The notes under the pieces: model-generated | The model's database searches: none | The model's input: only the letters and a program-made list of their open reading frames with translations | Told to the model about the DNA's origin: nothing | Shown here: piece after piece, positions 1-64,000 of the stretch | Layout of the letters: each line of letters begins with the position of its first letter | How positions within the stretch are numbered: the stretch's first letter is position 1 | Virus record (IMG/VR): IMGVR_UViG_3300014208_000001 | Coordinates: 1 to 64,000 of that record | Length of the DNA: 64,000 nt | DNA from: a virus | Taxonomy: Duplodnaviria > Heunggongvirae > Uroviricota > Caudoviricetes | Strand: one strand, 5' to 3' | Position numbers and translations under genes: made by a program

Positions 1-210
1 ACCGTTCTCGTACTTCTGCTGAAGCACACACTTAAGTCCAACGAGTGGATGCACAACCTCCACGGATGACGCTTGCTTTGCCGGTGTCATTTTGAAAGCG
101 TCAAGCACATTGGCGGTGATTTGATCACCGATGGCTTGCGTGAATGCCGCGTCAAACTTCGGAATCGACATCACTGACTCTCCCAACGGAATGTGCGTCT
201 GAATGTTGCG

Positions 211-489
211 TTATTCTTCGATCCAAGAAAACAGCTCGGCACTGCCCTCTGGGGTGCAAGGGGCGTAAACAGCGATCGTGTATTCTCCACCGTCACCCGG
301 TGACCATTGGATACTGTCGACACCCTTAGACACACATTCTTCACGCATGAGCCCATAACATGGTTCAAGCCGATCATCGTTTCTGTACGACTCAGCTTCT
401 GCGTCAAGCAACGCATCCAAACTCTCTGCTTCGACGACAGATTGAATAGGCTCATCTTCGTCACAACGATCAAGTTTCAAAAATCGCAT
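211..489 (-). CDS. hypothetical acidic protein
   Basis: ORF from ATG 489 with GGTGGA upstream; promoter motif at 533-560. Confidence 0.6.
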   Translation of the reverse strand: MRFLKLDRCDEDEPIQSVVEAESLDALLDAEAESYRNDDRLEPCYGLMREECVSKGVDSIQWSPGDGGEYTIAVYAPCTPEGSAELFSWIEE

Positions 490-532
490 TGTTTTTCCAC
501 CATAATGCGTGTCTCGAACTCCACCCACCCCA

Positions 533-560
533 CTATTTCAGGGGTGGGTGGGTCCGTAAA
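533..560 (-). promoter_or_regulatory. conserved phage promoter-like motif
   Basis: TTTACG-N14-TGAAATAG on minus strand; downstream box lies in loop of an 11-bp inverted repeat. Confidence 0.75.
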
Positions 561-566
561 TATGGT

Positions 567-953
567 CTACTTGACTACCGCGACGTTCAGGCGGTTCTCG
601 CTGTACCACTCACTGTTCCACGTGATCGAGCGGGTTTTCAACCGCTTCACCGCTTCGATGAGATCGCGGCAGTCGGCGACCCACCGTTCGTATCCCATGG
701 TCGCCGACACCAACGTGATCGAACCCACAGCTTGGACCTGAGCGAGGAGGCGATCACCGTTGGCCATGCGTTCGAGGCGTTTCGCATTGGGGTCTTGCCA
801 CACGCGGGAGCGAATCTGGCGGTCTTTGGCGACATCAGTCATGCTGAAATGCTGCTGAGTGCGATTCCTCGCAGCAGCTCTCGCATTGGCGGATTGGCGA
901 GCCTTGATTGCTCGCCGCTGTTCGGTCATGGCTTCGGCTGTGATCGGCATCAT
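567..953 (-). CDS. hypothetical protein
   Basis: 128 aa ORF directly below promoter motif 989-1016. Confidence 0.65.
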   Translation of the reverse strand: MMPITAEAMTEQRRAIKARQSANARAAARNRTQQHFSMTDVAKDRQIRSRVWQDPNAKRLERMANGDRLLAQVQAVGSITLVSATMGYERWVADCRDLIEAVKRLKTRSITWNSEWYSENRLNVAVVK

Positions 954-988
954 TCGACCCTCAAAAGAATTGGTTGCCTGACCCCATC

Positions 989-1016
989 CTATTTCAGGTC
1001 AGGCTAATCCGGTAAA
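989..1016 (-). promoter_or_regulatory. conserved phage promoter-like motif
   Basis: TTTACC-N14-TGAAATAG. Confidence 0.75.
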
Positions 1017-1093
1017 TGGGAACCGCCCTATTCCCGGATTTTACGATGGTCTATTCCAAAGCAACATCCTAACGCGAATGCCACAAAATAGGA

Positions 1094-1354
1094 ATGAGCA
1101 CAATGCTGAACCCGAAACAACGCTTTGTAATCCAACATATCACTCGCGAGCAAATCGCAAACGATCTCAACAGTATGCTCCCAACGGCGGTAATCGCTGT
1201 TGATGATGAGCGACTCACCGATGAAGTTTGCCAGCGTTATGCTGACGGATTGAGCGAAATCGACGATTTTGGCGGCGAAGAATTCGTCGTTGAGCAAGAA
1301 GAAGCCTTGCAACAGCAGATACTCAAAGAAGTCTTCGGATTAGACATCCAATGA
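1094..1354 (+). CDS. hypothetical protein
   Basis: first ORF of an ATGA-coupled + strand run. Confidence 0.65.
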   Translation: MSTMLNPKQRFVIQHITREQIANDLNSMLPTAVIAVDDERLTDEVCQRYADGLSEIDDFGGEEFVVEQEEALQQQILKEVFGLDIQ

Positions 1355-1563
1355 CAACAAAATCAGACACCACAATCTTCAAAGAAGCCTGCAACGGGTA
1401 CGGCTTCGTAGAAGTGCCCCAACGTGCTGACGGCATCTACTGCGATGGCTGCTGCGTTGTGCACAAACGCCCAACCAAAATGTACACAAATCGCCAAGGA
1501 GGTAGTGGTAATCTCTGCCGCTATCAAGTAGTGCGATTATACAATCCAGAGGAGCAATTATGA
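1351..1563 (+). CDS. small Cys-containing hypothetical protein
   Basis: ATGA overlaps at both ends; CxxC. Confidence 0.6.
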   Translation: MTTKSDTTIFKEACNGYGFVEVPQRADGIYCDGCCVVHKRPTKMYTNRQGGSGNLCRYQVVRLYNPEEQL

Positions 1564-1784
1564 AACCCGGCGATACCGTCGAAACGCATTTGGGACCAGC
1601 ACGCGTCAAACATGTTAGAGTTGGAGTGGTCGAAACCACCAAAGGTGATTTCATATTCAATGAACTCATCGAAACGCAACTCCAAGACAGCATCGACACT
1701 CTCACTTCGCTCATCGACAGCGAAAACGACGAACTTGCAACACTCCTCACACCAATCAAAAACCTCTTGGAATTAATAGCATGA
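1560..1784 (+). CDS. hypothetical protein
   Basis: GGAG RBS; ATGA overlaps. Confidence 0.6.
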   Translation: MKPGDTVETHLGPARVKHVRVGVVETTKGDFIFNELIETQLQDSIDTLTSLIDSENDELATLLTPIKNLLELIA

Positions 1785-1957
1785 CACCATTACAAATGCG
1801 AATTCTCATGGGGCTCGAGGATACAACGTTGGATAAACATATTCAACGCCTCGAATTCATCAAATCCAAAGCAGACGGTGGTTGCGGATTAGCACCAGGT
1901 GAAGAAGCAACACTTGCTACCCTTTACCAACGATTGGATGAGATTACCGAACCATAA
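1781..1957 (+). CDS. 58 aa hypothetical protein (below ORF-track cutoff)
   Basis: MTPLQMRILMGLEDT...; ATG overlaps the upstream stop. Confidence 0.5.
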   Translation: MTPLQMRILMGLEDTTLDKHIQRLEFIKSKADGGCGLAPGEEATLATLYQRLDEITEP

Positions 1958-2024
1958 TCAACCCCAGTACCTCAGTAATAGGCTATTTCCAAGCAGGAAA
2001 CCTCACATAAGGATCGAGCACACC

Positions 2025-2330
2025 ATGCCACGTTACGAAGAAGAAGAGAGCGGCAGCGAAATCCTCGACTCAGTGATCGACAAACACAAACTCCACCGCT
2101 ACGAAGGCGAAGAAGGAGTCAGAAATTTCTGTCGTATTGTCAGAATGCTCGGCTACACCGACAGCCAGCATTTCGGACAATTCGACCAGCTAGATTCATA
2201 CGGCACCCTTATCACATTCTTGGAGGACAATTCTGGTGCCCTCGAAGCGATGATGGAATGGCTCCGTGATCGACTTGACACACCAGCTTCCAGCGAATGG
2301 GTTGATAACCTCAAAGAAACTCTCACATGA
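2025..2330 (+). CDS. hypothetical protein
   Basis: ORF from ATG 2025, coupled to the phosphoesterase. Confidence 0.6.
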   Translation: MPRYEEEESGSEILDSVIDKHKLHRYEGEEGVRNFCRIVRMLGYTDSQHFGQFDQLDSYGTLITFLEDNSGALEAMMEWLRDRLDTPASSEWVDNLKETLT

Positions 2331-2878
2331 TCATTATTGGCGATGTCCACGGCAAATCGGATCAATACCTCAGGCTCCTAACTGGTGAAAGCCACAGTAT
2401 CCAGTTAGGGGACCTGGGGTTTGACTATACATACCTCCAATCAATACCATTAACACATCGTTTCCTCAAAGGAAATCATGATAATTATTCAATCACCGAC
2501 CCGCATGAATTAGGCGACTTCGGCGTTCACGAAGGGATTTTCTTCGTCCGAGGAGCCGCTTCAATAGACAAACATACCAGAATTTGGGGTGTTGACTGGT
2601 TTGAAGAGGAAGAACTCTCATATACTTCCTTTTTAAAAGCCACTGAATTAATAATTAAAGAGAAACCATCAATAGTAGTATCACACGATTGTCCACAAAT
2701 AGTATGCGAATCTATCTGGGGGTATGAATCATCAGCTACCAGAAATGGATTGGATGCTCTATTTATGGGGCATCAGCCTGATTTGTGGCTGTTTGGTCAT
2801 CACCATAAATCAATAGATACTACTATTAATGGTACTAGGTTTATTTGTTTGGCTGAGTTAGAGTCTTACCATCTTTAA
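2327..2878 (+). CDS. calcineurin-like metallophosphoesterase
   Basis: motifs GDVHG, QLGD, GNHD, SHD, FGHHH. Confidence 0.92.
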   Translation: MIIIGDVHGKSDQYLRLLTGESHSIQLGDLGFDYTYLQSIPLTHRFLKGNHDNYSITDPHELGDFGVHEGIFFVRGAASIDKHTRIWGVDWFEEEELSYTSFLKATELIIKEKPSIVVSHDCPQIVCESIWGYESSATRNGLDALFMGHQPDLWLFGHHHKSIDTTINGTRFICLAELESYHL

Positions 2879-3077
2879 TATATTGAGCGATTTGCTTTGG
2901 TGTTATGTGAAAGTATTTCTTTTCGATTCCTCGTTCAATAGTGGGCCATGATTGCCCTGTTATTGATGAATACTTTGCAACGTGTTTTTCACCTTCTGGT
3001 GATAATATTACTACTCTATATCTACCTATAAAGTATTGCCATATTTTATTGTCGATTGTTATTTTTCGATAATGCAT
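2841..3077 (-). CDS. hypothetical protein
   Basis: 78 aa ORF converging on the phosphoesterase. Confidence 0.55.
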   Translation of the reverse strand: MHYRKITIDNKIWQYFIGRYRVVILSPEGEKHVAKYSSITGQSWPTIERGIEKKYFHITPKQIAQYIKDGKTLTQPNK

Positions 3078-3265
3078 GTGTCATCCGAGGTTCGGCATGT
3101 GTTGATCTTATCTGTGACATTTTTGACAATTTGGTCTACTTTATTGATCGCATCAATGATGATGTCTGCTGCGTCTGCGTCTTCGCAGTCGATTTTCAGC
3201 AGATCTTTAACGAATCTTTCAGATAGGGTTTTTAATTTCGTCAAAGTGTGTTGCTTGGTAACCAT
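3059..3265 (-). CDS. hypothetical protein
   Basis: ORF from ATG 3265; N15 variant of promoter motif at 3306-3334. Confidence 0.5.
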   Translation of the reverse strand: MVTKQHTLTKLKTLSERFVKDLLKIDCEDADAADIIIDAINKVDQIVKNVTDKINTCRTSDDTCIIEK

Positions 3266-3495
3266 TTCCGGGTGCTTTCGAAACGAACTCGGTGACCTCA
3301 CCAATATATTGCAAGTCATCTATATGGCGGTAAAATAGGAGACCCCTTTCTTTATTTTTTGATACTACATATCCTTTGAGTAAGTCTCCAGCAGCATTTT
3401 TATAAATCACTGACCCATGTATCTGCTGCTGTTGGTTTGATGAGAATAAATGTACGACCATGCCGGTCTCGATGGCTTGCGATCGGTGATGGAAT

Positions 3496-3632
3496 TGGAG
3501 GTAGGGAGAATCGAACTCCCGTCCAGAGCGAGTTGCTAATCACCACAAAGTGTTTTGCAAGGGCAGTTTTCTTTGCTGGGCTACCACGCCCGAGGTAATT
3601 ACTAGGCTACTCTGTCGAATCCTGTTACCCCC
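3496..3632 (-). ncRNA. ssrA: miniature tmRNA-like RNA (137 nt)
   Basis: 5' GGGGGUA-ACAGGAUUCGAC; 3' GAC-GGGAG-UUCGAUU-CUCCC-UACCUCC-A; G3.U70 and A discriminator; helix 2 (CAGAG/CUCUG, UAAUUACC/GGUGAUUA). Confidence 0.85.
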
Positions 3633-3661
3633 GATATTTCTTAGTAAAGACATGAGAGTGG

Positions 3662-3973
3662 TTAGCCATGCAAAATCACCTCCTTAATCTCAACACCACT
3701 CTCCTTGAACGCCAAAATAGTCTTCTCGGCATCCTCAAGAGGAACCTCAACTCGCCTCAACACTTGGCACTCATTAATCACCAAACTCAACATCGACAAC
3801 GCATGAGCCGCCGGAGCACTCATCCTCTCAGGAGCTTTCAACCTCTCAAGAAACAACTCATGAGCAACTCGACGATCATCAATTTCTTTCTGAATTTCTT
3901 TCAAACGGCAACACTTCTTATACTTCGCACCACTGCCACAAGAGCACAAAGCATTACGTTGTTGACGCATCAA
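3662..3973 (-). CDS. SEC-C motif protein
   Basis: RNALCSCGSGAKYKKCC. Confidence 0.85.
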   Translation of the reverse strand: MMRQQRNALCSCGSGAKYKKCCRLKEIQKEIDDRRVAHELFLERLKAPERMSAPAAHALSMLSLVINECQVLRRVEVPLEDAEKTILAFKESGVEIKEVILHG

Positions 3974-4121
3974 ACCCTCCTCACAAGTATAGCACCCTGA
4001 TACGATTTATAAGATTTCGCAATTCTCACACGCTGCTGATGCTCATAAAGAGTTTTAACCTCCTTACGATCAACAACAGTGGAGTTAACCGCTCGATGAT
4101 AAATGTGCGAAACCATGATGC

Positions 4122-4355
4122 CTATCGAGTGAGGTTGGCGATATCACGCTCATACGCAACGAGCGTAGCAATCTCGGCGTCAAGAACCGACCCACGATCA
4201 GCGATAATGCCAGCCATATTGGTACAAACAGCACCATAACAGCCAAATCGCGTGCTTTGTAGAGTTTCACTTGCTGCCTGATCGGCTGCCACTTTACATT
4301 TCGCAGCAAGCTTCTTGAAACCACTCACCGCCACATCCAATTGACTCGTCATCAT
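4122..4355 (-). CDS. hypothetical protein
   Basis: GGAGG RBS; promoter motif 4372-4399. Confidence 0.65.
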   Translation of the reverse strand: MMTSQLDVAVSGFKKLAAKCKVAADQAASETLQSTRFGCYGAVCTNMAGIIADRGSVLDAEIATLVAYERDIANLTR

Positions 4356-4371
4356 CGATTTCCTCCAATAA

Positions 4372-4399
4372 ATATTGCAATACCATATTGGCCGGTAAA
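4372..4399 (-). promoter_or_regulatory. conserved phage promoter-like motif
   Basis: TTTACC-N14-TGCAATAT. Confidence 0.7.
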
Positions 4400-4426
4400 A
4401 TAACCCATCTTATTTGAATATAAATT

Positions 4427-4990
4427 ATGCAATATTACAAATGGATACAGTCAAATGAACCGATAATAACCCAAATACCACAATATGTATACACATCATT
4501 AGAAAAAGCATACGAACACGAAGAACCAAATAAAACCCTATACTCATTCGAAGGATTAGATGAAAACATTGTTAAACAAAAATTATTATCATTGCCAAAA
4601 TCAGCTAGCGGTACATTATTATATTTATGGAATGTGGCATTAACTCAAGTAAATGATTTTATAATAACGCAAAGTAAAGGTACTGATTGCGATAGTTGCT
4701 TAGCCAGCGCCACGACGTTAACAGTCTCTGATGGTGGGGTATCACAGAATATGACGTATAATTCTGGGAGTGGTTGTTGGGAGACATCATTCCCAAATAC
4801 ATTATGTGGAGCTACACCGGGATTACCTGAGGAAGAAATTATATGGACATTATGCTGCGTCGATGGAATACCATCGCTTTCAAGCGGATCATCATCGCCG
4901 TTGGTGTCATGGAACTGCGATCCATTTGAAGCTGTCTTTGGGCCAGTCTTCTTCGGTGATTGTTATTTAACAATAACTATTCTTGGATAG
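4427..4990 (+). CDS. hypothetical protein with Cys-rich C-terminal domain
   Basis: 187 aa; Cys/Ser/Gly/Thr-rich C-terminal half. Confidence 0.65.
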   Translation: MQYYKWIQSNEPIITQIPQYVYTSLEKAYEHEEPNKTLYSFEGLDENIVKQKLLSLPKSASGTLLYLWNVALTQVNDFIITQSKGTDCDSCLASATTLTVSDGGVSQNMTYNSGSGCWETSFPNTLCGATPGLPEEEIIWTLCCVDGIPSLSSGSSSPLVSWNCDPFEAVFGPVFFGDCYLTITILG

Positions 4991-5213
4991 TCGCTGACGT
5001 AAGGTGGAATGTTTTACAATTTTCGCACCACCAGAATGGCTGCTCATATTCAACTGTCATACGAGTAATATTACCTCGATGACAGACAACATTATAATGA
5101 TCAACTGACCCACCAACTGAATGCTTGGCTAAATCTGTTAATAAATATCCAATGACAGCTGCTACAATTATAACAATAGTTATTAAGAACCATGATTGCT
5201 GCTGGCGAGCCAT
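4977..5213 (-). CDS. small membrane protein
   Basis: N-terminal hydrophobic helix; C-terminal CxxC. Confidence 0.6.
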   Translation of the reverse strand: MARQQQSWFLITIVIIVAAVIGYLLTDLAKHSVGGSVDHYNVVCHRGNITRMTVEYEQPFWWCENCKTFHLTSATIQE

Positions 5214-5222
5214 TGACTTCCT

Positions 5223-5738
5223 TTATCGGTTATACCAAACGATGTGAGTTGCATCTTTCGGAATCAAGAATAATAGTGACGGTTTGACCTCAATCATTGG
5301 ATCCATCCCACCATCTTTAGCTGGGTGACCATGACCATCGTAATCGATGAATGATTTGTTGATACATGCTGTTTTGAATTCTTCGATGGCCATTACTCGG
5401 CCTATCGTGCCGATTTCGCACGAATAATTACCGTATTCTGGTCTGTCGCTTTCTGTTGCTTCGGTGACGGAGTAGAAGAGTGGACTCAGATTATCATATT
5501 CGACTATTTCGTACCCACCATCTTGAGTTAAGTCGTATTTGCCTTTAGTTCGTGTGACTGGCATAAGGTTGTATTCTTCGCAGAGTGCGTCCAATTTATC
5601 CATGAATTCTGCGGTTCTTTTGAGCCGGCATGCGTTGACTTTTTTGTATGCTGGTTCTGTTTTCATTGATATTAGCATTTCTTCTAACGTGTTAAATGTT
5701 TTGATATTGCCGTTAATGATATCGTTGTCGGCGTCCAT
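5223..5738 (-). CDS. hypothetical protein
   Basis: 171 aa ORF in a coupled minus-strand run. Confidence 0.7.
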   Translation of the reverse strand: MDADNDIINGNIKTFNTLEEMLISMKTEPAYKKVNACRLKRTAEFMDKLDALCEEYNLMPVTRTKGKYDLTQDGGYEIVEYDNLSPLFYSVTEATESDRPEYGNYSCEIGTIGRVMAIEEFKTACINKSFIDYDGHGHPAKDGGMDPMIEVKPSLLFLIPKDATHIVWYNR

Positions 5739-5950
5739 TAGTTGTCTACAATGTGTTTGCGGTAACCGCCGGTTTTGGTTTTGAATTGTGCGAGGTCGTC
5801 GGTGTAAGCGACATCAACTGGTTGTCCGCGTAGAACGAAGTGATTTCGAACGAATTGCTTGGCAGCTTCGCGATTTGGGAATTCGCAGATGCCTTGTTTA
5901 TTTGCTACCACTTTGACTGTGGTTTTGGCTTTGAGTGCGATGTAGATCAT
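5738..5950 (-). CDS. hypothetical protein
   Basis: coupled at both ends. Confidence 0.6.
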   Translation of the reverse strand: MIYIALKAKTTVKVVANKQGICEFPNREAAKQFVRNHFVLRGQPVDVAYTDDLAQFKTKTGGYRKHIVDN

Positions 5951-6213
5951 TTCACACCGAGTGCTTTTTGGAGGCGTTCTGTGAGTGTTCTGTTTGGTCT
6001 GAACAGGGCGTGGACGTCATTGGCTTGTGCGACGACGTCTTCTGGCCCCATTGGGTGATGATTTCTGTTACAGACTCTGATATAGCTGTAAATAGCCCCT
6101 TCTCGGCCTTCTATGGACCACATGGTGGCGAGTTCATCGATCTTCGACGCTACTGCTGTCATTGGGTTTTTCTCTGACAAAGTAGTATCGTTCGCCACCA
6201 TACGGCCCGTCAC
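5947..6213 (-). CDS. hypothetical protein (start uncertain)
   Basis: ORF with ATGA overlap. Confidence 0.55.
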   Translation of the reverse strand: MTGRMVANDTTLSEKNPMTAVASKIDELATMWSIEGREGAIYSYIRVCNRNHHPMGPEDVVAQANDVHALFRPNRTLTERLQKALGVK

Positions 6214-6355
6214 TCTTTCTAATTGCTACTAATAACCATCCTTGGTCACCTAACCAGTTCAAATCATATAATGAGTCAGGATTACCTTTTGAGTGATCCT
6301 TATGATCTTCGCCGGTGTCGAATATTTTGTATTCGTATTTTATGATGTGAGCCAT
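6134..6355 (-). CDS. DUF4177-like small protein
   Basis: KYEYK...LNWLGDQGWLLVAI...YYFVRE pattern; start ATG 6355. Confidence 0.65.
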   Translation of the reverse strand: MAHIIKYEYKIFDTGEDHKDHSKGNPDSLYDLNWLGDQGWLLVAIRKSDGPYGGERYYFVREKPNDSSSVEDR

Positions 6356-6574
6356 ACTATTAATGCTATTTCTAATGTTATTGCTATTGGGTTTAAGAAT
6401 ATGATTGCTAGTAATTGTGTGATGGTGAGTCGTGTTGGTTCTTCTGGAATTAGTTCTTCGATTCCAGTGGTTCCGTCGTAGAAGCTTGACCAGCTTGGCA
6501 TGATTGTGTCCTCTCAACAATAATATTGCTCGAACCATCACAAATGTAAATAAAACAAAGGAGAAAATTCGAAA

Positions 6575-7069
6575 ATGTTACCATACGATGAATTATTCAT
6601 AGAAAATTCACCACAAAGCAGAAGAACAGCAAAACGCAGAATACTACGCGATAAATTAATAAATTATATATGCGACATATGCAATAGTGGGCCATCATGG
6701 AATGATAAAGTATTAGTATTACGACTCGATCATATAAATGGAGTCAATAATGACCATAGATTATGCAATTTACGTTTCGTATGCCCTAATTGCGATAGTC
6801 AATTACCAACTTATGGCGGTAGAAATGTGAAATGGCAAATTAAAATACGAGAATGCTCATATTGTAAAGCAACAATAAGTAGATGGTCAAAAACTGGCAA
6901 ATGCAAAATTTGCGCTAGATCAAAATCAAATAAACCATCATCGGCAGAATTACAAGAATTATTGGCCAAAATGTCAATGGTTCAAATTGGCAAATTGCTT
7001 GGTGTAAGTGATAAAACTATCAGTAAATGGTGCAAAAAATTACCCAACCAAGATTCGAACTTGGACTAG
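6575..7069 (+). CDS. HNH endonuclease with C-terminal HTH
   Basis: CDIC...LDHINGVNNDHRLCNLRFVCPNC; C-terminal QIGKLLGVSDKTISKW; AGGAG RBS. Confidence 0.9.
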   Translation: MLPYDELFIENSPQSRRTAKRRILRDKLINYICDICNSGPSWNDKVLVLRLDHINGVNNDHRLCNLRFVCPNCDSQLPTYGGRNVKWQIKIRECSYCKATISRWSKTGKCKICARSKSNKPSSAELQELLAKMSMVQIGKLLGVSDKTISKWCKKLPNQDSNLD

Positions 7070-7110
7070 GACCTCCAAAGAGCCCTGTGCTACCATTACA
7101 CCATTGAGTA
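7040..7110 (-). tRNA. trnQ: tRNA-Gln(UUG)
   Basis: cloverleaf; anticodon loop CU-UUG-GA; T-loop UUCGAAU. Confidence 0.88.
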
Positions 7111-7114
7111 AAAG

Positions 7115-7186
7115 AGCTACTGGTCGGATTTGAACCGACAACCACCGGATTACAAAACCGGCATTCTACCATTGAACTACAGTAGC
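7115..7186 (-). tRNA. trnT: tRNA-Thr(UGU)
   Basis: GCUACUG/CAGUAGC acceptor; loop UU-UGU-AA. Confidence 0.9.
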
Positions 7187-7190
7187 ATAA

Positions 7191-7274
7191 TACCAGTGGA
7201 GGGACTCGAACCCTCAATCCCTTACGGGCCTTCGATTTTAAGTCGAAGATGTATGCCAATTCCATCACACTGGC
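7191..7274 (-). tRNA. trnL: tRNA-Leu(UAA)
   Basis: long variable arm; loop CU-UAA-AA. Confidence 0.92.
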
Positions 7275-7295
7275 GTTTCTTACACGCAGTATCTA

Positions 7296-7616
7296 CTAAT
7301 CACACTCTTCGTCAGGATCGCTCCAACCATTTACACACACATCGACAAACCGTTCAAGCGTGTCACAATTCAAATCAGTCGCCTGCTCGAGCAAACCATC
7401 AATCAGCTCATCATTGGACATCTGATTGACGCCTTTCACGCCATTCTCGAGCATGTCACGGATCAAATCGATAGCAACTTCAAAATCGATCTGATCGCGA
7501 GTATTCGCCAGCATCAATGAACTGAGGAGCAACTCCTCGAGCACCGCACGCGGTTCAGAATTATCGTACTTGTGCTCGATTGCGTACTGTTCCAACTGTT
7601 CGCGAGTAATCGGCAT
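7296..7616 (-). CDS. hypothetical acidic protein
   Basis: ORF below promoter motif 7654-7681. Confidence 0.7.
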   Translation of the reverse strand: MPITREQLEQYAIEHKYDNSEPRAVLEELLLSSLMLANTRDQIDFEVAIDLIRDMLENGVKGVNQMSNDELIDGLLEQATDLNCDTLERFVDVCVNGWSDPDEECD

Positions 7617-7653
7617 CGCATGAATCCTGTGAGTGGTATTGCCCCGATACTAC

Positions 7654-7681
7654 CTATTTCAAAGGGACCCAAACCGGTAAA
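7654..7681 (-). promoter_or_regulatory. conserved phage promoter-like motif
   Basis: TTTACC-N14-TGAAATAG. Confidence 0.75.
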
Positions 7682-7682
7682 A

Positions 7683-7952
7683 TCACCTCAATTGGTAATC
7701 GAGGTGATTATTGATCTGAGCGGCGATTTCAACAATATTATCAGTCGCATTCACGCATCGCTTACCAAGTTTGGGATAAACAGCATATAACCAAAAGCAA
7801 GTATGGTCACGGTTTGATTCAATAGTATATCGCAATCGATATTTATCATAAACCAACACTCGCGGGAATGATTTGCGAGCATCGTCAACAGCAATACGAT
7901 GATGGATCAACGACCCAAAAGCCATAAGCAAAAGAGAATTTACCGCACGCAT
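7683..7952 (-). CDS. hypothetical protein
   Basis: GGAG RBS; below promoter motif 7990-8017. Confidence 0.55.
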   Translation of the reverse strand: MRAVNSLLLMAFGSLIHHRIAVDDARKSFPRVLVYDKYRLRYTIESNRDHTCFWLYAVYPKLGKRCVNATDNIVEIAAQINNHLDYQLR

Positions 7953-7989
7953 GCTAACTCCAATAATAGTGGTATTGCCCCGATACTAC

Positions 7990-8017
7990 CTATTTCAAAT
8001 GGATCTGGCCCGGTAAA
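7990..8017 (-). promoter_or_regulatory. conserved phage promoter-like motif
   Basis: TTTACC-N14-TGAAATAG, overlapping the HNH 3' end. Confidence 0.75.
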
Positions 8018-8391
8018 ATCCATGGGCTGATTTTATACCACCCTTGCTCATTAGCCTTTTTAATCCTATGACATTTAACACACGAAACTTCGCATTTAGC
8101 GATTTCATTATTTAATACAATAATACCAACGCCATTACGCACCATATTAGAAATTGATTGCTCCTTTTGACCTCTTACATGATCAAATTCAAGCATTAGT
8201 GGATCATTTTCGCCACATACACATGGATGAGATGCCAAATATTCTAAAACTATTCTTTGGTTGCGATATATCGCTCGCTTTTTAGCACTAGCAGCACGTA
8301 CTTTCATCTTTTCTTTATTTGCTGCATAATGCTTAGCCGCCGCAATAGCTTGGTCTTTTTTATTTTTGTAAGCCATCGATGACACCATCAA
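7990..8391 (-). CDS. HNH endonuclease
   Basis: HPCVCGENDPLMLEFDHVRG...CEVSCVKCHRIK. Confidence 0.85.
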   Translation of the reverse strand: MMVSSMAYKNKKDQAIAAAKHYAANKEKMKVRAASAKKRAIYRNQRIVLEYLASHPCVCGENDPLMLEFDHVRGQKEQSISNMVRNGVGIIVLNNEIAKCEVSCVKCHRIKKANEQGWYKISPWILPGQIHLK

Positions 8392-8392
8392 G

Positions 8393-8465
8393 TGGGATGA
8401 ATGGGACTCGAACCCATGACCAACAGATTAAAAGTCTGCTGCTCTACCGACTGAGCTACCATCCC
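8393..8465 (-). tRNA. trnK: tRNA-Lys(UUU)
   Basis: cloverleaf; loop CU-UUU-AA. Confidence 0.93.
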
Positions 8466-8470
8466 ATTAA

Positions 8471-8671
8471 CTAACCAATCGGCCTCCAATAAGCAACATC
8501 ATAATACACATACATATCACCAGCCCACCACATCTTATCCTTAAGAGTCAACTTAGACTCACCACCACTAACAGATTTGACCTCAACCAACACACCATCA
8601 GGCGGCAAACTATCAGGCGTGACCTTGATCCACTTCCACTGACTCATCACAACCCTCATCTTTATCAACAA
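8471..8671 (-). CDS. hypothetical protein (DUF551-like W...P...W pattern)
   Basis: WIKV...LPPDG...VAYWRP. Confidence 0.55.
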   Translation of the reverse strand: MLIKMRVVMSQWKWIKVTPDSLPPDGVLVEVKSVSGGESKLTLKDKMWWAGDMYVYYDVAYWRPIG

Positions 8672-8888
8672 TTACAATCGCCAAATCCAACCAATCAACC
8701 CAAACTTCACCACCAATCACCTCAACAACAGGAGCCTTCGATAACCTCTCAAACGACTCCATATGAAGCTCAATAGCCTTATCCAATTCGCTCTGAGCCC
8801 ATGCTTTCGCTTCAGCGATCCCATCAGCGATCACCGGTCGATACGCTTTCAACGTCTTATCGACAACCATGACCATGATTTGTTTCAT
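8613..8888 (-). CDS. hypothetical protein
   Basis: ORF with AGGA RBS. Confidence 0.6.
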   Translation of the reverse strand: MKQIMVMVVDKTLKAYRPVIADGIAEAKAWAQSELDKAIELHMESFERLSKAPVVEVIGGEVWVDWLDLAIVIVDKDEGCDESVEVDQGHA

Positions 8889-9067
8889 TGTACATTCCTT
8901 AGATCTGGTGGTACTTCTGACGCATATTTAGGCAAATTCAATAATTCACGCTCCAAATGCTCATTGGTACCGGTGACAATGATGAGTTCAAACACACTCA
9001 CAATCACGATGAGAGCGAGCACCATTATCAAACCAGACACAGCGTAGGATTTGGAGTTCATACTATC

Positions 9068-9095
9068 TTATTGCGAAACCACCATCCCCGGTAAA
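9068..9095 (-). promoter_or_regulatory. promoter-like motif variant
   Basis: TTTACC-N14-CGCAATAA. Confidence 0.6.
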
Positions 9096-9138
9096 ATACC
9101 ACCGATTGGATTCGATTAGTCTAATTAGACTAAGTAAA

Positions 9139-9211
9139 TAGCCCTGAGAGGACTCGAACCTCCAACCTTTCGCTTAGAAGGCGAATGCTCTTCCAGTTGA
9201 GCTACAGGGCC
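9139..9211 (-). tRNA. trnR: tRNA-Arg(UCU)
   Basis: cloverleaf; loop CU-UCU-AA. Confidence 0.93.
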
Positions 9212-9235
9212 AAAACACTGGCTACTCTAATGATT

Positions 9236-9760
9236 TTATTTCAACGCTTTCAACCAATCAGCAATCTCATTCAAACGATCAATGCCACCAAATCGCGCAA
9301 TCATTTCCTTAGCATCAACCAATTCATCTAGTGAAAACCCAGCAGGCTTGGAAGGTGGAAGGAGAGCCGCCTTCTTGGTATCATTTGCCGGAATCGTAGG
9401 TGATACCCGCTTGAGACCATACGCCTCAAGTGGTGCATCGCTATTAAAATTGAACACAGCACCAATACGCGGAATGCCAACAACATCAGGAATATATTCC
9501 TCACCTCCAGTATTACCAATCATCATTCTCCTGATCAACCCCAATTGCACGAATGACTCCAAAGCCTGATCGATACATTGAGGGCTGCACACATTCTTAC
9601 ACCGTTTGGCAATCACCGAACGATTCACAGGATTTTGGTCAACTGTACTAGTGTATGCATCGTAAATCACTTCAAAAATACGCTGACGCGGCTTAGTGAT
9701 CGTGAAATCACCGAGCCGACGAGAATGCTTGTTGCCGTACTTGTGATGTCCACGAGGCAT
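9236..9760 (-). CDS. putative winged-helix DNA-binding protein
   Basis: RQRIFEVI...SVIAKRC...IDQALESFVQLGLIRR pattern. Confidence 0.55.
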   Translation of the reverse strand: MPRGHHKYGNKHSRRLGDFTITKPRQRIFEVIYDAYTSTVDQNPVNRSVIAKRCKNVCSPQCIDQALESFVQLGLIRRMMIGNTGGEEYIPDVVGIPRIGAVFNFNSDAPLEAYGLKRVSPTIPANDTKKAALLPPSKPAGFSLDELVDAKEMIARFGGIDRLNEIADWLKALK

Positions 9761-9947
9761 TTGCTTAATCCTTAAAGTGAAAAAACGTGCTGGCACCTAT
9801 TGCACGCGATACCCGAAAGTAAAACGGCGATAAGTACAATTCCGGTTTCCCCTACCCTTGTGTAAGATTTACCCGGCAACTTGCTAGGACTCAAACCCAG
9901 CTAATACAGTAGCGGTCACTGTGGGTCACTCCCCACCTTCAGCACGA

Positions 9948-10433
9948 TTACCCAAATATACCCCACCATGATTTCTTCTTAACAGGCTGAGGCGCTTTAC
10001 AACACTTAATTAATTTATTAGAAATCCTATTACTCAACTCACTAACAGATATTCCCAATTCAGCAGCACGATCACTGAATATCTTATCAATATCAGCTTG
10101 AACCCTATCGAAATGTTTCTGTTCTGCCTCAGCACGTTCACGGTCATCATCAGCAGCATCACCGAAATGATCAAACCACATCTTAACGGCTTCACTCACC
10201 GTTTTAGACTTAACAATATTCCCATTCTTGTCGAAAGCATTACAACACGCGTCATCGCTCCAAACAATATTCAAATTATACTTCATAACAATTCTAATAG
10301 TATCAAGTGCTTCATCAGAATCCCAATAATCACATGAACTTGGGTCAGATGCTGGAATACCAACGCCAATCTCGCCGTCACTCTCAAGTGGCAAGCGACG
10401 TTCAAACCATTCTCTTGGCAAGTTGAATTCCAT
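9948..10433 (-). CDS. hypothetical protein
   Basis: ORF in minus-strand run. Confidence 0.6.
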   Translation of the reverse strand: MEFNLPREWFERRLPLESDGEIGVGIPASDPSSCDYWDSDEALDTIRIVMKYNLNIVWSDDACCNAFDKNGNIVKSKTVSEAVKMWFDHFGDAADDDRERAEAEQKHFDRVQADIDKIFSDRAAELGISVSELSNRISNKLIKCCKAPQPVKKKSWWGIFG

Positions 10434-10441
10434 TGATTTCC

Positions 10442-10702
10442 CTAAATCTCGCATGAATCAACACACCAATCGCGTGTTTCTTCTGGGTGTTCACTTCTAA
10501 AAAGATTAGCCGCCATGTGCCTGGCGTAATACCAATCTCTAGCTTTCACTTTGTACTCTTTGATCGTCTCTTTAGTAGATCTAGCAATCACAATGCACAA
10601 ATGATTCGCTTCGAGATGCGGCGAAACATTATCGCTAAACATATTACCACTCACAAAAGTAATCTGACCCATCGAATTCACGTTCACTATCGATGGCATC
10701 AT
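10442..10702 (-). CDS. hypothetical protein
   Basis: ORF in minus-strand run. Confidence 0.55.
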   Translation of the reverse strand: MMPSIVNVNSMGQITFVSGNMFSDNVSPHLEANHLCIVIARSTKETIKEYKVKARDWYYARHMAANLFRSEHPEETRDWCVDSCEI

Positions 10703-11051
10703 TCAACTCATTGAGTTTAACCAACCCAGCAGCAGTCAACTTACCATCATTGATTAATCCATCGGCGACAGCAGCTTCAGCAACTGATTTCCATGGGTCG
10801 ATATTCGGATACATTGGTCCACCGTGAGCGTGAAACAGAACCGAATATAGTGATCGCTTATCGCGGATCATTTTCTTTGCTTGTCGCTCCTGCTCCACTT
10901 GTGCTCCATCATTGAAACCGCGAGTGTACCCCTCGCGATCAGCACCCATTCTTTCTTCGGCAACAAGACCAACTACTTGTCGAGCATGCTCCCAAGAAAT
11001 TCCCAATGAAGTTAACTTCTGGGTGAAAGTTTTGTCCCAACAATTAGTCAT
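10644..11051 (-). CDS. hypothetical protein
   Basis: start ATG 11051 overlaps the upstream stop. Confidence 0.6.
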   Translation of the reverse strand: MTNCWDKTFTQKLTSLGISWEHARQVVGLVAEERMGADREGYTRGFNDGAQVEQERQAKKMIRDKRSLYSVLFHAHGGPMYPNIDPWKSVAEAAVADGLINDGKLTAAGLVKLNELNDAIDSEREFDGSDYFCEW

Positions 11052-11229
11052 TTGATGCAAACCCATTCTGACATGACACACTGGCTTTGACACACAATTC
11101 ATTCGGATCATGTCGTGGTGGCGATGGATATCTTCCAGCACATTGTGTACAATAAACAGTATTAGGCAGATACTCCAACCTCTCAGGATGGATTTCAACA
11201 CCGCACGCCAGACATTCTCGCTTATCCAT
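11044..11229 (-). CDS. DksA/TraR-type C4 zinc-finger protein
   Basis: CLACGVEIHPERLEYLPNTVYCTQC; GGAGG RBS; promoter variant 11247-11274. Confidence 0.85.
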   Translation of the reverse strand: MDKRECLACGVEIHPERLEYLPNTVYCTQCAGRYPSPPRHDPNELCVKASVSCQNGFASND

Positions 11230-11278
11230 TATATCACCTCCAAAAATTATTACGAGAATACCAAGCCCGGTAAAATCC

Positions 11279-11806
11279 CTATTCGTCTTTTCCATCGGCA
11301 AATAATATATCATCAGGAAAATTAAATCGCAATAACGCATCACCAATGGTACCAGTACAATAATCAGGATCTAATAGATCATCATTGATAGCGGTAGCAT
11401 CAAGTGCTTCGCTCTCAAATTTAGCAAGTATAGCATTAGCGTATCGATCAGCAGCTTTAGATATTCCATCTTCTACTTTTGATTTGACTAACTGCTGGAA
11501 TGAATAACTTAATTGCTGTCTTACGCAATCATCCATTGCTTTCTTAACCCATGAATATTTAAAATGCTTACGTACTATTTTAGTAACAGTATTATCTAAT
11601 TCTTTTTCGACTTCTCTCATAACGATATTTTTAACACTATTAGCGATATATCCATCACTTAATTTTGGTTTACTCCATGACCGATCAACACCTATAGCAC
11701 CACATATTGCTGATTCCCATATTTTATGGATAGTATGTTCAATGCCGTTTAATTCTTTAGCTATTGCTAATTGTAATCTTTCTTTAAATTGGTCTTTTAA
11801 TGACAT
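11279..11806 (-). CDS. hypothetical protein
   Basis: 175 aa ORF. Confidence 0.65.
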   Translation of the reverse strand: MSLKDQFKERLQLAIAKELNGIEHTIHKIWESAICGAIGVDRSWSKPKLSDGYIANSVKNIVMREVEKELDNTVTKIVRKHFKYSWVKKAMDDCVRQQLSYSFQQLVKSKVEDGISKAADRYANAILAKFESEALDATAINDDLLDPDYCTGTIGDALLRFNFPDDILFADGKDE

Positions 11807-11807
11807 G

Positions 11808-12089
11808 TTACTCTTCTAAGAATTGTTTACTGACTTCAGGCACACATAGAACACACCAATTGCCGCCGTCAATAAATGTGACTTTTTTGCGGTTGCGTTT
11901 GGCTATTTCGCGATATTCGTCGCGTAATTTTGAATATTCTTTATGTGTTAATCCATTTGAATCGATTTGGATGTATTTTCTGCGTATTACTGTTTTTATT
12001 GTGTCTTTGTCTTCTTCGTGTGTGTCGGGTGCTTTGAATCGTTTATCTTTGAGTGCTTCTTGCATGCTGAAATATGTAGGTTTAGACAT
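11808..12089 (-). CDS. hypothetical basic protein
   Basis: GGAAGG RBS. Confidence 0.6.
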   Translation of the reverse strand: MSKPTYFSMQEALKDKRFKAPDTHEEDKDTIKTVIRRKYIQIDSNGLTHKEYSKLRDEYREIAKRNRKKVTFIDGGNWCVLCVPEVSKQFLEE

Positions 12090-12121
12090 AATAACCTTCC
12101 TTGCAAGATTGTGATATTAGG

Positions 12122-12337
12122 TTATTTCTGTTCGGTATTGTTTGGTAAAGTTGCGGAGTCACGTACAGATTTATTCCATATTTTTATACAATTGATTACT
12201 CTTTTGGCCATGCCTGGGGCGTTACTTCTTCCTACTGTGCCGCCATGAGTACTAATATAATCATTAATTACCTCTAATATTGACCTTTCTAATGATCCTC
12301 TTTTGTTCAAGTTCACTTCTTCGTCGATCACTATCAT
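12122..12337 (-). CDS. hypothetical protein
   Basis: AAGGGA RBS. Confidence 0.55.
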   Translation of the reverse strand: MIVIDEEVNLNKRGSLERSILEVINDYISTHGGTVGRSNAPGMAKRVINCIKIWNKSVRDSATLPNNTEQK

Positions 12338-12390
12338 AATCCCTTATTTAAAATGTTGCCCTACCTATATTTATTCACGACATATATACA

Positions 12391-12427
12391 GCAGCACCGA
12401 AGAAGCGTTTGACTTCTTCGGTGCTGC
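12391..12427. terminator. 15-bp hairpin after ORF 12442-12900
   Basis: gcagcaccgaagaag / cttcttcggtgctgc. Confidence 0.7.
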
Positions 12428-12441
12428 TTAGGAGTGTTGCT

Positions 12442-12900
12442 TTACGCGTCGCTTCGCTTGTGGCCGCCCGGATTGCGGAGAGCCATCGTGAACGCCTGGA
12501 TGGGCTTGTCAGCGATGCGAGCGTGCCAGATCCAGTTGGCGAGTTCTTCGCGGGCTTCGTTGTTGAGGTTCAGCACCATGATGATGTAAACCGCCTCGTC
12601 TTCGTTGACACCGCTATCGGCTTCGAAATCGGGGCATTCGAGGGTGCTGACACTCCACGTGCCGCTTTCATCGGCCAGCGGGGTTTCGAGCACGCCGAGA
12701 ATCTGGCTGAACTGCTGGATCACCGAGTGGTCGTCGTCGTTGAACTTCAGATCCAGCAGGTTGTCCCGGAGGTGGTGGACCATTTCTTCGTTCATGTGGA
12801 TGCTGACCACACCTCGGAAGGGCCGTTCCACGTTGAACTTCGGGGAGCGAATCTGCTGAATCTGAGCGGGCAATTGTCGCGTAGCCATGAGAATCTCCAA
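12442..12900 (-). CDS. GC-rich hypothetical protein (probable start at MATRQ)
   Basis: bounded by promoter motif 12964-12991 and hairpin 12391-12427. Confidence 0.7.
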   Translation of the reverse strand: MEILMATRQLPAQIQQIRSPKFNVERPFRGVVSIHMNEEMVHHLRDNLLDLKFNDDDHSVIQQFSQILGVLETPLADESGTWSVSTLECPDFEADSGVNEDEAVYIIMVLNLNNEAREELANWIWHARIADKPIQAFTMALRNPGGHKRSDA

Positions 12901-12963
12901 ACTTTATGCCGCCGAGTTAAAGTATTATGGGTCTTAGTGGCGGCTTCTATTTCCCACATCCCC

Positions 12964-12991
12964 CTATTTCACGGTCTGAGACCCCGGTAAA
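12964..12991 (-). promoter_or_regulatory. conserved phage promoter-like motif
   Basis: TTTACC-N14-TGAAATAG. Confidence 0.75.
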
Positions 12992-13097
12992 TCTGAGGGA
13001 TTAATATTGTGCAAAGTCACGCGTATTTTCTCACCTCCAAGCGATCAATTGTTGACGTAAGACTTGGAATAACCACGTATGAGGGTAGTACGATATC

Positions 13098-13337
13098 ATG
13101 GCGTATCCTGATGAGTTCGATGAACGCGACGACAGAATGGATGATGATCGGCCACGAAAGCAAAGACCAGCAGCTTTCACAATCGACTCAAACATTAATA
13201 TTTCTATACATAGGGATTTAGCATTAGTAATATCCCAATGTATCCTCACGTATGATTGGCGGCAAGATAAGCCAAATACAGCTGCAATAGCATTTGCTAA
13301 GAAATTGCAAGCTGATATCCTCCACGCTGGGTCGTAA
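13098..13337 (+). CDS. hypothetical protein
   Basis: 79 aa ORF followed by a hairpin. Confidence 0.6.
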   Translation: MAYPDEFDERDDRMDDDRPRKQRPAAFTIDSNINISIHRDLALVISQCILTYDWRQDKPNTAAIAFAKKLQADILHAGS

Positions 13338-13359
13338 CACTAATCAGAATTCTATAAAC

Positions 13360-13395
13360 AGCGACACCCACAGTTATTACACTGTGGGTGTCGCT
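13360..13395 (+). terminator. 14-bp hairpin, probable terminator
   Basis: agcgacacccacag / ctgtgggtgtcgct followed by T-rich tract. Confidence 0.7.
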
Positions 13396-13444
13396 TTACT
13401 TTGGGTATTTCTGTTTTTCTGTCGTTCTTTTTCATAATCTTAGG

Positions 13445-13825
13445 CGTTGGGCGGAGTGGTGGGAGGCTAACCACTATTAGCTGTAGGCTCTTTTGTGATC
13501 CTCGACAGCCCCCCACAAAGTCAGACAAACCCCGACGTGAACCAAGCCACACCGATGTGACCTAGCGATTGCCCAAAACGTCTTAGACGGGGCGGTTCAT
13601 TCACGCCGAAGGCTGGCCGAATGCTAGCACTGCATAATAGCAGCAGCATCAATATCCATAGCATTATGGGCGTCCTTTTGGCATGGGATTATAGGTGACC
13701 AACCTCACCATATAGGTATTACGAAATAACATGTCGCGTCGTCAAAGGAATAGAGAAGGGTACCCGTACTGGGCTGCTTGCACATGGCGCTTCTGGGCAG
13801 GGAGCGGCACAACCCGCTCACTAAC
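13445..13825. ncRNA. candidate ~380-nt structured RNA
   Basis: no credible ORF; many short helices; ends can pair. Confidence 0.4.
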
Positions 13826-14029
13826 AATCTCAAACCGATGAAGCACGACACCGACAAGAAACGTCAGCATCGAACCTCCCTCAATCAACATCCACGGTGA
13901 ATCAACCGGCGACCGTCACAGAAACCTTAGAGAGCATTAAACAGGTAAAGCTTACGCATAGCAACCTCCTTTCATTAAATATCGCCAGAAGCCTCAACTC
14001 CCAGCACCACCACCATCATCCACACCCCA

Positions 14030-14057
14030 CTATTTCAAGACCCCCAGACCCCGTAAA
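14030..14057 (-). promoter_or_regulatory. conserved phage promoter-like motif
   Basis: TTTACG-N14-TGAAATAG. Confidence 0.72.
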
Positions 14058-14064
14058 GTCAAGG

Positions 14065-14352
14065 CTAATCGTTCAGGACATGAGCCTCAGAAGACCCATT
14101 AACGTACACAGCATGCGCCAAAGTGTACGTAACACCATCAATAACCACCTCACTCGGGAAATGTCCAGGAGGTAACCCCAACTCCGACGCCTCACGAATC
14201 ATCGGATCATCACCCATATCACAACACTCCTCACAAAGAATGACACCACCAACTGTCACAGTGTTCACACCACCACTAACAGGCTGATTACAACCAGCAC
14301 AAGTGGCAGACAAATCACGCTCATCAAGCAAAACAGCCAACATCACCATCAA
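14065..14352 (-). CDS. small zinc-finger protein
   Basis: CAGC...CEEC. Confidence 0.6.
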   Translation of the reverse strand: MMVMLAVLLDERDLSATCAGCNQPVSGGVNTVTVGGVILCEECCDMGDDPMIREASELGLPPGHFPSEVVIDGVTYTLAHAVYVNGSSEAHVLND

Positions 14353-14660
14353 ACCCCTTCATTAGCAATATCCGTAAGCTGCCGAGCATACTTCAACATC
14401 TTATACCGAGCGACCGCCACTTGCTTCTCGCTCAATGGGCACTTCGGACGACCAGAATTCCTCAAAATCTGCCGAGCAAAACTGCTCAAAATCCCAGCAT
14501 CGGCACTATTGAAACCGATACCATTGTGCTCGTGCGTATTCCCATCCTGCTTCTCGCTATTCGTCTGCCGGTTGTAAATAGCAACCACACCACGACAAAC
14601 AGCTCGATCATTCTTCTGCAGCAAATCAACAATATCAATCTGACGCCACTTGCGAGCCAT
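14349..14660 (-). CDS. phage hypothetical protein
   Basis: AIYNRQT...NGIGFNSADA motif recalled from phage proteins; GGAG RBS; promoter 14693-14720. Confidence 0.7.
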   Translation of the reverse strand: MARKWRQIDIVDLLQKNDRAVCRGVVAIYNRQTNSEKQDGNTHEHNGIGFNSADAGILSSFARQILRNSGRPKCPLSEKQVAVARYKMLKYARQLTDIANEGV

Positions 14661-14692
14661 AATCAATCTCCATAAGAGTCTCGATACCCCCC

Positions 14693-14720
14693 CTATTTCA
14701 GCCCCCCATCAGCCGGTAAA
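14693..14720 (-). promoter_or_regulatory. conserved phage promoter-like motif
   Basis: TTTACC-N14-TGAAATAG. Confidence 0.75.
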
Positions 14721-15119
14721 TTAACGATACCCGATAGACTTACTATTACAATATGATAAAATATCGCTCGCATTATAATCGGCAAAGTCAATAACACACA
14801 GTCGCCAATCAGCATACAGCCTACGTTTAAAAGTGATATTATTACTAATAATAGCGTATAATTCATTACCGCGAAAGGTAATGTGAATATTGATACAAGA
14901 ACCATTTTCTACACTAGTAAGAGCATAAATATCACTATTTAAAACACTACGAAAATCATCAATAATAAGTGAAAATAATTCACTTACTCTCTTAATAGGA
15001 ATTAATTCGCCAGTATTATACATTATCCTCTTATGACTTCTACCAGTAACATCATATAAATACGTATCATTTTCATATTTAGCTTCATAAACTTTATTAC
15101 CTTCTATAAGGTACATCAT
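14721..15119 (-). CDS. expanded paralogue family member
   Basis: SELFSLIIDDF ... IDFADY. Confidence 0.7.
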   Translation of the reverse strand: MMYLIEGNKVYEAKYENDTYLYDVTGRSHKRIMYNTGELIPIKRVSELFSLIIDDFRSVLNSDIYALTSVENGSCINIHITFRGNELYAIISNNITFKRRLYADWRLCVIDFADYNASDILSYCNSKSIGYR

Positions 15120-15400
15120 AACGACGCTAAAATAGCTAATTTATCAGTGTGAGTTTTCAATTTCTTTTGATGATCAGCTATTAACGCGTCAAAATCATTA
15201 AGATGCCACACTTCATGTTTATAGATAGAATCATTAATGAATTTGACTTCTGCAACTAACATTTGACCTATGTGTTGATTGTTTTCTACAGACACTGATA
15301 TGATTTTGCCTGGGATATTTGGTTTAAATGGTAAGTATACGTTCTTACCAATTAATTGGTCTTTATCTTTGAATTTTGGTATTCTGACGCTAGTTGCCAT
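15116..15400 (-). CDS. hypothetical protein
   Basis: ORF with ATGA overlap. Confidence 0.6.
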   Translation of the reverse strand: MATSVRIPKFKDKDQLIGKNVYLPFKPNIPGKIISVSVENNQHIGQMLVAEVKFINDSIYKHEVWHLNDFDALIADHQKKLKTHTDKLAILASL

Positions 15401-15780
15401 AGTGTTCGTATACTCTCGTACGGGGGTGGTCGATTTCCAGCTTGGAAAGGCTAAGGTCGATTCGTTGGGTTCGCCTTGTGGGGCTTTCCTTTGTCGTTCT
15501 TTGGGTTCTGGGTTCGGGTCCGGGTTCTGGGCTGGGACTGGCTACGAGGCCGGCTTGGCGTTTTCTGAGGGCTACAAATTGGTAGTCCTAGAATTGTATC
15601 GATTATTTGTTGGTATGTGAATGAGTTCATGGTGTCTTTGAAGCGGTCTATTTCTTTTGAATCCCATTTACCTGTTTTGCTTTGTGCTACGAATTGGTCA
15701 ATTATTATTTTCTTTTTCATTTGTAATGGTAATGGTAATGTTATTATTTCTTTGTAGTTCACTTGTTTCTTCCTTGTGGT

Positions 15781-15862
15781 GATCGATCTCCTTATCGAAT
15801 ATAAAAGAAGGAACACAGCACTTTCGCACTGTGTTCCTCATCCGTGTCGAGGATCATCGATC
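15781..15862. terminator. long imperfect hairpin after ORF 15867-16199
   Basis: inner aggaacacag/ctgtgttcct; outer gatcgat/atcgatc. Confidence 0.55.
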
Positions 15863-15866
15863 GGTA

Positions 15867-16199
15867 TTAGCCGATCTGAGCACGCAGGGCGTTCTCGAGG
15901 GCCGTCAGGCGGACGAACGTAGCGGGGGCGGTCTTGCCGTCTTCCATCACGTAGTTGGCCATCACTTCACCTTCGGTGAGGACAGGAGCCTCACCATGCG
16001 GCTTCAGGTTGGCCTTGAAGCTGTAGAGGCCGGGACCGCCGTCCACAACCCAGAGGCCCTTCAGCGTGTTCTTGCTGACGCCGGCGTCTTCGGAAATCGC
16101 GAACCGTTCGGCGGTGTGCGTCACTTCCAGAACGGGCTTCGCGGCCTTGACCTTCTTCGCAGGAGCAGTCGCTGTCTCAGTCATTGTCGTCACCTTCAC
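15867..16199 (-). CDS. GC-rich hypothetical protein
   Basis: own promoter motif 16283-16310 and downstream hairpin. Confidence 0.7.
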   Translation of the reverse strand: MKVTTMTETATAPAKKVKAAKPVLEVTHTAERFAISEDAGVSKNTLKGLWVVDGGPGLYSFKANLKPHGEAPVLTEGEVMANYVMEDGKTAPATFVRLTALENALRAQIG

Positions 16200-16282
16200 T
16201 CAAAAAGAGTCCCAAAACTCACCACCAAACCCACCATAAGTCGGGCGGCAAAAACCGGGGGGATCATTCCCCCTACATCCAC

Positions 16283-16310
16283 ATGTTTCAAAAACCCCAG
16301 ACCCCGTAAA
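16283..16310 (-). promoter_or_regulatory. promoter-like motif
   Basis: TTTACG-N14-TGAAACAT. Confidence 0.65.
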
Positions 16311-16365
16311 ATCCGACCCGAGGAAGGCCAACCGAAATCAGCCAACCTCGGAGCGGACCCACCAC

Positions 16366-17580
16366 TCAATTCTTTACATCACCAACCGCATCCTGCGTCG
16401 CCTTACCCAAATTGCGAGCAGACCAGAACTGGTCAAACTCCTTATAACGACTCATCGACCCCTCCATGTCATACTCAGTACCAAGCAACGCACCATTCAA
16501 CTCATGCATCGCATCATGGCCATTCACCAAATGATGCGACGCAACCTCACCAGCAAACAGCAGCAAATTGAACACCGAACACTTCACCGGCAAACCACGC
16601 CGCCGCTTCTCAGTCAACGCGTCCAAATTGGCAAACCCATACTGCTCCTGGATATTCCCAGTCATCTTATGGAATGCCTGAATCAGGAAATTACCACGTT
16701 GAGTAGGAGCAGTCTCATCCATGTTCATATGAGCACTCATCGGAAGATTCGCACTGATCACCGATCGGCCAGCAGATGCCCCTTGCAGAGGCTCATACTT
16801 GGTAAATCCGTAACTGATAGCCTTGTGCAAAACAGTGTGCAACCGATACGCTTCGTGGATCGAGCACCACGAATTCGCCGCTGACTCCAACCGATCACGG
16901 AACGCAGCGTACCCCTCATCATGATTGAAACTCTCCAACGCACGACCCAACGTCGTCGCCAAATCATCCCCACCCTTGCCGAGCTTCACATCACTGCGAA
17001 ACACCTTCGATTTGGGAACGATATTGGAATTCGTCGCCTTGTGATTCACAGCCAGTGTCACAAATGGATTGCCATAACCATCCACGGGCACCGACATCGT
17101 GAACTTGTTCGTGAACTCATCACCAGCGATCTCGAACGTCGGAGTGACGAACGGAGCATGTGTGCTCGTGATCACACCGTCATTGTAGACGATACCTTCA
17201 CTGCCGTACTTCTCCATCAAATCCATAACAATCGATCCATCCGCTGCACCCTTCGTCGGGTTGCTAGCAGCCAGTAATCGTGCGGGGCCACTCGCATACC
17301 GAGCGATGCACACCCGAACGCGATCATTGGACTCCACCTGCTGGATTCTCTCCAGCACTTCAGCGGTGGTGAAATATTTGAAGAACGCCGCATTGAACCC
17401 GAAGCGAGCCATCAAGCTCACCATAAATCGGCCACTATCCGGGAATTCCTCATCGCCGACAGTGATCTTCTCGATCACCCGCTTGCCGCTCTGCTCCAAT
17501 CGTTGCTCGATTGCAACTGAATCCAAACTGATAGTCTGGTATTCGAAAGTGACATCACGCCGAAGGTCAGACACTTGCAT
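16366..17580 (-). CDS. 404 aa hypothetical protein, possibly distant DUF932-like
   Basis: AGGAG RBS; promoter 17620-17647; family call is only a weak pattern resemblance. Confidence 0.75.
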   Translation of the reverse strand: MQVSDLRRDVTFEYQTISLDSVAIEQRLEQSGKRVIEKITVGDEEFPDSGRFMVSLMARFGFNAAFFKYFTTAEVLERIQQVESNDRVRVCIARYASGPARLLAASNPTKGAADGSIVMDLMEKYGSEGIVYNDGVITSTHAPFVTPTFEIAGDEFTNKFTMSVPVDGYGNPFVTLAVNHKATNSNIVPKSKVFRSDVKLGKGGDDLATTLGRALESFNHDEGYAAFRDRLESAANSWCSIHEAYRLHTVLHKAISYGFTKYEPLQGASAGRSVISANLPMSAHMNMDETAPTQRGNFLIQAFHKMTGNIQEQYGFANLDALTEKRRRGLPVKCSVFNLLLFAGEVASHHLVNGHDAMHELNGALLGTEYDMEGSMSRYKEFDQFWSARNLGKATQDAVGDVKN

Positions 17581-17619
17581 TTCGAAAACTCCTGAGAATC
17601 CTGTGTGAAACCCAACCCA

Positions 17620-17647
17620 CTATTTCCGGGAGACCCATCCCGGTAAA
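17620..17647 (-). promoter_or_regulatory. conserved phage promoter-like motif
   Basis: TTTACC-N14-GGAAATAG. Confidence 0.72.
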
Positions 17648-17657
17648 TCAGGGGGAT

Positions 17658-18854
17658 TCAGACGTAACGTTTCGTGCGTTTCTTAGCCGGTTTGATATAG
17701 CTAGGAAGATTCACCTCACTCGATGCAATCATATCCTGAACGTTCTCAAACACATCCTCAATCATCGGATTCACCTCCAATGACAACCACTGCCCATTCT
17801 CATGCACAAAACTATGCTTCGGATGAGCAGTACGCTGCATCGGATACCGCGTCTCAACACTCTGCACAACTTTCTTATACTTAGGAGCATCATGCCCATG
17901 CCGAGCAAAATCAACATGCGGCCTGAATGCTCTACCACACATCTGAATTGTAGTGCCACGCGAACTGTCACGACACCACACAGTCTCCAAATCGGGGCAA
18001 TCAAACCCCTCAGTAAGCACCATACAATTCGCCAGCACATTAATCTCACCACTGCGGAACTTATCCAACTGGCCTTCGCGAACACTCATACTGCCGCCGA
18101 TGACAATCTCCATTTTGACACCAGCAGCACGCAAAACACTCGCAAACTCTTCGCATTCCTCAACTTTATGGAAGTAAAAAATCGACTTGCCCCACTTCTC
18201 AGGGTCCATCAAATAATGCTGAGCGTACGATTCAGGACTGTACTTCTTCACAGTATAATGGTCATACTGTGACAAGTACCCATCCATCATCAACTGGTGA
18301 ATACCAGCATCACGGATCGTGTAATCGAAGCACAGTTTCACACCATCCACTCTGAACGGTGTCGCTGTACATCCGATAACGTACTCGGGTTTCAGCACAT
18401 CATGCATGTGAGCCATGCTGGACGCCGCATCGTGCTGTGCTTCATCGCACACCAGCGTCAGTGGCTTTGATCGATTCTCCGGGAGCAAATGGCTGGGAAT
18501 CTCACGTTCGAACATCGAGATATAGTGGACATCCTTGGCACCGATGTTGAGTCGATGATTCTCGTTGGCTGCTTGTTCAAGGAGGTTTCGTCGCATCGCG
18601 ACCCAGGCGATATCGCCTCCCTCGAATTGTTGCATACCTCTCGCAGCCATCAGGCACATGCTGGTTTTGCCAGATCCTGTAGCTGATTCAATGAGCGTAC
18701 TGCGGCATTTGGGGATGAGTGACCCACCCCTATCGACTTTGTTGCCGGTAAAGCATTCGATTGCTGTTTGGACAATCCGCAGCTGGTATGGGCGTGGCTG
18801 CAGTTTGGTAGTTCCGTAGAGATCTTTCACAAGACCTTCGTAATTCGTCGGCAT
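17658..18854 (-). CDS. superfamily 2 DExH helicase (ResIII/UvsW/RadD-like)
   Basis: ATGSGKT, DEAQH, TATPFR, LTEGFDCP, QMCGRAFR; start moved to ATG 18854 (GGAG RBS) because the promoter overlaps 18902. Confidence 0.92.
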   Translation of the reverse strand: MPTNYEGLVKDLYGTTKLQPRPYQLRIVQTAIECFTGNKVDRGGSLIPKCRSTLIESATGSGKTSMCLMAARGMQQFEGGDIAWVAMRRNLLEQAANENHRLNIGAKDVHYISMFEREIPSHLLPENRSKPLTLVCDEAQHDAASSMAHMHDVLKPEYVIGCTATPFRVDGVKLCFDYTIRDAGIHQLMMDGYLSQYDHYTVKKYSPESYAQHYLMDPEKWGKSIFYFHKVEECEEFASVLRAAGVKMEIVIGGSMSVREGQLDKFRSGEINVLANCMVLTEGFDCPDLETVWCRDSSRGTTIQMCGRAFRPHVDFARHGHDAPKYKKVVQSVETRYPMQRTAHPKHSFVHENGQWLSLEVNPMIEDVFENVQDMIASSEVNLPSYIKPAKKRTKRYV

Positions 18855-18893
18855 CGTATCACTCCGCGTTATGTGTTGGATCGTCATAACCCA

Positions 18894-18921
18894 ATATTTC
18901 AAGGGGACCCCGATCCGTAAA
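18894..18921 (-). promoter_or_regulatory. conserved phage promoter-like motif
   Basis: TTTACG-N14-TGAAATAT. Confidence 0.72.
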
Positions 18922-18926
18922 TAGCC

Positions 18927-19184
18927 TTACGTATATCGGATTGAATCCCTGTTAGCCCGTATATCAAACTCATCCATAAGTTTAAATAATTCTTTCACTT
19001 CATCTAACGACCATTCACCAATAAGAGGCAACCACTCATAATATACATCATCATACGACTCACCACGTTCAACGTCCAAGTAAGCTTTAAATATAACATC
19101 ATCAACAGAAAATTTAACAACATTATTATGATAAAATTCAAACATAACGTACACTATTACCAGAGGTACCAATGAAACTCTCAA
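18927..19184 (-). CDS. hypothetical protein (start uncertain)
   Basis: ORF in minus-strand run. Confidence 0.45.
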   Translation of the reverse strand: MRVSLVPLVIVYVMFEFYHNNVVKFSVDDVIFKAYLDVERGESYDDVYYEWLPLIGEWSLDEVKELFKLMDEFDIRANRDSIRYT

Positions 19185-19287
19185 TGATCAATGAAATACA
19201 ATTAAAATATTGCGACACCAACATGAACCGTACAAGCACAACACAAGTATATGGAGTCAGTAGTATCAACGATTTATATCACTATCA

Positions 19288-19599
19288 TTATAAAACACGC
19301 AAACTATCAGGAGTAAGAGTCAAAAAACCGCCAATCAAAACACCCAAATCAACATAATCAATAAAATACACACGCCGCTTAAAAATACATGCACTCTGGT
19401 AATAAACACGAATCTCAAAATCAGAATAATATCCATCAATCACAACACGCAACATACTACTAGCAATCCCTTCAATCTCACCACTAATCCAAAACTCACT
19501 ATCATTATTATGGTGGTAATACACATCACCACCATGCTTATCAACAAGCTCACTGAAATCATCTAACATAATCGTATAAATCTCGCTCATCGCATACAT
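19288..19599 (-). CDS. paralogue family member, short form
   Basis: SEIYTIMLDDF ... VYFIDY. Confidence 0.7.
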   Translation of the reverse strand: MYAMSEIYTIMLDDFSELVDKHGGDVYYHHNNDSEFWISGEIEGIASSMLRVVIDGYYSDFEIRVYYQSACIFKRRVYFIDYVDLGVLIGGFLTLTPDSLRVL

Positions 19600-21023
19600 C
19601 CCTTAAATAATTTAATATTCTTGCAAACTGTAGCCATCACATCAGTCAATTTAGACGCATAACTCTCATTATGGCAATCTAAATCAAACGCACCATGCAC
19701 AAACTCATGAGCAGCCAAACTCACAAACAACCCAAAATCAACCAACGACAAACAATTTTTCATACTACGACTATTTGAATAAACCTGCTTCACAATTTTC
19801 ACAGGATTAATCAAATAAATATCGCAACCATCCTTATTCATATGAAGAGCTTCAGTCCTCTCACCATCACAATTAGTATCACTAAACACAAACCCAACCA
19901 TAAATTCACTCCTAATATTATGAATAGTATACAATGTGAGCAACATATTACTCCAAATACGGCTCACTTTGCGAGCATATGCACAAAATTGATCACTATC
20001 AGGAAGAAAATAATCAGGAATACGCATCCCAGTTTCATTATGAATAATAAACCCATAATCAAGAACATTCAATGACGTCTCACGGATCATAGTTATCATC
20101 TCATTATCACTGATATTACCCTCACTCTTATCAAGTATCATACTAACAGACAAACGTACATCGCCAACAACAACCTCACTCTCATCAACATTCAACTTAT
20201 CACCCTCAAACACCAACGTCTCAACAACATGCTCATCAAGAGCACGCTTATTAACACTCAAAGAATCAACAAACGTATCAACTTCACTAGCATACCCATA
20301 CTTCAACCCATCACGATTAGACTGCAAATACTCACCACTCGGCTCATTAAGTTCAAGCACCACACACTTATCCAAATTAACATACCGCTTAAACATCAAA
20401 ATCCCACGCATTCGCACAACCAACACATTCCTATCACTATTATTAGTATAAACAGTACCACTACGCACATCACGCCGACGAGAACCCTTCCTCATACACA
20501 CATCAAACCGCTCACCATTCACATTAAAATCACCCTTCCACTGACTATAAAACGCAAACGTCTTACAAGCATCAAGCAAAGCATCATAATGATCACCATT
20601 AATTATAATCGATGTGCTAGTACCATCATAATGCTCAGCTGATTTGATATCGTATTCTCCACCACTACCATCAACAATATACTCACCAGTCCTAATATGA
20701 TATTCTTCGTGGCAAAACAGGAGAATTTCTTTAGCTCTCCCAAATCCACCAATTGAATCGTTGAAATTCTTGCCAGTCTCACCAATTGAAAGCAATTTAT
20801 CAACAAGAATATCCTTCGTCATCGGATATCCATTATTAGCAAACGTGAGAAAAGTATTACCATTAACCAAATCGATCGTCACATCAATTTTAGTTGATGA
20901 AGCGTCGATCGAATTCTGAGCGAATTCACGAATAATAGCAAAATGCCAATCACGATAATCGCGAAGCACATTCTTGAAAAACGACGGACCGATTTTAACA
21001 CTAGCCACAGGACATATCCTCAA
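19587..21023 (-). CDS. GHKL (Hsp90/MutL-type) ATPase with C-terminal HExxH motif
   Basis: REFAQNSIDA, NNGYPM, GGFGRAK, DGT; C-terminal AHEFVH. Confidence 0.85.
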   Translation of the reverse strand: MRICPVASVKIGPSFFKNVLRDYRDWHFAIIREFAQNSIDASSTKIDVTIDLVNGNTFLTFANNGYPMTKDILVDKLLSIGETGKNFNDSIGGFGRAKEILLFCHEEYHIRTGEYIVDGSGGEYDIKSAEHYDGTSTSIIINGDHYDALLDACKTFAFYSQWKGDFNVNGERFDVCMRKGSRRRDVRSGTVYTNNSDRNVLVVRMRGILMFKRYVNLDKCVVLELNEPSGEYLQSNRDGLKYGYASEVDTFVDSLSVNKRALDEHVVETLVFEGDKLNVDESEVVVGDVRLSVSMILDKSEGNISDNEMITMIRETSLNVLDYGFIIHNETGMRIPDYFLPDSDQFCAYARKVSRIWSNMLLTLYTIHNIRSEFMVGFVFSDTNCDGERTEALHMNKDGCDIYLINPVKIVKQVYSNSRSMKNCLSLVDFGLFVSLAAHEFVHGAFDLDCHNESYASKLTDVMATVCKNIKLFKGCMR

Positions 21024-21026
21024 ATA

Positions 21027-21407
21027 TTACCACTTCACCACAACCAAAAATCGACCAGCCTTACCAGATATCAAGCATCGATTCGGAACCGCCACATTAC
21101 GCAGAATAGTCAAAATATAATCTCTATTCTTACAATTATATCGCTTAAAAAATGTTGCCAAAAGTTTAAGTTTTTCAATTTTAACAATATACCCAAGACT
21201 TTCACACTGCTTGGTAAAATTATCAATTTCATCACTTTTCGCAAACGTGAAAAATGCCGTCCTACACCAACTCTGTGCTTGGCTATAAACTTGACTCGAA
21301 AACGAATCAGAAAAGCATTGCGGAATCACATCATGAACTCCACAAATTGTACACCCCCTCTTATCAGCCTTATTCGTAATCTCTCTCGCTTCCGCCGCTG
21401 TGATCAT
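21027..21407 (-). CDS. hypothetical protein
   Basis: AAGGA RBS; promoter 21436-21463. Confidence 0.6.
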   Translation of the reverse strand: MITAAEAREITNKADKRGCTICGVHDVIPQCFSDSFSSQVYSQAQSWCRTAFFTFAKSDEIDNFTKQCESLGYIVKIEKLKLLATFFKRYNCKNRDYILTILRNVAVPNRCLISGKAGRFLVVVKW

Positions 21408-21435
21408 TTATCAATCCTTAAAGTAAGTCACACAC

Positions 21436-21463
21436 CTATTTCAATAACCAAAGGTTAGGTAAA
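21436..21463 (-). promoter_or_regulatory. conserved phage promoter-like motif
   Basis: TTTACC-N14-TGAAATAG. Confidence 0.75.
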
Positions 21464-21775
21464 AATGGGAATATCATGGATCGAATACTTATGCTTATTA
21501 TTCATAATTAACTTATCAGCAAAATTAAAAATCATAGAAATCATTACTTCATCAGAATAATCTACTAAATTTATTTCATCAATGACAATTGGTAATCCAC
21601 TCCCTTCAGTGCTCCGGATGATAATTCTATTATCATAAATATGAATTAACGCTATTATAGCACCATCAATATCATATTTATATTTAATAAATATAATAGA
21701 ATCTGACACTTTCCTAATATCATAATTATGATTATCATTAATTAACTCATAAATAATATCAATAATATAGTTCAT
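21455..21775 (-). CDS. paralogue family member, short form
   Basis: IIYELIND ... INLVDY. Confidence 0.6.
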   Translation of the reverse strand: MNYIIDIIYELINDNHNYDIRKVSDSIIFIKYKYDIDGAIIALIHIYDNRIIIRSTEGSGLPIVIDEINLVDYSDEVMISMIFNFADKLIMNNKHKYSIHDIPIFT

Positions 21776-22158
21776 ATTACTTCCAATGCTTTTCGTATAC
21801 GTATATCTGAGTATTCATTTAATTGTATTATTTCGTGACTTTCTGTTTTATTACTGAATGATATTATTGATAAATCATTATCAAGAACAATAACTGTGTG
21901 ACATCTTCTATTTAAAGTAACAGTCAACGCCCCACCACGCGCATCGTTATATGAACATCTAACTTTAACTTTTGGACATGTAAATCGCCGTGTAATACTT
22001 AATATATCGGTTAAAACAATATTGCTTAGATCATTTAATGGTATTTTGTAGCGTCCTGTGGTGACGATATCCCCTGACAGATTTGCGAAACTATACATAC
22101 GTTGGTTATCGACTAAATAATATACTGTAGATGTGCCATCGTGATAGTACGTGTTCAT
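21772..22158 (-). CDS. paralogue family member
   Basis: MNTYY...LNDLSNIVLTDI...IQLNEY. Confidence 0.7.
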   Translation of the reverse strand: MNTYYHDGTSTVYYLVDNQRMYSFANLSGDIVTTGRYKIPLNDLSNIVLTDILSITRRFTCPKVKVRCSYNDARGGALTVTLNRRCHTVIVLDNDLSIISFSNKTESHEIIQLNEYSDIRIRKALEVI

Positions 22159-22460
22159 ACGTGATTTCCAATTTGGAAAAGTTTAGCCGCATCAGGGAAT
22201 GATGTTACAGCGTCTTGAATCCATGTATCGGTCAATTCAGCGTACGTAGACAATCTGTAATGTATATCCATACCGACTGGTATTGAGAATATAGCATTCG
22301 TGTTCGTTAGTATAATTGTGAATATGTTTCTACGTAAATGTATTATATCAATTGATAATTTGTTGTCTGATAAAAACGATATTTTACCACATTTTAAATT
22401 GTTATTTTCTTTACAATATTGAAAAATATCGTTGAACAGTACTTGGTGTATCTCATTCAT
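22155..22460 (-). CDS. paralogue family member, short form
   Basis: NEIHQVLFNDI; aligns end to end with neighbour 22453-22761. Confidence 0.7.
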   Translation of the reverse strand: MNEIHQVLFNDIFQYCKENNNLKCGKISFLSDNKLSIDIIHLRRNIFTIILTNTNAIFSIPVGMDIHYRLSTYAELTDTWIQDAVTSFPDAAKLFQIGNHV

Positions 22461-22761
22461 GAATATGCCTCATCACATGTGGAAATTGTGTTATTGTTTC
22501 TTGCATCCATGTATTTGATACTTCTGAATAATTAATCGATTTATATAACATGTTGCCGTCTTTTGGGATCGAAAACATAACATGAGTATCTGTTAAAACA
22601 ATTATAAATAAAAATTGAGTCAAATAATGAACTTCTAATGAAACCATATGGCCTAGATCAGTGATATAACCATATTTAAGATGATATTTTTCACAATATT
22701 CTTTGATATCATTCAGTAGTATTGCCCATATATCTTTCATAATATAATATTTCAGCGACAT
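22453..22761 (-). CDS. paralogue family member, short form
   Basis: KDIWAILLNDI...INYSE. Confidence 0.7.
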   Translation of the reverse strand: MSLKYYIMKDIWAILLNDIKEYCEKYHLKYGYITDLGHMVSLEVHYLTQFLFIIVLTDTHVMFSIPKDGNMLYKSINYSEVSNTWMQETITQFPHVMRHIHE

Positions 22762-22779
22762 ATCGATTGGTTAATATGC

Positions 22780-22812
22780 TGAAAGCCACAAGTATTATAC
22801 TTGTGGCTTTCA
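22780..22812. terminator. perfect 15-bp hairpin just 3' of the tRNA
   Basis: tgaaagccacaagta-tta-tacttgtggctttca. Confidence 0.7.
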
Positions 22813-22815
22813 TAG

Positions 22816-22889
22816 TGCGCCCGGTCGGACTCGAACCGACGACCAAAGAATTATGAGTTCTCTGCTCTAACCAACTGAGCTACAGGCGC
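22816..22889 (-). tRNA. tRNA with CAU anticodon (probably Ile2, possibly elongator Met)
   Basis: cloverleaf; loop CU-CAU-AA; G1-C72 paired, so not initiator. Confidence 0.9.
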
Positions 22890-22984
22890 AATATCATTGT
22901 ACCAGGTAGACGAGCCAGTGTCAAGTAGGTCGTAACGGGCAGTCATACCCCTTGACTCCTGGCTCGCCGTCCGGAACACGCACC

Positions 22985-23680
22985 TTACGCTTTAACGTAC
23001 CGAACCACCGCAGAACCCATCACATCCAACAAATCCTCGGCACGACTAATATCACGCCCAGAATATTCCAGCAACAAATCCAACGTACTCGGCTTAAACC
23101 GCCGCAACGATTCAGCCTGCACAATCGTCTCCGCCACCTCCTGAGACACCAAACCACCATCCACCATCTTCTTGACCGCACGCTCCAAAGCGTCATTCAC
23201 AATCTTGAAAATAGCAGGATTCTCCAACAGCTCATCATTGAGCTTAATAACAGTGACATCCTCCACCATCCGAGCAGCAACCTCACCACCCACCACATCA
23301 ATCAGTTGATTGTACTGCTCATCGCCAACTTTCGACGACGCACACTTGTTCTGAACCACATACGTCACCGACGTACCAGAATCAGCAACAACCTTCATCG
23401 GCGTCTCAGGCGACGCACCACGATTCACGAACCACTTCACATACAGCGAATTCGCAAACGAGAGCAAACGATTCTTATGAGCCCCCATCTGCGTCTTACG
23501 AGCTTCCAATTCACCATTCAACCGAACCAACTCGGTGACAGACAGAGACAAAGACTCCGCCTCGCTCTTATCCTTAGCATTCGCATCCGTACGCCACACA
23601 GTCCCCTTCGAAACTTTCGAAGGAGCCGCCTTAACTGCCGTATCCTTCGCCTTATTCAACAAGCTCATAACAAACTCCAA
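22985..23680 (-). CDS. hypothetical protein (probable start MSLLN)
   Basis: ORF below promoter variant TTAACC-N14-GGCAATAG at 23746-23773. Confidence 0.75.
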   Translation of the reverse strand: MEFVMSLLNKAKDTAVKAAPSKVSKGTVWRTDANAKDKSEAESLSLSVTELVRLNGELEARKTQMGAHKNRLLSFANSLYVKWFVNRGASPETPMKVVADSGTSVTYVVQNKCASSKVGDEQYNQLIDVVGGEVAARMVEDVTVIKLNDELLENPAIFKIVNDALERAVKKMVDGGLVSQEVAETIVQAESLRRFKPSTLDLLLEYSGRDISRAEDLLDVMGSAVVRYVKA

Positions 23681-23717
23681 AAAACTGCTTTCGCCTCCAG
23701 CCGATCATCACCGACAA

Positions 23718-24134
23718 TCAGTGTGAACTCGAAGCTGGCAAAGAACTATTGCCCGGAAAGCCAGCCCGGTTAACTGAACCAAGAAACCCAAACAACCAAT
23801 CAAACCCATCATAATCACAATACTTAACTTTAAAATAATTACCATAAGAATACACAGTCACATTATCAGAAAGCAACGTCAACGTAAACCAATACTCATG
23901 CCTTATCCGGCATCCGATCATCAATCGGCCATCGCTTATCAATTTACAATCGCTAACATGTACACCCAATTTCTTAATATCATTCAACAAAACATTAAAA
24001 ACATCACCAACATAACGCAATTCATCAACCCACTCTGGTTGAAACTCGACTTTAACATCATTAAAATCAATAATATTATACTTATCAATTTGAACTATAA
24101 CACTATATCGGCCAGACCAATAATATTTAATCAT
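23718..24134 (-). CDS. paralogue family member
   Basis: MIKYY...GDVFNVLLNDI...VKYCDYDGF. Confidence 0.72.
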   Translation of the reverse strand: MIKYYWSGRYSVIVQIDKYNIIDFNDVKVEFQPEWVDELRYVGDVFNVLLNDIKKLGVHVSDCKLISDGRLMIGCRIRHEYWFTLTLLSDNVTVYSYGNYFKVKYCDYDGFDWLFGFLGSVNRAGFPGNSSLPASSSH

Positions 24135-24502
24135 GATAACTCCTTAAAAATATCGTTTAACCACACTATGATATTATTTGTATTATACTCAACAAGTGAT
24201 ATATGTATAACTTTAGCATCATGTAATTTACTATCGCAGACACTACCATTTGGACGTGCACGACTCACATATTGATAGATCAAATGATTCGCTCTAGCAT
24301 ACGCCGCTTCCGACGCAGAATATCCTATTATATCCTTATCGCAAACAACAATACAAACATACTTATAAGTGATAACAACATTTATATTACGTTTATAGTT
24401 ATAATTACTTAATAGTATGCTCTCGTCATTCAAGTGTTCCAAATCAAAAGTTATCATACTTTTATTAATATCGTCTATAATAAGTGAAAATACTTCATTC
24501 AT
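24131..24502 (-). CDS. paralogue family member, short form
   Basis: MNEVFSLIIDDI...ISLVEY; AGGAG RBS. Confidence 0.7.
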   Translation of the reverse strand: MNEVFSLIIDDINKSMITFDLEHLNDESILLSNYNYKRNINVVITYKYVCIVVCDKDIIGYSASEAAYARANHLIYQYVSRARPNGSVCDSKLHDAKVIHISLVEYNTNNIIVWLNDIFKELS

Positions 24503-24586
24503 ACAAGCACTCCTATTTTGCGATACGGAAGGAGCCAAATGCACTTTCGCACATTTGGCTCCTTCACCACCCACCCCTACTCACCA

Positions 24587-25981
24587 CTACTCATTGATAT
24601 CCAACCGCACCACATGCCCCCAAGTCGGCTCACTCGTATCACGCACAGTAATACACGTGATAAAAGGAAAACTACACGGCTCATGCCAATTGCAATATCC
24701 ATCAGTCAGCATAATCTGACAATCATGAACCTTGCCATTGTCAATCAACCACTGCACAGGAGCAACCATATCAGTGCCCCCACGCCCATTCACCTTGAAA
24801 TTCTTCCACGCACCACGACGATACAACCCATAACCCTGAAACGCATGATCCCACTGCAGAATGTAAACTTTCGCCCTCGCACTAATCATATCAATCTCAG
24901 CAAAAAACTGCTGCAACTCCTTACCACCAACAGACCCAGAAGTATCCACAATCACATTCACAGTACTCGCAGCATGATGACTCACACCCGGCATACCAAA
25001 TGACTCATCACCCTCCAAGCGACGATTCACCCGATTATGAGTCTTCCGACTATTACCAACATGCCGACCAAGATACTGCCGAAGAATCGAACGCCACCGA
25101 ACAATCGGCTTACCCAACTTCTTCAACAACTCACTAATATGACCAGGTACATTCCCCTGACTCTTCTCAACAGCATCACTCACCATATCCTTCACACGCT
25201 GACGAGCCTCGTCAGGACTAGCATCACTCTGATCCCAAATCGAATGATCATCCAAACTCTTCCCACCATACTTATCATGGATAGGACACCCACCACCGCC
25301 ACCATCCTTCTTATTCTTCCCCTTCCCCTTACCCTTCCCATCCTGACCTTCATCGCCCTGATCACCCTGGCCCTTGCCAGAATTACCTTTATCATCATCC
25401 TCACCACCGCCGCCACTACCCTCACCATTGCACTTACACGTGCAACGCTGAGCTTTCATATCCTTAGTAATCTCATCATAATACTCCTCAGCACTCAACC
25501 GATCATTAAGATGCGGAGGACACCAAACAATATCACTCTTGAACGGAATAACCGGCTTATTACCAGAATCAGTCAACCCAATCTTCGGATTGTCACGCTT
25601 ACCATTCACAGCCATATCACAAGCAATATTAAACAACTTCGGATCACGAGTAGTGCCACGAATACAATGCAAACGGACAAGATGCTCAATCTCGTGCTGG
25701 ATGATAGCAACAAGCTCCTTCACCGTCATCTTCGAAACGAAAGGAGGATAATACAAACATTGCACACGAAGATCATTGAGGATACGAACCCCCATAGTTT
25801 TGCTATCTTCATCCTTAATCCAATCCATATTGGATGGGATCCACTCGGTGAGCATGCACATGTGACCATAAAATGGCTGCTCATTAACAAGCACACATCG
25901 TGCTCGAGTGAGTGAATCAACGACCTCCGCTGAAGTCCGATGAATTACCTGCCGATCAGCATCATTCGTAGCTACTGTCAT
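24587..25981 (-). CDS. DUF2201-type metallopeptidase-like/VWA domain protein
   Basis: HEIEH, NIACDMAVN, Gly/Asp linker, MIDAS DTSGS, GGTD, LTDG. Confidence 0.9.
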   Translation of the reverse strand: MTVATNDADRQVIHRTSAEVVDSLTRARCVLVNEQPFYGHMCMLTEWIPSNMDWIKDEDSKTMGVRILNDLRVQCLYYPPFVSKMTVKELVAIIQHEIEHLVRLHCIRGTTRDPKLFNIACDMAVNGKRDNPKIGLTDSGNKPVIPFKSDIVWCPPHLNDRLSAEEYYDEITKDMKAQRCTCKCNGEGSGGGGEDDDKGNSGKGQGDQGDEGQDGKGKGKGKNKKDGGGGGCPIHDKYGGKSLDDHSIWDQSDASPDEARQRVKDMVSDAVEKSQGNVPGHISELLKKLGKPIVRWRSILRQYLGRHVGNSRKTHNRVNRRLEGDESFGMPGVSHHAASTVNVIVDTSGSVGGKELQQFFAEIDMISARAKVYILQWDHAFQGYGLYRRGAWKNFKVNGRGGTDMVAPVQWLIDNGKVHDCQIMLTDGYCNWHEPCSFPFITCITVRDTSEPTWGHVVRLDINE

Positions 25982-26020
25982 TTTGAATCCTGCGATTAAG
26001 GGTGGGTGGTTGACTTAAAT

Positions 26021-26048
26021 CTATTGCCCGAAGCTAACTTTAGGTAAA
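26021..26048 (-). promoter_or_regulatory. promoter-like motif
   Basis: TTTACC-N14-GGCAATAG. Confidence 0.68.
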
Positions 26049-26132
26049 ATAAAACTCCCCCTATCATACTCGCCACGGCAACGGCATGAATACGACAGGG
26101 GGAGCCACACAGGACCGACCAACATCAAACCG

Positions 26133-27497
26133 CTAATTGATCTCGCGAGCACTCACAGACTGATTGAACACAATCTGCAACGTAGGACGCTCCGCAACCC
26201 ACTCCAAGAAACCCTTGGAAGCCCCACTGTCACGCCGAAGTTTCACCACACGAGCAGCCAACGCCGGATTCATCGCAATCGCCAACTTGTGCTGATCAGG
26301 AGCATTCGACGACTTCACCCCCTGCACCAACTGGCGAATGAACGCAATCGCCAAATCGTTATCGTTGCCAGAACTCCGCTTATTCACCAGAACTTCAGCG
26401 AAATCCAACGCAACCTTCGCGTGCTTCTCGTCATCCACCTTGCCAGTCAAGTAACTGCTGAGACCCCACATGAGACCAGCCATCTGCGACCGGCTCAACT
26501 CACGCAACTTCTTATCCCACTGCTTGACACCATCACGCATCAAATCAGTGACCTTCACCGGACAATCGTAATTGAGGTAGGCCGACGCCACATCAGAACC
26601 GAGCAGCCCAGCCAACACCAAACGCATGGCATCATCAGGGTTGCACACCTTCTGGATAGCGGCACGAGCCCCATTCTCCATCGCGATCTTGGCACGGACA
26701 GCAGAATCCCACGAACGCCGAGACGGTTGGATGACCGTATCGTTCTTCGCGTTGTTGTTACCGTCGAGGTACTTCAGATCGGACGAAGTGAATTCGATAG
26801 CAGCGGACGCATCCAAACCGTATCGCTTACTCATGAACTGAGTCCACTCGGCGAGAGTGGTTTCGCCGGCACTGAGCGTCATGTGGCAGAAGCGATCGAG
26901 GAGGGCGGCGTCGTTAAAGCCGTTGGTGATGTATCCCTCGTTGAAATTGCCCGCCGCACACACAGCCCATCCTTCGGGGAGTGCGTATCGACCGACTTTG
27001 CGGTCGAGCACCAGTTGGAAGATGGCTTGCAGCACGTCATCGGCACCGCGATTCACTTCATCGAGGAAGAGAATTCCGTGTTCGTGGCGGGGCTGCAGTT
27101 CGAGGAAGCACGCCGAGATTTTCGTGATGTGTCGCGGGGGGAGTTTCGCGGCGATACTGGTCCAGTCGATTTCGCCGGGTTTAGAATCCTTGGGGAGGAA
27201 TTCCTTGCACCGTTCAATCACCAGCTCTTCCACTTCCATGTCGGTGAGATCGCCGATTGGCATTTCAGCGGGAGGGCAGTAGTGCGTACGGCCATCTTCG
27301 CCGCGAGTCGGGAGGCCACGAATATCGACAGCTTCCAGTTGCGAGCACCGGAGATCGACGAATCCCATTCGGGATTGTTCGCACAGTTGCTTGATCAGAC
27401 TGGATTTGCCCAGTCCGTGGACACCCCAAATGAAGGGGGTGAGTTGGGCGTGCTTGCATAGCATCACCGCACCCTGAATCTCAGAAATCCGAGCCAT
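26133..27497 (-). CDS. MoxR-like AAA+ ATPase
   Basis: Walker A GVHGLGKS, Walker B LFLDEVNR, AAGN, ALLDRF, PSRRSW; adjacent to VWA gene. Confidence 0.92.
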   Translation of the reverse strand: MARISEIQGAVMLCKHAQLTPFIWGVHGLGKSSLIKQLCEQSRMGFVDLRCSQLEAVDIRGLPTRGEDGRTHYCPPAEMPIGDLTDMEVEELVIERCKEFLPKDSKPGEIDWTSIAAKLPPRHITKISACFLELQPRHEHGILFLDEVNRGADDVLQAIFQLVLDRKVGRYALPEGWAVCAAGNFNEGYITNGFNDAALLDRFCHMTLSAGETTLAEWTQFMSKRYGLDASAAIEFTSSDLKYLDGNNNAKNDTVIQPSRRSWDSAVRAKIAMENGARAAIQKVCNPDDAMRLVLAGLLGSDVASAYLNYDCPVKVTDLMRDGVKQWDKKLRELSRSQMAGLMWGLSSYLTGKVDDEKHAKVALDFAEVLVNKRSSGNDNDLAIAFIRQLVQGVKSSNAPDQHKLAIAMNPALAARVVKLRRDSGASKGFLEWVAERPTLQIVFNQSVSAREIN

Positions 27498-27540
27498 CGC
27501 AAAAACTCCTGTGTGTTAGAAACCCAAAACCGACCCACCC

Positions 27541-27568
27541 CTATTTCAAACCCCGCCAGCCTCGTAAA
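27541..27568 (-). promoter_or_regulatory. conserved phage promoter-like motif
   Basis: TTTACG-N14-TGAAATAG. Confidence 0.75.
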
Positions 27569-27583
27569 GTCGCCCCACAAAAA

Positions 27584-27979
27584 TTATAAGGGAAGACACG
27601 CAAATTGCAATGACTCCCTCAAAGAATCAACTGAATATTCATCAAAATCAATACGTCGCATAATATCATTCACACTATCATAAATTTTTATACAATCACG
27701 CCTAACAGCCACACTAATATAAACACCACACCGATCAAATTCAAAAATATACACTTCCTGTTTAACATTATACTTCAATGAAATTTCATAATTCTCAATA
27801 ATATCAATAATATCATTCAAAACAATATTAAGAAATTCGCTCAAACATTCCAACTTCCGAACATCACATGGCACTTCACCATTGATTAATTTATAGATAT
27901 ACACACCATTATCGTCAGTCAATTTATACTCATGATAATGTATAAAGTAATCAGAAATTTTATAATAATATTGCTTCAT
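27584..27979 (-). CDS. paralogue family member
   Basis: MKQYYY...LSEFLNIVLNDI...IDFDEY. Confidence 0.72.
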   Translation of the reverse strand: MKQYYYKISDYFIHYHEYKLTDDNGVYIYKLINGEVPCDVRKLECLSEFLNIVLNDIIDIIENYEISLKYNVKQEVYIFEFDRCGVYISVAVRRDCIKIYDSVNDIMRRIDFDEYSVDSLRESLQFACLPL

Positions 27980-28338
27980 TTAACCACCATACTAGCCAAT
28001 TTCTTCCACTCTTTACAAACAGAAAAATGATCACGCAAATTAGTATAATCACATAAATTAACAGTAATTTGACGGTTCATATTCAAAGAAAATTCAATTC
28101 TATTATCAAAAACATTAATATCAACACCAATATATCCAACATTACACATAATAACACGATAATCAGGATAATTACCAATTCTGTATAATCTATTAAAACC
28201 AAACAAATCGATCAAATCATTAATCAGAATATTAAGGAAATAAGGCAAATCTTTCGCATCAACAGATGTATATTCACATTCTTGATAAATATACCAAATT
28301 TGGTGATTGATACTCTCAGAGTACTTATATTGTTTCAT
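27976..28338 (-). CDS. paralogue family member
   Basis: MKQY...FLNILINDL...VNLCDYTNL. Confidence 0.72.
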   Translation of the reverse strand: MKQYKYSESINHQIWYIYQECEYTSVDAKDLPYFLNILINDLIDLFGFNRLYRIGNYPDYRVIMCNVGYIGVDINVFDNRIEFSLNMNRQITVNLCDYTNLRDHFSVCKEWKKLASMVVK

Positions 28339-28727
28339 ACTAAATTCTCTAATACACAAGGTAAAAAACACTCACGCAAATTAACATAATCAGCCAACAT
28401 AGTAATATTAGTATAATAACTATCTTCATTAAAACACGTCACAATACGATCACTTTCAACATAAACAATAATATATGCACAAAAATTACGCTTACGTAAC
28501 GGTGATATAGAACCAACAATACCATAAGAATCGCCATACTCATAAATATGGTACTTACAATCACCAAGTAATTCAACAAATTCATTAAGTAATAAATTCA
28601 AAAAATCAGAAACAACATACTCACCACAAGAAGACAATACCCACTTTGAAACAGCAACTTTATGACTAGTAAAAGAAACCACATCAAAATAATAATTTAG
28701 CTGTTTATCAAACCGGTACTGTTTCAT
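28335..28727 (-). CDS. paralogue family member
   Basis: MKQY...SDFLNLLLNEF...LADYVNL. Confidence 0.72.
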   Translation of the reverse strand: MKQYRFDKQLNYYFDVVSFTSHKVAVSKWVLSSCGEYVVSDFLNLLLNEFVELLGDCKYHIYEYGDSYGIVGSISPLRKRNFCAYIIVYVESDRIVTCFNEDSYYTNITMLADYVNLRECFLPCVLENLV

Positions 28728-28728
28728 T

Positions 28729-29136
28729 TTAGAAATTGTACCTCTTAATAATCTCCTCATTCGCATCAACAATCACATCAGGATTAACAGCAACCACTTC
28801 ATACAACGCACAATATCCAACACCATCAACCTTCCGATAATACTCAACACCATCACTTGTACGACCACGAGCAAACAACTTATCACCAATACTCACCACA
28901 CCACTATTAACATTATCAGCACCAACCTGAATTCCAACATCACCACGCATACCAACATCAGTCAAATTAGACCCATTAATCAACCTCAAACTAGCCAACC
29001 GCATAACACCATCAGGAGTCATCACCAACTCACCATACGTAACATCAACCAACCCAGCACGAATAGGCTTCACCACAACACTAGGGGCCTCACACCCACG
29101 ATGCTCACGAGCCTTATAAATTTTCAAACTCTTCAC
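28729..29136 (-). CDS. hypothetical protein
   Basis: GTG start with GGAGG RBS. Confidence 0.65.
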   Translation of the reverse strand: MKSLKIYKAREHRGCEAPSVVVKPIRAGLVDVTYGELVMTPDGVMRLASLRLINGSNLTDVGMRGDVGIQVGADNVNSGVVSIGDKLFARGRTSDGVEYYRKVDGVGYCALYEVVAVNPDVIVDANEEIIKRYNF

Positions 29137-29190
29137 AATATCACCTCCAAAACCTATTACAAAACTAACCCCTAAAGTAAACATTAACCC

Positions 29191-29574
29191 CTAAAAGTTA
29201 AAAGCACGCCGAATATTACCAACAATATTAGCAGCACCAATAGTATTCAAAGCATTCTCATACGAAATACCACACACACAAACACATATAGCTTTCGCTA
29301 ACTCATCAATAGAATAATCACTATAACCAATAACACTAGTCGCGTGACCAGCAAGCGTAAAAACCTCCAAACACACCCCATCAACCCGCACACACACAAT
29401 ACGTATCATCGAATCATCACACATAACATTAATAGTAATACGCTCCTCACGCTCATTAATACTTAATAATAAACTATACTTATAAACTAACGTATCATTA
29501 TCAATAAACTCACACGGTGTAACTTTACTAATTGCCCTAACATCATTAACAATAAGTTCAAATAACTCACTCAT
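29191..29574 (-). CDS. paralogue family member, short form
   Basis: MSELFELIVNDV...IGYSDY. Confidence 0.7.
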   Translation of the reverse strand: MSELFELIVNDVRAISKVTPCEFIDNDTLVYKYSLLLSINEREERITINVMCDDSMIRIVCVRVDGVCLEVFTLAGHATSVIGYSDYSIDELAKAICVCVCGISYENALNTIGAANIVGNIRRAFNF

Positions 29575-29966
29575 CGAACACCATACAATCTACCAGACTC
29601 ACGAGCAAACCCCTCAACATTAGTATAAAACAAACAATTACTTTTAACATAATTAAAAATCACACCACGCAAAAAACTATAAAACTTATTAACCGAATAA
29701 TCAACCAAATTAAAATTAAAAGTATTCAAAGGCGATAAAATATTAATAACATTATCATCAACAACAACCCGAAAAGCATGCTTATTACACATCCGCCGAT
29801 TACGTTCACTTTGTTGGCAAACTTCAATTGTTATTTGATAAGACTGATTATAATTATAAGCAATATAGATATTGTCACTGACAATATCAACTGAACATTC
29901 TTTAGTAATCACAGTATATGTAAAAAGTTTTAAATCATTAATAATAATAGTATCAATTTCGCTCAC
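29571..29966 (-). CDS. paralogue family member, short form
   Basis: MSEIDTIIINDL...FNLVDY. Confidence 0.7.
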   Translation of the reverse strand: MSEIDTIIINDLKLFTYTVITKECSVDIVSDNIYIAYNYNQSYQITIEVCQQSERNRRMCNKHAFRVVVDDNVINILSPLNTFNFNLVDYSVNKFYSFLRGVIFNYVKSNCLFYTNVEGFARESGRLYGVR

Positions 29967-30295
29967 TTCTTCTTCACCTTATTCTTGAGTACAGAAAACT
30001 CTTTCCTACCTTTAGCAACTTGATTACTAAACTCCAAAACTTTAACAGTCAAACTAAAAGCAGCTTTAGACCCTGATTTAGAATAACTAATAACTCTAAT
30101 ACTAATAATATCACCCTTAATATGAACACTCATACCAACTTTACCACCATAATCGACAGTAAATAACCAATTATAAACAGGACCAATCCCACGGTGATCC
30201 CTAGAGTATTCATGAGTATCATACGTTTCATCTTTATACTTGCCAAATTGCATATCACTCTTAATAAGATCAAGCAAATCATTCACTTCGGCCAC
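29963..30295 (-). CDS. probable paralogue family member, short form
   Basis: NDLLDLIKSDM...VKVLEF. Confidence 0.55.
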   Translation of the reverse strand: MAEVNDLLDLIKSDMQFGKYKDETYDTHEYSRDHRGIGPVYNWLFTVDYGGKVGMSVHIKGDIISIRVISYSKSGSKAAFSLTVKVLEFSNQVAKGRKEFSVLKNKVKKK

Positions 30296-30651
30296 CTCAT
30301 GTATTCTAACTCAATATTATATGCATTAGCATTATATTCTCTACAAATCTTATCGAAAGTACGTAAACTATCTATTACCCCAGTGGTCAACTCAACCAAT
30401 CTGAACGTACAACTCTTAATGCATGTAATCTTAGGAGCATATTCATTAGTAGCATACGATGACATAAAAATATTACCACCTTCAAAAGCATAATCAACAC
30501 TCTCAATGAAAATCGCAACTGTTGATTTATAAAGTGTTAACTGCCACTTCAAAGCACGCTTATACTCAATAATAATAGTATCTGGCGGGCTCACTTCATA
30601 CTTAAACCCCAAACGTTCCACATCACTAATAAAAACATCAAGTAAATCCAT
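30283..30651 (-). CDS. probable paralogue family member, short form
   Basis: MDLLDVFISDV...FRLVEL. Confidence 0.55.
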   Translation of the reverse strand: MDLLDVFISDVERLGFKYEVSPPDTIIIEYKRALKWQLTLYKSTVAIFIESVDYAFEGGNIFMSSYATNEYAPKITCIKSCTFRLVELTTGVIDSLRTFDKICREYNANAYNIELEYMRWPK

Positions 30652-30665
30652 AATCCCCCCTATAT

Positions 30666-30701
30666 GAGCAAACCCACACGATTACTCATGTGGGTTTGCT
30701 C
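30666..30701. terminator. 13-bp hairpin after ORF 30722-31279
   Basis: gagcaaacccaca / tgtgggtttgctc. Confidence 0.65.
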
Positions 30702-30721
30702 CAAAATCGACAAGCCATCCC

Positions 30722-31279
30722 CTACTCGTCGACTTTGTTCATCGCAGGATCGCTGAAACCGATACCAGTCGGTTGAACAGAATTCACCTCATGATCATCG
30801 AGATCACCCATCACTTTATGAGCAAATTCACCAAGTGTATTCATTTTCTTGATTTTGACTTCTACTTTCTTACCACGAGGATAAACAATCGCAGCCAAAT
30901 CCTCAACTGACTCAATCATCACAAACTCAGTTGTACGAAACAACCCTCGCACAGTATCAATAATATGATCGACACGAGCATGATACGTGTGAATCGTATA
31001 ACTCGGTTGCTCCAATTGCCGCAACGCCACATACACACTACGCAAACCAGCCTCCAACGTACTCACATCCATCGGAATCAACGTGAGACGAGACCCGCCA
31101 TCCAACTCACCCAAACTCAAATCAGCACTAAAAGCCGATTTGATTTTCGAAAAATCAGGGATATACAACGGGTCGCTAACAGCAATCCCCCCAGGTCCCA
31201 CTTCCACCAATTTGAAATACTGGTATTCATTGAAGCTATCCAACGCTTCACTAATAACCGCATCGAGTTCAGCCATCAC
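30722..31279 (-). CDS. hypothetical protein
   Basis: 185 aa ORF; degenerate promoter motif at 31316-31343. Confidence 0.7.
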   Translation of the reverse strand: MMAELDAVISEALDSFNEYQYFKLVEVGPGGIAVSDPLYIPDFSKIKSAFSADLSLGELDGGSRLTLIPMDVSTLEAGLRSVYVALRQLEQPSYTIHTYHARVDHIIDTVRGLFRTTEFVMIESVEDLAAIVYPRGKKVEVKIKKMNTLGEFAHKVMGDLDDHEVNSVQPTGIGFSDPAMNKVDE

Positions 31280-31417
31280 TAAATCCCCAAAATGTGAAAT
31301 GTGACCATCACACTCCTCTTTCTAAACCCCACACCACCGTAAAATCAACCACCCCCAAAATTTAACCAAACCCCCAACCACAGAAAAAAAAGAGTACACC
31401 ACCATTTAGGTATAACA

Positions 31418-31855
31418 ATGATCTACGCTTACAACCCTAGCACAGACGAAATACGAAAAATCGAAAAAATCTCCAACAACTGGATACCACTACCAGAATT
31501 ATACGCAACTATCGTAGACGAAATATTCTACTGCCAAAAACTCAGAGACATCACAATCAAAGCACGATGTTACATCCACGCCACACTACAAAACGGCCAC
31601 ACTAACCATAGAATAATAATATATGTTGAAAGCAATAAACCACTCAAAGTAGAAACACGCATCGAAATCACCCAAGAAAATATCACACTCATCCACGAAA
31701 AACCAACTCACACCTTCAAAAAACCTGGTTGTTTGACCTCACACCAACGATACACATTCATGGAGTACAATAATCAAATCACCGATCTAATCAAAAATGA
31801 ACACACCAAATATCTCATCGACATCGAAACTCTCCCATTCAAAGTAAAAGAATGA
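31418..31855 (+). CDS. paralogue family member (C/A-biased)
   Basis: MIYAY...LPELYATIVDEI...YTFMEY. Confidence 0.7.
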   Translation: MIYAYNPSTDEIRKIEKISNNWIPLPELYATIVDEIFYCQKLRDITIKARCYIHATLQNGHTNHRIIIYVESNKPLKVETRIEITQENITLIHEKPTHTFKKPGCLTSHQRYTFMEYNNQITDLIKNEHTKYLIDIETLPFKVKE

Positions 31856-32217
31856 GATACTACTACTATGATAATATAATCTACGAATCATATCATGGCA
31901 AAGTAGGCTCAAGCGATATAACATATGAAGATATTGAAAGTACAATTCGATATCCATTAAGTGATTTATGGGTAATAGTTTTAACAGATTTCAAAAAATT
32001 ATGCAGCTCAATCACAACAGCACGAGTATCAAAAAACGGAACACACTTATACTTACAAGGAACAGCACATATTTATCATGGTATATATCGCAAAAATCCA
32101 GAGTATATTGTTAATTGCACACCAACTCACATATCACTAACTAGAAGTTCAAAATTGCTTTTCACACAACCACTAACAGAGTACGATGGATTTGACCGAT
32201 TTAATCACCATTATTGA
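31852..32217 (+). CDS. paralogue family member
   Basis: MRYYYY...LSDLWVIVLTDF...PLTEYDGF. Confidence 0.72.
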   Translation: MRYYYYDNIIYESYHGKVGSSDITYEDIESTIRYPLSDLWVIVLTDFKKLCSSITTARVSKNGTHLYLQGTAHIYHGIYRKNPEYIVNCTPTHISLTRSSKLLFTQPLTEYDGFDRFNHHY

Positions 32218-32506
32218 AGAAGACGTCAAAGCACATAAACGATTATTCAATAAATTATTTATGTGCCCAACTTGTAAATTCATAATTTTTAGCTTTGATA
32301 CTTCAACAAATTTCTTCATAGATTGCGAATCAGGGCATAGCATATACGGTAATATTATAATTGATAATGATAATGTAGTATTAACTATGAGAGGTGCGAG
32401 AATCTCATTCAAATTAACCGATTACTCACAATTCGAAATCGCGAACGCATTAGAATCAATCATTGATACAGTGTCAATGATTGAAATTCAAAAAACGCTC
32501 TTATAA
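32186..32506 (+). CDS. paralogue family member, short form
   Basis: LTDLITIIEEDV...FKLTDY. Confidence 0.65.
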   Translation: MDLTDLITIIEEDVKAHKRLFNKLFMCPTCKFIIFSFDTSTNFFIDCESGHSIYGNIIIDNDNVVLTMRGARISFKLTDYSQFEIANALESIIDTVSMIEIQKTLL

Positions 32507-33052
32507 ATCAACTGCGTCAATAATACTAATATTACTTTTAAACTTTCGATCTAAAATTAATTCTTTATTCGATATTTTAATTCTATTTTGAATAATTGAT
32601 TTCCCGAAATTTGCTTTTCCAAATGTTAATGATTTTTGCGGTTTGTATGAACAAGCTATGATGTACTCTTGCGCGAAACTTGTGACTTTAACTAAAATTC
32701 CCTGATAGGAAAATGCTGCTCCGACAAACAATCTAGTATTATTTCTAACTTTATAATCATAATATGCTTTTGCTATAATGTATGGTTTCCGTTTCTTCCA
32801 CGTTTCAAATGATTTAATCGCGCTCCTATTATTACAAATTATTGCATTAGTATACCATTTCTCATGATCACCTAACCAATATTGGCTTTGATACATTGTT
32901 GAGATTGATTGAAAATCTGATTCTTCGAATTTTAATTGAGCACTTATTGCTAATTCTAATGCTGATTGCATTGAAATATTTATATTAGTATATGATGATG
33001 ATTGCGTGTTATAAATTATATGTTTTAATAATTGTAATGCTGGCGATTGCAT
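32501..33052 (-). CDS. hypothetical protein
   Basis: 183 aa ORF. Confidence 0.65.
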   Translation of the reverse strand: MQSPALQLLKHIIYNTQSSSYTNINISMQSALELAISAQLKFEESDFQSISTMYQSQYWLGDHEKWYTNAIICNNRSAIKSFETWKKRKPYIIAKAYYDYKVRNNTRLFVGAAFSYQGILVKVTSFAQEYIIACSYKPQKSLTFGKANFGKSIIQNRIKISNKELILDRKFKSNISIIDAVDL

Positions 33053-33670
33053 TTAAAATATCTCATCGTGATGGTTGATAATTGTAGCCCTTTTAATTAG
33101 GTGTATACTTGTTTCTGTGTGAGTGACTTTGGTAAATTACGCTAATACCATACATATTCTGATGTTCATTTATATATATGTACGGGCATACTCGATTTCC
33201 TGTCTGGAAATACATTGTTTCGATGGGGGTTTTTAAATACTTCGTAGTATACGTCTGAATATTTATAGTAGTATTTATATAATACACTTATATATTTTAT
33301 AACCATGCGTGTATATTATGCGATTTCCTCTCTGGAAACATCGAATACTATTGATATAATATTCAACTCGTTTGTATAGTATTGTATAGTGCTCGAAATG
33401 GGTCAGAGCGAGTTAGGTCCGTCGATTAGAGCGATTTGATGCGGTGGGAGAGCGTTTAGTATATATTCGGAAGCAAATTTACTTTATCGCTAATAGAGTG
33501 TGTGGTAGGTAGTTCTTCTTCTCTCTTCTTTATTTTTTATTATGTTTTTGTTATTTCTTTGGATATTGATGAAATTTTGTTTATTGGGCCTTGATGGGTC
33601 GCTCATGATGATAGATGGTTAAAAGTTAAATAAGATTATTTTGGTATTTTATTATGTTGGTGGTGTACTC
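33053..33670. other. putative replication origin region
   Basis: ~600-bp AT-rich gap without a credible ORF; at the skew switch; repeated CGATTTCCTSTCTGGAAA and AGAGCG. Confidence 0.5.
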
Positions 33671-33673
33671 TTG

Positions 33674-33886
33674 TTAGTATAGTGATAGTAGTTTTGTGTG
33701 TGCTTCTTTTATGTGGTGTTCTATGTTGGTGTAGTATTTTAGTGGTATGTTGGTGTAGTCTTTTAGTGGTATGTTGGTTATGTTTTGTGGTTGGTGTTTG
33801 TGGATTTGGAGTTTGGTGTGGTTTATGTATATGTCTATTTGGTGGGTTGGGTTTGTTGTGGGGGTTTTGTTTTTGATGTGGTACAT
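33674..33886 (-). pseudogene. truncated paralogue with internal 24-bp duplication
   Basis: IDIYINHTKLQI...TNIPLKDY-TNIPLKYY-TNIEHHIKE resembles the family C-terminus. Confidence 0.45.
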
Positions 33887-33896
33887 GGGTGGGTGT

Positions 33897-33924
33897 TTTA
33901 CGGGCGTTTGGTGTGTTGTAAAAG
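33897..33924 (+). promoter_or_regulatory. promoter-like motif heading the G/T block
   Basis: TTTACG-N14-TGTAAAAG; GTG start 7 nt later. Confidence 0.65.
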
Positions 33925-33930
33925 GGTTGG

Positions 33931-34275
33931 GTGAGGTTTTTTAGGAGTGTGAGTGGTTCGGTTGTGGTGTTGAGGGGTGATGAGTATTTTTATTTGAGTG
34001 GGTTTTTGTGTAAGTGGGATGCTGAGTTGGTTGGGTTGGTTGAGTTGGGGGTTTTGTGTGGGGTGGTGGTTGGTGATTTTGTTGGGTTGATGGATGAGGT
34101 TGTTGGTAAGGTTAATGGTGATTGGGTGATGGTTGGTGGTCGGTGTGGGGATGTTAGGTTGGTTGTGGATTGTGGTGGGGAGGGTGTGAGGTTTTGGAGG
34201 TATTGTGGTGGGGTTTGTGTTGGGTCTGGGTTTGTGGGGTGGGTTGATTTTGTGGGTGTTGGGGGTTTGTTGTGA
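33931..34275 (+). CDS. paralogue family member (extreme G/T bias)
   Basis: LGVLCGVVVGDF...WVDFVGVGGLL. Confidence 0.72.
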   Translation: MRFFRSVSGSVVVLRGDEYFYLSGFLCKWDAELVGLVELGVLCGVVVGDFVGLMDEVVGKVNGDWVMVGGRCGDVRLVVDCGGEGVRFWRYCGGVCVGSGFVGWVDFVGVGGLL

Positions 34276-34619
34276 GGTTTTATTATGATGATAATGGGTA
34301 TGTGGTGAGGTTGGTGGGGGATGATTATTTTTATTTGAATGGGGAGGTGGCTGGTGGGGTTGTGGGTGGGGTTGGGGATGTGTTTAGTGTGGTTGTGGGT
34401 GAGTTTGTTGGGTTGGTGGATGAGGTGTATTATGATGATTTTTATGTTAATGGTGATGGTTGTTATTTGAGTTTGCGTGGGGTTGTTGGTGGGGGTGTGT
34501 ATATTATGTGTGATTGTTCTCCTTTGGGTGGGGTTGTGACTGTTGTGGCTGTGGATGGTACGTCTAGGAGTTCTGGTTTTTTGTGGGTTGATTTTGTGGG
34601 TGTTGGGGGTTTGTTGTGA
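34272..34619 (+). CDS. paralogue family member (G/T)
   Basis: MRFYY...GDVFSVVVGEF...WVDFVGVGGLL. Confidence 0.75.
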   Translation: MRFYYDDNGYVVRLVGDDYFYLNGEVAGGVVGGVGDVFSVVVGEFVGLVDEVYYDDFYVNGDGCYLSLRGVVGGGVYIMCDCSPLGGVVTVVAVDGTSRSSGFLWVDFVGVGGLL

Positions 34620-35005
34620 GGTTTTATGTTAATGAGCGTATGTGTGTGGTGATGTTTGATGATGTTGTTGGTGATTATTTTTATTTGACTAATGAGTGGT
34701 GTGGGTATGAGTATGGTGATAGGCATAGGTTGGTTGAGTTGGGTGAGTTGTTTTCTTTGGTTGTTGGTGAGGTTTTGAGGTTGTCTGGTGGTGGTGTTGA
34801 GCATTATGTTATTGGTAGTTTGTGTGTTGATGGTGGTGTTTTGCGGGTTTGTGATGTTTCTAAGTTTAAGGTGGTGTTGTATACTAAGTGTAAGGTGTTT
34901 CGTGGTGTTAAGTGTATGTGTGATGGGGTTAGGATTTTGGTGAATGGTAGGTGGGGTGGTTTGGTTAGGTGGTGTGATTTTGTGAGTGTTGAGGGTTTAT
35001 TGTGA
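34616..35005 (+). CDS. paralogue family member (G/T)
   Basis: LGELFSLVVGEV...WGGLVRWCDFVSVEGLL. Confidence 0.75.
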   Translation: MRFYVNERMCVVMFDDVVGDYFYLTNEWCGYEYGDRHRLVELGELFSLVVGEVLRLSGGGVEHYVIGSLCVDGGVLRVCDVSKFKVVLYTKCKVFRGVKCMCDGVRILVNGRWGGLVRWCDFVSVEGLL

Positions 35006-35346
35006 GGGTTTATTATACTGAGTGGGGTAATTTGGTTAAGTTGGTTGGTGGGAAGTATTATTATTTTGGTGGGTTGGATGTTTGTGATGTGGATTTTGTT
35101 TGTGGTGAGGTTGAGAGTTTGTTTGTGGTGGTTGTGGGTGAGTTTGTTGAGTTGATGGATAGGGTTACTTATGGTGATCGTCATGGGTGTTTTGATGTGT
35201 ATGTGAGTGGGTTTTTGGGTGGTGTTGAGTATGCTGTTGCGTGTAATGATATTGGGGTGTTTGTGTCTAGGAATAGGCCGTTTGGGTGGAGTGATATTGG
35301 GTTTGTGAGGTGGGTTGATTTTGTTGGTGTTGGGGGTTTGTTGTGA
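35002..35346 (+). CDS. paralogue family member (G/T)
   Basis: ESLFVVVVGEF...WVDFVGVGGLL. Confidence 0.75.
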   Translation: MRVYYTEWGNLVKLVGGKYYYFGGLDVCDVDFVCGEVESLFVVVVGEFVELMDRVTYGDRHGCFDVYVSGFLGGVEYAVACNDIGVFVSRNRPFGWSDIGFVRWVDFVGVGGLL

Positions 35347-35684
35347 GGTATTATTCTATGTGTGGTACTATTGTTATGGTGAGGGGTGGTGTGTATTATT
35401 ATTTGAATGGTGAGTATTGTAGTATTGTTGGTGATGTTGGTGAGATTTGTGATGTTTATAGTTTGGTTATTGATGATTGTTTGGATCATTGTTCTAAGGT
35501 TGGTGGGCGTGTGTGTCAGGTGGTGTGTCAATATGGTGTGGTTATGGTGCATTGGGTTTATAATGGGATGTTCGTTGGAGTTAAGTGTGATAAGGTTGGT
35601 GTTTATGTTGTTAATGGGTGGGGTTGTCCGTGGGGTGGTTTGGTTAGGTGGTGTGATTATGTGAGTATTGAGGGTTTGTTGTGA
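35343..35684 (+). CDS. paralogue family member (G/T)
   Basis: MRYY...CDVYSLVIDDC...WCDYVSIEGLL. Confidence 0.75.
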   Translation: MRYYSMCGTIVMVRGGVYYYLNGEYCSIVGDVGEICDVYSLVIDDCLDHCSKVGGRVCQVVCQYGVVMVHWVYNGMFVGVKCDKVGVYVVNGWGCPWGGLVRWCDYVSIEGLL

Positions 35685-36031
35685 GGTATTATATTAGGAA
35701 TGGTTATAATGTTATTCTTTTTAAAAATGGGTATTATTATCGTTTGAATGGTGTGTGGTGTGGGTTGGATTATGTGGTTTTGCGTGATGCGGTTGTTTTG
35801 GGTGATGTTTATACTTTGGTTTTTGATGAGTTTTTGAGTATTGCTTGTGGTGCGTATGGGAGTGTTAATTATGATGATTCTGTTGATGTTTATGGTGATT
35901 TTGATGGGGTGGTGGTTGGTATTAAAGTTGATGATTTTGGGGTTCGTTTTGCTCGTGATTGTAGTATGGTGACTTGGTGGGGTGGTTTGGTTAGGTGGTG
36001 TGATTTTGTGAGCGTTGAGGGTTTGTTATGA
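35681..36031 (+). CDS. paralogue family member (G/T)
   Basis: MRYY...LGDVYTLVFDEF...WCDFVSVEGLL. Confidence 0.75.
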   Translation: MRYYIRNGYNVILFKNGYYYRLNGVWCGLDYVVLRDAVVLGDVYTLVFDEFLSIACGAYGSVNYDDSVDVYGDFDGVVVGIKVDDFGVRFARDCSMVTWWGGLVRWCDFVSVEGLL

Positions 36032-36381
36032 GGTTTTTTAGTACTTGTGGGCATGTTGTTTATTTGGTTGATGGTGAGTATTATTGGTTTGCTGGTGGGC
36101 GTTGTTCTGCTGCTGATATTTCTGAGTATGTTTTGACTGAGTTGAATGAGCTTTTTTCGTTGGTATGTTGTGATTTTGTTGGGTTGGTTAGTGATAGGTG
36201 GGATGGTAAGTTGTATAATGATTGGCCGTTTTTTCCGACGCAGACGTTGGTTTTGAAAGGTAATTTTGGTGTTATTGGTGTTAAGGTTTTGTGCAATAGT
36301 GATGGGGTGGTGATTAGGACTGGTGATGGTGAGTGTGCTTTTTTGTGGAGTGAGTTTAGTGGTTTGCGTGGGTTATTGTGA
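36028..36381 (+). CDS. paralogue family member (G/T)
   Basis: LNELFSLVCCDF...WSEFSGLRGLL. Confidence 0.75.
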   Translation: MRFFSTCGHVVYLVDGEYYWFAGGRCSAADISEYVLTELNELFSLVCCDFVGLVSDRWDGKLYNDWPFFPTQTLVLKGNFGVIGVKVLCNSDGVVIRTGDGECAFLWSEFSGLRGLL

Positions 36382-36713
36382 AGTATATTAAGACTTTTGA
36401 TGGGTGTGTTGGTTTTGTGAGTGGTGGTGAGTATATTATATATGATTGTGGTAGTCAGAGGTATGAGGATGTTGGTTCATTTGAGTTTATTGGTGATTTT
36501 TATGATGTGTTTGTTGGTGATTTTGTGGGGTTTGTTGATGATGTTAGGTTTATTAGGATTTTGCGTGGTGGGCAGTTGATGTTAGGTGGGTTTGTTGGTG
36601 ATATGAATGTTATTGTTATGGTTGGTGATGATATTAAGGTGACTTTTGGTGGTGATAGTTGGGTTATTTGTTTTAGTGATTATGGAGGGTTTTGTGAAGT
36701 TTGCGCTACTTAA
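36378..36713 (+). CDS. paralogue family member (G/T)
   Basis: GDFYDVFVGDF...ICFSDY. Confidence 0.72.
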   Translation: MKYIKTFDGCVGFVSGGEYIIYDCGSQRYEDVGSFEFIGDFYDVFVGDFVGFVDDVRFIRILRGGQLMLGGFVGDMNVIVMVGDDIKVTFGGDSWVICFSDYGGFCEVCAT

Positions 36714-37068
36714 TAATGATAGTGTTGTTGAGGTGCGGGGTGGTAATATGTTGTTTTGGTTGCATGATCCTTTTAGGGGTAAGTTTATAGATGGTGGTGG
36801 TTTTATTTATGATTTTGTTGATAATGAGTTGTTTGAGTTGATATTGAATGATTTTATGGATTTTGTCGGTGATGGTGGGTTATGTTCTGATATTCGTATT
36901 GATGATGGTGTTTTGAAGGTTTGTGGTAAGATTTCTGGTAAGTGGACTAAGGTGTGTGTTGATGGTGGTGTAATTTCTGTTTCTAAGTGTTGGACGTCTG
37001 ATGGTGTTACTAGTGATGTTCGTTTTTGTAAGGTTGGTGAGTTTGTGTGTTTGAGGGGTTTGTTATGA
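36694..37068 (+). CDS. paralogue family member (G/T)
   Basis: GTG start after GGAGG; NELFELILNDF...GEFVCLRGLL. Confidence 0.72.
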   Translation: MKFALLNNDSVVEVRGGNMLFWLHDPFRGKFIDGGGFIYDFVDNELFELILNDFMDFVGDGGLCSDIRIDDGVLKVCGKISGKWTKVCVDGGVISVSKCWTSDGVTSDVRFCKVGEFVCLRGLL

Positions 37069-37442
37069 TTGATATGGTTATTGTTGATTTGTTTAAGAGG
37101 AAGTTGATTGGTACGTGTCCTGATCTTTGGGTTTCTGCTGAGATTTATAAAGGGGTGCCGATTAGTACTAAACCTATTGTATCTATATTTATTGCTAATG
37201 CTTCTGGTGGTGCGTGGAGTTGTATTGGTGATTGTGTTATTTATGATAGTAGTATTGTTGCTGAGTTGAAAACTATTGGTGGTATTGAGACTAGTTTTAA
37301 TGATCGTGATAAGGTTTCGTTTGATTTGGGTGATATGGATGTTTTGGATAGGTTGTTTGAGTATGTGGTGTGTCGGGCTCGTGAGTGTGATGGGGCGTTT
37401 AAACGTCTTCGTCGTAAGTCATGGGAGTCGCGTTATAAATGA
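37065..37442 (+). CDS. hypothetical protein, possibly divergent family member
   Basis: ATGA-coupled; VSFDLGDM. Confidence 0.6.
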   Translation: MIDMVIVDLFKRKLIGTCPDLWVSAEIYKGVPISTKPIVSIFIANASGGAWSCIGDCVIYDSSIVAELKTIGGIETSFNDRDKVSFDLGDMDVLDRLFEYVVCRARECDGAFKRLRRKSWESRYK

Positions 37443-37857
37443 AGTCGGTTATGGTTGTGTAGTCTGATAGTAGTATTTTGTTTGTTTTGCGGCATATTCC
37501 GTTATTATAGGTTGGTATCATTAGTTCTATTATTTTTTCTGTGATTGTTAGTGTTATTTTGTTGTTGTGTAGCTCTCCTGCTATGATTAGTGATTCTTCT
37601 ATGTTTAGTGATGTGGCGGTGGGGGTTCCGCGTATTCGTCTTTCTATTTTGGCTAGTCTGTTAATTAGTATTTCGGTGTCTGTTAGTATGATTTGGTGGA
37701 GTGGGTTGGTTATTGGCTGGGTGGTGTGGTTTGTATCGAATAGTCTGTGTCCGTCTAGTAAGTTGAGTGGGTTTATTGTGACTATGTAGTTGTAGTAACT
37801 GTTTGATTGTGTTACGTTTCCGTATCGTACTGTGGCGTTTATTATTATATGGTACAT
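37399..37857 (-). CDS. paralogue family member (coding strand C/A-biased)
   Basis: TNPLHQIILTDT...ILLSDYTTI. Confidence 0.72.
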   Translation of the reverse strand: MYHIIINATVRYGNVTQSNSYYNYIVTINPLNLLDGHRLFDTNHTTQPITNPLHQIILTDTEILINRLAKIERRIRGTPTATSLNIEESLIIAGELHNNKITLTITEKIIELMIPTYNNGICRKTNKILLSDYTTITDFIYNATPMTYDEDV

Positions 37858-38216
37858 ATGTGGTCCTTTAGTGTTGTGAATTCTGATAGGGGTATTTTTA
37901 GTATGTCTGGGGTAATTTGGGATTCGAATACTATTTGTGTGTCTGTTATCGATATGTATAGTCGTCCTAGCATTGGTAATTGATGATATGTGCCGCTTAT
38001 TCTTAGGTATGATAATAATAGTGCGGTTGGTTCTATGAGTGTTTGTTTTGCTTCGTTTAGTAGGAGTTCGTGGAGCGGGTTATCGATTGGTTTGGTTTGG
38101 TGCATTAATCCATTGTGTATTATTGTTCCGTTGAATTTTTTATGTGGGTTTAGTGTTATTATGTGGCCTTGTAAATTGGCTTGGTATACTTTATTGGTTA
38201 TTACGTGATATTTCAT
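37845..38216 (-). CDS. paralogue family member
   Basis: MKYH...NPLHELLLNEA...IPLSEF. Confidence 0.72.
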   Translation of the reverse strand: MKYHVITNKVYQANLQGHIITLNPHKKFNGTIIHNGLMHQTKPIDNPLHELLLNEAKQTLIEPTALLLSYLRISGTYHQLPMLGRLYISITDTQIVFESQITPDILKIPLSEFTTLKDHICTI

Positions 38217-38583
38217 TTATTTCTTTCAGGTGTTTTTCTATTGTTGTGTATGTGTGGTATGGTATTTTGTAGGTGATATCGGATGTTGACATTGATAGTG
38301 AAGTTTCGTTTAATCGTATAGATACTATATTATTATTGTATATTCCTGTTATGTGGCACCCGGCTCGTATCATTGCTGATGTTATTGTTATTGTGTTTTC
38401 TATATCGTTTATAATTAGTGAGTATATGCTGTCGTTGTCTATCTCTTCAAAATTATAATGTTTATTTAGTGGTACATTTGATAATAGTCTTAGTGGGTTT
38501 AATTTTACTATGTATCCTATTTTATCGTTTGCGTATTCTACGCCATTTTCAGTGTATGATATGTTTGTTATTTTGTAGTACAT
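38191..38583 (-). CDS. paralogue family member
   Basis: SIYSLIINDI...IPYHTYTTI. Confidence 0.72.
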   Translation of the reverse strand: MYYKITNISYTENGVEYANDKIGYIVKLNPLRLLSNVPLNKHYNFEEIDNDSIYSLIINDIENTITITSAMIRAGCHITGIYNNNIVSIRLNETSLSMSTSDITYKIPYHTYTTIEKHLKEINEISRNNQ

Positions 38584-39005
38584 TGATATGCTTCGGTTAA
38601 GTGTTTGGTGATTGAGGTGTATTCTGAGTACTTGATTTCGAATATTTTGTGGCGGATGTGTATAATGATGCGAGCTTGTGTTAAAAATATTAATAAACTG
38701 TGTATTACGTTATCGATTTTGTATTTTGCTTGTATTCTGATATCATCATCATAATTTATACCTGGTATGATGCTTGTTTGTGCGTCAAAGTCTAATATTG
38801 TAGCTGATATAATTGTTATTTCTTTTTCTTTTAATATATCTGATATAACAATGGTGTATAAATCATTGTTTAATGGTCTGTAAGTATGATATGCTAAGCA
38901 GACAACATCTCCTGATAATAATTTGCTTGATTCTAACTGTATTATACGTCCATATAGAGAGCTGGTAACTGTGGAACTTTCAATAGTTGTTATTATACAA
39001 AACAT
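38568..39005 (-). CDS. paralogue family member
   Basis: NDLYTIVISDI...IKYSEY. Confidence 0.72.
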   Translation of the reverse strand: MFCIITTIESSTVTSSLYGRIIQLESSKLLSGDVVCLAYHTYRPLNNDLYTIVISDILKEKEITIISATILDFDAQTSIIPGINYDDDIRIQAKYKIDNVIHSLLIFLTQARIIIHIRHKIFEIKYSEYTSITKHLTEAYQCTTK

Positions 39006-39010
39006 ATTAT

Positions 39011-39448
39011 TTATTGCTTTGGTTGATACGTTGGTATAATTTTTTGAATTGATTGTTCTAATATTTGTTTATCATATTCTATTAAGTTTATTGTGTGTTG
39101 TACGCCTGTGCTCTTGGCTGCATAAGCTAATTTATGTGAGTGACTTGTATCTGTTGAGTTCATATATATTCTTTTGTCTGTGATTGTGATTACAAGTCGT
39201 ATTACGTCTATCGTACTTATTATTTGCAATTGACGTTGATTGTCGAATACTTCGGCGTATATTATTTTTAATAATTTTGAGATATCTTGCAATAATAAAA
39301 TGTGTATTGGGTTTTTCAATGGGTATATTTTTAGTACTGGTGATGTTTCTATATGTGTTCCATTTAGTAATACTATGAAATCATTTGATTTTGTTGCTAT
39401 TCTTCCGTCGTATCTGTTAATTACGTGGTCTTCGATTATGTAGTACAT
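39011..39448 (-). CDS. paralogue family member
   Basis: NPIHILLLQDI...INLIEY. Confidence 0.72.
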   Translation of the reverse strand: MYYIIEDHVINRYDGRIATKSNDFIVLLNGTHIETSPVLKIYPLKNPIHILLLQDISKLLKIIYAEVFDNQRQLQIISTIDVIRLVITITDKRIYMNSTDTSHSHKLAYAAKSTGVQHTINLIEYDKQILEQSIQKIIPTYQPKQ

Positions 39449-39849
39449 TTTATGATTTCGATCAACCTTTCTAATGTGTAATCGGTGTAATGCAATGCTG
39501 TGTAATTATTATTTGTGTTTATTTCTAAAAATGTTGGACCTATTACTATTGTTGTTGGTAAAAAAGTTGGCAGCGTATCACACGGTGTTGTGTCTAGTAA
39601 TAATCTTGGTGTTTTAACCATTAAGTAGTGTGCTGATACAATTTTGACGATTTGTGATACATCATTGATAATTGTATTTTCTAGATCATTTAATTTTCGT
39701 GCTTCGACTGTTTTTATAGGTACTGATATGTCTCCATTGAAGCTAACGTAATTTTCTCCTATTTGTGTTACTATTTCATCATATAGTACGTATACTGAAT
39801 TGTTTGTACTTTGTATTGGCCTTTTTTGTAGTTCGTAGTATATTTTCAT
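39436..39849 (-). CDS. paralogue family member
   Basis: LNDLENTIINDV...LHYTDY. Confidence 0.72.
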   Translation of the reverse strand: MKIYYELQKRPIQSTNNSVYVLYDEIVTQIGENYVSFNGDISVPIKTVEARKLNDLENTIINDVSQIVKIVSAHYLMVKTPRLLLDTTPCDTLPTFLPTTIVIGPTFLEINTNNNYTALHYTDYTLERLIEIIKCTT

Positions 39850-40199
39850 ATTATATTTTTTAATTTTTGTGGGGTGTATTCTGATAATCGTATTAGTTTT
39901 TTAAATGTTAAATCAACTCTTATTACAATTTCTGAGTTTGTAATACAGATGTGTAATCGTGTTGATTTATTGTTGCCGGTTAGGACGATTGAATTAGTAT
40001 TATCGATTGCGTATCCGTTACAGACAGTGTATAGTTTAATGACGTCATTTAATATTACTTGATATACATCACTTAATATAATTAAGTGTTTTGTGTCTGG
40101 GGGTAGTAAGTATGGCGATAATGTATAAATGTCATTGTTTAATTCGTAAACAATTTGATTATTGTATAGTTTGTTGTCTTTGATTACGTAATAGATCAT
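39846..40199 (-). CDS. paralogue family member
   Basis: LSDVYQVILNDV...IRLSEY. Confidence 0.75.
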   Translation of the reverse strand: MIYYVIKDNKLYNNQIVYELNNDIYTLSPYLLPPDTKHLIILSDVYQVILNDVIKLYTVCNGYAIDNTNSIVLTGNNKSTRLHICITNSEIVIRVDLTFKKLIRLSEYTPQKLKNII

Positions 40200-40546
40200 A
40201 AATTTGTATACTCTAATAGTGGTATTGTTTCATTTACGTATTTGTCTAATTTATATGATAATGGTGATGCTTTTGATATTTTTATTTCTTTATCTGTTAC
40301 TACTATAGTCATGTGAATATATTCATCAGAAGTACCATAAATATGTAATCTGTTATTGTTTAATGTGGCGCATCTTATACTCATTGCTTCTAGTGCGTCG
40401 TTTATGATTATGTTATATATTATCGGTACTTTTATCATTTTTGATTTTGTTGCTATTCCTCGGGTTGTTCCGTGTATGGTTTTTGTGAAATAATTTTGTA
40501 TGTATACTATTTCTGATGTTGGCGAATAGATATAATGGTCTCTCAT
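40196..40546 (-). CDS. paralogue family member
   Basis: PIIYNIIINDA...YKLDKY. Confidence 0.72.
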   Translation of the reverse strand: MRDHYIYSPTSEIVYIQNYFTKTIHGTTRGIATKSKMIKVPIIYNIIINDALEAMSIRCATLNNNRLHIYGTSDEYIHMTIVVTDKEIKISKASPLSYKLDKYVNETIPLLEYTNL

Positions 40547-40932
40547 AGTTTGCGTTTGCATGCTTTTTTGAGTGTTTCGTATGAATAATTAATTAGTTTT
40601 ATGCGGTTTTCGTATGTTTCAGTTGGTGATAATCTTGATATTATGATGGTATCTATTAGGATTGTTATTGATATTAATTTGGGAGCTGATGCGAGTATAT
40701 TGATGCTTTCGATACTTTCATTTTGTAGAAGGGGTAAATTTGCGCCGGTGGCTGACTCTATTGATTTAGATATTTTATGTATATCATTTAATATGATTTG
40801 GTTTATGTTGTTTAATTTGATTAATGGGATAGTTTGTATACCACCTGATAATGATAATGCTCCGCACATATTATAGTAGGACCCATTTACTTTGGTCACT
40901 ATTGTTCTGTCATGTAAATAGTATGTTTTCAT
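40543..40932 (-). CDS. paralogue family member
   Basis: MKTYY...LNNINQIILNDI...IKLINY. Confidence 0.72.
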   Translation of the reverse strand: MKTYYLHDRTIVTKVNGSYYNMCGALSLSGGIQTIPLIKLNNINQIILNDIHKISKSIESATGANLPLLQNESIESINILASAPKLISITILIDTIIISRLSPTETYENRIKLINYSYETLKKACKRKL

Positions 40933-41348
40933 AATTTGATGTATGATAATCCTAAATTTTTGATTACTTCTTTGATTGATGGTAATTTTTCATAGTCAGT
41001 CATATTTATTTTATATATATAAGTGTAGCTATATGGATTGAGTATTATATTTATTCCTGATGGGAGCATGTTTACTTTTATTTCTCCTGTGAGTCCTGGG
41101 TACGTACCATAAATTGATAAATTGTTTGTATTATGGCAGTATGTTCCTGATTTCACATGCATTATTTTATGGGCGTCGAATATTATTATTTGGCAGAATG
41201 CGTCTAATAACACGATATTAGGTGAATTTATGTTTATTTTGCTTAGTGTTATTTTATTGAGTGTTTTGTATTTGGTTCGTTTGCGGTATACAATATGTGT
41301 ATTGTTCTCATTTGTTTCGTCATTTATGTAATAATAGTTTGTGGTCAT
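40929..41348 (-). CDS. paralogue family member
   Basis: LDAFCQIIIFDA...INMTDY. Confidence 0.72.
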   Translation of the reverse strand: MTTNYYYINDETNENNTHIVYRKRTKYKTLNKITLSKININSPNIVLLDAFCQIIIFDAHKIMHVKSGTYCHNTNNLSIYGTYPGLTGEIKVNMLPSGINIILNPYSYTYIYKINMTDYEKLPSIKEVIKNLGLSYIKL

Positions 41349-41356
41349 GTGATTCT

Positions 41357-41384
41357 TTTACAACGCATGTTTAATTTGTAATAT
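41357..41384 (+). promoter_or_regulatory. promoter-like motif between divergent blocks
   Basis: TTTACA-N14-TGTAATAT; ATG 7 nt later. Confidence 0.62.
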
Positions 41385-41390
41385 GTGACT

Positions 41391-41714
41391 ATGGAACGCA
41401 GAGTATATTATGAAACGACTTTTGGTGAAGTTGTTATAAAGTGTGGTATCTTTCATTATACGCTTAGTGATAGATGGTGTATTGATCCTATTGAAGGTGA
41501 AGTAAATGAGATTTATACTGTTTTGATTGATGATATTGTTGAATATTTGAGCAGTATTTTATCTGTTTATATTGATCATGATGATCGATTAATGTTTGAA
41601 GGACGTAAGGATAATGAAGTGGTTCATGGTAATGTTGATGATTCAATTTTTACCATGACAGTTGGCCAGAAACAAATTACTGTGACACTTGATCAATACG
41701 CGGGACTCAAATGA
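41391..41714 (+). CDS. paralogue family member
   Basis: RVYY...VNEIYTVLIDDI...VTLDQY. Confidence 0.75.
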   Translation: MERRVYYETTFGEVVIKCGIFHYTLSDRWCIDPIEGEVNEIYTVLIDDIVEYLSSILSVYIDHDDRLMFEGRKDNEVVHGNVDDSIFTMTVGQKQITVTLDQYAGLK

Positions 41715-42127
41715 TTATTTTCACGAGAGATACTTATTTTACTAATATTCAACCATGGATTTATAATGGTAAAATATTAACCAATCCTGTGCGAGATTCT
41801 GATATTATTTTGGGCGAGATACACCAGATTATTCTTAATTATATATTTACGTTTTGTTTAAAGCATGGTTTGGATTGTAATAGCCAATTAGTTCATTGTT
41901 TTGATTCTGCTGATGTAATTGATATTGGTGTTCATAGCGTAAATGCGGATGATTCTGTTGCTCTCATTTTTAATTTACAAATTACTAATATTGGTATTTT
42001 ACTGTATGTTGATTCTTATCGTACTGGGGTTGATATTGATTACTCTCCAACTTTTGCTGAGTTAGATTTTGATATGCTCACTGGGCATTTGGAATCATGT
42101 TTAGATGATTGTGATGTGGGCACATGA
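41711..42127 (+). CDS. paralogue family member
   Basis: LGEIHQIILNYI...PTFAEL. Confidence 0.68.
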   Translation: MIIFTRDTYFTNIQPWIYNGKILTNPVRDSDIILGEIHQIILNYIFTFCLKHGLDCNSQLVHCFDSADVIDIGVHSVNADDSVALIFNLQITNIGILLYVDSYRTGVDIDYSPTFAELDFDMLTGHLESCLDDCDVGT

Positions 42128-42456
42128 AATATTATTATGATAACGATAATCATATTTGTTATGCGATTTCTTTTGATGGTGAAACAATAAAATATAAGCG
42201 GATTTTTGAATATGCTGATTATGAGATTTATTGTGTATATGATATAGAAGATGTATTATGTGCGATAATTGATGATTTCGTTGATTATTGTGATCATGTT
42301 ACGCATAGTTATGCATGCGAAAATTCTATATGTATAAATGGTATTAAGGATAAGAAAATGGTCAATGTGCATGTTAAAGGTGGCAAAATATCATATTTTA
42401 TCAATTCTAAAAAAACAATGCACGTTACTTTTATTGAGTACTGTGGGTTTAAATGA
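42124..42456 (+). CDS. paralogue family member
   Basis: MKYYY...EDVLCAIIDDF...VTFIEY. Confidence 0.75.
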   Translation: MKYYYDNDNHICYAISFDGETIKYKRIFEYADYEIYCVYDIEDVLCAIIDDFVDYCDHVTHSYACENSICINGIKDKKMVNVHVKGGKISYFINSKKTMHVTFIEYCGFK

Positions 42457-42833
42457 ACAAGTTAGTTCAAATTATAAGAAGTATTAATGGCGATACTTAT
42501 AATGGTATTGTTGCTGAAAATATTTATGGCCGTCTTTATATTAATGATAATTTTATAGGTAATGATACTGATTTTGTTACTCAGAAATTAAATGATGTGT
42601 ATAGTTCTATAACCATTGAATGTATTGATTTGATGGATATATATAGTATTGATATTTTTCATCATTATAAGAATAATTATAATGAAATACAAGAAAGATT
42701 GTGCATTCATGGGTCTTTTGAGCATCAAGATGTGCATGTGTGGGCTGATTATGAGTCTGTGACCATATTTTATCGTAATAAAACAGTGGCGATTCCTTTG
42801 ATTGACTTCGCTAATATAAAAGATTATATATGA
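42453..42833 (+). CDS. paralogue family member
   Basis: LNDVYSSITIEC...IPLIDF. Confidence 0.72.
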   Translation: MNKLVQIIRSINGDTYNGIVAENIYGRLYINDNFIGNDTDFVTQKLNDVYSSITIECIDLMDIYSIDIFHHYKNNYNEIQERLCIHGSFEHQDVHVWADYESVTIFYRNKTVAIPLIDFANIKDYI

Positions 42834-43213
42834 AATATTATTACGATCCAGATATTAGGATCAATAATGTGTATAAAATTAATGATAATGGAAGATTCGT
42901 ATGTGTTACTGATAGTGATGTGTTTGCTTCGTCCGAGTCGCTTATAGAAGAAGCGTCTGAATTATATTCTTTGTTGATTGGTGATTTGTCTAATGTAGTT
43001 ATGATAAGTAATTTATCGATGTTTGTTGAATGTTTAATTATAAATGCTTATTTGTCTAAATCAAGAATTGATATAATTATAAATGAATTGAATATAGGAT
43101 ATATGATTAATGATGATACTACGACGTCATATATTAATTTGTGCGATTATACCGGTTTTGATTTTCTTAGAATAGCTGTTAAAAATAAAGAAAGAAGGGA
43201 AAGGGTATTTTAA
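42830..43213 (+). CDS. paralogue family member
   Basis: MKYYY...SELYSLLIGDL...INLCDYTGF. Confidence 0.75.
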   Translation: MKYYYDPDIRINNVYKINDNGRFVCVTDSDVFASSESLIEEASELYSLLIGDLSNVVMISNLSMFVECLIINAYLSKSRIDIIINELNIGYMINDDTTTSYINLCDYTGFDFLRIAVKNKERRERVF

Positions 43214-43533
43214 TGGCTAATTGGTATTTTAGCGATACACATATGAATGTAATTAGTGGTGTTGTGCAAGATATCACACAGTGTAAGAGTGTCGCTATAG
43301 AATCTATTCCTGACATGTATGCTGTTATTCTTGATGAGTTTGCGTCATTGTGGGTCATCGATTATGCTGGTTTATTTAAACCGAACAATTCACCTGAATT
43401 TTTGAGAGCATGGGGCGGCAGTAATATTTTAGAGATTCATGCTAGTGAGATTTTTTTATATGCTCATAGTATGACATTTCGTAGTAGGTTGATTGATTTT
43501 GTTAGTATTAGAAATATGATTGGTAATAAATGA
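43213..43533 (+). CDS. paralogue family member
   Basis: IPDMYAVILDEF...SRLIDF. Confidence 0.72.
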   Translation: MANWYFSDTHMNVISGVVQDITQCKSVAIESIPDMYAVILDEFASLWVIDYAGLFKPNNSPEFLRAWGGSNILEIHASEIFLYAHSMTFRSRLIDFVSIRNMIGNK

Positions 43534-43922
43534 TTTATTACGCTTATAAAAATGATGTTATTTATTATGTTGATGGTGTTTGTGTTAGTTTAAGTGGTGT
43601 AGAATATGATAGTGATCCAAAAGATGATCCGATTTATAATATTGTGGAAATTCAGGAGATTTTTTGTTGTTTGATTGATGAGTTTAGGGAATTGTTTCAA
43701 ATTAGTGATGCGTTGTCTGGGCGGATGATGTCTGGTACGCGTATTATTACGGTTTATTATAATAATACATCGTTAAGATTGTACCCAGATAGGTTCAGAT
43801 TGACTATATATGGGGTTTTGAAACATTTTAGTGAGGGTGGGTTACTAAATCAGAACAGTGAGATTACAGTGTTTTATCATGATTATACTAATTTAAAAGA
43901 ACATTTATCGCAATTATACTAA
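43530..43922 (+). CDS. paralogue family member
   Basis: MIYY...QEIFCCLIDEF...VFYHDYTNL. Confidence 0.75.
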   Translation: MIYYAYKNDVIYYVDGVCVSLSGVEYDSDPKDDPIYNIVEIQEIFCCLIDEFRELFQISDALSGRMMSGTRIITVYYNNTSLRLYPDRFRLTIYGVLKHFSEGGLLNQNSEITVFYHDYTNLKEHLSQLY

Positions 43923-44111
43923 TTTATCGTTCTCTTTAGCCCATCTTTCGTATAATTCTGCGAATTGGTCTAAGCCAAATCGTTTTATATTATCTGCTAG
44001 ATTAGTTAATGATTCGCATAATTCATTTTCAGTATTGTGTACAATTGAAAATGAAATTGGAAATTGCCCGTCTTCTGATTTTCTATCTATGATTAATGTG
44101 TATTCTGTCAT
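43914..44111 (-). CDS. hypothetical protein
   Basis: GGAGG RBS. Confidence 0.6.
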   Translation of the reverse strand: MTEYTLIIDRKSEDGQFPISFSIVHNTENELCESLTNLADNIKRFGLDQFAELYERWAKENDKLV

Positions 44112-44128
44112 TTTTTCCTCCGTTGTAT

Positions 44129-44156
44129 TTTACGGTAATGTTTCATTGTGTAAAAT
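44129..44156 (+). promoter_or_regulatory. promoter-like motif upstream of tRNA-like gene
   Basis: TTTACG-N14-TGTAAAAT. Confidence 0.62.
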
Positions 44157-44167
44157 TCTTTATTCTC

Positions 44168-44250
44168 GGGGAGGTGACAGAGTGGTCTAATGTACAGTTT
44201 TTACTGTGTACGGTTTACCGTATCGGGGGTTCGAATCCCTCCCTCTTCCG
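44168..44250 (+). tRNA. tRNA-Ser-like gene lacking an anticodon (pseudo-tRNA or mimic)
   Basis: Ser-type D arm, long variable arm UACGG-UUUA-CCGUA and T arm; anticodon arm reduced to CAGU-UUUU-ACUG. Confidence 0.75.
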
Positions 44251-44264
44251 CTTGAAAGAGTAAA

Positions 44265-44906
44265 ATGTCCAAAGAGTTAATTGAATCTCTTGAGAAAAAG
44301 TTGCGTGAGGTAACTGCCGAACGTGACGAAACCGATGCATTATTCGATTTGCAATGGAAAGCTGACCAAAGGGCTATCAAACTCTGGCAAAAAGCACATC
44401 CGGGCAAAGAGAACATATGGCCAGATCGATGTGATATGGTTGTGTGGTTAATGGACCAGTTAGACAAATTACAGAGTAAAAATCAAATGGCAACAATTGA
44501 CAAATTCGATGGCGATTTTGGATTCTTATCTAACTTTTGGCCATCTAAAGTGACCCTTGATGGTGTTGAATTTGATAATGTTGAAGCAGCATTTCAAGCT
44601 GCAAAAACACATGATTTAACCGAACGCGAAAAAATTAGATCCGCATCAACCCCAGGCAAAGCAAAGAAATTAGGCAGAAAAGTATCATTACGCGAAGATT
44701 GGAACGATATTAGAATTAGCGTTATGCGTGATTTACTACAACAAAAATTCAATAATAAAGAATTGCGTAAATTACTAATCGATACTGGTTCAGCAGCACT
44801 GGTCGAAGGTAATACATGGAACGATAAATTTTGGGGAGTTTGTGATGGCGAAGGAGAGAATAACTTGGGTAAGTTATTGATGGATATTAGAAATGCGTTA
44901 TTATAA
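44265..44906 (+). CDS. NADAR (YbiA-like) protein with N-terminal extension
   Basis: FLSNF, EAAFQAAK, PGKAKKLGR, LVEGNTWNDKFWG, GENNLGKLLM. Confidence 0.93.
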   Translation: MSKELIESLEKKLREVTAERDETDALFDLQWKADQRAIKLWQKAHPGKENIWPDRCDMVVWLMDQLDKLQSKNQMATIDKFDGDFGFLSNFWPSKVTLDGVEFDNVEAAFQAAKTHDLTEREKIRSASTPGKAKKLGRKVSLREDWNDIRISVMRDLLQQKFNNKELRKLLIDTGSAALVEGNTWNDKFWGVCDGEGENNLGKLLMDIRNALL

Positions 44907-45336
44907 GTGCATGTTTTCGGATTCGCCATTAGCAACACATCGTATATGCTCATTAATATATATTTCATATGGCATCACGACAACTAACGTTGATGACATA
45001 ATATGCAAATTTTTAGTACAAACAGACTTTGATTATAAAGCTGATTGTAATGTAAAAGTAGAAGAAATATCTGAACTTCACAATATTATAATAAATGACT
45101 TTACTAAAATTATTAAAGATATTAGTGTGGCTAATATTACTGGCAGTAACAATATTCTTGAATTAGTTGGATTTTTAGACGGCGTAAAAGTATTTTTATA
45201 TGCTGATAATAATGGGCTAGACATATACTTTGACAGCACATCAGATAGTAACAAAATTTATACAGTTAATATGTTAGAATATGATGGATTACCAATTGAA
45301 GAGCGTATGTGCAAACACCAGCTTATTGTGAATTAA
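44893..45336 (+). CDS. paralogue family member
   Basis: MRYY...ISELHNIIINDF...VNMLEYDG. Confidence 0.75.
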   Translation: MRYYKCMFSDSPLATHRICSLIYISYGITTTNVDDIICKFLVQTDFDYKADCNVKVEEISELHNIIINDFTKIIKDISVANITGSNNILELVGFLDGVKVFLYADNNGLDIYFDSTSDSNKIYTVNMLEYDGLPIEERMCKHQLIVN

Positions 45337-45606
45337 ATGCTTTATTATTCACCTATTTTGCATGAATGGGATTACGATTTGCATAAAATTGTAATCAATG
45401 ATTTTGCGGCAATTGGTGCAATCGGCACAATATGGTCAAATGGCGGCGATTCGATTCAGATAGACGGTAATTTAAAAGGATATCGTTCTAGTATTATAAT
45501 AGATGATGTTATCAAATTGCTCATATATAAAAGTACTGTTATTACAATCACAGTTAATATCGTTGACTATGTAAGTGTCTGTGATATGATCAAGGATGTC
45601 ATATGA
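45337..45606 (+). CDS. paralogue family member, short form
   Basis: DLHKIVINDF...VNIVDY. Confidence 0.72.
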   Translation: MLYYSPILHEWDYDLHKIVINDFAAIGAIGTIWSNGGDSIQIDGNLKGYRSSIIIDDVIKLLIYKSTVITITVNIVDYVSVCDMIKDVI

Positions 45607-45956
45607 AATTTTATTTTGGAGATATGCTCAATGCATCTTATAGAGATGTTTATTCTGAGGATATGTATGATTTTGGTATGAATGAACGTGGTTATTATAG
45701 AGAGCCATTAGAGACAATTCCGGTTGGAGAATTTTACGAAATATTATTAAATGATTTAATCACAATCGCCAAAATAAAGTACGCTGCACAAGTAAATGGT
45801 ATATTATATGTTGACTGTATTAAATCATCAAATCCAACACAATTAAGTATAATTGTGACCGGCTCGTATATTAAAATTGGGAAACTTTCCGCAGATATGC
45901 ATACTATCAATATTTCTGACTACAATGATTTTGTGGAAGTATTGAATAAAATATGA
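45603..45956 (+). CDS. paralogue family member
   Basis: GEFYEILLNDL...INISDY. Confidence 0.75.
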   Translation: MKFYFGDMLNASYRDVYSEDMYDFGMNERGYYREPLETIPVGEFYEILLNDLITIAKIKYAAQVNGILYVDCIKSSNPTQLSIIVTGSYIKIGKLSADMHTINISDYNDFVEVLNKI

Positions 45957-46348
45957 AATATTATCTTAATTATGCGATACAGGGTTCATTTGGTTCAGAT
46001 CGCCGCGATGTATTATTTAGAATCGATGATAGGTTATTTCATTTTGATGGGACAGCTAGCGGATTCACTAACACAAGACCATGCATAGGAATAACATATG
46101 AAATTTTTATAGATGATTTTGTTAAAAATATGGATCAAATTTTTTCAATAACCTATATAACTAATAACGTCACTTTAGCAGCATATTTAACAATGAATGG
46201 GTTATATAAATCACTAGCGGTTACAGTAACAATTAGTGATTCATCACTTATATTACAATATGTCAAAGACCAGCGTACAATGGAGCATATCAAAATAAAT
46301 TTACTTGATTATGTAGATTTATTGACTCTATTGAAAGAAATTAAATGA
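45953..46348 (+). CDS. paralogue family member
   Basis: MKYY...TYEIFIDDF...INLLDY. Confidence 0.75.
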   Translation: MKYYLNYAIQGSFGSDRRDVLFRIDDRLFHFDGTASGFTNTRPCIGITYEIFIDDFVKNMDQIFSITYITNNVTLAAYLTMNGLYKSLAVTVTISDSSLILQYVKDQRTMEHIKINLLDYVDLLTLLKEIK

Positions 46349-46719
46349 AATATTTTATATATCAGTCAGAAATTTTAATTAAAATTGATAATAATCCGTC
46401 GATTCCATACAGTGAACCGTATTTTTTAACTGATTTTTCACATGATATGAATCCTATTTTATTTAATAGTAAAGTGCATATATGGATTGGTGAATTATAT
46501 GAAACTTTGATAGATGATTTTAGGAGAATTGGTCGTATAAGACACGCAAAATGTTTAGTAGACAATGCTGTGATGCTGTATGTAACTGTTGTTGACGAGT
46601 CATTTACTATCGTATTTAACAATGCTACTATTTCTATTTTAAAAGGTTTTTGCAATTATTTAATAGTAGAAACACCTTATAATGACTATATTGGATTTAA
46701 GGAATTATTTAAATTATGA
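46345..46719 (+). CDS. paralogue family member
   Basis: GELYETLIDDF...PYNDYIGF. Confidence 0.75.
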   Translation: MKYFIYQSEILIKIDNNPSIPYSEPYFLTDFSHDMNPILFNSKVHIWIGELYETLIDDFRRIGRIRHAKCLVDNAVMLYVTVVDESFTIVFNNATISILKGFCNYLIVETPYNDYIGFKELFKL

Positions 46720-47087
46720 AATTCAAAATGTATAATAATAATTCAATAAATATGGTTTACGAAATAACTGGTGAAATCGATGAATTATATAATAATTCGT
46801 TAAATATTGATCATATGGTTGATATACCTGAATTTTATGCGATTATTATTAGTGATTTATATAAATTTTATAGAGTGGTTGAAGTTTTAATACATCGTGA
46901 TAATGCTATGTTAGTTCGTATAATAAGCAAAACCGATAGTAAATTTTTGGGGTCAATTGATGTTTTAAATGAGTGTATTATTTGTTGCATTTCTATAAAT
47001 AATATGACTATGTTTACTTGCAAGATTAAAATTCATGAATATGTTGATTTTGCAATATTAAAAAAGGTAATTGATGAAATACTTTAG
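46716..47087 (+). CDS. paralogue family member
   Basis: IPEFYAIIISDL...IKIHEY. Confidence 0.75.
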   Translation: MKFKMYNNNSINMVYEITGEIDELYNNSLNIDHMVDIPEFYAIIISDLYKFYRVVEVLIHRDNAMLVRIISKTDSKFLGSIDVLNECIICCISINNMTMFTCKIKIHEYVDFAILKKVIDEIL

Positions 47088-47424
47088 ATGTATCGCTTGT
47101 GAAGATGATATATATGTATCAATTCTCAAGAATGAGCGATTTATCGCATTACATGGCACATACACCGAATATGAAAATGATCCGACCAAATGGGTATGGG
47201 TTGGATATTTAAATGAGTTACTAATAGACGATTTTTTAGAAATAGCCAACATACAATATATCAATAATGACGGGTATGATTTATTTATGGGTGGGTATTT
47301 AAAAGAAAACGGATTGTCGATTGATATCACTGGATATGATGATTCTATACATTATGGGTATTGTAATATTAGAGGTAGAATTTCATATTCAGATTATACT
47401 ACTTTAGCTGATATATTTCTGTAA
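47074..47424 (+). CDS. paralogue family member
   Basis: LNELLIDDF...ISYSDYTTL. Confidence 0.75.
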   Translation: MKYFRCIACEDDIYVSILKNERFIALHGTYTEYENDPTKWVWVGYLNELLIDDFLEIANIQYINNDGYDLFMGGYLKENGLSIDITGYDDSIHYGYCNIRGRISYSDYTTLADIFL

Positions 47425-47433
47425 ACGCTAAGC

Positions 47434-47886
47434 ATGCGTGCTGTAACACATTGTATGCAATTATTCATAGCAGAACAGACACTGACTGGTTCGTATTGTA
47501 TTTTATACAAGAAAGATAATAGGTATGTATATTTAGGAAGATTGCCAGAACCAATGCTATCAAGATGGGATATAAAGCCATTAAACGATGTTTATAGTGC
47601 TATTGTTAATGATTTTATTAATGTGGCGACTGTGATAGATGCTACGGTATCATTTGTGGGTGATCTATCACTTTATGGATATTATAATGGAAAAATTCCG
47701 CCTTCATATAGTAGCAATGAATGGCGAGATATATATATTACAGTTGAAGGAGATAAAATCACATGTAGCAATAAGCCGATTATAGAAATACTGGCCAACA
47801 TCACTAAAGAGCATGATATACGACCAATAAATTTAACAGTGAATTTAACACAATATACCAGTATTGAAGAGATAATAAATGAGTGA
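47434..47886 (+). CDS. paralogue family member
   Basis: LNDVYSAIVNDF...VNLTQY. Confidence 0.75.
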   Translation: MRAVTHCMQLFIAEQTLTGSYCILYKKDNRYVYLGRLPEPMLSRWDIKPLNDVYSAIVNDFINVATVIDATVSFVGDLSLYGYYNGKIPPSYSSNEWRDIYITVEGDKITCSNKPIIEILANITKEHDIRPINLTVNLTQYTSIEEIINE

Positions 47887-48256
47887 ATATTACATTGTTT
47901 ATGGGTATGGCGGCACCAATGCCCATATTTATAATAAAAATGGAGACTATTTAGAATCTTTACAAACAGGACGTACCACTAAAATTTTCACTAATTATGA
48001 TATTGAAAAAGTGAATGATTTATATAGTATTATAATAGATGATGTCGTAAAATATGGTATGCCTATAATAGAATGTTATTACACTATGAAAAATATAATT
48101 ATCACATTTTTCATAAACAAAAACGGCCCATATATTATACTTACGATAGGTATAAATGATATAACATGGGTATTTCCGTGTAGAGGCCAAGGTAGAATAT
48201 TATTGCACGATTATGTGAGTGTAAATCATATTGTGCAATTAGCGGTTGGGGATTAA
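47879..48256 (+). CDS. paralogue family member
   Basis: VNDLYSIIIDDV...ILLHDY. Confidence 0.75.
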   Translation: MSEYYIVYGYGGTNAHIYNKNGDYLESLQTGRTTKIFTNYDIEKVNDLYSIIIDDVVKYGMPIIECYYTMKNIIITFFINKNGPYIILTIGINDITWVFPCRGQGRILLHDYVSVNHIVQLAVGD

Positions 48257-48257
48257 T

Positions 48258-48656
48258 ATGTATTTTATTAGTGCTATAGAAAGCAATGGTTACAAAGATG
48301 TTTTTATCAAACGTGATAATGGTTACATATCATTTACCGCACGTCATGCTTATATTTGCCATAAACGAGTGGTTCCTCTTGATGATATGAAAACGATATT
48401 TATAAATGATTTTTTAGAGATAGGTCATATCAATGATACATTCGAAACAATTAGTGGTGAATTTTGGGTGCATGGTAGTCTTCGAATGTATCATACTAAT
48501 ATAAATGTAAAACTCACTGATACACTTTTTGGATGGGGAATTGGAAATTCGAATTGTATACGCGAATCATTCAATATACATGATTATGTAAATCTTAGGT
48601 TCGTAACTAATAGGGCATATGAAGAGTATCATTACAGACAGAATGCTACAAAATGA
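48258..48656 (+). CDS. paralogue family member
   Basis: LDDMKTIFINDF...FNIHDYVNL. Confidence 0.75.
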   Translation: MYFISAIESNGYKDVFIKRDNGYISFTARHAYICHKRVVPLDDMKTIFINDFLEIGHINDTFETISGEFWVHGSLRMYHTNINVKLTDTLFGWGIGNSNCIRESFNIHDYVNLRFVTNRAYEEYHYRQNATK

Positions 48657-49003
48657 TAATATTCACAATTAAACAACATCCGTTAAAATTAGAACTTAAT
48701 GATATTATGCCTGTTTTCTCAGTGCAACATATTGATATTGCTATTAGAAAATCGCCTCGAGAATTTATTATTGATAATAATTGTCTACTTGATGATAATG
48801 AATTTTGGTTTTATATTCGATTGTTATTTCCATATCATAGACATGATGGTCTTCCTGACACTGATGCTATTATTACTGATGGAAAAGAATATTATCTTGT
48901 TAACACGTCATTGGTGTCTTCCAATAGAAAGAAGAAGAGATTAGTATTCAATCGATTGGCGAAAGAACTAATCGATGATGCGCTCAAACAATTTTATCGA
49001 TAA
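48653..49003 (+). CDS. hypothetical protein
   Basis: ATGA-coupled ORF. Confidence 0.6.
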   Translation: MIIFTIKQHPLKLELNDIMPVFSVQHIDIAIRKSPREFIIDNNCLLDDNEFWFYIRLLFPYHRHDGLPDTDAIITDGKEYYLVNTSLVSSNRKKKRLVFNRLAKELIDDALKQFYR

Positions 49004-49012
49004 AGAGGTATT

Positions 49013-49428
49013 ATGAAGTACAACATTCCGTCCATTGGCGATAAAATTAAACTTACACGTGATTGGTGCTTTCCGCTTTATTTTGAAGCAGAAATAATGG
49101 GCTTCTAGCGAGGTTTCGGCCTGGTATTATATATGGATGGCGAAGCAATGACAATTCTATTATTGTCACACTTGAGAAGGACACTATCCTTAGAATAGAT
49201 CGGATTTATATTCGCAAAGGCAAAAGTGAATGGGATAGTATCACTTTCGTTATTTCAGATGCACCGAATGATAAGAATCGGTGTAAGCATTCTAGTATTA
49301 AACAATATTATGGAAAGGATGCTGTCATACCTGATGAAGATCCTAATACTGTTGAAAAGCTTAAAGGCGCACGGTTCTGGGCCAAACTTGATGATGTTAA
49401 CGAAATCTATTATATTAAGTTAGATTAA
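49013..49428 (+). pseudogene. frameshifted phage hypothetical gene
   Basis: GAGG RBS; MKYNIPSIGD...LYFE, then continues in -1 frame RNNGLL...DRIYIRKG...RFWAKLDDVNEI to TAA overlapping next ATG; 416 nt. Confidence 0.7.
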
Positions 49429-49778
49429 TGCAAATATTTTATTATTGCGGATCGACTATATTTAATGATAAGTTATATGAATTTGGCACACAAATCAATG
49501 TCAGATCATCTATACATATCAAAAATAAAATGATATTACCTGATTTTTATCAAATAATATTAAATGATTTTGCTGGTTGCAGATTTTCGCGAATATGGGC
49601 ATTAATAATACCAAGAAGTGATAAATTAATACTTCAATTTGCCATAACGCCAAAACAGAAATCATCATGGATTACTGTATTAATCCATGATGTGATCGAA
49701 ATAATCGGTATCGAAAAACACACGATTAATTTGTGTGATTATGACATGAATGAAATCAGAAGAATATTATGGTCATAA
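49428..49778 (+). CDS. paralogue family member
   Basis: LPDFYQIILNDF...INLCDY. Confidence 0.75.
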   Translation: MQIFYYCGSTIFNDKLYEFGTQINVRSSIHIKNKMILPDFYQIILNDFAGCRFSRIWALIIPRSDKLILQFAITPKQKSSWITVLIHDVIEIIGIEKHTINLCDYDMNEIRRILWS

Positions 49779-50063
49779 TTCATCCCACATTTTCTTATCA
49801 TATTCATTTATATCATAAATGTACGTGACGTTACTTTTTATAATAATAGAATCGCTCGTTAACCGCACAATTCTAAGTGTTTTAAATCCATAAACAATGA
49901 CCACAAACTCTTTATATTCTTCAATCTCAGCCGATAAAGCACCAAATTTACACACCATATCATGCAATATTAAAGAATACAATTCAGAAAGTACAATTGT
50001 CGGTTCAACTATAGCGGCATCTAATGGATATACTGCTTTAGTGCATGAACCATATTTATACAT
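49773..50063 (-). CDS. paralogue family member
   Basis: LSELYSLILHDM...YDINEY. Confidence 0.72.
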   Translation of the reverse strand: MYKYGSCTKAVYPLDAAIVEPTIVLSELYSLILHDMVCKFGALSAEIEEYKEFVVIVYGFKTLRIVRLTSDSIIIKSNVTYIYDINEYDKKMWDEL

Positions 50064-50433
50064 TTTGCATCCCAAATAATGTGTATAATGAATATTTTGT
50101 GTATTCAGTATATCGTATTCCTTTGCCTTTTACTATTACGCAATCATGGTCAATTCCTATCTTATAGAATCTCATTCTTGGCGGATTTTTAATTATACGA
50201 TGTGTAGCAAATGATAACGTGACAAATCCATTGTTATATTCATAACAAGAAAAATCGTATGCACCAAACACATCTATTATGTCGTCTATGATTACACATG
50301 CTATTTCTGATAATGCTGTTTTGCTATTAATATATCTAACTGGGTCCGACGTATTAGCTCTTAGATTGTTATCATCAAATACCCAATAGTATGTGCTTCC
50401 GTCCGATCTATGTTCATTGCTAAAATAGTACAT
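50056..50433 (-). CDS. paralogue family member
   Basis: MYY...LSEIACVIIDDI...IRYTEY. Confidence 0.72.
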   Translation of the reverse strand: MYYFSNEHRSDGSTYYWVFDDNNLRANTSDPVRYINSKTALSEIACVIIDDIIDVFGAYDFSCYEYNNGFVTLSFATHRIIKNPPRMRFYKIGIDHDCVIVKGKGIRYTEYTKYSLYTLFGMQNV

Positions 50434-50722
50434 CACATGTCTTTCTAAGATTTTTAATTTGCGTGTCGTATTCAGAAAATTGTACTGTACCAATTCCTGG
50501 TATTAATAATGATTCATCAAAAATCAAAATATTATGGGATACACCATGTATGTCACGTATTGTTATTTTATAAAAGCCAACCCATTTCATTGATATAATA
50601 TTCAATTTAGCATCTTCTATATCATTTAATATTATCGTTACTATTTCTGGTATTTCTATACCATATGTACGACCTGGGATCACTTCATCTATTAGCGCGC
50701 CGATTCGTCTATATTGTTTCAT
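50420..50722 (-). CDS. paralogue family member
   Basis: MKQY...IPEIVTIILNDI...VQFSEY. Confidence 0.72.
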   Translation of the reverse strand: MKQYRRIGALIDEVIPGRTYGIEIPEIVTIILNDIEDAKLNIISMKWVGFYKITIRDIHGVSHNILIFDESLLIPGIGTVQFSEYDTQIKNLRKTCDVLF

Positions 50723-51309
50723 AAGTACTCCATAATGTGAGTATATTCTGTAAATAAAACTTTTAAATATTCATGTTTTTCGTACGATGACATAATATTC
50801 CTAGTCCACCGTAATATTTTAATATGGTCATTATTTATATCTATTACATAAAGTTCATTTGGATTTGCGGTGTGAATTAAACAAGACCATACTACATCAT
50901 AATTCATGCATGGCCTACAAAGCGAATCTACTAAAATCACCGCGTTATTATAAATATCATTTACAATAACCAACAATATATCAGATTGTATTATATCTGG
51001 GGTATCATCTTTGTAATAACCTTCTACTTTATTTAGTTCGCTGAATGGGTGAATACATCCATTTTCGACGTATCCTAATGAAGTCCTATCGTACCGTGCA
51101 ATAGTGTAATATGATCCGTGGTATTTAGGCGTGATATTAACTATAAGGTAAGAGTTTTGGTATTGTGCACTTGGGGATACAAAAAATGATCTTAGAAACA
51201 GATTATGTATTCGTGCTAATATCTTATATTTTGTGTAATACTTACGAATTAAATATAATGATTCTTTATACTTATCTATTTCAAACGATGCCCACATATT
51301 AGTCTCCAA
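50719..51309 (-). CDS. paralogue family member with N-terminal extension
   Basis: SDILLVIVNDI...VLFTEY. Confidence 0.65.
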   Translation of the reverse strand: METNMWASFEIDKYKESLYLIRKYYTKYKILARIHNLFLRSFFVSPSAQYQNSYLIVNITPKYHGSYYTIARYDRTSLGYVENGCIHPFSELNKVEGYYKDDTPDIIQSDILLVIVNDIYNNAVILVDSLCRPCMNYDVVWSCLIHTANPNELYVIDINNDHIKILRWTRNIMSSYEKHEYLKVLFTEYTHIMEYL

Positions 51310-51335
51310 TTTTTATTGCAAGCATTTAAAACGTG

Positions 51336-51686
51336 TTAATTATCGAATATTAAGAAAGTATTTCTAATAAATTTTATAAATCCTTTTTTTGAATATTCAG
51401 ATAAGTTATAAACTTTGGCGGATATGTCTTGTCTAAACGGGCCAGTGACAAAATCAGAAGTAACCTTATCATTATTTATTGTTATATATAAATGATATGA
51501 GATATTTGAGTATTTAAGTTCGCATATAGCGCTATTATTATAATAGTATATCATATCTGTTTGTTTTTCAGTTAGTATATCATTTAATAATACTATTATC
51601 ATTTCTGATAATGGTGTATCAGCTGCATTTTGAATCATATATAAATTTTGTTTATGTTTTATTATTGATGAATAATGGGTGATCAT
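51336..51686 (-). CDS. paralogue family member
   Basis: LSEMIIVLLNDI...YNLSEY. Confidence 0.72.
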   Translation of the reverse strand: MITHYSSIIKHKQNLYMIQNAADTPLSEMIIVLLNDILTEKQTDMIYYYNNSAICELKYSNISYHLYITINNDKVTSDFVTGPFRQDISAKVYNLSEYSKKGFIKFIRNTFLIFDN

Positions 51687-51937
51687 TTAACTTTATCTGA
51701 TTCATTATAAATTGCGCCTTCTGATTCATGGCTTTCTGATACTGTAAAGCCTATCTCAGAAGCGTATTTGACAAGTTCACCGTACGTGTCGACTTTGATA
51801 CCGATTTTATTGGCTCGAGATTTCATAATATCTATAACTTCGTGATCAAAAGCGAAATCATCTAAAGTGCCTGTTATTTTGAAAATTTTACCATCTTTAT
51901 TGACATATAATTTAGGATAATATGCTACAATTTTCAT
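51683..51937 (-). CDS. hypothetical protein
   Basis: GGAGG RBS. Confidence 0.62.
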   Translation of the reverse strand: MKIVAYYPKLYVNKDGKIFKITGTLDDFAFDHEVIDIMKSRANKIGIKVDTYGELVKYASEIGFTVSESHESEGAIYNESDKVK

Positions 51938-51946
51938 TTTTGCCTC

Positions 51947-52888
51947 CTAAATGTCTGAATGGTCATCGTAATATCTTTTGAGAATCATCATGTCAATTGT
52001 GGTAAGTCTATCACCACTAATATCTTTTTTAGCAAAAACAGTATTGTAAAATTTGACAGAATGCCCCTCAGTATGACTTAAAAAATACATATTGAAATCA
52101 AAATCAACCACAATGTAATACTTGTAATTATGATAATAGCATTCAAATATGATACCAGCATCATCACCAACATCATTATCTCTAAAAACATTATTATTTC
52201 TAATTGAAACGTATTCAAAATTAGCTATACGTGTCATATGGATTTTACATTCATCATAATAATTATTATCAAAATAATCCCACACGACCTTATTAGCATT
52301 AGCTGTTGTATGCTTTTTGATTTCGTCAGCAGAGCATCCTTGATGCGATTTGGTATCGATTACATATTTAATAAATTCGTCCAATGTCAAACCATTTTTC
52401 GAGAATTTAATAAATGCTTTGCCATTTATATCAAGAACTGAAACATTACACGATATATTATAAATATTAAGATTAGATTGATGCACAGTATATTCTCTAT
52501 TTATTTTAAATTTAATGCGCAAACCTTTCTCAGCATCAAAATAATAACTACCTTTAAAATCATACCCCGCATCAGACAATGCTTTTCTAACAGTATTATA
52601 ATATGTATTACGCGATACAAAATGTTGAGATTTAATTAATTCTATGACGTTGGTGCATCTGTATACGTTGCATTTATCAATAGTCAACATTTGGCTTTCA
52701 GTATTATACGTGATATTTTGATCTGGCATTACATACACATATGGCCCGTATGCTTTTCTAAAACCATTCTCCATTAATTCTCGGCCTAACATGATATCAC
52801 GATAATATACTCTTAATTTGCGTTGATAATGATATAATATTATCACTGTTAATACAGAAAACCAAATTGTAAAGCCGATTAGGTACAT
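51947..52888 (-). CDS. hypothetical protein with N-terminal TM helix
   Basis: 313 aa; hydrophobic first ~18 residues. Confidence 0.7.
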   Translation of the reverse strand: MYLIGFTIWFSVLTVIILYHYQRKLRVYYRDIMLGRELMENGFRKAYGPYVYVMPDQNITYNTESQMLTIDKCNVYRCTNVIELIKSQHFVSRNTYYNTVRKALSDAGYDFKGSYYFDAEKGLRIKFKINREYTVHQSNLNIYNISCNVSVLDINGKAFIKFSKNGLTLDEFIKYVIDTKSHQGCSADEIKKHTTANANKVVWDYFDNNYYDECKIHMTRIANFEYVSIRNNNVFRDNDVGDDAGIIFECYYHNYKYYIVVDFDFNMYFLSHTEGHSVKFYNTVFAKKDISGDRLTTIDMMILKRYYDDHSDI

Positions 52889-53316
52889 AATAACTTCCCA
52901 ATGATTGTTTTAATAGTGTCATATGAATATGTGTGCAAAGGTATTTTACCGCACATATCAAAACACTCATCTATTTCTTGCTCCGTGAAACCGTTTAATA
53001 AATTTTCAGATTGTACATACGAAACAATATTAATATCTAAACATGATTGATCAATCTCAATAACAAAGATTATCTTAACAGATTTAATATGTATTGATAT
53101 ATTATTATCATCATTATCATTAGTTATGAAACATTCGTCGGCATCATGTACTATACACAAGATAAATATGTCATTTACGATAATTTGGAATATTTCGCTG
53201 AGCCCATCACTCGCCATATCATCTGGGCCATTAACTATTTTGCCATAACTATATCTAGGATAGATAGCATTATCACTATATGATGGATTATATGATCTAA
53301 ATTTTCTAAATATCAT
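52879..53316 (-). CDS. paralogue family member
   Basis: LSEIFQIIVNDI...IPLHTY. Confidence 0.72.
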   Translation of the reverse strand: MIFRKFRSYNPSYSDNAIYPRYSYGKIVNGPDDMASDGLSEIFQIIVNDIFILCIVHDADECFITNDNDDNNISIHIKSVKIIFVIEIDQSCLDINIVSYVQSENLLNGFTEQEIDECFDMCGKIPLHTYSYDTIKTIIGKLLCT

Positions 53317-53323
53317 GCTCTAC

Positions 53324-53351
53324 TTTACTGCGTTTAATGTCGGTGCAATAG
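53324..53351 (+). promoter_or_regulatory. promoter-like motif
   Basis: TTTACT-N14-TGCAATAG. Confidence 0.65.
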
Positions 53352-53385
53352 AAGTTATCGTCACACCTCATTTAGAGTTGGATCA

Positions 53386-54156
53386 ATGCTGAAATTCACT
53401 TACCCGCCAAGAACGTCCTCTTGCACTCCGATTACCGAAGTAAATTTTTTCGCTATTCTTGGGTACATGGCTCAATATAAAGTCAATGATTCACGGTTGG
53501 TGTTGATTATTAATAGTGTCGATGATATTCAATTATGGAATAGACATGGTTCAAAAATGGTGTACACGCCACCCGGAGAATTAATTAATCAATTGAAAGA
53601 ATTGGCTTCTATCACAGGTCCATGTATCCTTGATGGCGGCTTGCTTGATTCTAAACATAAAGCAATTAAAGATACTATTGCATTGTGGGATATTTTAAAT
53701 CATAATGGTACACCATTACGCGGTACAACATACATGGAACGTCAGAAAATGTTGCATACTATGTTGCTTGGTGATGAGTTGACGATATTCAGCCAAAGCG
53801 ATAAAAGTAAGCGTATTATTGGGTCATGTCATGTTGGCTATAATTTCAAAGATCCAGTATATGCTGATGTTGATAAGACTGTTCAATTGTCTGGCGGTAT
53901 TTTCTTGATGACTAATTATAGAAACAATTGGGATAATATGTGGGAGAAACTCACAGAGACAAATGCGCCATACACCAATATTGAAAGCAGAAAATATTCA
54001 TCTGGCGGGACGATAACAAAACAACATATTACTCCATTAATTGAGGGGTTGGTTTTTAAAGACCCCACTGGCAAATTAACTAATGGTTTGTCAGAGAATA
54101 ATAATGCATCATGGCAAGCTAAGAGCCGTGTTGAAACTAATCGTCATAAATTTTAA
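53386..54156 (+). CDS. ATP-dependent ligase-like nucleotidyltransferase (adenylation domain only)
   Basis: motif I QYKVNDSR, WNRHG, ILDGGL, LWDIL, motif IV EGLVFK, WQAKSR. Confidence 0.78.
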   Translation: MLKFTYPPRTSSCTPITEVNFFAILGYMAQYKVNDSRLVLIINSVDDIQLWNRHGSKMVYTPPGELINQLKELASITGPCILDGGLLDSKHKAIKDTIALWDILNHNGTPLRGTTYMERQKMLHTMLLGDELTIFSQSDKSKRIIGSCHVGYNFKDPVYADVDKTVQLSGGIFLMTNYRNNWDNMWEKLTETNAPYTNIESRKYSSGGTITKQHITPLIEGLVFKDPTGKLTNGLSENNNASWQAKSRVETNRHKF

Positions 54157-54176
54157 TAGATTGTCACTAAGAGAAA

Positions 54177-54665
54177 TCAGTCTATTTTGCAAGTCATAGT
54201 CCCACATTTATATCTATGCCACTGATTGCATTTTTCGCATAATGTGCAATTATATCTCATATATAATTCATTAATTAAAGCATCTTCCGCTATTGGTAAA
54301 TTATAAAATTTTATAACTCGTGATAAATTAATATTATTAACTTCAGTGATTTGGTTATGTATGCTACCTATTTGGTCATACTTATAAAATGCTTTTTTGA
54401 TTGATGCGTGTACTAAATCTGTTGCATTATCTAGGACGTCCCCACAGTATGCGAATTTATAATATGATATACCCTTACCTTCATAATATATGAAATCATC
54501 ATGAAATTTAAAAGTTGAAACCAATTCATCAGTGCTAAATCTGTCCATGCGCATTACTGGTAAGTAAAGCGTCATATGAGTATCATGCGGTAAATATGTG
54601 ATTAGTTTGACTGGAGTAGATTCTATTATGTGGTCATAAATAGCTGATTTAATCTCTGAAATCAT
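54177..54665 (-). CDS. hypothetical protein with C-terminal CxxC
   Basis: 162 aa ORF. Confidence 0.6.
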   Translation of the reverse strand: MISEIKSAIYDHIIESTPVKLITYLPHDTHMTLYLPVMRMDRFSTDELVSTFKFHDDFIYYEGKGISYYKFAYCGDVLDNATDLVHASIKKAFYKYDQIGSIHNQITEVNNINLSRVIKFYNLPIAEDALINELYMRYNCTLCEKCNQWHRYKCGTMTCKID

Positions 54666-55326
54666 TTATTGTTTCTTCTGTTAGGATATATGGGTGATCA
54701 CCATGATAATATGTGAGGTGCGAATCTAATTTAACATCATTATTATTCATATGATTCACTAATTTTGCTAGTGTTCTTGCTGAATATTCGATATCTTTTA
54801 TACCACTTCCTATTGTCAATTTAAATTCTGTTAATTTGCTTCTTTTGCATTGTTTTTTGGCGAACCATTCACGTGATTCTACGTTATACCAATACCATCT
54901 GTGTGGTGATATTAGTCGTGAACCTACAAAGAATTTAGCTTCTAGTAATGGTTGTCCCATTGCACAGTTTAGCATTTGTGACTTGTTATAAGATGATGGA
55001 TTTTTTATAAATTGAAATCTGATAATATAACTTCTTTTTGATTTTATTAGTATCGCCATTGGCCCAGAGCACATATCTGCATAAAATGCTTGATCACATA
55101 ATTTGTCTGTTGGTGATGTTAATATTTTTGATGATTTTAATATTAATAGATAATCTTCTGGTTTTATTGGTATTACGACGCATGTTTTTGATATCAAACT
55201 ATTACGTTTATTCCTTATGTCAATTGGTAGATTTCTATATACGAATGGTACTATACGAGTACCTTTTAATATTTTCCTTAATTGACATACATATTCTAAT
55301 AATAATATTTTTGAAAGATTTTCCAT
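54649..55326 (-). CDS. hypothetical protein
   Basis: 225 aa ORF. Confidence 0.6.
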   Translation of the reverse strand: MENLSKILLLEYVCQLRKILKGTRIVPFVYRNLPIDIRNKRNSLISKTCVVIPIKPEDYLLILKSSKILTSPTDKLCDQAFYADMCSGPMAILIKSKRSYIIRFQFIKNPSSYNKSQMLNCAMGQPLLEAKFFVGSRLISPHRWYWYNVESREWFAKKQCKRSKLTEFKLTIGSGIKDIEYSARTLAKLVNHMNNNDVKLDSHLTYYHGDHPYILTEETINDFRD

Positions 55327-55421
55327 TTTTCACAATGTTTCCATGTTGTTTTTCGTGTAAAATACTACATCGATCTTGTGTAAATATATAGTAGAGTGAA
55401 GTTATCCATTGAGGTTTATAA

Positions 55422-57128
55422 ATGGTCAAGATCAATACAGCATTAGTGCCGTCAGTCAGTGCTGGTAATGTATTCACAAGATTAACCACAGATGATACAT
55501 TAAACATCAGATGGCTAACAGCAACAGATCCGGTGGTCTACTCAGCAGCTAATAGACCAATAGCCGATATGACTATACGACAATTAGTTATAGCTAAAAG
55601 TCTAGATAATATTGGAGTCAATGTCGGACGGCAAAATATATTCCCATTCCTGGTTCAACCATATGTTGTATCAAGTGCTGGCGAAGCAGCACTACCAACA
55701 GGATGGATATGGGATCTCAGCATGAGTATCCCATGTATTTGGCAAAATGTTAGATTAGCAAAAATTATACGATTAGCAGGTGGAACAAACGCTGGCGGAA
55801 CAAATGGTGATGTATATGACGGTACCGTCACATTAATATTTTCTGGTTCAATGAGTGGCAGCACCACAGAAGTCGGATTATTTAAATGCTCATACGAAAT
55901 AGATAATACTCTATCTTATCAAAAATCACGAATATCATTATGTGAAACTGGCGATTTCACAACAGTAGTTGACAGTACAGAAGCGAATAATTTTTGTGGA
56001 TTTGTTACATTTAGAACATTAGATACTACAGATACTGAAACTTTAGCATTTCTAGATATTATTGAACCATCAGTAACAGCTGATAATGCATACTACTTAA
56101 GTGATACAGCTGCTGGAGGCACAGCAGTAACTGATGATTTCAGCGCGACTAGTTTATCACATGGTACTGGTTTAATACTTGACGGTGCAGTTAATTCGAT
56201 TCCAGATGTTGGGTCAAGCGTTAGTGGATGGTTAGAGGCATTTAATTTTCCGTTTGATGCGGCTGCATCAAGATTAAGTGTTGACAGTATAACAATACCA
56301 GTCGGGCTATTCAGAGAGTTTGATATTTGTGCTCCTGCTGGTGATGAGCCAACTGGTGATACTAGCGGCGAATATTATCCAGTATGGGTTAGTAAGATAA
56401 CAAGAGTTGGTACTGGTAGTACATTAAGATTTACATTTAGTACTTATAATATTACTGATGTTGAAACTGGCGGTGCACCCAGCACCGACCCAGTTGATTT
56501 TGGATATTTAGATTTAAGCCAAACCAATACTAGTGGTGAAATTCTTGCAATAGTTCCAAATGATGATTTGTTACTTGGAGGCGGCCATCAAGGATTCGGT
56601 AGAGGCCACGTTGTCCTTTCTAACCTTTGGGGCGACACGAGCGGTACTGTCTCAGCTTTCTTTGATGCCTTCGATACCTTGGTAGGGTCTCCAATAGAAA
56701 CGGCTTTCGCGCAAAGCTCGACACGTCTAAGTAATTATGGTATTAGCAGAGTACCAAAATATATTCCAACCATAGATCAATCAAGAGCATTACTAGGAAG
56801 TACAGACAGATTAACAACTCCAATTGAACCAAGTATAAATAATCGATACGTTTGTGAGCAAGACCAAGGATTAGGTAATCAAGTCGACGTTCAGAGTGTT
56901 GGTGGCATCACCACCGCTATTGAAAATTATGGATATACTGGTAGCCTATGCCACAGATGTGTTAAATTAGTAGTTGATCAAACTAAAATCAACTCAGATA
57001 GTGGTTTTTATGATACATATGTGTTACCAAAATTAACAGTATTATTGGGACGTCTGCCCTTGTTCGGTGACGTATGGTATAATGGTACTTCATTCCTAAC
57101 ATATAACGGTGACAGCTGGCAAAGCTAG
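55422..57128 (+). CDS. putative virion structural protein
   Basis: 568 aa, T/S/G/D-rich beta-type composition; GAGG RBS; function inferred from composition only. Confidence 0.7.
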   Translation: MVKINTALVPSVSAGNVFTRLTTDDTLNIRWLTATDPVVYSAANRPIADMTIRQLVIAKSLDNIGVNVGRQNIFPFLVQPYVVSSAGEAALPTGWIWDLSMSIPCIWQNVRLAKIIRLAGGTNAGGTNGDVYDGTVTLIFSGSMSGSTTEVGLFKCSYEIDNTLSYQKSRISLCETGDFTTVVDSTEANNFCGFVTFRTLDTTDTETLAFLDIIEPSVTADNAYYLSDTAAGGTAVTDDFSATSLSHGTGLILDGAVNSIPDVGSSVSGWLEAFNFPFDAAASRLSVDSITIPVGLFREFDICAPAGDEPTGDTSGEYYPVWVSKITRVGTGSTLRFTFSTYNITDVETGGAPSTDPVDFGYLDLSQTNTSGEILAIVPNDDLLLGGGHQGFGRGHVVLSNLWGDTSGTVSAFFDAFDTLVGSPIETAFAQSSTRLSNYGISRVPKYIPTIDQSRALLGSTDRLTTPIEPSINNRYVCEQDQGLGNQVDVQSVGGITTAIENYGYTGSLCHRCVKLVVDQTKINSDSGFYDTYVLPKLTVLLGRLPLFGDVWYNGTSFLTYNGDSWQS

Positions 57129-57154
57129 TTAGTTAAGCCAGAAATCATTCAAAT

Positions 57155-57194
57155 TTTTGTGTATTTGAGTAAATAAACTCAAAGGAACACAAAA
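57155..57194 (+). promoter_or_regulatory. RBS-sequestering hairpin with TAAATA at the loop
   Basis: ttttgtgt-a-tttgagt / actcaaa-gga-acacaaaa. Confidence 0.6.
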
Positions 57195-58756
57195 TGGCGA
57201 TATCGAATGATATAATTGAAACTATTATTAATTTATATTCACAAAACATATCAATATCAACAATAAGCAAGAAGATTAATATTAGTAAATATCACATCAC
57301 TAAAATATTAAAATCAGCTAATATAGAGATTAAAAAATGTAATTATCAAAAATTAAATATTGATATTAATGCGATCAATAAACTATATTATGAAGACAAA
57401 AAATCAACATATGATATAGCAAAATTATATGGTTGTAGCGATGAAACGATACGTAAATTAGTAGTTGTACGACCTATAGCTGAAAGGAACATATTATCTG
57501 AAGAGTCAATCGCTAAAATAGCTATTAAATCTAAATTATTATGGCAAAATGAAGAATATATTAAAAAAGTGAAAAATGGAACATCAACTAAAGAGTATAA
57601 AGAAAAATTACGAAATGATGGTATCAAGAATTATGACATGTCTTTAGGTAAGTGGATGAAATCAGCAGAGAGTAAATTAATTATATCAACATTAGCCAAA
57701 AAAAACTGGAATAATCCAGAATATCGTGCCAAACAAGAGGTGTGGTACTCTGAAAGAATAACACGTATAAGTGCCGCCGCTAAAGAAGCATTAAATGATC
57801 CAATACGTAGAGAAAAATGGATAAACAAACTACGAAAATCATCGGCAGCAAATAGATTATCCAATGGATGGGTTAGTACACCACAAAAACAATTATATTA
57901 TATACTTACAGTTTCAGATATCACATTTAATGAGGAAGGACCTGACACAATTATAAGTCCTTTTTATACAGTCGATTGTGTAATTCCCAAACAACAAAAA
58001 ATGCATAGACCTTTAATAATAGAAGTGCAAGGCGAATATTGGCATAATCTGCCGCATGTAATTATTAAAGATAAACAAAAAGAAACATATATCCGTAACC
58101 ATACTGATTATGATTTATTAAAATTGGACGAATTAGAATTATCGTCATTTAATCAAATACAAGGAAAATTGAATGAATATGGCTTAATTATAACTAGTAT
58201 AAATTGTGCAACTAGTGATTTAATAATAGAACGAATCTCAGAAGAAGACGCTAAAATGTTTTATTCAATTTTTCATTATACAGGCACAATCAGGAAAGGC
58301 GCTATCGCTTTCGGAGCATATTATAATAAAGAACTTATATGTGCTATAAGTTATACTTATCCGATGAGAATCGAAACCGCTCAAAAATTAAATTGTCAAA
58401 TACATGAGATTATGGAGATATCAAGATTGGCTAGAAAAACAAATGTAATATGCAAAAATTTAATTAGTTTTATGATAGGAAATACACGTAAAAAATTACA
58501 AAATATTGTTAAATTGGTTAGTTTTTCCGATTCAACATATGGCCATACTGGTAAAGTGTATGCAGCTTCTGGATTTAAATTTGATGGTTTGACTAGTGAT
58601 GATTATCATTATATTTCATTATATGGTAAATATCATAAGAAAACAATATGGGATCGATCCAAACGAATGAAAATGACAGAAGATGAATATGCTGAAAAAC
58701 ATGGACTAATTAAAATAAAAACATCACCGAAATCACGATGGGTTTATGATATGTGA
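57194..58756 (+). CDS. HTH-repeat / Vsr-DUF559-like nuclease / Mom-like GNAT fusion (homing-endonuclease-like)
   Basis: two HTH repeats; YTVD...IIEVQGEYWH; HYTG...EISRL...VSFSD..YGHTGKVYAASGF. Confidence 0.75.
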   Translation: MAISNDIIETIINLYSQNISISTISKKINISKYHITKILKSANIEIKKCNYQKLNIDINAINKLYYEDKKSTYDIAKLYGCSDETIRKLVVVRPIAERNILSEESIAKIAIKSKLLWQNEEYIKKVKNGTSTKEYKEKLRNDGIKNYDMSLGKWMKSAESKLIISTLAKKNWNNPEYRAKQEVWYSERITRISAAAKEALNDPIRREKWINKLRKSSAANRLSNGWVSTPQKQLYYILTVSDITFNEEGPDTIISPFYTVDCVIPKQQKMHRPLIIEVQGEYWHNLPHVIIKDKQKETYIRNHTDYDLLKLDELELSSFNQIQGKLNEYGLIITSINCATSDLIIERISEEDAKMFYSIFHYTGTIRKGAIAFGAYYNKELICAISYTYPMRIETAQKLNCQIHEIMEISRLARKTNVICKNLISFMIGNTRKKLQNIVKLVSFSDSTYGHTGKVYAASGFKFDGLTSDDYHYISLYGKYHKKTIWDRSKRMKMTEDEYAEKHGLIKIKTSPKSRWVYDM

Positions 58757-58757
58757 T

Positions 58758-59498
58758 TTATATTATGCTTGATATATCAAATTCAAAGTCGTATGATGCT
58801 CTTTTATTTGCAGGTTTCTCAGGTTCGTGAATAGGTTTATGAGGGCATGATTGTAATATACCATCATGATATTTATTTTTATCTCCTTTAATCATTACTG
58901 ACATATTACACTCTGGGCAAAACCTAAGAATTTGTATTAATGGAAACTTATCAATAATTGGTTTAATGGTATCTATATCACCTGGCTCCACATTAGCGGT
59001 ACCACTATTACCTCTAACAACAGACGCATACCCACCAGATGGATAATCACTAGACAATTTCACACCATTTGATTTTAATATATTCTTCCACATATGATCG
59101 GTTGCACGCCCAGCATAATATTTTTTCACAATTATTGGATCATATCCAAAAGCTAATCCACGTACAAGATGATTCTCAGGTGAGTCAGTATTAATCACTA
59201 AATCTACAATATCAGAATTCTCTGGTAATGATACCATTAACTGACTACCATAGTCAATTACATATAATCCATTGAGATCGCCTTTAGCATTTTCTTTCCA
59301 CGGATTGCCGACTAATCGTGCACCAGTATTCAATTCTTTAATTAGTAATTCGCTAGTGTGCTTATCACCTGGGTTAGTATGATTATGCTTACTCAATGCC
59401 CATTTTAATAATTTATTAACTGGTGGCGATTTTGGAAGAACTTTTGAAAAATAATCATATAAATCATTAGAACTTTCGATTATCGTTTTAAGTTTCAT
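58758..59498 (-). CDS. hypothetical protein
   Basis: 246 aa ORF; MKLKTIIES start; C-terminal CxxC. Confidence 0.68.
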   Translation of the reverse strand: MKLKTIIESSNDLYDYFSKVLPKSPPVNKLLKWALSKHNHTNPGDKHTSELLIKELNTGARLVGNPWKENAKGDLNGLYVIDYGSQLMVSLPENSDIVDLVINTDSPENHLVRGLAFGYDPIIVKKYYAGRATDHMWKNILKSNGVKLSSDYPSGGYASVVRGNSGTANVEPGDIDTIKPIIDKFPLIQILRFCPECNMSVMIKGDKNKYHDGILQSCPHKPIHEPEKPANKRASYDFEFDISSII

Positions 59499-59851
59499 TG
59501 TAAAACCTATTGAGATTGTTTATTGATTTTTGCGTTAGAAACAATTATATCGTTTTGAATCCGGTACCACCAGTATAACCATGGCCTGATGTTCTTTGCT
59601 TTTTGGCCCCTCCGACAGTCTTCCTATTCTTCCTATTAAGATCTAAATGTTCGTTCTCAGTTGTTGGTGCTTCATTATTAATTTGATTTCTTTCACAATT
59701 AATATGTCTGCCTAGATATTTATTGTTTTTAATAATATATAATTTATCTCCTGCCACAAATTTTATGTGGCATACAAAACAATTTTTTACTTTACATGTA
59801 TCACTATCCCAAATTCTTTCAGTGGTTTCAGATAGTTGTCGTTCTGTGGTT

Positions 59852-60277
59852 TTAATTCCTAGATCTAGTTGTGTGATAATTATGTAAAATGTTAGTATTA
59901 ATCATAATAGTATTAACAGCATCTCTAGTTAAAATCGATGCTGATATATCATATAATCTATTGTTAGCGATTGATGTTGCTTCTTGATACCAACATACAT
60001 TATATAACTTAATCAATGCTAACCTAGAATGCAATAGATACAATGATATTGATATGATGCCTATCATACCAAGCCTAACTCCAATCGACTCACTAATTAT
60101 CAAAAATATAACTGGCATTATACATTGACCGCTATATAATAATGATAATATATGGTCACGCCTAATTAAGTGACTGTATTTGGTTGATAATTCGCAGAAG
60201 ATTTCACTATGAAATTGATCAAAATCAGTTTTAACCAATTCCTTAAATTCATCATACGTAATTTTGTCAATATCCAT
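59852..60277 (-). CDS. membrane protein
   Basis: two hydrophobic segments. Confidence 0.6.
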   Translation of the reverse strand: MDIDKITYDEFKELVKTDFDQFHSEIFCELSTKYSHLIRRDHILSLLYSGQCIMPVIFLIISESIGVRLGMIGIISISLYLLHSRLALIKLYNVCWYQEATSIANNRLYDISASILTRDAVNTIMINTNILHNYHTTRSRN

Positions 60278-60286
60278 ATTTTTATT

Positions 60287-60314
60287 TTTACATTATTACG
60301 CCGCATTGTAAAAT
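60287..60314 (+). promoter_or_regulatory. promoter-like motif
   Basis: TTTACA-N14-TGTAAAAT. Confidence 0.55.
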
Positions 60315-60347
60315 AAAAAATGTGAGGTAGAACACATTTAGGAAATT

Positions 60348-60860
60348 ATGATGAAACACTTAACACTATTGTTTATATTAATACCTGCGCCACTTATGGC
60401 TGAATCATTTGATGCTATAAAATCGAAAGAATATTTGCAATCTATTCAATATAAGTTAACTAGACTACGAGTTCTTCTCAAAGAAGATAAACGTGGCAGA
60501 GCTTTACGATATGAAATGACAGCTCGGGCTATAGATTCATTACCGATGCTTAAAGTTGATGATGAATTATTAACGTTCGGTATCCATGTCAGTAGTTCAT
60601 TGAGATATCAAGCTGATGTAGAACGTCAATCGTTAGTTCATGCTGGTGTGCGTAGGGCGCAAACACGATATGGTTATTATAATGGTTATTATTTTACCCC
60701 AAATTTTAGTACGTATTATATGAATCCAAGAGCTATAAATGCAGAAGAAAATGAAAAATCCGCTATCGTTAGATTTTCAAATTGGCGGGATATAGAAGAT
60801 AAAATGGTAGAAATCAGACGATCATTGACTCAAAAGTATAATATTGAATTTATTGAATAA
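60348..60860 (+). CDS. secreted hypothetical protein
   Basis: signal peptide MKHLTLLFILIPAPLMA; Y/G-rich segment; C-terminal IRRSLTQKYNIEF. Confidence 0.72.
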   Translation: MMKHLTLLFILIPAPLMAESFDAIKSKEYLQSIQYKLTRLRVLLKEDKRGRALRYEMTARAIDSLPMLKVDDELLTFGIHVSSSLRYQADVERQSLVHAGVRRAQTRYGYYNGYYFTPNFSTYYMNPRAINAEENEKSAIVRFSNWRDIEDKMVEIRRSLTQKYNIEFIE

Positions 60861-61296
60861 TATCCTTAATTGTAGTAAATTCAGTATAAGAGCATTCTTT
60901 ATGTATTGTGAATACTGAATCGGTGCCTTCTGGTTTGACCAATAATTTAATCGATGATTCATCAGCTTGCAAATATTTCATATCAATCAAATAATTATGT
61001 GATACCAATATTGTTACAATATTAGAATTCATATTATAAAATGCGAAACCACATCGTAAATGATACGCTTCTGTTAGTATGATATTATATATATCATTTT
61101 CGATCATTTTGAATTCTACAGAGTGTTCAAAATCCTGCGTGCGTGGTATAGGTTTACGATAAACTTCATCAAGAACTGAATATGGCCTATGATAGATACC
61201 AAATGGTATGTGTTTACGGCCTTCAAATGTATAAATATCCCTATCGTGGATAGTTATATCAATTGGTGGTTTAGGGATGCTGTAATAAAATTTCAT
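60850..61296 (-). CDS. paralogue family member
   Basis: MKFYY...NDIYNIILTEA...CSYTEF. Confidence 0.72.
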   Translation of the reverse strand: MKFYYSIPKPPIDITIHDRDIYTFEGRKHIPFGIYHRPYSVLDEVYRKPIPRTQDFEHSVEFKMIENDIYNIILTEAYHLRCGFAFYNMNSNIVTILVSHNYLIDMKYLQADESSIKLLVKPEGTDSVFTIHKECSYTEFTTIKDIIQ

Positions 61297-61808
61297 CACG
61301 TCCAGCCGTTGGCGGCAATCTCCGCCCATATAATTTTCTCAAAATAATCGGAATCGTAATCTACCAATTTAACACTGCGTACTTTTACTCCGATAGTTAT
61401 AGTAAATGCACTACGATCACCGTCGCTATAATGTGTTTGAATCGGAAATGGATAAGTATAATCCGATTCTATTCTTGCTGGATAATAAATAGTAATATAT
61501 GGTATTGTGTGATTGGCACTACAAATTGCGACATCAAATGAATTTTTGGTACTTGATGTTGCTTTATCAAAAAGTAATTTATATTTTCTAACTGCTGAAT
61601 AAATATCATTAAGTAATACATTTTCTATATCGCCAAATGGGACTCTATAAAATGTTTCAAATCCAGCAAATGCAAAAGATCGTAATCTCACAAATCCTTT
61701 ACTATTGACGCCAATATTGGTATAAATTAAAATTTCGCTTTGATATACGTAAAACTTATCGATTGTATTATCGGCTTGTTCTATTTTGACATAATTGGTT
61801 ATAGCCAT
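61296..61808 (-). CDS. paralogue family member
   Basis: GDIENVLLNDI...VKLVDY. Confidence 0.7.
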   Translation of the reverse strand: MAITNYVKIEQADNTIDKFYVYQSEILIYTNIGVNSKGFVRLRSFAFAGFETFYRVPFGDIENVLLNDIYSAVRKYKLLFDKATSSTKNSFDVAICSANHTIPYITIYYPARIESDYTYPFPIQTHYSDGDRSAFTITIGVKVRSVKLVDYDSDYFEKIIWAEIAANGWT

Positions 61809-62134
61809 TTATATTTATAGTGGTGTTTTACACCACTCCTTTCAATAATACCATCATTCACCAAGCCACGTAAAGCTTTGTTTATTGAATCTCTATTATA
61901 TTGGCTTTGTATGATACTTGTATCATTACTAATTGAATTAACCATATCACGTAATTTAAAACCATCATTGACACGATCACGATGGTTTACTATTATTTGT
62001 TTCCATGTTCTTTTTAATTGACAAGTATTATGTTGTTGTTGATTAAGTATGACTAATTTGATCAATTCGGCAGCTTCGTTGATTTGGCAATTTATTATTA
62101 TACCTGGTAGATGTGAAAATTTAACTGTTGCCAT
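61799..62134 (-). CDS. putative winged-helix protein
   Basis: SINKALRGLVNDGIIERSG...YKW. Confidence 0.55.
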   Translation of the reverse strand: MATVKFSHLPGIIINCQINEAAELIKLVILNQQQHNTCQLKRTWKQIIVNHRDRVNDGFKLRDMVNSISNDTSIIQSQYNRDSINKALRGLVNDGIIERSGVKHHYKYKWL

Positions 62135-62572
62135 TTATTCCTCCGTATCAAACATTGTTAACCAGTTTTTGCAAAAATACGAACCATCGTAATCATAAAA
62201 AGAGATAGAAATTTCTTTAAATAACCGTTGATCTATATGGGCATCACAATTAATAAACAATATTTTAACTATCGATGGGTATGCGGCATTTCTTGTAATA
62301 ATATGAACAACACGTCTCTGATTAATATCATTAACTTCTACAGAAACATCATTATCAATACAAATCGCATTATTAATTTTCAAATCAAATTTTGTGATTG
62401 TGTCATATATATCATTTAATAATATTGTATTAAAATCATTCAGTTTGCTAATACTAGCTATTTCAATATTAATATTTTTGTTGTTAGTTAATAATTTTGG
62501 TGATTGTCCATTGATCACTATCGAATAATTTATTGTGCTAAAGTGTGATTGTGCTATATAAAAATCTAGCAT
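62135..62572 (-). CDS. paralogue family member
   Basis: LNDFNTILLNDI...ISFYDYDG. Confidence 0.72.
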   Translation of the reverse strand: MLDFYIAQSHFSTINYSIVINGQSPKLLTNNKNINIEIASISKLNDFNTILLNDIYDTITKFDLKINNAICIDNDVSVEVNDINQRRVVHIITRNAAYPSIVKILFINCDAHIDQRLFKEISISFYDYDGSYFCKNWLTMFDTEE

Positions 62573-63018
62573 AATCTAAATGTTTCAATTAAGTAATTAT
62601 AAACAAAATCATAAATCCCAGGTGATGTCCGTTCTGAATTGCCAGCTATATTAATAATTTGATAACGTTTAATAAATTCAACTGTTACTGTGTGGTTTAA
62701 TGGTGTAATTATATCAATATCTAAATATGGTTTTTTATATTGGTTTATCATATTCAACGTCAGTAATTCTCCTGATGAACTCCAATCCGATGCGAATCTT
62801 ATTGTGGCGTCTGATTCTTTTACATTTAATGCTGTTCGTGGTGGATAATATGGTGATTCGTGTTCTTTTATATTAAATGCTTCTGCGAATTCTGGCCATG
62901 TGCCATCTTGTGCTTTGAACCCTTTGGGCATCCAGCCGCCAGTTTCGATATTAGAATCAAATGCGGCTATTAGTGCCGCTCTGTCTGCACCAGTTTGGCC
63001 ACCAGAAATTATTTTCAT
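62566..63018 (-). CDS. SLOG superfamily protein (putative molybdenum-carrier family)
   Basis: KIISGGQTGADRAAL, GGWMPKG, RTALNVKESDAT, INIAGN. Confidence 0.9.
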   Translation of the reverse strand: MKIISGGQTGADRAALIAAFDSNIETGGWMPKGFKAQDGTWPEFAEAFNIKEHESPYYPPRTALNVKESDATIRFASDWSSSGELLTLNMINQYKKPYLDIDIITPLNHTVTVEFIKRYQIINIAGNSERTSPGIYDFVYNYLIETFRLC

Positions 63019-63025
63019 TATGTTC

Positions 63026-63664
63026 TCACAGCAAAAATTTATCAACCACATCTTTAATTATTGATTTATCAAGTAATGATAATTTATATTCTTTGGAATT
63101 ATCTAAAAATGATGATGAAGTTATAAAACAATAATATGTCACGTCCATATCAGTTATAAATCGTACTGATGTTCCTCTATTATTGACTCTTATTGTTGCG
63201 TTAAACATTAAGTGTATATCATCAGGATCTGGGTCTTTTGAACAATCAATAGCTTTTTGTCCGTTCTTAGTATCGATAATTGATGCGAATGTGATGAATT
63301 GTATTCTCTCAAGCGGTTTTGTTATTTCTATGCCATATGGTGTTTCTGACATATATCCAATCCATTCATATTTTGAAAATTTTCTGCGATTATTTCTATA
63401 TTCATTGACTTTTGCGTCTGATGCACCTTTAGCATTATCTATCATAGCTGTAAATGCATTATATAACACTAAATTAAATGATTTGTTTTGAAATCTGCGT
63501 TTGTCTATTCTAGTGTAGCTGCCATCTATGTTTCTCTCATAGATCCAAATATCATCAGAATCATCTACTATTACTTTTATGCCTTTATCTTTATTAATAT
63601 ATGAATCTCGTATGAATATAAAACCATTATCTGTTAGATATTGTGTGAGCTTATCAATACCCAT
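63026..63664 (-). CDS. hypothetical protein
   Basis: 212 aa ORF. Confidence 0.62.
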   Translation of the reverse strand: MGIDKLTQYLTDNGFIFIRDSYINKDKGIKVIVDDSDDIWIYERNIDGSYTRIDKRRFQNKSFNLVLYNAFTAMIDNAKGASDAKVNEYRNNRRKFSKYEWIGYMSETPYGIEITKPLERIQFITFASIIDTKNGQKAIDCSKDPDPDDIHLMFNATIRVNNRGTSVRFITDMDVTYYCFITSSSFLDNSKEYKLSLLDKSIIKDVVDKFLL

Positions 63665-63668
63665 TTTG

Positions 63669-63872
63669 TTAATGCCAATGTGTAAAGACGATGCATTTGA
63701 CATCTGACTCGCTAAACTCTCTTTTCAAAAGTTCTGTTGCTTTTTTGGATAGTAGTTCACGCTGCTTTTTACCCATCATTTGTTTGACGTTAGTTATAAT
63801 ATTTAAATCGAACCCATCATTTTCTAAATGTTTAGTCAAAATTTCACCGTATACAATATATTCACCATTCAT
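63669..63872 (-). CDS. hypothetical protein
   Basis: 67 aa ORF. Confidence 0.5.
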   Translation of the reverse strand: MNGEYIVYGEILTKHLENDGFDLNIITNVKQMMGKKQRELLSKKATELLKREFSESDVKCIVFTHWH

Positions 63873-64000
63873 TCCATCACAGATTAACGTGTGCCCATCG
63901 CAATCTGATATTATTTCTTCTTGATACGCATTATCTTCTAATTTGTTGAATTCATCGTAATGTGCTTCTGAATACTGGAAAAATTCTTGTACAGCATCAT

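Follow-up and report, generated by a model that had tools for sequence, protein, structure and literature searches.

A stretch of 64,000 nt of phage DNA (referred to here as the window) carries, on its minus strand, a gene for a 137-nt miniature tmRNA; the gene is very probably functional and its RNA of tmRNA descent. Its tRNA-like domain is intact and contiguous, its helix 2 encloses a small three-way junction, and the same fold, with compensatory changes, recurs in diverged relatives from phage genomes and phage-like metagenome contigs. The window is the first 64 kb of IMG/VR virus record IMGVR_UViG_3300014208_000001, a genome of 355,825 bp with terminal repeats that is rated 100% complete, has 34% G+C and contains 8 tRNA genes.

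The RNA is read from 3632 down to 3496, as originally predicted, and is the sole match to the Rfam tmRNA model RF00023 in the 355,825-bp genome. Infernal, one of the two programs with which the prediction was to be checked, scored it at 55.7 bits over 3493–3632 (-), above the RF00023 gathering score of 47 bits (E = 3.9e-19 in the 64-kb window). The alignment spans model positions 1–374, skipping the body of the model and joining both halves of the tRNA-like domain. The other program, ARAGORN, called neither a tmRNA nor a tag at this locus.

All elements of the tRNA-like domain named in the prediction are present (Table 1). The acceptor stem comprises 7 bp (GGGGGUA/UACCUCC) with G3.U70, which is unchanged, together with the discriminator A, in 8 of 8 aligned family sequences, while the neighbouring acceptor pairs covary. 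The sequence GGAUUCGAC occupies nt 11–19, a GGAC linker is present, there is no anticodon arm, and the loop of the T arm fits GUUCGAnUC. The 3' end runs into AUU directly after A137, confirming that CCA is not encoded. This absence is the normal style of the genome, because CCA is encoded by none of the 8 phage tRNA genes either.

Table 1. Features of the miniature tmRNA and its flanking genes, in window coordinates; nt numbers count from G1 of the RNA.
Feature	Position	Strand	Description
Miniature tmRNA gene	3496..3632	(-)	137 nt; G1 = 3632, discriminator A137 = 3496; RF00023 and 7 identical assemblies
Acceptor stem, 5' strand GGGGGUA (nt 1-7)	3626..3632	(-)	G3 of G3.U70; pairs 4-7 covary
D-loop analogue ACAGGAUUCGAC (nt 8-19)	3614..3625	(-)	no D stem, no anticodon arm
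Helix 2a, 5' strand CAGAGU (nt 19-24)	3609..3614	(-)	pairs with nt 104-109
Conserved internal-loop motif AGCCUAG	3602..3608		directly 5' of the helix 2b 5' strand
Helix 2b, 5' strand UAAUUACC (nt 32-39)	3594..3601	(-)	8 of 8 pairs change on both sides
Hairpin A (nt 42-55)	3578..3591	(-)	GGGC/GCCC stem; loop GUGGUA invariant in the family
Candidate short frame (nt 52-93)	3540..3581	(-)	begins right after the GUGGUA loop; UGA after 13 codons
Hairpin B (nt 57-88)	3545..3576	(-)	GCAAAG/CUUUGU stem; 20-nt loop with conserved AAA..UGC
Helix 2b, 3' strand GGUGAUUA (nt 89-96)	3537..3544	(-)	holds UGA nt 91-93
Conserved loop motif GCAAC	3530..3536		after the helix 2b 3' strand
Helix 2a, 3' strand GCUCUG (nt 104-109)	3524..3529	(-)	fold, covariation
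T arm GGGAG/UUCGAUU/CUCCC (nt 113-129)	3504..3520	(-)	4 of 5 pairs covary
Acceptor stem, 3' strand UACCUCC (nt 130-136) and discriminator A137	3496..3503	(-)	fold, 8-sequence covariation
SEC-C-motif protein gene, 103 aa	3662..3973	(-)	upstream, co-oriented; stop codon 30 nt ahead of the RNA
80-aa ORF	3219..3461	(-)	downstream, co-oriented; start 35 nt past the RNA end

Both neighbouring genes are co-oriented with the RNA. Homologues of the SEC-C protein were found only within the same phage. A promoter and terminator scan detected no site at either end of the miniature tmRNA, and the sequencing runs listed as holding the locus include no RNA run. A 14-codon ORF, MANHSHVFTKKYRG, lies at 3625–3683 (-) behind a strong Shine-Dalgarno sequence, AAGGAGGUG, with 7-nt spacing and an AUG start; its UAA stop falls on nt 6–8 of the miniature tmRNA. 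The ORF is probably fortuitous because the strain variants lack it.

Several observations concern the genome at large. The tRNA and small-gene region that contains the miniature tmRNA (window positions 1–28000) has 41–47% G+C and positions 40000–64000 have about 30%, with a zone of extreme strand skew at 28–40 kb. At 44168–44249 (+), in the AT-rich half of the window, a tRNA was weakly called (34.7 bits) and typed as tRNA-Ser with an unusual anticodon, ACT; the other tRNA genes are on the opposite strand. With a length of 1455 aa, the terminase large-subunit ORF (genome 180466–184833 (-), equal to L019:466–4833) shows helicase- and endonuclease-like matches in the middle of the protein, which suggests inserted elements such as inteins or homing endonucleases. 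An ENA contig of 355,685 bp (L035) represents the identical phage with another start point and has the locus in mid-contig, at 170,169–176,477. Given this difference in start, the repeat at the termini of the IMG/VR record may reflect overlapping ends of an assembly that is circular or circularly permuted, and not a fixed genome end.

The RNA is unchanged among strain variants of the phage. The identical phage (100%) is present in three other assemblies, from groundwater-type samples, and soil and other runs contain variants at 95–99% identity. Seven assemblies, the window and six others, agree in all 137 nt. In three variants (L047, L049 and L050) the flanks differ from the window by 1–8% and the 137 nt are unchanged, with divergence starting exactly at G1 and after A137. 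The same three variants carry a 444-nt insertion between the SEC-C gene and G1 (window 3632/3634), which brings in an extra ORF of 158 aa with no Pfam match (L047:1830–2306, L049:3802–4278, L050:593–1069), and L049 and L050 have a different sequence directly 3' of A137. About 2.5–5 substitutions would be expected per variant within 137 nt and none was seen, a result of modest significance as the variants are not independent. The miniature tmRNA behaves as an intact module, and the ends of the module are the predicted mature ends of the RNA.

Beyond these variants, four diverged relatives (L070, L059, L099 and L031) and two sister groups have the same fold. Scans of metagenomes yielded L031, which is 141 nt long plus an encoded CCA and lies after a peptide deformylase gene and before three tRNA genes, as well as L029, located in a tRNA array. 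Scans of viral contigs yielded L059, L070, L099 and the sister groups L064/L051/L077 and L078/L085, and a landfill run contained a homologue that covers all of the RNA, shows 10 differences and lies between dissimilar flanks. The L099 copy sits inside a co-oriented array of 32 tRNA genes, and the L031 and L029 copies adjoin tRNA genes; this setting would fit co-transcription and tRNA-type processing. Overall, the 135–137-nt architecture recurs in at least six diverged lineages.

Covariation among homologues had been proposed as a check of the predicted fold, and it bears the fold out. A covariance model was built from the window and L070 on the window's fold. It scored L070, L099, L059 and L031 at 75–149 bits and the L064 and L078 sister groups at 53–63 bits, with the members beyond the window and L070 found at 53–89 bits; RF00023 gave the relatives 50–70 bits. 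Unguided MAFFT/RNAalifold alignments placed hairpin B wrongly, and the alignment was therefore rebuilt with the covariance model. In the resulting eight-sequence alignment, pairing holds in 90.9% of cells and both sides change in 28 of 36 pairs, counts that are somewhat inflated by the fitting of the structural alignment to the covariance model. None of 500 shuffles was as good (0/500), and slid partners pair in only 39–50%. Covariation extends over acceptor pairs 4–7, all 8 pairs of helix 2b, hairpins A and B and the T arm, and the five closest family members give the same picture. The compensations in hairpins A and B are visible by eye in the unaligned sequence.

The original prediction had left room for three less favourable outcomes: relatives with a full-length tmRNA, a unique unconserved deletion, or one half of a two-piece tmRNA. 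Instead, in the records of five relatives (one is 91% complete) the miniature occurs alone, unaccompanied by a full-length tmRNA or by SmpB; the same form recurs in diverged relatives; and both halves of the tRNA-like domain are contiguous.

Several other searches came back empty within their scope. Pattern scans of viral contigs with GGATTCGAC-N75-105-GGACGNNNGTTCGANTC and GGATTCGAC-N10-40-GGCGTGGTAGCC gave no match, being too strict for relatives at ~90% identity, and no miniature turned up in 185,579 species genomes with the same strict pattern, whose matches were all either full-length bacterial tmRNAs or sequence other than tmRNA. Megablast and blastn against GenBank phages found no relative and only a 32-nt match in the T arm. 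The phosphoesterase relatives L004–L007 are without the miniature tmRNA, as is the only terminase relative, a 30%-complete fragment. No close relative of the L031 deformylase was found, and a search with the spurious ORF translated across the RNA, designed to catch mis-called genes on relatives' contigs, returned nothing. ARAGORN called none of the scanned relatives.

The scans also turned up tmRNA-like genes of other kinds. TLD-only genes of 59–89 nt are present in many IMG/VR contigs (L052, L054, L057, L067, L073, L075, L084, L089, L090, L053, L081, L055, L058 and L088), and a GC-rich TLD-only version of 67–70 nt is nearly unchanged in three JGI contigs (L025:1640–1709, L032:940–1009 and L033:221–290). 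Further miniature tmRNAs of 124–136 nt with perfect 7-bp acceptor stems belong to other sequence families (L062/L092, L060, L072 and L029:1947–2072); that of L029 can form an H-type pseudoknot of its own (GUAUG/CAUAC with GUGAU/AUCAC). A 202-kb phage (G003) has a 304-nt tmRNA at 74802–75105 (L008:1501–1804 (-)), which scores 90.8 bits, is uncalled by ARAGORN and lies ~3 kb away from a gene related to the phosphoesterase gene of the window.

Helix 2 of the miniature tmRNA consists of 6 bp and 8 bp with a conserved internal loop between them, and is shorter than the helix 2 of full-length tmRNAs. The insert that it encloses, predicted at ~50 nt, measures 49 nt and forms a three-way junction with hairpins A and B. 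The GGGC/GCCC pairing put forward as the first stem of a PK1-like pseudoknot is hairpin A, and it covaries in relatives: the stem reads AGGC/GCCU in L031, GACC/GGUC in L059, GCC/GGC in L070 and GGGC/GCCU in L099, so that 3 of 4 pairs change on both sides. Hairpin B, in which 5 of 6 pairs change on both sides and the UGC of the loop is invariant, has the stems GAAGGG/CCCUUC in L031, GCAGGG/CCCUGU in L070 and CGUAG/CUACG in L099. The second stem of the predicted pseudoknot, GGUA/UGCC, can form and is a candidate: none of its nucleotides varies, and 2 of 5 relatives lose one of the pairs. Loop–loop pairing of GGUA or GUG with UGC is likewise possible and involves invariant bases only, and some members have an alternative pseudoknot stem, in registers that differ.

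An H-type pseudoknot, in which a stem S1 (CGGGCGUGG/CUGCCCUUG) is combined with hairpin B, was considered as the consensus fold and dropped, because its outer stem is unconserved in L059 and L070 and conflicts with the covarying hairpin A. In shuffled sequences it was reached in 175 of 2000 cases for the window and in 0 of 2000 for L031.

The two covarying hairpins stand where PK1 would be expected, between helix 2 and a resume codon. The layout of the junction is PK1-like in that a stem-loop contains a strand complementary to what directly precedes it; the Rfam consensus and the G003 tmRNA of 304 nt have this PK1-type layout too. Past hairpin B the insert leads straight into the 3' strand of helix 2, so nothing occupies the site downstream of PK1 where the mRNA-like domain canonically lies. 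PK2–4 are absent as predicted, helix 2 enclosing only 49 nt.

We consider it probable that host enzymes process and alanylate this RNA, that host SmpB binds it and that it competes with the host tmRNA at stalled ribosomes, leaving rescue untagged or blocked. The sequences show the fold and how far it is conserved, the elements of alanine identity, and a phage with neither SmpB nor a full-length tmRNA; the biochemical steps that follow are our inference. The RNA would be transcribed along with the surrounding minus-strand genes, trimmed as phage tRNAs are, and completed with CCA by a host enzyme. Host AlaRS would alanylate it via G3.U70 and A73, host SmpB would bind it, and EF-Tu would carry it to ribosomes that have stalled on broken mRNAs, where it would compete with the full-length tmRNA of the host. 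Non-stop complexes would then be handled without the host proteolysis signal, being either blocked or released with only alanine or a short arbitrary tail. Neither SmpB nor a CCA-adding enzyme is encoded by the phage genome, which also lacks a second tmRNA; without a phage SmpB, any activity of the miniature tmRNA must use that of the host.

The original prediction had described an SmpB decoy or a tag-less rescue RNA. The conserved gene, its alanine-identity domain and the lack of a conserved tag agree with this description, but a simple SmpB sponge is the less fitting part of it, as helix 2 and the junction would be unnecessary for that role. Phages also carry TLD-only forms of 59–89 nt that would suffice as a sponge, and the retention of helix 2 and a conserved junction argues for a predicted action on the ribosome over mere SmpB titration.

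Whether the RNA may also serve as a template depends on its reading frames. As judged from its members' sequences, the family has no conserved degradation tag. The AAAACU-GCC-CUU-GCA frame, located in the hairpin B loop, does run to the 3' end without a stop, but the earlier statement that the RNA has no terminated tag frame does not extend to the other two frames, which stop at UGA nt 91 and UAG nt 95. The term tag-less likewise holds for a conserved tag, but the frame after the hairpin A loop closes in every relative.

The rival reading that survives best, although we think it unlikely, treats the RNA as a complete minimal trans-translation RNA. After the addition of alanine, translation would resume just after the GUGGUA loop, with hairpin B melted, and stop at UGA nt 91–93. 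It would resume at GCC, or at CAG if U50-A51 act as U85-A86 do in E. coli; the ribosome would be freed and the protein would receive the tail A(A)QQRKLPLQNTLW, which is not a degradation signal. The candidate frame reads GCC CAG CAA AGA AAA CUG CCC UUG CAA AAC ACU UUG UGG UGA. The post-GUGGUA frame is closed ahead of the tRNA-like domain in 7 of 7 lineages, after 13, 13, 1, 7, 1, 13 and 1 codons. However, a stop in any given frame has a ~60% chance per sequence, and the joint chance of closure, 0.04, or 0.12 allowing for three frames, is not significant. Six of 7 lineages begin the frame with an Ala or Gly codon, L031, L099 and L078 share GCY-UAA, L029 contains GCU-UAA, and L070 retains its UGA despite having lost the helix 2b pairing. 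Against this, the predicted peptides (A*, A*, GRTRKHA* and unrelated 13-mers) share nothing and are without the usual hydrophobic Ala-Ala end.

The position of the putative resume codon is equally ambivalent. The invariant UAG of the loop resembles the frame-setting element U85-A86-G87 of E. coli, but with GCC as the resume codon a G stands 4 nt ahead of it. Nearly all tmRNAs have A86, and A86G all but abolishes activity in E. coli (PMC2481249). The case for GCC nt 52–54 as a conserved resume codon is weakened because GCC covaries as part of the hairpin A stem, and the frame would cross two helices. Natural tmRNAs with two-residue Ala-Ala tags have been reported (PMC11915505), and the kept helix 2 and junction suggest a ribosomal role that a minimal template would also explain. 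Yet this helix 2 is far shorter than in full-length tmRNAs, ARAGORN reports no tag, and in the full-length tmRNA of G003 a related, non-identical string, GCGUGUAGGGG, opens the PK1 region and does not lie at the resume site. On balance we doubt that a short release-only frame is in use. The wider proposal that would follow is similarly tentative: the ~135-nt family would be the smallest natural tmRNA to carry out full trans-translation, with a resume site at the GUGGUA–G boundary and a template of 1–13 codons within the 49-nt junction, freeing ribosomes stalled on degraded host mRNAs and adding only Ala-Ala or an arbitrary short tail instead of the host proteolysis tag.

A different tRNA-like role, as a decoy for host tRNA-targeting defence nucleases or as a processing or punctuation signal in a polycistronic transcript, appears very unlikely. 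The tRNA-gene neighbours in relatives and the coincidence of the RNA boundaries with recombination breakpoints would suit such a role, but the invariant features are specific to tmRNA (G3.U70 with A73, the elements GGAUUCGAC and GGAC of the tRNA-like domain that binds SmpB, and the missing anticodon arm), and the Rfam match comes from the tmRNA model, not from the tRNA model.

The gene ssrA is an integration site of many phages, which carry its 3' end. That the RNA is a decaying remnant, either an internally deleted full-length phage tmRNA or an attachment-site fragment of a temperate phage, might be argued from this habit, from the many IMG/VR pattern matches without a matching 5' acceptor strand (which may be fragments or 3' ends of longer tmRNA genes) and from the 304-nt tmRNA of the distant 202-kb phage, but it is largely refuted and hardly credible, given that both acceptor strands are present and covary together, that the 135–137-nt form shows compensatory changes in every helix across its lineages, that the RNA is invariant where its flanks recombine exactly at its ends, and that the relatives lack a full-length copy.

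Reduced tmRNAs are also found in organelles. The mitochondrial tmRNAs of jakobids and oomycetes (Jacob 2004; Hafez 2013; RF02544) have reportedly lost the mRNA-like region, and a tag-less rescue role is said to have been proposed for them. Like the RNA described here they keep the tRNA-like domain and rely on an SmpB encoded elsewhere, in the nucleus in their case and not by the phage in ours. They differ in being organellar, in being usually circularly permuted two-piece molecules and in having no module of helix 2 and three-way junction; the best Rfam match of the phage RNA is RF00023.

Among phages, the closest precedent is the TLD-only tmRNA of mycobacteriophage DS6A (tmID 11587). In the passages of PMC4131195 and PMC11915505 that deal with it, a similar molecule is stated to have strongly inhibited tmRNA, perhaps via SmpB titration, and the inhibition is attributed to Mao et al. 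2009. As far as those passages describe the DS6A RNA, the miniature tmRNA resembles it in being phage-encoded and standard (non-permuted), with an alanine-type tRNA-like domain, no recognisable proteolysis tag and a need for host SmpB. By the same passages, the DS6A RNA contains little beyond the tRNA-like domain, whereas the present RNA has 137 nt, a two-part helix 2, a covarying three-way junction and a frame closed by UGA. The 2025 tmRNA database includes 79 phage sequences and 9 entries classed as 'standard, no CDS'; CDS-less cases include ~65-nt plastid forms and the DS6A RNA, with Nasuia and one other bacterial group only possibly tag-less, and the Ala-Ala-tag tmRNAs come mainly from Fermentibacterota (PMC11915505). 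The miniature tmRNA shares with the 'standard, no CDS' and Ala-Ala-tag tmRNAs, compared by their description only, a standard gene order and a tag frame that is missing or extremely short (PMC11915505), and translation from the candidate resume site would yield an Ala-Ala tag in L031, L099 and L078, which read GCY-UAA there.

Full-length phage tmRNAs are known from the mycobacteriophage Bxz1 group, Bacillus phage G and huge phages (PMC4131195, PMC7162821). Like them, the miniature occurs in a large phage together with tRNA genes. Unlike it, they retain PK1–4 and a tag frame, and some huge phages encode SmpB as well; neither SmpB nor a tag frame of that kind is present here. The RNA therefore falls between the established classes: it is far more than a tRNA-like domain and so lies outside the DS6A-type definition, and with no conserved tag and no PK2–4 it is not a full tmRNA. 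A CDS-less phage tmRNA having already been published for DS6A, the present RNA is best filed with the known CDS-less or miniature tmRNAs, among which its architecture with helix 2 and a conserved junction is new.

ARAGORN, the usual tool for annotating phage tmRNAs, misses the window RNA and the scanned relatives, and this class may thus be largely missing from phage annotation, including that of the huge-phage survey, in which tmRNAs were assigned by ARAGORN (PMC7162821). Should the short frame be in use, the family would push down the size limit of a working tmRNA; if not, the RNA would be related to the DS6A-type inhibitor, though larger and more elaborate. In either case these phages provide a natural experiment on the minimum tmRNA needed to engage SmpB and a stalled ribosome, and on whether phages block, replace or re-purpose the ribosome rescue of their hosts.

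Follow-up and report, generated by a model that had tools for sequence, protein, structure and literature searches.

Small genes arrayed along a jumbo phage genome

The window analyzed here is the whole 64,000-nucleotide stretch. It covers bases 1-64000 of a virus record that consists of a single contig of 355,825 bp (355.8-kb genome), the two ends of which share a 123-bp overlap. The genome is that of an uncultured jumbo myophage from groundwater. This assignment follows from PHROG matches to the large terminase (180-185 kb), the tail sheath (227-230 kb), and ribonucleotide reductase. Of the sampled words, 99% recur in contigs of two groundwater runs, which belong to separate studies; either run could itself be the source sample. 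In a further run, a contig (L012) with 98-99% identity likewise includes the G+T-rich beginning of the array described below. Genes were taken from a simple longest-ORF call, which may have misplaced start codons and misjudged some overlaps.

Much of the window is given over to genes for one family of proteins of about 90 to 150 aa (E values are from the family HMM unless noted). Four groups of outlying members, all on the minus strand, come first: a 132-aa member at 14721..15119 (E 3.7e-11), a 103-aa member at 19288..19599 (E 2.9e-9; a variant copy in L009 has 87% aa identity with an indel), three adjacent members at 21772..22761 (21772-22158, 22155-22460, and 22453-22761; E 8e-14 to 2e-10), and two adjacent members at 23718..24574 (E 9.8e-18 and 6.9e-7). 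Unlike their neighbors, the three members at 21772..22761 have normal base composition and a third-position skew near zero; DNA at 21.5-22.5 kb is 3.6-4.4% divergent from L012.

The first larger block (27584..30651, minus strand) includes 27584-27979, 27976-28371, 28335-28772, and 29191-29574 by HMM and 29571-29966 by its C-terminal domain only (E 4.5e-4). ORFs 29963-30295 and 30283-30651 have a similar starting helix motif and fall below threshold, and 28729-29184 is not a member. The coding strand of this block is G+T-rich, with a GC3 skew on the plus strand of -0.45 to -0.88. Two members and one weak member follow at 31418..32506 on the plus strand (E 2e-10 and 5.7e-14; 32186-32506 by C-terminal domain only, E 0.005). 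A 70-aa remnant at 33674..33886 (minus strand; C-terminal-domain HMM E 0.0028) bears two copies of the terminal PLK-D/Y-Y-TNI motif, and it is located where the strand asymmetry of the region flips.

A tandem sub-array of nine members at 33931..37068 (plus strand; E 3e-16 to 8e-7) is written almost entirely in G and T. It has a period of 338-386 nt, GTGA/ATGA overlaps, and near-identical junctions (repeat family D1/D4), and it holds the most similar pairs of the family (30-45% identity). The ten members at 37399..41348 (minus strand; E 4e-17 to 3e-10, with 37399-37857 found by the C-terminal-domain HMM at 7.6e-8) have an A+C-rich coding strand, and their proteins are consequently enriched in T, I, N, H, P, and Q. 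Seven more members occupy 41385..43922 on the plus strand (HMM and C-terminal-domain HMM; 41711-42127 is weak). Between this array and the next lie a tRNA-Ser gene (44168-44249) and, directly after it, a gene for a NADAR-domain protein that is not a family member (44265..44906, plus strand; Pfam PF08719, E 4e-28). The strong third-position skew ends at the NADAR gene.

Eleven members of normal AT-rich composition are found at 44893..49778 (plus strand; E 3e-17 to 1e-7), ten of them in the seed block at 44893-48656 and one at 49428-49778, whereas 48653-49003 is not a member. Six members at 49773..53316 on the minus strand (49773-50075, 50056-50493, 50420-50722, 50719-51309, 51336-51686, and 52879-53316; E 9e-13 to 1e-4) form a block broken by two unrelated genes, and 51947-52888 is without a Pfam match. 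Three outlying members at 60850..62572 on the minus strand (60850-61329, E 1.8e-10; 61296-61808, E 1.6e-8; 62135-62572, E 2.8e-11) complete the set. Members are thus present in all seven blocks and all outlying places named by the first-pass annotation. Likewise, the coupling it described by ATGA/GTGA or short overlaps is evident, with 4-nt overlaps at 25 of the 48 same-strand member-member junctions and short overlaps at most others.

Family membership and predicted fold

The ten ORFs at 44.9-48.7 kb served to build a seed HMM, which directly matched 19 further ORFs (E<1e-3); of 4,100 decoys made by shuffling or reversal, none matched at E<=1. The iterated profile search converged on 94 ORFs, again recruiting no decoys. 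At E<=1e-3, the iterated profile finds 91 ORFs in the 355.8-kb genome, 57 of them within the window; a second cluster lies at 136-160 kb, and one member at 226 kb sits directly beside the tail sheath gene. An HMM of the C-terminal domain (best decoy E=0.11) adds 37399-37857, 29571-29966, 32186-32506, 41711-42127, and the remnant at 33674-33886, which brings the window to about 61-62 members and matches the 60-64 copies initially proposed. The genome encodes about 91-100 paralogues, with about 60 in the window. The family makes up approximately 17% of called ORFs and 10% of the DNA.

The aromatic start, helix, and terminal motifs noted at the outset were all recovered in the 94-row alignment. 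Tyrosine or phenylalanine occupies position 4 in 75 rows and position 5 in 79. The helix motif reads L45-N/S-D/E-L-Y-x-I-I-L-N/D-D/E55 (position 55 acidic in 91 of 94 rows), and the terminal motif reads I107-x-L-x-D/E111-Y/F112 (an acidic residue at position 111 in 84 rows and an aromatic one at position 112 in 92). The conserved positions are those of the hydrophobic core and a small number of polar residues (D/E47, N/D54, D/E55, and D/E111-Y112), whereas the in-between positions of the beta-strands vary almost freely. Mean column identity across the copies is 13%, and the family is mildly acidic (median pI 5.66, median net charge -3).

An AlphaFold2 model of the protein encoded at 47879-48256, based on an alignment with 43 window members, reached a pLDDT of 94 and a pTM of 0.86. 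The predicted fold has two domains: a short N-terminal beta domain, which starts with M-K-Y-Y (residues placed in a core beta-strand rather than a free peptide), and a C-terminal alpha-beta5-alpha two-layer sandwich. Modeling with 25 members from a distant relative phage alone gave the same order of helix, five strands, and helix (pLDDT 90). Furthermore, alignments of the arrays of the two phages match each other in hhalign with 97.4% probability (E 1e-11). The proposal of one family on a fixed scaffold therefore holds, and the opposing prospect, that the ORFs would fail to form a single significant cluster, is contradicted by the decoy-free convergent profile together with these hhalign and modeling results.

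Searches of Pfam, PHROG, NCBIfam, PADLOC, PDB, and BFVD were all without a match, in agreement with the earlier statement that no known family was recognized; PADLOC and NCBIfam models gave single chance-level matches only (E>=0.002). The Pfam scan of 43 members matched no immunity family and detected no DNA-binding motif, and 0 of the 43 matched the frataxin/CyaY family at E<=0.1. All structural matches have Z scores of 4-8.4, a level that the tool itself calls common for unmatched models. The best is an uncharacterized archaeal protein (3cxj_A; Z 8.4, rmsd 2.1, 76 residues). The weak neighbors are mostly protein-binding modules, including UEV/RWD domains (Tsg101 UEV, Z 5.2-5.7, with the C-terminal domain), type III secretion chaperones, the TriTu immunity protein, AcrIIA11, and the Med17 C-domain. 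Given this noise-range scoring, the reading of the predicted fold as a binding module is only an impression.

Several small alpha-beta(4-5)-alpha sandwich families (frataxin/CyaY, UEV/RWD/UBC-like proteins, class I type III secretion chaperones, the Med17 C-domain, and 3cxj) share the secondary-structure order of the C-terminal domain. None ranks above the others, none is related in sequence, and all lack the extra N-terminal beta domain of the phage family. Frataxin has the same topology, and D/E47, N/D54, and D/E55 of the phage family lie on helix 1, where frataxin has an acidic ridge, but the match is weak (4hs5_A, Z 6.7, rmsd 3.1, 74 residues; another at Z 4.9). About ten class I chaperones (SycH/SicP/CesT-like) appear in the top 50 at Z 5.3-6.7 (SycH 1ttw_A, Z 6.7), cover residues 46-125 only, and do not stand above unrelated rows. 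Polo-box domains are the top Foldseek rows, but with E values of 0.013-0.4, TM scores of 0.2-0.23, and rmsd values of 14-16 Å.

Selection and strand-biased composition

Comparison with strain variants gave a pooled dN/dS of 0.25 for the family, an average over few differences that is silent on diversifying selection at particular surfaces. There are 54 synonymous and 56 non-synonymous differences, where neutrality predicts a ratio of about 1:4 (binomial p 9e-12), and other genes in the same regions have a dN/dS of 0.24. Stop codons were absent from the variant copies compared. The copies are functional genes under purifying selection, and this bears out the selection component of the initial idea of a selected repertoire. 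It is near certain that the family is real and under selection.

Intact reading frames had also been offered as a sign of selection. This argument stands for 44.9-53.3 kb, where 22 frames of at least 90 codons compare with 0.9 after local shuffling. Within the G+T-only stretch at 33.9-37.4 kb, however, 19 frames were seen against about 5.5 by chance, and therefore intact frames mean little there.

An extreme strand-asymmetric zone of approximately 58 kb runs from about 341 kb, across the contig ends, to 44 kb, independent of gene orientation and interrupted by a high-GC island without skew. Its polarity flips within about 400 bp near 33.5 kb, and its composition resembles the outcome of A>G together with C>T changes in a single strand. 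This asymmetry has recoded the members located between about 19 and 44 kb, such that whole paralogues are rewritten into G+T-only or A+C-rich codons while retaining the family signature. Third codon positions in the sub-array at 33931..37068 contain 1-7% A and 0-1% C, whereas positions 1 and 2 keep A at 11-28%. D/E55 and D/E111 are each kept in nine of nine members even though their codons need A, and I to V changes dominate at core positions. The very high divergence emphasized in the first-pass annotation is thus real, but part of it reflects regional mutation bias rather than diversifying selection. We consider it improbable that regional hypermutation speeds diversification of the repertoire, as a phage counterpart of somatic hypermutation; its driver could be single-stranded DNA exposed at an origin, an R-loop, or a genome end.

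Origin, neighbors, and candidate roles

Among detectably similar pairs, 54% lie within 2 kb of each other (5% expected), and the predominance of neighbors therefore points to growth by local tandem duplication. Only 105 of 4,095 pairs reach BLASTP E<1e-3, a number that drops to 46 with composition-based statistics, as similarity within G+T-only sequence is inflated by composition. The best pair is only 45% identical at the protein level, and therefore the family is old. A gene accordion is a recent, near-identical, reversible adaptive amplification, as described for poxvirus K3L. The previously suggested gene-accordion duplication is accordingly retained as tandem growth and discarded as an accordion, since near-identical tandem copies are missing. 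In the strain variant L012, 291 bp (30323-30613) are missing in frame inside 30283-30651. This deletion is the sole such difference in about 16 kb compared at 98-99% identity, and no gain or loss of a whole unit was seen. A diversity-generating retroelement was also considered, and no reverse transcriptase (PF00078) was matched in the genome at E<=0.01.

When 1.84 billion representative proteins were searched with the profile, 50 matches were returned, 40 of which are proteins of this genome. Nine of the other ten are near-identical or close strain variants or belong to one distant phage, and one is probably spurious. The family thus appears restricted to one phage lineage. The distant relative has its own arrays of the family: two metagenomic contigs from one sample (L010 and L006) carry at least 22 and at least 7 members, which resemble one another more closely than they do any member in the window.

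Other genes nearby encode an HTH plus Mom-family protein (57194..58756, plus strand; Pfam PF25680, E 6.6e-21) and a circularly permuted YpsA SLOG-family protein (cpYpsA; 62566..63051, minus strand; Pfam PF12694, E 6.6e-34), and a NAMPT gene is present inside the second cluster. NADAR, Mom-family, cpYpsA SLOG, and NAMPT families take part in phage-host conflict, and these neighbors are compatible with an accessory or counter-defense arm. The scan of neighboring genes found no toxin-like gene. A scan for sigma-70-type promoters was not above chance (148 versus 131.5, sd 12), and therefore early expression is unsupported.

We favor an explanation in which a selected, lineage-specific multigene family grew by local tandem duplication, diverged deeply, and serves as a takeover or counter-defense repertoire; taken as a whole, we consider this account moderately probable. 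Its proteins would be cytoplasmic protein-binding modules, as predicted from their sequences. The variable sheet face of each protein may be aimed at a different host or rival target, and the conserved acidic and aromatic residues may have a common structural or partner-binding role, although the acidic residues might just as well denote a catalytic or metal site common to the family. The set would act early in infection. The functional part of this account, a binding repertoire for host takeover or counter-defense, is tentative and possible rather than probable. The indications of an anti-defense or host-binding role are the gene context and the general look of the predicted fold.

Immunity loci of polymorphic toxin systems are typically long arrays of deeply diverged small paralogues, and the array resembles them. 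Its paralogues could be immunity or antidote proteins, each directed against a different toxin domain of host abortive-infection, polymorphic-toxin, or rival-phage effectors. Conflict-related genes lie alongside, and one weak structural neighbor is the TriTu immunity protein in complex with an Rhs toxin (7zhm_D; Z 5.9, rmsd 3.3, 75 residues of an 87-residue chain), but this match is inside the noise range of the tool. The lack of toxin-like genes among scanned neighbors and of members matching Pfam immunity families makes this reading unlikely, and in practice it is a sub-case of counter-defense. Jumbo phages can also carry paralogous internal or virion proteins. Injected internal head proteins, decoration proteins, or chaperone-like assembly factors of a very large virion would fit the weak resemblance of the C-terminal domain to type III secretion chaperones (Z 6-6.7), and a targeting function of the conserved N-terminal M-K-Y-Y is conceivable. 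However, these residues are predicted to form a core strand of the fold, and most members are in the accessory arm, far from the tail sheath and terminase, with only the one at 226 kb adjoining the tail sheath. We know of no precedent for about a hundred different structural paralogues, and we judge such a role decidedly unlikely.

It is very unlikely that the family is a large set of specific transcription factors acting as DNA- or RNA-polymerase-directed regulators. One weak structural neighbor is the C-terminal domain of T4 MotA (5jlt_A, Z 6.4, rmsd 2.6, 74 residues; 6k4y_M, Z 6.7), but such matches are at noise level, the proteins are mildly acidic, and no DNA-binding motif was detected in the scanned members. 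Such a role would parallel the proposal that the approximately 35-copy zinc ribbon of Bacillus phage G represents specific transcription factors or DNA-binding proteins (Iyer et al. 2021, PMC7824862). Finally, an AT-rich or skewed composition might by itself have produced the motifs, or the copies might be neutral duplicates in decay. The chance frames in the G+T-only stretch and the loss of BLASTP pairs under composition-based statistics point in this direction. Nevertheless, the same profile that matches no decoys recovers members from zones of normal, G+T-rich, and A+C-rich composition as well as from another phage, two alignments give confident and concordant models, the bias differs by codon position, and the low dN/dS and absence of stop codons in variants are those of maintained genes. 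We therefore regard an artifact or decay as exceedingly unlikely.

The preferred account, a lineage-specific family, has precedents. Published jumbo-phage expansions involve one small family multiplied, largely in tandem, and have been attributed to tandem duplication (PMC7824862; 2017, PMC5646251). The phage described here is alike in the many-fold, largely tandem multiplication within one giant genome, and it belongs to this kind by its size (>200 kb) and its 91 clustered, lineage-restricted paralogues. In contrast, its family is unrelated (no zinc ribbon and no Pfam or PHROG match), the copy number is about three times that of the published cases, and the copies are very diverged rather than "very similar." They are also distributed over several clusters in both orientations and are partly recoded by extreme strand bias.

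Large eukaryotic DNA viruses carry multigene families near their genome ends, such as ASFV MGF110/360/505 and the poxvirus ankyrin and kelch families. These likewise comprise dozens of diverged, clustered paralogues in an accessory arm, with a presumed role in host interaction, and their copy content differs between strains. However, their folds are unrelated, and host-range or immune-evasion roles have been shown experimentally for some of their members. Jumbo-phage paralogue expansions are thus already known as a kind, and what is new here is an unmatched family of about 90-100 copies.

Extent of the family and the phage that carries it

A seed HMM built from ten ORFs at 44.9-48.7 kb matched 19 further ORFs at E<1e-3 and, when run against 4,100 shuffled or reversed decoys, gave no matches even at E<=1. 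The iterated search, conducted with decoys in the database, converged at 94 ORFs and recruited no decoys. At E<=1e-3, the family comprises 91 ORFs genome-wide, with 57 in the window. A profile limited to the C-domain (the alpha-beta5-alpha half of the predicted two-domain fold) adds the ORFs at 37399-37857, 29571-29966, 32186-32506, and 41711-42127, as well as a remnant at 33674-33886. The window total is thus ~61-62, which bears out the ~60 copies given in the first-pass annotation. The N-terminal part is absent in members 29191-29574, 29571-29966, and 32186-32506, which start at the conserved helix. Family DNA adds up to 36 kb, or 10.1% of the genome, and fills 46% of the originally reported interval (14721-62572); 4-nt overlaps are found at 25 of 48 same-strand junctions.

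The three motifs named in that annotation are the three stretches of the alignment with the highest conservation, and its proposal that the ORFs belong to one family agrees with the decoy-free convergence of the HMM. Likewise, hhalign matched the window alignment to that of a distant relative phage with 97.4% probability (E 1e-11). The annotation had recognized no known family, and members searched against Pfam, PHROGs, NCBIfam, and PADLOC indeed yielded only single chance-level matches.

The 355,825-bp single-contig record has a 123-bp overlap between its ends and an overall GC content of ~32%. Given its PHROG matches to large terminase, ribonucleotide reductase, and tail sheath, the genome is that of a jumbo myophage. 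The tail sheath protein has distant relatives only (<=40% identity), for example in Bacillus phages HSE3 and SP-15. The large terminase ORF (1,455 aa; genome 180466-184833, or L002 7467-11834) has its PHROG matches in separated pieces beside endonuclease-like matches, which suggests inserted elements, such as inteins, within the ORF. Seven of the eight tRNA genes lie in the window (Gln, Thr, Leu, Lys, Arg, Met, and Ser; 7039-9212, 22815-22889, and 44168-44249). Phage DNA is present in groundwater metagenomes of two studies and, in part, in one soil metagenome. The 53.4-58.8 kb region had no blastn match among 50,697 phage records, and a ligase-like neighbor gene had none among the viral contigs searched.

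Predicted fold and search for structural relatives

AlphaFold2, supplied with 43 members as the alignment, produced a model (pLDDT 94, pTM 0.86) with five short strands (residues 3-44), a helix (47-59), five further strands (63-108), and a terminal helix (115-123). When the alignment came solely from the arrays of the other phage, the model (pLDDT 90) again contained the helix, five strands, and helix, with a shorter N-terminal part. Conservation is seen at alternating hydrophobic strand positions, at G83, and at the polar positions D/E47, N/D54, D/E55, and D/E111-Y112 of the alignment; the strand positions between conserved ones vary almost freely. Homodimer prediction scored 0.22, against a mark of 0.42, a result that counts neither for nor against a homodimer.

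The family profile found no match among PDB sequences (best E 0.059), and Foldseek found none in PDB or BFVD at E<=0.001. The best hit of an exhaustive structural aligner was 3cxj, an uncharacterized archaeal protein (Z 8.4), followed by a mixed set at Z 5-7.5: the Med17 C-domain, TtfA, frataxin, UEV/RWD domains, and type III secretion chaperones. These values are in the range that the aligner states is usual for unmatched models. Therefore, we claim no family membership for the C-domain, which is predicted to be a common alpha-beta5-alpha sandwich. Searching the ESM Atlas by shape gave a best TM of <=0.48 by query, and searching it by features gave no usable match; the model that the Atlas itself provides for the protein is poor. 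Word-based homolog searches with two alignments (A1 and A2) returned only proteins of contigs that had already been found. One 804-aa external match (P0047) was treated as spurious because the similarity consists only of a repeated D-Y-T-x-x-T-x-V-T-F motif.

Growth, selection, and strand-asymmetric composition

Among 4,095 pairs of members, 105 are similar at BLASTP E<1e-3 (46 with composition correction), and identity peaks at 45%. Detectable similarity is strongly concentrated among near neighbors, with 54% of such pairs within 2 kb compared to 5% expected. The first-pass annotation attributed family growth to gene-accordion duplication. A gene accordion is a recent, near-identical, and reversible amplification. 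Tandem duplication is retained from this proposal on the basis of the local pairs, but a recent accordion is not, given the low identity of even the best pair. Strains compared over ~16 kb at 98-99% identity showed one deletion, inside a single gene. This 291-bp in-frame deletion (30323-30613), seen in strain-variant contig L012, removes most of 30283-30651 and leaves a remnant of ~25 codons. The G+T-rich sub-array, which repeats every 338-386 nt and whose junctions are nearly identical, is the youngest part of the family. In the distant groundwater phage, which comes from another sample, a single 19-kb tandem array (L010) holds at least 22 members, and a second contig (L006) holds seven more; all are nearer to each other than any of them is to a member in the window. 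The picture is one of old tandem duplication, with expansion or homogenization within each lineage.

Divergence from L012 is patchy, reaching 3-4% in 21000-22500, 29500-30300, and 31500-32500 versus 0-1% elsewhere, and a patch at 21.8-22.8 kb has normal base composition within a skewed zone. Together, these observations suggest recent recombinational import. "Joints" with one short side (21-23 nt), seen in contigs of X1 and X4, were set aside as recombination evidence.

Selection was assessed in 17 gene comparisons with contigs of close strain variants (L012, L009, L013, L014, and L007; 98-99.7% DNA identity). The differences comprise 54 synonymous and 56 nonsynonymous changes, against a neutral expectation of ~1:4 (binomial p 9e-12). 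Pooled dN/dS is 0.25 for the family and 0.24 for non-family genes of the same regions, and no stop codons occur in the variant copies, all in keeping with the earlier view that the copies are under selection. In addition, the array of normal composition has 22 open frames of >=90 codons versus 0.9 by chance.

Regardless of gene orientation, the + strand is rich in G+T between 33.67 and 44.1 kb. Third-position GC skew declines from +1.00 to ~+0.3 across 33674-44110 and then drops abruptly to zero at the tRNA-Ser and NADAR genes (44.1 kb); near 33.5 kb, its sign flips within ~400 bp (33300-33700). Mirror zones in which the minus strand is G+T-rich (down to -0.91) extend over ~14-32 kb (14000-32500) and genome 341400-350030. 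Patches of normal composition break up the minus-strand zone, as does a high-GC, unskewed island (350.03 kb to ~14 kb), at whose start the mirror-image zone stops sharply. This asymmetry is consistent with A>G and C>T changes on one of the strands.

Third positions of nine + strand genes at 33.9-37.1 kb hold 1-7% A and 0-1% C, and positions 1 and 2 keep 11-28% A; the following ten minus-strand genes are A+C-rich. Proteins of the G+T group contain 15% G and 18% V, and those of the A+C group 15% I and 10% T. Although their codons need A, D/E55 and D/E111 are kept in all nine G+T-rich copies, and I-to-V replacements predominate in the core. This codon-position pattern is the expected trace of mutation bias against purifying selection. 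The bias also affects non-family genes (19587-21023, 24587-25981, and 28729-29184) and so is not aimed at the family. The copies are very diverged, as first noted, but in this zone much of the divergence is regional and mutational. The G+T-rich sequence is not a sequencing artifact, because it is shared by short-read-style contigs of several runs and by the independent contig L012.

Strain differences, taken as unpolarized, are symmetric transitions. The genome encodes an adenosine-deaminase-family protein (genome 81791-82648, L016; PF00962, E 6e-34) as well as a dCMP-deaminase-like protein (genome 90058-90345, L015; PF00383, E 1e-7). In the distant relative, an A_deaminase gene (L010 6045-7025) lies immediately upstream of the array. 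Any link between these genes and the A>G, C>T bias is speculation.

Read depth in two runs is ~1.6-1.8 times as high for a contig spanning 7970-33751 as for one beginning at 35983 (63.2 versus 38.6 and 61.6 versus 34.7), and G+T-rich pieces at 34-36 kb have a depth of ~25x. The step near 33.75 kb could reflect a collapsed terminal repeat ending there, or it could result from GC-dependent coverage. Separately, adjacent DUF2201 metallopeptidase/VWA-like and AAA ATPase genes (24587-27497) have GC3 values of 0.45-0.66, far above those of surrounding family genes.

Gene context and candidate roles

A NADAR gene (44265-44906) sits between two arrays, and the same arm carries an HTH plus Mom-family gene (57194-58756) and a cpYpsA SLOG gene (62566-63051). 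A NAMPT gene (genome 141815-143254) is located inside a second cluster at 136-160 kb. The NADAR, Mom, SLOG, and NAMPT families are used in phage-host conflict. Such genes are interspersed with the arrays, and this context lends some support to a role of the family in conflict.

We tentatively propose, as a possibility short of even likelihood, that the family is a repertoire of small putative protein-binding modules for host takeover or counter-defense. The structural neighbors of the model from the other phage also include an Rhs immunity protein and AcrIIA11; an immunity-like variant, in which members would neutralize toxins, is unlikely. The proteins are mildly acidic and heterogeneous (pI ~4.1 to 9.4), and a DNA-mimic class was dropped because they are not uniformly acidic. 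A structural role seems quite improbable, and we regard a regulatory role as very improbable indeed. A scan of 37-54.5 kb for sigma-70 promoters and terminators gave nothing above shuffled expectation.

The zinc ribbon of phage G, with ~35 copies, was called "unprecedented" by Iyer et al. (PMC7824862), and one published single-family expansion in 121Q has >30 copies. Compared to these, the largest published phage single-family expansions that we found, the present family has ~3x the copy number; it is a new, very large example of a type of paralog expansion already described in jumbo phages. Giant phages carry hundreds of genes without known function, and much of this share consists of large private gene families. 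The almost G+T-only part of the array provides a natural experiment revealing which scaffold residues are indispensable under extreme mutation pressure. A confidently predicted fold, evidence of purifying selection, and a second array that expanded independently in a related phage make the family a well-defined experimental target.

Follow-up and report, generated by a model that had tools for sequence, protein, structure and literature searches.

Cytosine and adenine deaminate in single-stranded DNA. In vertebrate mitochondrial DNA, the displaced strand loses C to T and A to G in proportion to the time it spends unpaired, most strongly at fourfold-degenerate sites, irrespective of gene strand and with effects on amino-acid composition (PMC3269012), a pattern that the phage locus described here resembles. 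The mitochondrial gradient, however, is single and genome-wide, running from OH/OL, whereas the present one has four arms tied to two edges, reaches about 10 kb outward, and belongs to a double-stranded DNA phage with a DnaE/DnaB/primase replisome. For huge phages, both bidirectional and unidirectional replichore patterns of GC skew have been described (PMC7162821). The C/A-to-G/T polarity at our switch is that of a bidirectional origin, but the skew is local and gone within 10 kb, no terminus lies opposite, and two edges of the same sign occur 39 kb apart.

Phages with long direct terminal repeats (DTRs) provide a further comparison. The 65,875-bp DTR of XacN1 was recognised by doubled coverage, in a paper that makes no mention of skew (PMC5852040). 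In XacN1, PA5oct, CBB, SPO1, T5 and K, which are not closely related to the studied phage, the repeat likewise yields extra depth when collapsed and carries small genes and tRNAs. To our knowledge, the regeneration of long DTRs of the T5, SPO1 and XacN1 type, as well as replication started at their ends, are poorly worked out; our literature search returned no direct treatment of either, and no paper reporting the two-edge skew pattern. In T4, 3' ends prime outward synthesis, giving the outward sign seen here, and the ends are circularly permuted, leaving no local mark. The replication genes of the studied phage (DnaE, DnaB, primase, SSB, UvsX, SbcC/SbcD and a candidate UvsW-like helicase) recall T4 recombination-dependent replication through UvsX, SSB, the SbcCD-like (gp46/47) nuclease and the helicase candidate. 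They differ in polymerase, DnaE as opposed to the family B enzyme of T4, and end priming in the studied phage is putative.

The studied phage (G000) is an uncultured jumbo myophage with a complete genome of 355.7 kb, of which the window, the whole stretch of 64,000 nucleotides analysed here, is a part. Its best matches in cultured phages are about 27% for DnaB and 36–40% across part of the sheath, and terminase matches to cultured phages (24–30%) are too distant to assign a packaging type; the host is possibly a member of the Planctomycetota. Searches with single proteins (the AAA gene, DnaB and the gene at 30722–31279) found no close relatives in viral or metagenome contigs, and a DnaB alignment search did retrieve relatives. 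Window features are collected in Table 1.

Table 1 Coordinates of features in the window
Feature	Position	Strand	Remarks
GC-richer block, window part	1..33600		probable long DTR
Inner arm, + strand C/A-rich (minus strand G/T-rich)	27584..32506		minus genes 27584-31279 and + genes 31418-32506 alike
Sign change	32500..32900		cumulative G+T minimum 32556; maximum-likelihood change point 32881
Intergenic gap with putative DTR right end	33053..33930
TTTCC-N5-GGAAA palindrome	33196..33210
Second TTTCC-N5-GGAAA palindrome	33324..33338		last before putative end
Putative physical right end (edge b), rough bracket	33570..33751		contig ends and depth
24-bp tandem repeat	33722..33769	+	second assembly has one unit fewer
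Promoter-like element TTACG-N14-TGTAA	33895..33925		upstream of + array
Outer-arm peak	33931..37442	+	ten small + genes, fourfold G+T 0.95-1.00
Orientation control	37399..41348	-	ten paralogues coded on the minus strand where the + strand is likewise G/T-rich; fourfold G+T 0.74-0.96
Outer-arm tail	41385..43922	+	fourfold G+T 0.65-0.83; background by about 44.3 kb

At 33.9–36.1 kb, 342 of 344 fourfold-degenerate sites are G or T on the + strand, regardless of gene direction. The strand counts given in the sequence-only reading were exact on recount: the + strand holds 4 C, 54 A, 226 G and 196 T at 33961–34440, a single G at 31321–31380, A334 C183 G98 T185 at 31418–32217, and A925 C424 G803 T1798 at 37399–41348. 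Fourfold G+T on the + strand was 0.98–1.00 in + genes at 33.9–36.4 kb and, beyond the orientation control and the tail (Table 1), about 0.5 past 44 kb; on the other side of the switch it was 0.04–0.23 in minus genes at 27.6–31.3 kb and 0.14–0.20 in + genes at 31.4–32.2 kb, with a genome background of 0.43 for + genes and 0.49 for minus genes. Binomial tests gave P ~1e-102 at the peak; for the pair of anti-oriented genes at 37399–38216, P was 3e-26. Local GC skew reaches 0.9; elsewhere in the genome, skew mainly follows the coding strand. Because fourfold sites agree in + and minus genes, the asymmetry is independent of coding direction, as had been proposed; it is also positional rather than transcriptional, and far above ordinary replication skew. 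The flip, expected near 32.5–33.6 kb, was placed at 32.55–32.9 kb. A bias strongest beside the switch and fading with distance describes the right arm (logit slope −0.42 per kb, Spearman −0.88) but not the left, which is weaker, has its minimum at 28.7–29.9 kb, and reaches back through a whole GC-richer block.

This block of ~38.9 kb (~39 kb hereafter) begins at genome position ~350.4 kb, crosses the record start and ends at ~33.6 kb, with a GC content of 0.437 inside vs 0.331 outside and fourfold G+T of 0.48, 0.42, 0.41, 0.24 and 0.26 in successive fifths. It carries six of the eight tRNAs and small genes of predicted early type, with a composition unlike that of the unique region, as seen in DTR phages; such a small-gene block with its own composition is supportive of a long DTR, not diagnostic. 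In two deep groundwater Logan runs, which may be the source sample itself, depth was 63.2/61.6 left of 33.75 kb vs 38.6/34.7 in the long contig right of it, a step of 1.64- and 1.78-fold, i.e. less than twofold, at the right edge, the one covered. Depth comes as one figure per contig, so the position of edge b is approximate; a contig of a strain stops at 33570, and the high-depth contig (63/62) at 33751 in both runs. Short contigs of equal GC immediately right of 33.75 kb have a depth of only 16–28, so the step is explained neither by GC bias nor by an origin coverage peak. The 1.6–1.8-fold fall across 33.75 kb fits a collapsed long DTR, and the ~39-kb block is probably such a repeat, collapsed in the circular assembly.

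Outside the left edge of the block (edge a, genome 350.4 kb), a mirror C/A gradient occupies genome positions 342–350 kb, with G+T of 0.06 and 0.16 on the two gene strands. The sequence-only reading had envisaged one switch centred on the window locus; this switch proved instead to be one of two edges of the block, with the mirror gradient 39 kb away. There are thus four positional gradients, those running outward from a and b being strong, and those running inward being strong at b and weak at a. A conserved single-copy element lies at edge a in seven genomes, and contigs G003 and G014 start or stop 60–500 bp from it, a weak hint of fixed ends. The sole match to this element outside the training set has an outside G+T of 0.34, whereas 74 chance hits of the pattern average 0.50 ± 0.03.

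Relatives show the same arrangement. Their blocks are known from composition and their open reading frames come from a custom heuristic, so that single-gene values can be wrong; on this basis, G001, G002, G013 and G003 (its outer flank taken from the near-identical L277) have the block with both edges, and L089, G012 and G014 show one edge. The predicted repeats span about 240.5–277.1 kb in G001, 183.3–197.5 kb in G002 and 132.9–144.1 kb in G013. The gradients cross the block in G001, G002 and G003, and the inner gradient spans the block whether this is 14 kb long (G002) or 39 kb (the studied phage). In the sister clade G005/G006/G007, block and TTTCC-N5-GGAAA motif are present and the skew is absent; a DTR alone is therefore insufficient for skew. 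Genes common to G001 and G002 but missing from G005/G006 offered no obvious cause of skew.

We compared these gradients with cultured phages. At its mapped DTR ends, XacN1 shows all four signs, weakly: 2-kb G+T is 0.58, 0.45, 0.56 and 0.44, where the baseline is 0.50 ± 0.026. The signs are those of the studied phage, and the gradient is several-fold weaker. The DTRs are also GC-richer, like our block, in XacN1 (0.528 vs 0.487 in unique sequence) and PA5oct (0.365 vs 0.309; PMC7318152). No such gradient was found in T5, SPO1 and CBB, and it is faint at most in PA5oct and K.

We favour, with some reservation, the explanation that a collapsed ~39-kb DTR with edges a and b, combined with repeated strand-displacement synthesis from both edges, produces the skew. 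From established chemistry, the strand losing C and A would be the one left single-stranded, and sign and spectrum (C-to-T plus A-to-G on the exposed strand) agree with the prolonged exposure suggested earlier. DNA synthesis would repeatedly initiate at the two fixed DTR edges and, running ahead of lagging-strand synthesis, would displace kilobases of parental strand. Duplication of the DTR at maturation would give rise to the inward arms, by strand displacement from nicks in the bottom strand at b and in the top strand at a. The outward arms would arise when a further DTR copy is invaded by, or anneals with, the 3' ends of the linear genome, which then prime outward leading-strand synthesis. 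As the ends, unlike those of T4, would be fixed, the mark would accumulate at fixed places. Several observations speak against this model, among them the absence of the gradient from T5, SPO1 and CBB despite their long DTRs, and the flat sister clade. From resected 3' tails, the reverse sign would be expected immediately within the ends, and such a zone of ~1 kb is present in G000 and probably L089 but absent from G001, G002, G003 and G013. Moreover, A-to-G is stronger than the lower deamination rate of A suggests, though mitochondrial DNA has both changes (PMC3269012). End resection alone, with exposed 3' overhangs, was rejected because the main arms would then have the wrong sign; so was protein-primed linear replication, given that the assembly runs through the switch and there is no inverted terminal repeat.

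An unlikely but substantial alternative is that the edges are origins acting in cis, b bidirectional (e.g. transcript-primed) and a mainly one-way, with late primosome loading exposing the lagging-strand template; the edges could then flank an early-gene island, or be DTR edges without use of the physical ends. A bidirectional origin would indeed have the sign seen at b, the AT-rich gap holds palindromes and a promoter-like element, edge a has its conserved cis element, and a Pol III-type replisome is encoded. Yet this would leave unexplained the depth step, the block-length inner gradient, and the agreement with XacN1 at its mapped ends. No alignment of edge-b sequences extended to all relatives, and beyond the palindrome no conserved origin sequence was found there; the TTTCC-N5-GGAAA motif itself clusters in the block in the studied phage and its relatives, and TTACG-N14-TGTAA is also present at other junctions without a skew switch. 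The earlier view of the switch as an origin stands for its sign but fails for a lone origin, given the second same-sign edge: the genome has no terminus switch opposite, nor the one switch with genome-long arms of a single bidirectional origin.

The sequence-only reading had also raised a localised mutator. As a phage or host single-strand cytidine plus adenine deaminase acting at these sites, we consider such a mutator improbable. The shift is certainly large, about 190-fold in A/G odds: A/(A+G) is 0.017 at the peak vs 0.75 in the background, and C/(C+T) is 0/225 vs 0.25. A search of the genome for deaminases located a Zn-deaminase gene (143 aa) at genome positions 90001–90432, and uracil-DNA glycosylase (UDG) was not found in G000, yet four relatives have one. 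However, the odds ratios for C by 5' base are 0.18, 0.18, 0.19 and 0.20 (for A 0.18–0.35, with small counts), so that neither loss shows the sequence-context preference of APOBEC- or TadA-type enzymes; this favours spontaneous deamination of displaced single strands. Both shifts affect the same strand and are graded and orientation-independent, as in mitochondrial DNA. Across relatives, the deaminase motif HxE..PCxxC, by motif scan only, does not track the skew, being present in skewed G000/G001 and flat G005/G006 and not found in skewed G002. An enzyme would, in addition, still require single-stranded DNA at these places. G001 and G002 are skewed despite retaining UDG, which led us to reject UDG loss as the cause, although in G000 it may contribute to the extreme; all five genomes tested have a dUTPase.

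The related proposal that the paralogue array sits in a hypermutable zone found no support here: of the 92 paralogues, 52 are not in the skewed flanks, and strain divergence shows no trend with distance (0.1–3.6% in soil-strain contigs, with little cover at 33.6–36.3 kb). The unpolarised SNP spectrum of these contigs was A>G 46, G>A 42, C>T 31 and T>C 33, and composition yields forward-to-reverse rate ratios only, not a total mutation rate. In a check for diversity-generating retroelements, self-BLAST found no near-identical TR/VR-like pair in the zone. As a side observation, C is lost here besides A, whereas such retroelements make A-specific changes.

Two further alternatives, transcription-associated mutation starting at divergent promoters and selection acting on RNA, on protein or on DNA structure (signals for ejection or packaging), are together improbable and largely refuted: the G/T strand is the coding strand of the blocks at 27.6–31.3 and 33.9–37.4 kb, and a promoter-like element lies at 33.9 kb, but 13 anti-oriented genes track position and not strand, no skew switch accompanies the divergent junctions at 31.3 and 41.4 kb, the peak array of L089 lies on the opposite coding strand, and selection would not easily yield a smooth decay over 10 kb at silent sites. 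That the pattern stems from misassembly, sequencing error or chimeric joining at 33 kb has a negligible probability: contigs do break up and depth dips at 33.7–36.0 kb, but over 20 kb a second assembly differs by only one SNP and a single 24-bp repeat unit, each of the two runs (possibly the source sample) has a Logan contig that spans 23.6–33.75 kb across the sign change, overlapping contigs carry on to 43.6 kb, reading frames are uninterrupted, and the pattern recurs in other phage species.

The bias is strong enough to alter the amino-acid make-up of local genes. Nine family members among the ten peak genes consist of 41–60% G/V/F/C/W, the most biased of the minus-strand paralogues at 37399–41348 of 34–41% T/N/H/K/Q/P, and the oppositely coded peak array of L089 of 50–56% T/N/H/K/Q/P; within one family, the G/V/F/C/W share runs from 3% to 60%, depending on strand and position. 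Under strand displacement from the DTR edges, small paralogues within the gradient would acquire its composition according to the strand read. A profile of the paralogues had no match in 14 DnaB relatives, most of its 56 matches in a library of 1.84 billion proteins were the studied phage's own genes, and PHROGs held no family for the two paralogues queried.

If the DTR is real, the virion genome would be ~395 kb, not 356 kb. The strand-resolved record at both edges yields predictions of the strand and site of nicking or displacement, and the weak form in cultured XacN1 makes the model testable. The pattern may also reveal, with no recourse to reads, where DTRs have collapsed in 'circular' phage genomes from metagenomes, and such switches should not be taken as plain origins. 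More tentatively, and with the balance somewhat against it, the clade may duplicate terminal repeats of 11–39 kb and replicate from fixed ends, the four-armed gradient diversifying a family of ~90 members by position, towards opposite amino-acid compositions in the two orientations. As part of this joint and equally tentative reading, uncoupled strand displacement might expose single-stranded DNA for as long as in mitochondria, and the gradient would record the sites of nicking and 3'-end priming. The family offers a clear natural case in which mutation pressure shapes protein composition.

We quantified the strand asymmetry at fourfold-degenerate sites read on the + strand, a choice that takes protein constraint away. 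Between 33.9 and 36.1 kb, 342 of 344 such sites were G or T (P about 1e-102); the G+T share was 0.94–0.96 in the first minus-strand genes (37.4–38.2 kb), about 0.8 up to 41.3 kb, 0.65–0.83 up to 43.9 kb and about 0.5 farther right. Left of the switch, the corresponding values were 0.04–0.23 in minus genes and 0.14–0.20 in + genes, with the sign flipping at 32.55–32.9 kb. The base counts in the sequence-only reading were exact on recount, and its claim that the bias ignores gene orientation held, as + and minus genes behaved alike on each side. No switch occurred at the divergent gene junctions at 31.3 and 41.4 kb, so the skew is not driven by the direction of transcription. A second assembly matched except for one SNP and one 24-bp unit. 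The tandem array at window 33931–36381, about 64% alike in DNA and with near-identical junction repeats that break contigs, was probably amplified or homogenised recently. A tRNA-Ser called by ARAGORN at window 44168–44249, with an unusual ACT anticodon, overlaps a promoter-like junction and may be a false call.

The single switch proposed near 33 kb exists, but it is one of two edges. A mirror extreme, with a C/A-rich + strand, lies at genome 342–350 kb; in the last 4 kb before this left edge (edge a), fourfold G+T was 0.06 for genes on the + strand and 0.16 for those on the minus strand. The skew ends sharply near 350.4 kb, the point at which GC climbs from 0.35 to 0.6. From there to the right edge (edge b, 33.6 kb) extends a 38.9-kb block with a GC content of 0.437 versus 0.331 outside, within which fourfold G+T drops from 0.59 beside a to 0.20 near b. 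Four gradients, or arms, are thus seen: outward arms strong at both edges, and inward arms strong at b and weak at a. A third, weaker C/A-rich patch at genome 269–282 kb (L012) spans both gene strands, with fourfold G+T down to 0.17 and no matching G/T arm; 134 bp of it share 84% similarity with window 4427–4560, and the patch may be a minor initiation site or a piece relocated from one of the edges. Inside the block, window 24587–27497 encodes an AAA ATPase and a DUF2201 vWA/metallopeptidase; the AAA gene is GC-rich, has weaker skew (0.39) than adjoining genes and may be a recent arrival.

Eleven of the genome's 13 TTTCC-N5-GGAAA palindromes fall in the block, and the motif clusters there in every relative examined. 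The copy at genome 351651 sits just upstream of a start codon, and the motif may be an operator for early genes or part of a cassette. A single-copy non-coding element ending in CC(A/C)ATACTTA lies at edge a in seven related genomes; G005 and G007, two relatives with flat skew, carry weakly matching sequence at their block edges. One extra match, kept out of model building and found on a contig nearly identical to the relative G003, separated G+T of 0.34 outside from 0.58 inside (chance hits, n=74: 0.50 +/- 0.03). We consider the element a candidate terminase or repeat-end signal.

Sequence features associated with the GC-richer block
Feature	Position	Remark
Edge-a element	L016:14284-14410 (genome 350284-350410)	conserved, left edge of block
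TTTCC-N5-GGAAA, in block	window 1986, 2461, 15434, 22165, 33196, 33324; genome 351651-353296	
TTTCC-N5-GGAAA, two outliers	genome 89446, 89984	adjoin Zn-deaminase gene

On the G/T strand, A/(A+G) rose with distance from b through 0.017, 0.15, 0.29, 0.49, 0.47 and 0.73, and C/(C+T) through 0, 0.014, 0.036, 0.073, 0.14 and 0.26, both returning to background by 44–50 kb. C loss was equal across all four 5' contexts. This spectrum is of the type described for spontaneous deamination of the displaced strand in mtDNA (PMC3269012), not that of a motif-specific enzyme. A localised mutator, one of the two options raised from sequence, is not supported in enzymatic form, given the lack of context preference and a single Zn-deaminase gene that, by motif scan, does not track the trait. 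Nor does "hypermutable" follow, because equilibrium composition constrains the forward and reverse rates through their ratio alone, and SNPs in soil-strain contigs (0.1–3.6% divergence, little coverage at 33.6–36.3 kb) showed no trend with distance. UDG was undetectable in this phage and present once each, near uvsX/dnaB, in G001, G002, G005 and G006; its absence was rejected as the cause since G001 and G002 are skewed. Two HTH plus Mom-family proteins (window 57194–58756; genome 240312–242027) possibly represent adenine modification or homing-type elements, and a modified adenine could affect the A-to-G rate.

The bias extends to proteins. Among about 90 small paralogues gathered across the genome with an iterative profile, G/V/F/C/W content tracked coding-strand fourfold G+T (Spearman 0.82) and T/N/H/K/Q/P content ran opposite (-0.80), ranging from 60%/3% at 33931 to 3%/49% at genome 348604. 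Members in L089, a related syntenic contig, reached 2–3% and 54–56%, respectively. The skewed flanks, 7% of the genome, hold 40 of 92 paralogues, although these, as tandem copies, do not count as independent.

The block is probably a long direct terminal repeat (DTR) collapsed in the circular assembly. In two Logan runs, possibly of the source sample, the contig ending at 33751 had depths of 63.2 and 61.6 and the 65-kb contig to its right 38.6 and 34.7 (ratios 1.64 and 1.78), each depth being one flat figure per contig, with the break at a repeat and coverage of edge b only. A soil strain showed about 6 on the left versus 4 or less on the right. Short contigs at 33.75–36.0 kb had depths of 16–28 at essentially equal GC (0.425 vs 0.414 in the deep contig), which argues against both GC bias and an origin coverage peak. 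The XacN1 DTR was likewise recognised from doubled coverage of a collapsed assembly (PMC5852040), and the 39-kb DTR of PA5oct is rich in early genes (PMC7318152).

We propose that the bottom strand is nicked at b and the top strand at a, and that strand-displacement synthesis then runs through the repeat. The strand left exposed would be the bottom one going left from b and the top one going right from a, which would account for the signs of the inward arms and for their reach across the whole block. A 3' end, of the top strand at b or of the bottom strand at a, would pair with another repeat copy and prime outward synthesis; the displaced strand would then be the top one to the right of b and the bottom one to the left of a, as the signs of the outward arms would require. 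The main rival, two cis origins sited at the edges, would produce the same signs, and we regard it as rather unlikely. By itself, end resection predicts the wrong signs.

Among cultured long-DTR phages, XacN1 showed all four signs, as here but weakly, at its mapped DTR ends. Genes diverge at its edge-b junction, so that only the decay escapes the orientation confound: across co-oriented genes outside b, fourfold G+T drops from 0.69 to 0.45. Unlike our phage, K and PA5oct showed a faint gradient at most, and none was found at the DTRs of T5, SPO1 and CBB.

The architecture recurs in phages with about 50% DnaB identity, with blocks of 36.6 kb (G001, reversed), 14.2 kb (G002), 32.3 kb (G003) and 11.2 kb (G013). 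Directly outside b, fourfold G+T was 0.94, 0.83, 0.78 and 0.70, respectively, and directly outside a 0.08 (G001), 0.21 (G002) and 0.24 (G013); across the G002 block it ran 0.74, 0.52, 0.44, 0.28, 0.15. In L089, the peak keeps its side relative to the AAA/DUF2201 genes, but the coding strand of its array is the C/A one. G005, G006 and G007 share the block and the palindromes with nearly flat skew, and one well-supported branch of an unrooted DnaB tree, in which our phage forms a long branch, splits skewed from flat genomes. The partial contig of another relative, G004 (L185-L196), which lacks the block, shows patchy 2-kb G+T swings (0.34–0.64) along its length.

The window forms bases 1–64000 of a complete 355.7-kb virus record, detected in groundwater runs, whose ends overlap by 123 bp. 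The phage encodes a T4-like sheath, portal and baseplate hub, together with DnaE, DnaB, primase, SSB, UvsX and SbcC/SbcD; a search for a close cultured relative found none. A DUF1559 prepilin-type gene (L001:12038-13198; genome 72038-73198), from a family that we take to point to Planctomycetota, hints at such a host.

Together, these data establish the feature as real and common to a clade; our searches of the literature found no description of it. As a guess at what sets the skewed clade apart from its flat sister and from most cultured phages with DTRs, its lagging-strand priming may be slower. In kind, the process appears to be a known one, strand-specific deamination during asymmetric synthesis; what would be new is its setting and unusual strength.

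Follow-up and report, generated by a model that had tools for sequence, protein, structure and literature searches.

The window analysed here, a stretch of 64,000 nucleotides (positions 1 to 64,000 of record IMGVR_UViG_3300014208_000001), belongs to the genome of an uncultured phage (~356 kb; 355,825 bp). It contains two blocks of related small genes, one on the + strand written largely in G and T and one on the - strand written largely in A and C (Table 1). Minus-strand A/C-type genes flank the G/T block on both sides, including a truncated relic which matched zone genes of a relative, contig L005, in blastn (E 4e-6). The zone contains the most extreme 2-kb stretch of the genome, with G+T of.834 against a mean of.489 (sd.058). 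Measured in 500-nt steps, the + strand at 34001-34500 consisted of A.11, C.01, G.47 and T.41, and GC content climbed from.30 to.45 at the skew peak, which is expected under transitions. A second extreme zone was found at 341.5-350 kb, in which the genes read the opposite way to the G/T block. Genome-wide skew did not reveal replichores centred on 33 kb or any other replichore pattern.

Table 1. Features of the skewed zone, in positions of the window
Feature	Coordinates	Strand	Basis or remark
Switch region, polarity flip	33053..33500	.	Non-coding, ordinary composition (500-nt steps)
G/T-rich leader	33501..33930	.	G+T.81
Truncated relic of an A/C-type family gene, C-terminal half only	33674-33886	-	Family HMM, model positions 84-121
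G/T-coded family gene 1 (ORF flagged by the sequence-only reading)	33931..34275	+	GTG start; third positions 100% G/T
Eight more G/T-coded family genes	34272..37068	+	Family HMM matches, codon-phase test, junction sequences
G/T genes 2-5	34272-34619, 34616-35005, 35002-35346, 35343-35684	+	
G/T genes 6-9	35681-36031, 36028-36381, 36378-36713, 36646/36693-37068	+	
131-aa ORF at convergent junction of the two blocks	37047..37442	+	Gene in ENA assembly annotation
Four A/C-coded family genes (cited by the sequence-only reading)	37399-37857, 37845-38216, 38191-38583, 38568-39005	-	All ATG starts
Six further A/C-coded family genes, same block	39011..41348	-	Family HMM
Seven family genes, tail of the gradient	41385..43922	+	Third positions 68-77% G/T

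Three assemblies and a separate Logan run all contained the zone. The ENA assembly differed from the record by one SNP and a 24-nt indel over 20 kb, and the Logan contig was identical across 34957-36005. The leader contains a 24-nt tandem repeat (33722-33769), of which the assemblies differ by one copy. A sequencing or assembly artefact could be rejected on the basis of these independent recoveries, the analogous zones in three other datasets, and the codon phasing of the residual bases. Comparison with a 98%-identical strain at 30.6-32 kb revealed 28 differences, 23 transitions and 5 transversions, which were directionally symmetric and unpolarised. Neither a blastn search of 33-40 kb against phage records nor an Rfam scan of 32-38 kb returned a match. 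Two copies of a stem-loop motif, CGATTTCC..TCTGGAAA, occur in the switch region (33193-33210 and 33321-33338); a similar repeat copy containing TATAAT comes after the first, while the second lies directly upstream of a rightward sigma-70-like promoter match.

The product of the first G/T gene (114 aa) consisted of V 22.8, G 21.1, L 9.6, F 7.0, C 5.3 and W 3.5%, together 69%, with I, T, H, Q and P all at zero. These residue counts agree with the sequence-only reading, which had described an ORF without P, T, Q, H or I dominated by V/G/L/F/C. Given that these five residues make up ~25% of compositionally normal paralogues, their complete absence from 114 residues has a probability of ~6e-15, and it follows directly from base composition. 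The protein shares 32% identity with that of gene 5 (35343-35684). At the first seven junctions of the block, neighbouring genes overlap by 4 nt (GTGA/ATGA), and a GAGGG/GGGGG Shine-Dalgarno-like run stands ahead of each overlap. A GTG start was found in seven of the nine G/T genes, compared with ATG in 10/10 genes of the A/C block. G+T content in the G/T block was 79, 69 and 98% at codon positions 1, 2 and 3, leaving A+C at 21, 31 and 1.9%. Thus, A and C were kept tenfold better at positions 1 and 2 than at position 3, in one specific frame, and this retention indicates from sequence that the G/T-block ORFs are real genes under purifying selection. An HMM built from normal paralogues alone matched three of the eight genes downstream of gene 1 (E 4e-5 to 9e-4), and the iterated family HMM matched these genes at E 1e-6 to 6e-17, while antisense ORFs of the block gave no family HMM match even at E 10. 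The 131-aa ORF at the convergent junction was absent from the family HMM match lists, and no inverted repeats flanking the G/T block could be found.

Products of the first four A/C-coded genes (550 aa in total) showed the reverse composition: I 16.0, T 11.3, N 8.0, H 4.0, Q 2.9 and P 3.3%, with V, G, F, C and W at 2.9, 3.1, 1.8, 1.1 and 0%, respectively. The described richness of these opposite-strand neighbours in I/T/N/H/Q/P could therefore be confirmed, as the six residues account for 45% of the total; third positions on the coding strand were 11-26% G/T. The family as a whole comprises roughly 80 copies encoding proteins of ~110-150 aa. The main cluster of this hyper-divergent family coincides with the zone, and ~20 members are located in unskewed DNA. 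Regression of amino-acid composition on skew, the check proposed by the sequence-only reading, gave r=.82 between third-position G+T and V+G+F+C+W, and r=-.87 for K+N+T+Q+H+P, over 87 paralogues. Between the blocks, V+G+F+C+W changed from 41-60% to 7-14%, a four- to six-fold difference, and the change in K+N+T+Q+H+P was about as large. The data thus support that the two amino-acid alphabets, which hardly overlap, follow the strand bias. Searches with eight members found nothing in Pfam at E.1 or better, and the PHROG rows that they returned were all weak (E.008 or worse). A family search of 1.84 billion representative proteins returned 41 matches, 32 of which were ORFs of this genome itself; the small-protein family is nearly private to this phage lineage.

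Homology between the two groups was evaluated by alignment and profile comparison. In a MAFFT alignment of 35 paralogues, LGVLCGVVVGDF and TNPLHQIILTDT share columns 106-117, and WVDF and LSDY share columns 238-241, so that both motif pairs of the helix mapping claimed earlier fall into matching columns. The hhalign comparison of the G/T profile with the normal-paralogue profile was significant (E 5.2e-9 over 108 columns), as was that of the A/C profile (E 5.6e-12). The direct G/T to A/C comparison was not significant (E 0.24), though its register was right. Judged by these profiles, the two groups are homologous, as had been proposed, and their homology rests on the bridge through compositionally normal paralogues. 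Where both groups occupy the same column, the G/T residue was the transition image of the A/C residue in 35.6% of pairs compared to 22.4% in column shuffles (z 9.3, 0/1000 shuffles).

AlphaFold models were made from separate, group-only alignments. The G/T model (35343-35684) reached a pLDDT of 82.7, and the A/C model (39846-40199) 70.9 overall, with 73-95 over residues 41-117 and a poorly predicted N-terminal stretch of 39 residues. In the predicted architecture, a beta hairpin region at the N-terminus is followed by one long helix, four or five strands and a short helix at the C-terminus, and the helix-strands-helix order is common to both models. When 48,161 PDB chains were compared, 23 of the top 50 chains were common to both, and the six best matches of the G/T model were all within the top 15 of the A/C model. 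The earlier proposal that one fold tolerates two very different compositions is supported at the level of predicted models by this shared core and these shared matches, and selection appears, from the models, to have kept the fold across both amino-acid alphabets. A core of this kind may also occur in PDB 3cxj, an uncharacterised Methanothermobacter protein, which the A/C model matched with Z 8.9 (73 residues, rmsd 2.2) and the G/T model with Z 5.6 (66 residues, rmsd 2.2); the comparison tool describes such Z values as common among unrelated small domains. Similar small alpha/beta domains include the Mediator Med17 C-terminal domain, the T4 MotA C-terminal domain and type III chaperones. Sequence identity of 3cxj and these domains to the family models is just 3-11%, and no function can be deduced from them. 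Foldseek against the PDB gave nothing at E.001 or better for either model; a polo-box-like resemblance of the A/C model in that search was weak, not significant, and was set aside. Shape-based and feature-based searches of the ESM Atlas revealed no informative cluster.

Along the + strand, third-position A/(A+G) was 0.00 at 33.9 kb and rose smoothly to about.6 at 43.9 kb (slope.071 per kb, r.92, p 5e-11), while C/(C+T) remained at or below.01 up to 37 kb. Both ratios were continuous at 37.2 and 41.35 kb, where gene orientation switches, and the + strand bias was unbroken through 4 kb of minus-strand genes. Since the values are continuous across changes in gene orientation, the bias is a property of the physical strand of DNA. 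Non-family genes inside the zone, for example 28729-29184, were equally affected. The edges of the bias are abrupt, at about 33.5 kb and at about 44.2 kb, the latter at a tRNA-Ser gene and a NADAR gene, and its polarity flips at about 33.1-33.5 kb. Left of the switch no monotonic gradient could be observed; considering this together with the second zone at 341.5-350 kb, a single simple origin is not a full explanation.

An equivalent zone with the same switch and polarity was present in three distantly related phage contigs, L005, L006 and L007, with flank protein identities of 38-43%. These relatives were recovered from protein collections only; scans of viral contigs and metagenome contigs found none. 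Their family genes lie on the A/C-rich strand, oriented opposite to the G/T block, and the most extreme of them are 98-99% A/C at third positions. G+T by codon position in the three contigs was 26-31, 31-34 and 6-8%, corresponding to 92-94% A+C at position 3. A non-family orthologue within the zone, L006:1186-1533, had K+N+T+Q+H+P of.48 compared to.28 for a copy outside the zone. The stem-loop motif was absent from the three relatives, no conserved motif or non-coding element was seen at their switch, and no homologue of their boundary gene was found in this genome. G/T-type members were found only in this phage. Matches of the ATPase in Asteriusvirus and RaK2-like jumbo phages reached only 22-25% identity, and the phage A4 neighbourhood was not syntenic.

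Taken together, the most probable reading, to which we assign roughly three chances in four, is that these are homologous real genes whose alphabet is set by a transition pressure tied to the physical strand, whose fold is held by selection, and whose G/T block probably derives from an inverted or inserted sub-array, the pressure presumably arising from deamination of single-stranded DNA. Under this reading, C to T and A to G changes would act on the + strand right of the switch at ~33.1-33.5 kb and the same changes on the - strand left of it, so that + genes are driven into G/T codons (V, G, F, C, W, L) and - genes into A/C codons (I, T, N, H, Q, P, K). Synonymous sites would be saturated, and replacement sites shifted to the limit set by purifying selection. 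Core positions would retain residues of similar character (I to V, T to V, N or K to G, Y to F), and the fold could therefore survive. The most likely source would be deamination of C and A during a single-stranded phase of one strand, with an exposure time that becomes shorter the farther a site lies from a fixed start point, by analogy with the gradient of mitochondrial strand displacement. The G/T block was probably a sub-array inverted or inserted in an ancestral minus-strand array and then duplicated in tandem. The minus-strand A/C-type flanks and the opposite orientation in three relatives imply that orientation changed during the evolution of the zone. That part of the earlier suggestion on block inversion holds, while a useful widening of sequence space could not be supported; the data are consistent with a passive mutation pressure that selection resists.

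A source in transcription rather than replication is unlikely. Here, strong rightward transcription from ~33.25-33.36 kb would form R-loops that expose the non-template + strand to deamination. Promoter-like matches (10/12) are indeed located there, ~120-200 nt upstream of the sudden onset of G/T-richness, and the most extreme block in this phage is transcribed rightward. However, the promoter count does not exceed that in shuffled sequence (12 vs 8.6, sd 3.2), the stem-loop motif is not conserved, and the bias persists through the minus-strand genes. Moreover, the extreme-zone genes are reversed in the three relatives and in the 341.5-350 kb zone, where their own transcription predicts the opposite skew. 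G-enrichment would further stabilise an R-loop, and an R-loop-primed origin is conceivable.

About equally doubtful is the proposal that a jumbo-phage clade keeps a position-anchored, strand-specific hypermutation zone beside a conserved landmark and exploits block inversion to diversify its 80-member family. Resident genes of any kind would then be recoded into near-binary G/T or A/C codon alphabets, with an unusually long-lived single-stranded replication intermediate or an unrecognised DNA-editing activity as the source. Still less probable is an evolved diversification device, in which position-anchored hypermutation with occasional block inversion is kept for exploring two alphabets. This was the inference of the sequence-only reading, and an arms race with host defences would be a possible use. 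Conservation of the zone and its polarity in four divergent phages, its coincidence with the main cluster of the hyper-divergent family, the variable gene orientation between phages and the relic beside the G/T block would suit such a device. Against it, non-family genes are hit equally, ~20 family members lie in unskewed DNA, and the alphabet is narrowed rather than widened (effective amino acids 13.9 and 15.5 vs 17.2). The zone is the same in two other assemblies, which gives no sign of rapid ongoing change. The complete genome lacks a reverse transcriptase (PF00078), no MafB19-type deaminase was found in it, and the sole deaminase-like ORF found (90058-90345) carries an ordinary-looking dCMP deaminase domain. 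Diversity-generating retroelements of phages likewise alter the nucleotides of a protein family locally and in a set direction, but they make adenine-specific changes in one variable region and possess a template/variable repeat pair and a reverse transcriptase, both of which are absent here, while C to T and A to G changes here cover all sites of 10 kb, including non-family genes and non-coding DNA. The idea that the G/T-block ORFs are non-functional, belonging to a non-coding element or a decaying gene array whose frames are open by chance, stops being rare in A-poor DNA, was already disfavoured and is very improbable: long ORFs do occur in several frames on both strands and no other phage has G/T-type members, but the frame-specific A/C retention, the regular overlaps with their Shine-Dalgarno-like runs, the full-length profile homology, the confident structure model and the antisense ORFs devoid of a family match all argue for genes.

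Composition driven by strand bias is also seen on the leading versus lagging strands of bacteria. In mitochondria, comparison of homologous proteins has revealed that strand bias shapes amino-acid composition (Min & Hickey 2007, PMC2779903). As there, C, V, F, G and W (GT-rich codons) shift against Q, T, P, H, N and K (CA-rich) in the phage, and the shift tracks GC and AT skew at synonymous sites; the skew is strongest at third positions, and the opposite GT and CA shifts occur between homologous proteins. The mitochondrial effect is ~twofold between orthologues across phyla, whereas the phage genes are paralogues a few kb apart in one genome with synonymous sites 98-100% saturated. Mitochondria also display a gradient of single-strand exposure, and inversion of the control region reverses their skew (Fonseca et al. 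2014, PMC4182315). Saturated C to T, A to G graded with distance, abrupt changes at fixed points, and a physical-strand bias by which reorientation flips gene composition are shared with the phage zone. Unlike the mitochondrial gradient, which covers a whole small genome, the phage zone is local, ~10 kb of a 356-kb dsDNA phage, with a second zone and a non-monotonic left side. The shaping of protein composition by strand bias is thus known, and the phage presents an unusually extreme instance of it, whose amplitude and local, conserved phage setting appear to be new.

The locus can be regarded as a natural experiment on the limit to which nucleotide bias can push one protein fold: homologous domains of ~115 residues are encoded by 80-88% G/T in one block and by ~80% A/C overall at the same locus in relatives, with in-frame signs of selection in both. 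Such matched sequence sets would be of use for studying the foldability of reduced alphabets and for benchmarking homology and structure predictors at extreme composition. In practice, genes in such zones escape gene callers and profile searches or are called wrongly; spurious tiny genes were called in L006. The gradient marks a fixed point at ~33.3 kb where one strand is apparently exposed for an unusually long time, and this point offers a handle for testing how an uncultured lineage of jumbo phages replicates.

The sequence-only reading had proposed that homologous small proteins on opposite strands bear mirror-image amino-acid alphabets set by strand bias. Composition analysis agreed with this. 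The first ORF of the G/T block (33931-34275) lacked P, T, Q, H and I altogether, and V/G/L/F/C/W made up 69% of it; the four - strand genes at 37399-39005 were rich in I/T/N/H/Q/P (45%), with V/G/F/C/W accounting for only 9%. Local base composition is the cause of these alphabets. Nowhere else in the genome was composition as extreme as on the + strand at 33.5-37 kb (A.11-.18, C.01-.05, G.32-.47, T.41-.49), where G+T reached.834 over 2 kb (genome mean.489, sd.058). Among 87 paralogues, G+T at third codon positions correlated with V+G+F+C+W (r.82) and inversely with K+N+T+Q+H+P (r -.87). Predicted mRNA folding energy within 33931-41348 was -13.9 kcal/mol per 100 nt for G/T genes, -9.3 for A/C genes and -19.4 for paralogues of normal composition, and so weakened with the skew; near-binary alphabets allow few base pairs.

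Features of the strand-biased zone and its surroundings (window positions; G000 entries are positions in the full genome)
Feature	Coordinates	Strand	Remark
GC-rich islands	16000-18900; 23000-27500; G000 350000-355800		48-66% GC
Non-coding polarity switch	33053-33500
Stem-loop motif copy	33193-33210		followed by a TATAAT-bearing repeat copy
Stem-loop motif copy	33321-33338		immediately precedes a rightward TATAAT promoter match
Truncated A/C-type family gene	33674-33886	-	between switch and G/T block
24-nt tandem repeat	33722-33769		inside the truncated gene
G/T block, family genes	33931-37068	+
A/C block, family genes	~37399-41348	-
tRNA-Ser, anticodon ACT (ARAGORN)	44168-44249		far edge of the gradient
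dCMP/cytidine-deaminase-domain ORF	G000:C1:90058-90345	-	150 aa, 29.7 bits
Second extreme strand-bias zone	G000:C1:341500-350000		outside the window

Multiple frames were open in the G/T block; stops are rare in A-poor DNA, therefore open frames alone do not prove genes. In the family-matching frames, A+C amounted to 21%, 31% and only 1.9% at the first, second and third codon positions, respectively. Relative to normal paralogues, A was retained approximately tenfold better at replacement than at synonymous sites, as predicted by purifying selection on the protein. Antisense ORFs, in which codon position 1 would be the most saturated site, gave no hit to the family HMM at thresholds as loose as E 10. 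The genes were tightly packed, with GTGA/ATGA start-stop overlaps and a GAGGG/GGGGG run before each. The G/T-block ORFs are genes. GTG was the start codon in seven of nine, compared with ATG in all ten A/C-block genes, and this excess is itself a trace of A to G pressure. Among the AGY serine codons of the block, AGT predominated (AGT 26, AGC 1).

An HMM built from normal-composition members only (41-51 kb) matched three G/T genes (E 4e-5 to 9e-4) and most A/C genes (E 2e-10 to 5e-3), and its iteration revealed approximately 80 paralogues across the genome. Profile-profile comparison with the normal group gave E 5.2e-9 for the G/T group (probability 96%, 108 columns) and E 5.6e-12 for the A/C group. 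The direct G/T versus A/C comparison was not significant (E 0.24), with the alignment in the correct register; the alphabets overlap so little that only the normal-paralogue bridge reveals the homology. Both motif pairs matched between the groups by the sequence-only reading fell into the same MAFFT columns. In 35.6% of same-column pairs, the G/T residue was the A to G or C to T product of the A/C residue; column shuffles gave 22.4% (z 9.3; 0/1000 shuffles reached the observed value). Common A/C-to-G/T pairs were I/V, T/V, N/G, K/G and H/C; Y became F, and the invariant aspartate was retained.

AlphaFold2 models were produced from group-only alignments, so that neither could borrow signal from its counterpart. 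In the model of G/T member 35343-35684 (pLDDT 82.7), three N-terminal strands and one short strand preceded helix 37-53, after which came four strands and a short C-terminal helix. The A/C member 39846-40199 (pLDDT 70.9) was poor at residues 1-39 and reached 73-95 at 41-117, where helix 44-56, five strands and helix 110-116 followed one another. Among 48,161 PDB representatives, 23 chains were common to both top-50 lists, including 3cxj_A, 7emf_Q, 4h62_Q, 2plg_B, 5jlt_A and 5d16_A (G/T model Z 5.2-5.7, A/C model Z 5.9-8.9). The like element order and common chains of these predicted structures support the proposal that one fold spans both compositions. None of the chain matches allowed a functional assignment, and Pfam, PHROGs, Foldseek and ESM Atlas returned nothing for the small proteins.

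At third codon positions of the + strand, A/(A+G) rose steadily from 0.00-0.02 at 33.9-35.3 kb to approximately.6 at 41-44 kb (.071 per kb, r.92, p 5e-11), and C/(C+T) remained at or below.01 to 37 kb and.13 to 44 kb. Both curves were unbroken at the gene-orientation changes at 37.2 and 41.35 kb and returned abruptly to baseline at 44.2 kb. Left of approximately 33 kb, the polarity was opposite and of intermediate strength, and genes of both strands had a common physical-strand bias. The bias is a property of the physical strand, independent of gene orientation. GC climbed from.30 to.45 at the skew peak, consistent with A to G and C to T transitions but not with transversions. Genes outside the family were also biased: an in-zone orthologue in L006, a contig of a distant relative, had 48% K+N+T+Q+H+P compared with 28% in the out-of-zone copy of this phage. 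In the second extreme zone, A and C dominated the + strand, with G+T falling to.20 at 349 kb, the sharp edge at 350.0 kb abutted a GC-rich island, and genes of both strands, including short family-like ORFs, had a common physical-strand bias.

The family was nearly private, with 41 matches among 1.84 billion representative proteins, 32 of them ORFs of this genome. Three relatives' contigs from other datasets (L005, L006, L007) carried a flank protein 38-43% identical, along with NADAR, AAA and VWA genes. The switch recurred in all three with unchanged polarity towards the flank, and each had an extreme zone with G+T of.13-.26 (500-nt windows). Their family genes lay on the A/C-rich strand, and A/C made up 98-99% of third positions in the most extreme ones. 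K+N+T+Q+H+P rose to 51-61%, V+G+F+C+W dropped to 2-7%, and the in-frame codon-position signature mirrored that of the G/T block. The equivalent locus in relatives is thus the fullest mirror image of the block; no G/T-coded family members were found outside this phage. In L006:1-1600, within its extreme A/C zone, public gene calls were tiny - strand ORFs (33-67 aa) and lacked the + strand family genes of 84-115 aa, indicating that extreme skew defeats routine gene calling.

The zone carries a strand-specific, position-anchored transition bias that saturates synonymous sites, is graded with distance and is conserved in divergent relatives. Its most likely source would be deamination of C and A on a strand left single-stranded, with an exposure time that would shrink with distance from ~33.5 kb. 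The pattern matches the mitochondrial gradient as described in PMC4182315 (section 4), where C to T saturates, A to G is graded and origins form abrupt edges. The direction of the polarity switch is that of an origin rather than of a terminus. The non-monotonic left side and the second sharp-edged zone speak against a simple origin, as does the genome-wide skew, which revealed no replichores centred on the switch. Promoter-like sites a short way upstream of bias onset suggest a transcription or R-loop source, but the way genes are oriented in the relatives, in the 37.4-41.3 kb block and in the 341.5-350 kb zone contradicts it. The complete genome has no reverse transcriptase (PF00078), which excludes a retroelement source.

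Two family searches found no DNA deaminase candidate; the sole deaminase-domain ORF had no link to the zone and probably serves nucleotide metabolism. No ongoing hypermutation was visible: over 20 kb, the differences in another assembly amounted to one SNP and one repeat unit, and 1 kb of the G/T block was identical in a contig from a separate run. The stem-loop motif CGATTTCC(T/C)(G/C)TCTGGAAA occurred in two copies spaced 128 nt apart, which could act as operators or promoters where the polarity flips; it was not found in the relatives.

With the truncated gene on its left, the G/T block is bracketed by - strand A/C-type genes, which points to an inversion or insertion into an ancestral - strand array. 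Tandem expansion would then have given the present block, since members were 23-41% identical to 35343-35684 and junctions were near-identical. The same phage's ENA assembly had one copy fewer of the 24-nt repeat, the sole indel in 20 kb. The further suggestion that inversion usefully widens sequence space was unsupported: effective amino acids numbered 13.9 and 15.5 against 17.2 for normal members, so each alphabet is narrower than normal.

A 123-bp terminal repeat suggests that the 355,825-bp record (34% GC), whose initial 64 kb form the window, is a circular assembly. It encodes tRNAs, a Mom-like protein, a NADAR protein and an AAA ATPase with a VWA partner, the ATPase being only 22-25% identical to those of Asteriusvirus and RaK2-like jumbo phages. 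GC-rich islands, with a helicase and an AAA/VWA pair as cargo, break up the AT-rich skewed DNA and may be younger acquisitions still short of compositional equilibrium.

Phage-directed literature searches found no earlier report of such a zone. In mitochondria, strand bias shifts exactly the same two amino-acid classes, with approximately twofold differences between mammalian and flatworm orthologues (Min and Hickey, PMC2779903), and control-region inversion flips the bias (PMC4182315). Here, in contrast, saturation is near-total with four- to six-fold shifts, the proteins are paralogues a few kb apart, and the zone is a conserved local feature of a jumbo-phage lineage; this amplitude, scale and setting appear to be new.
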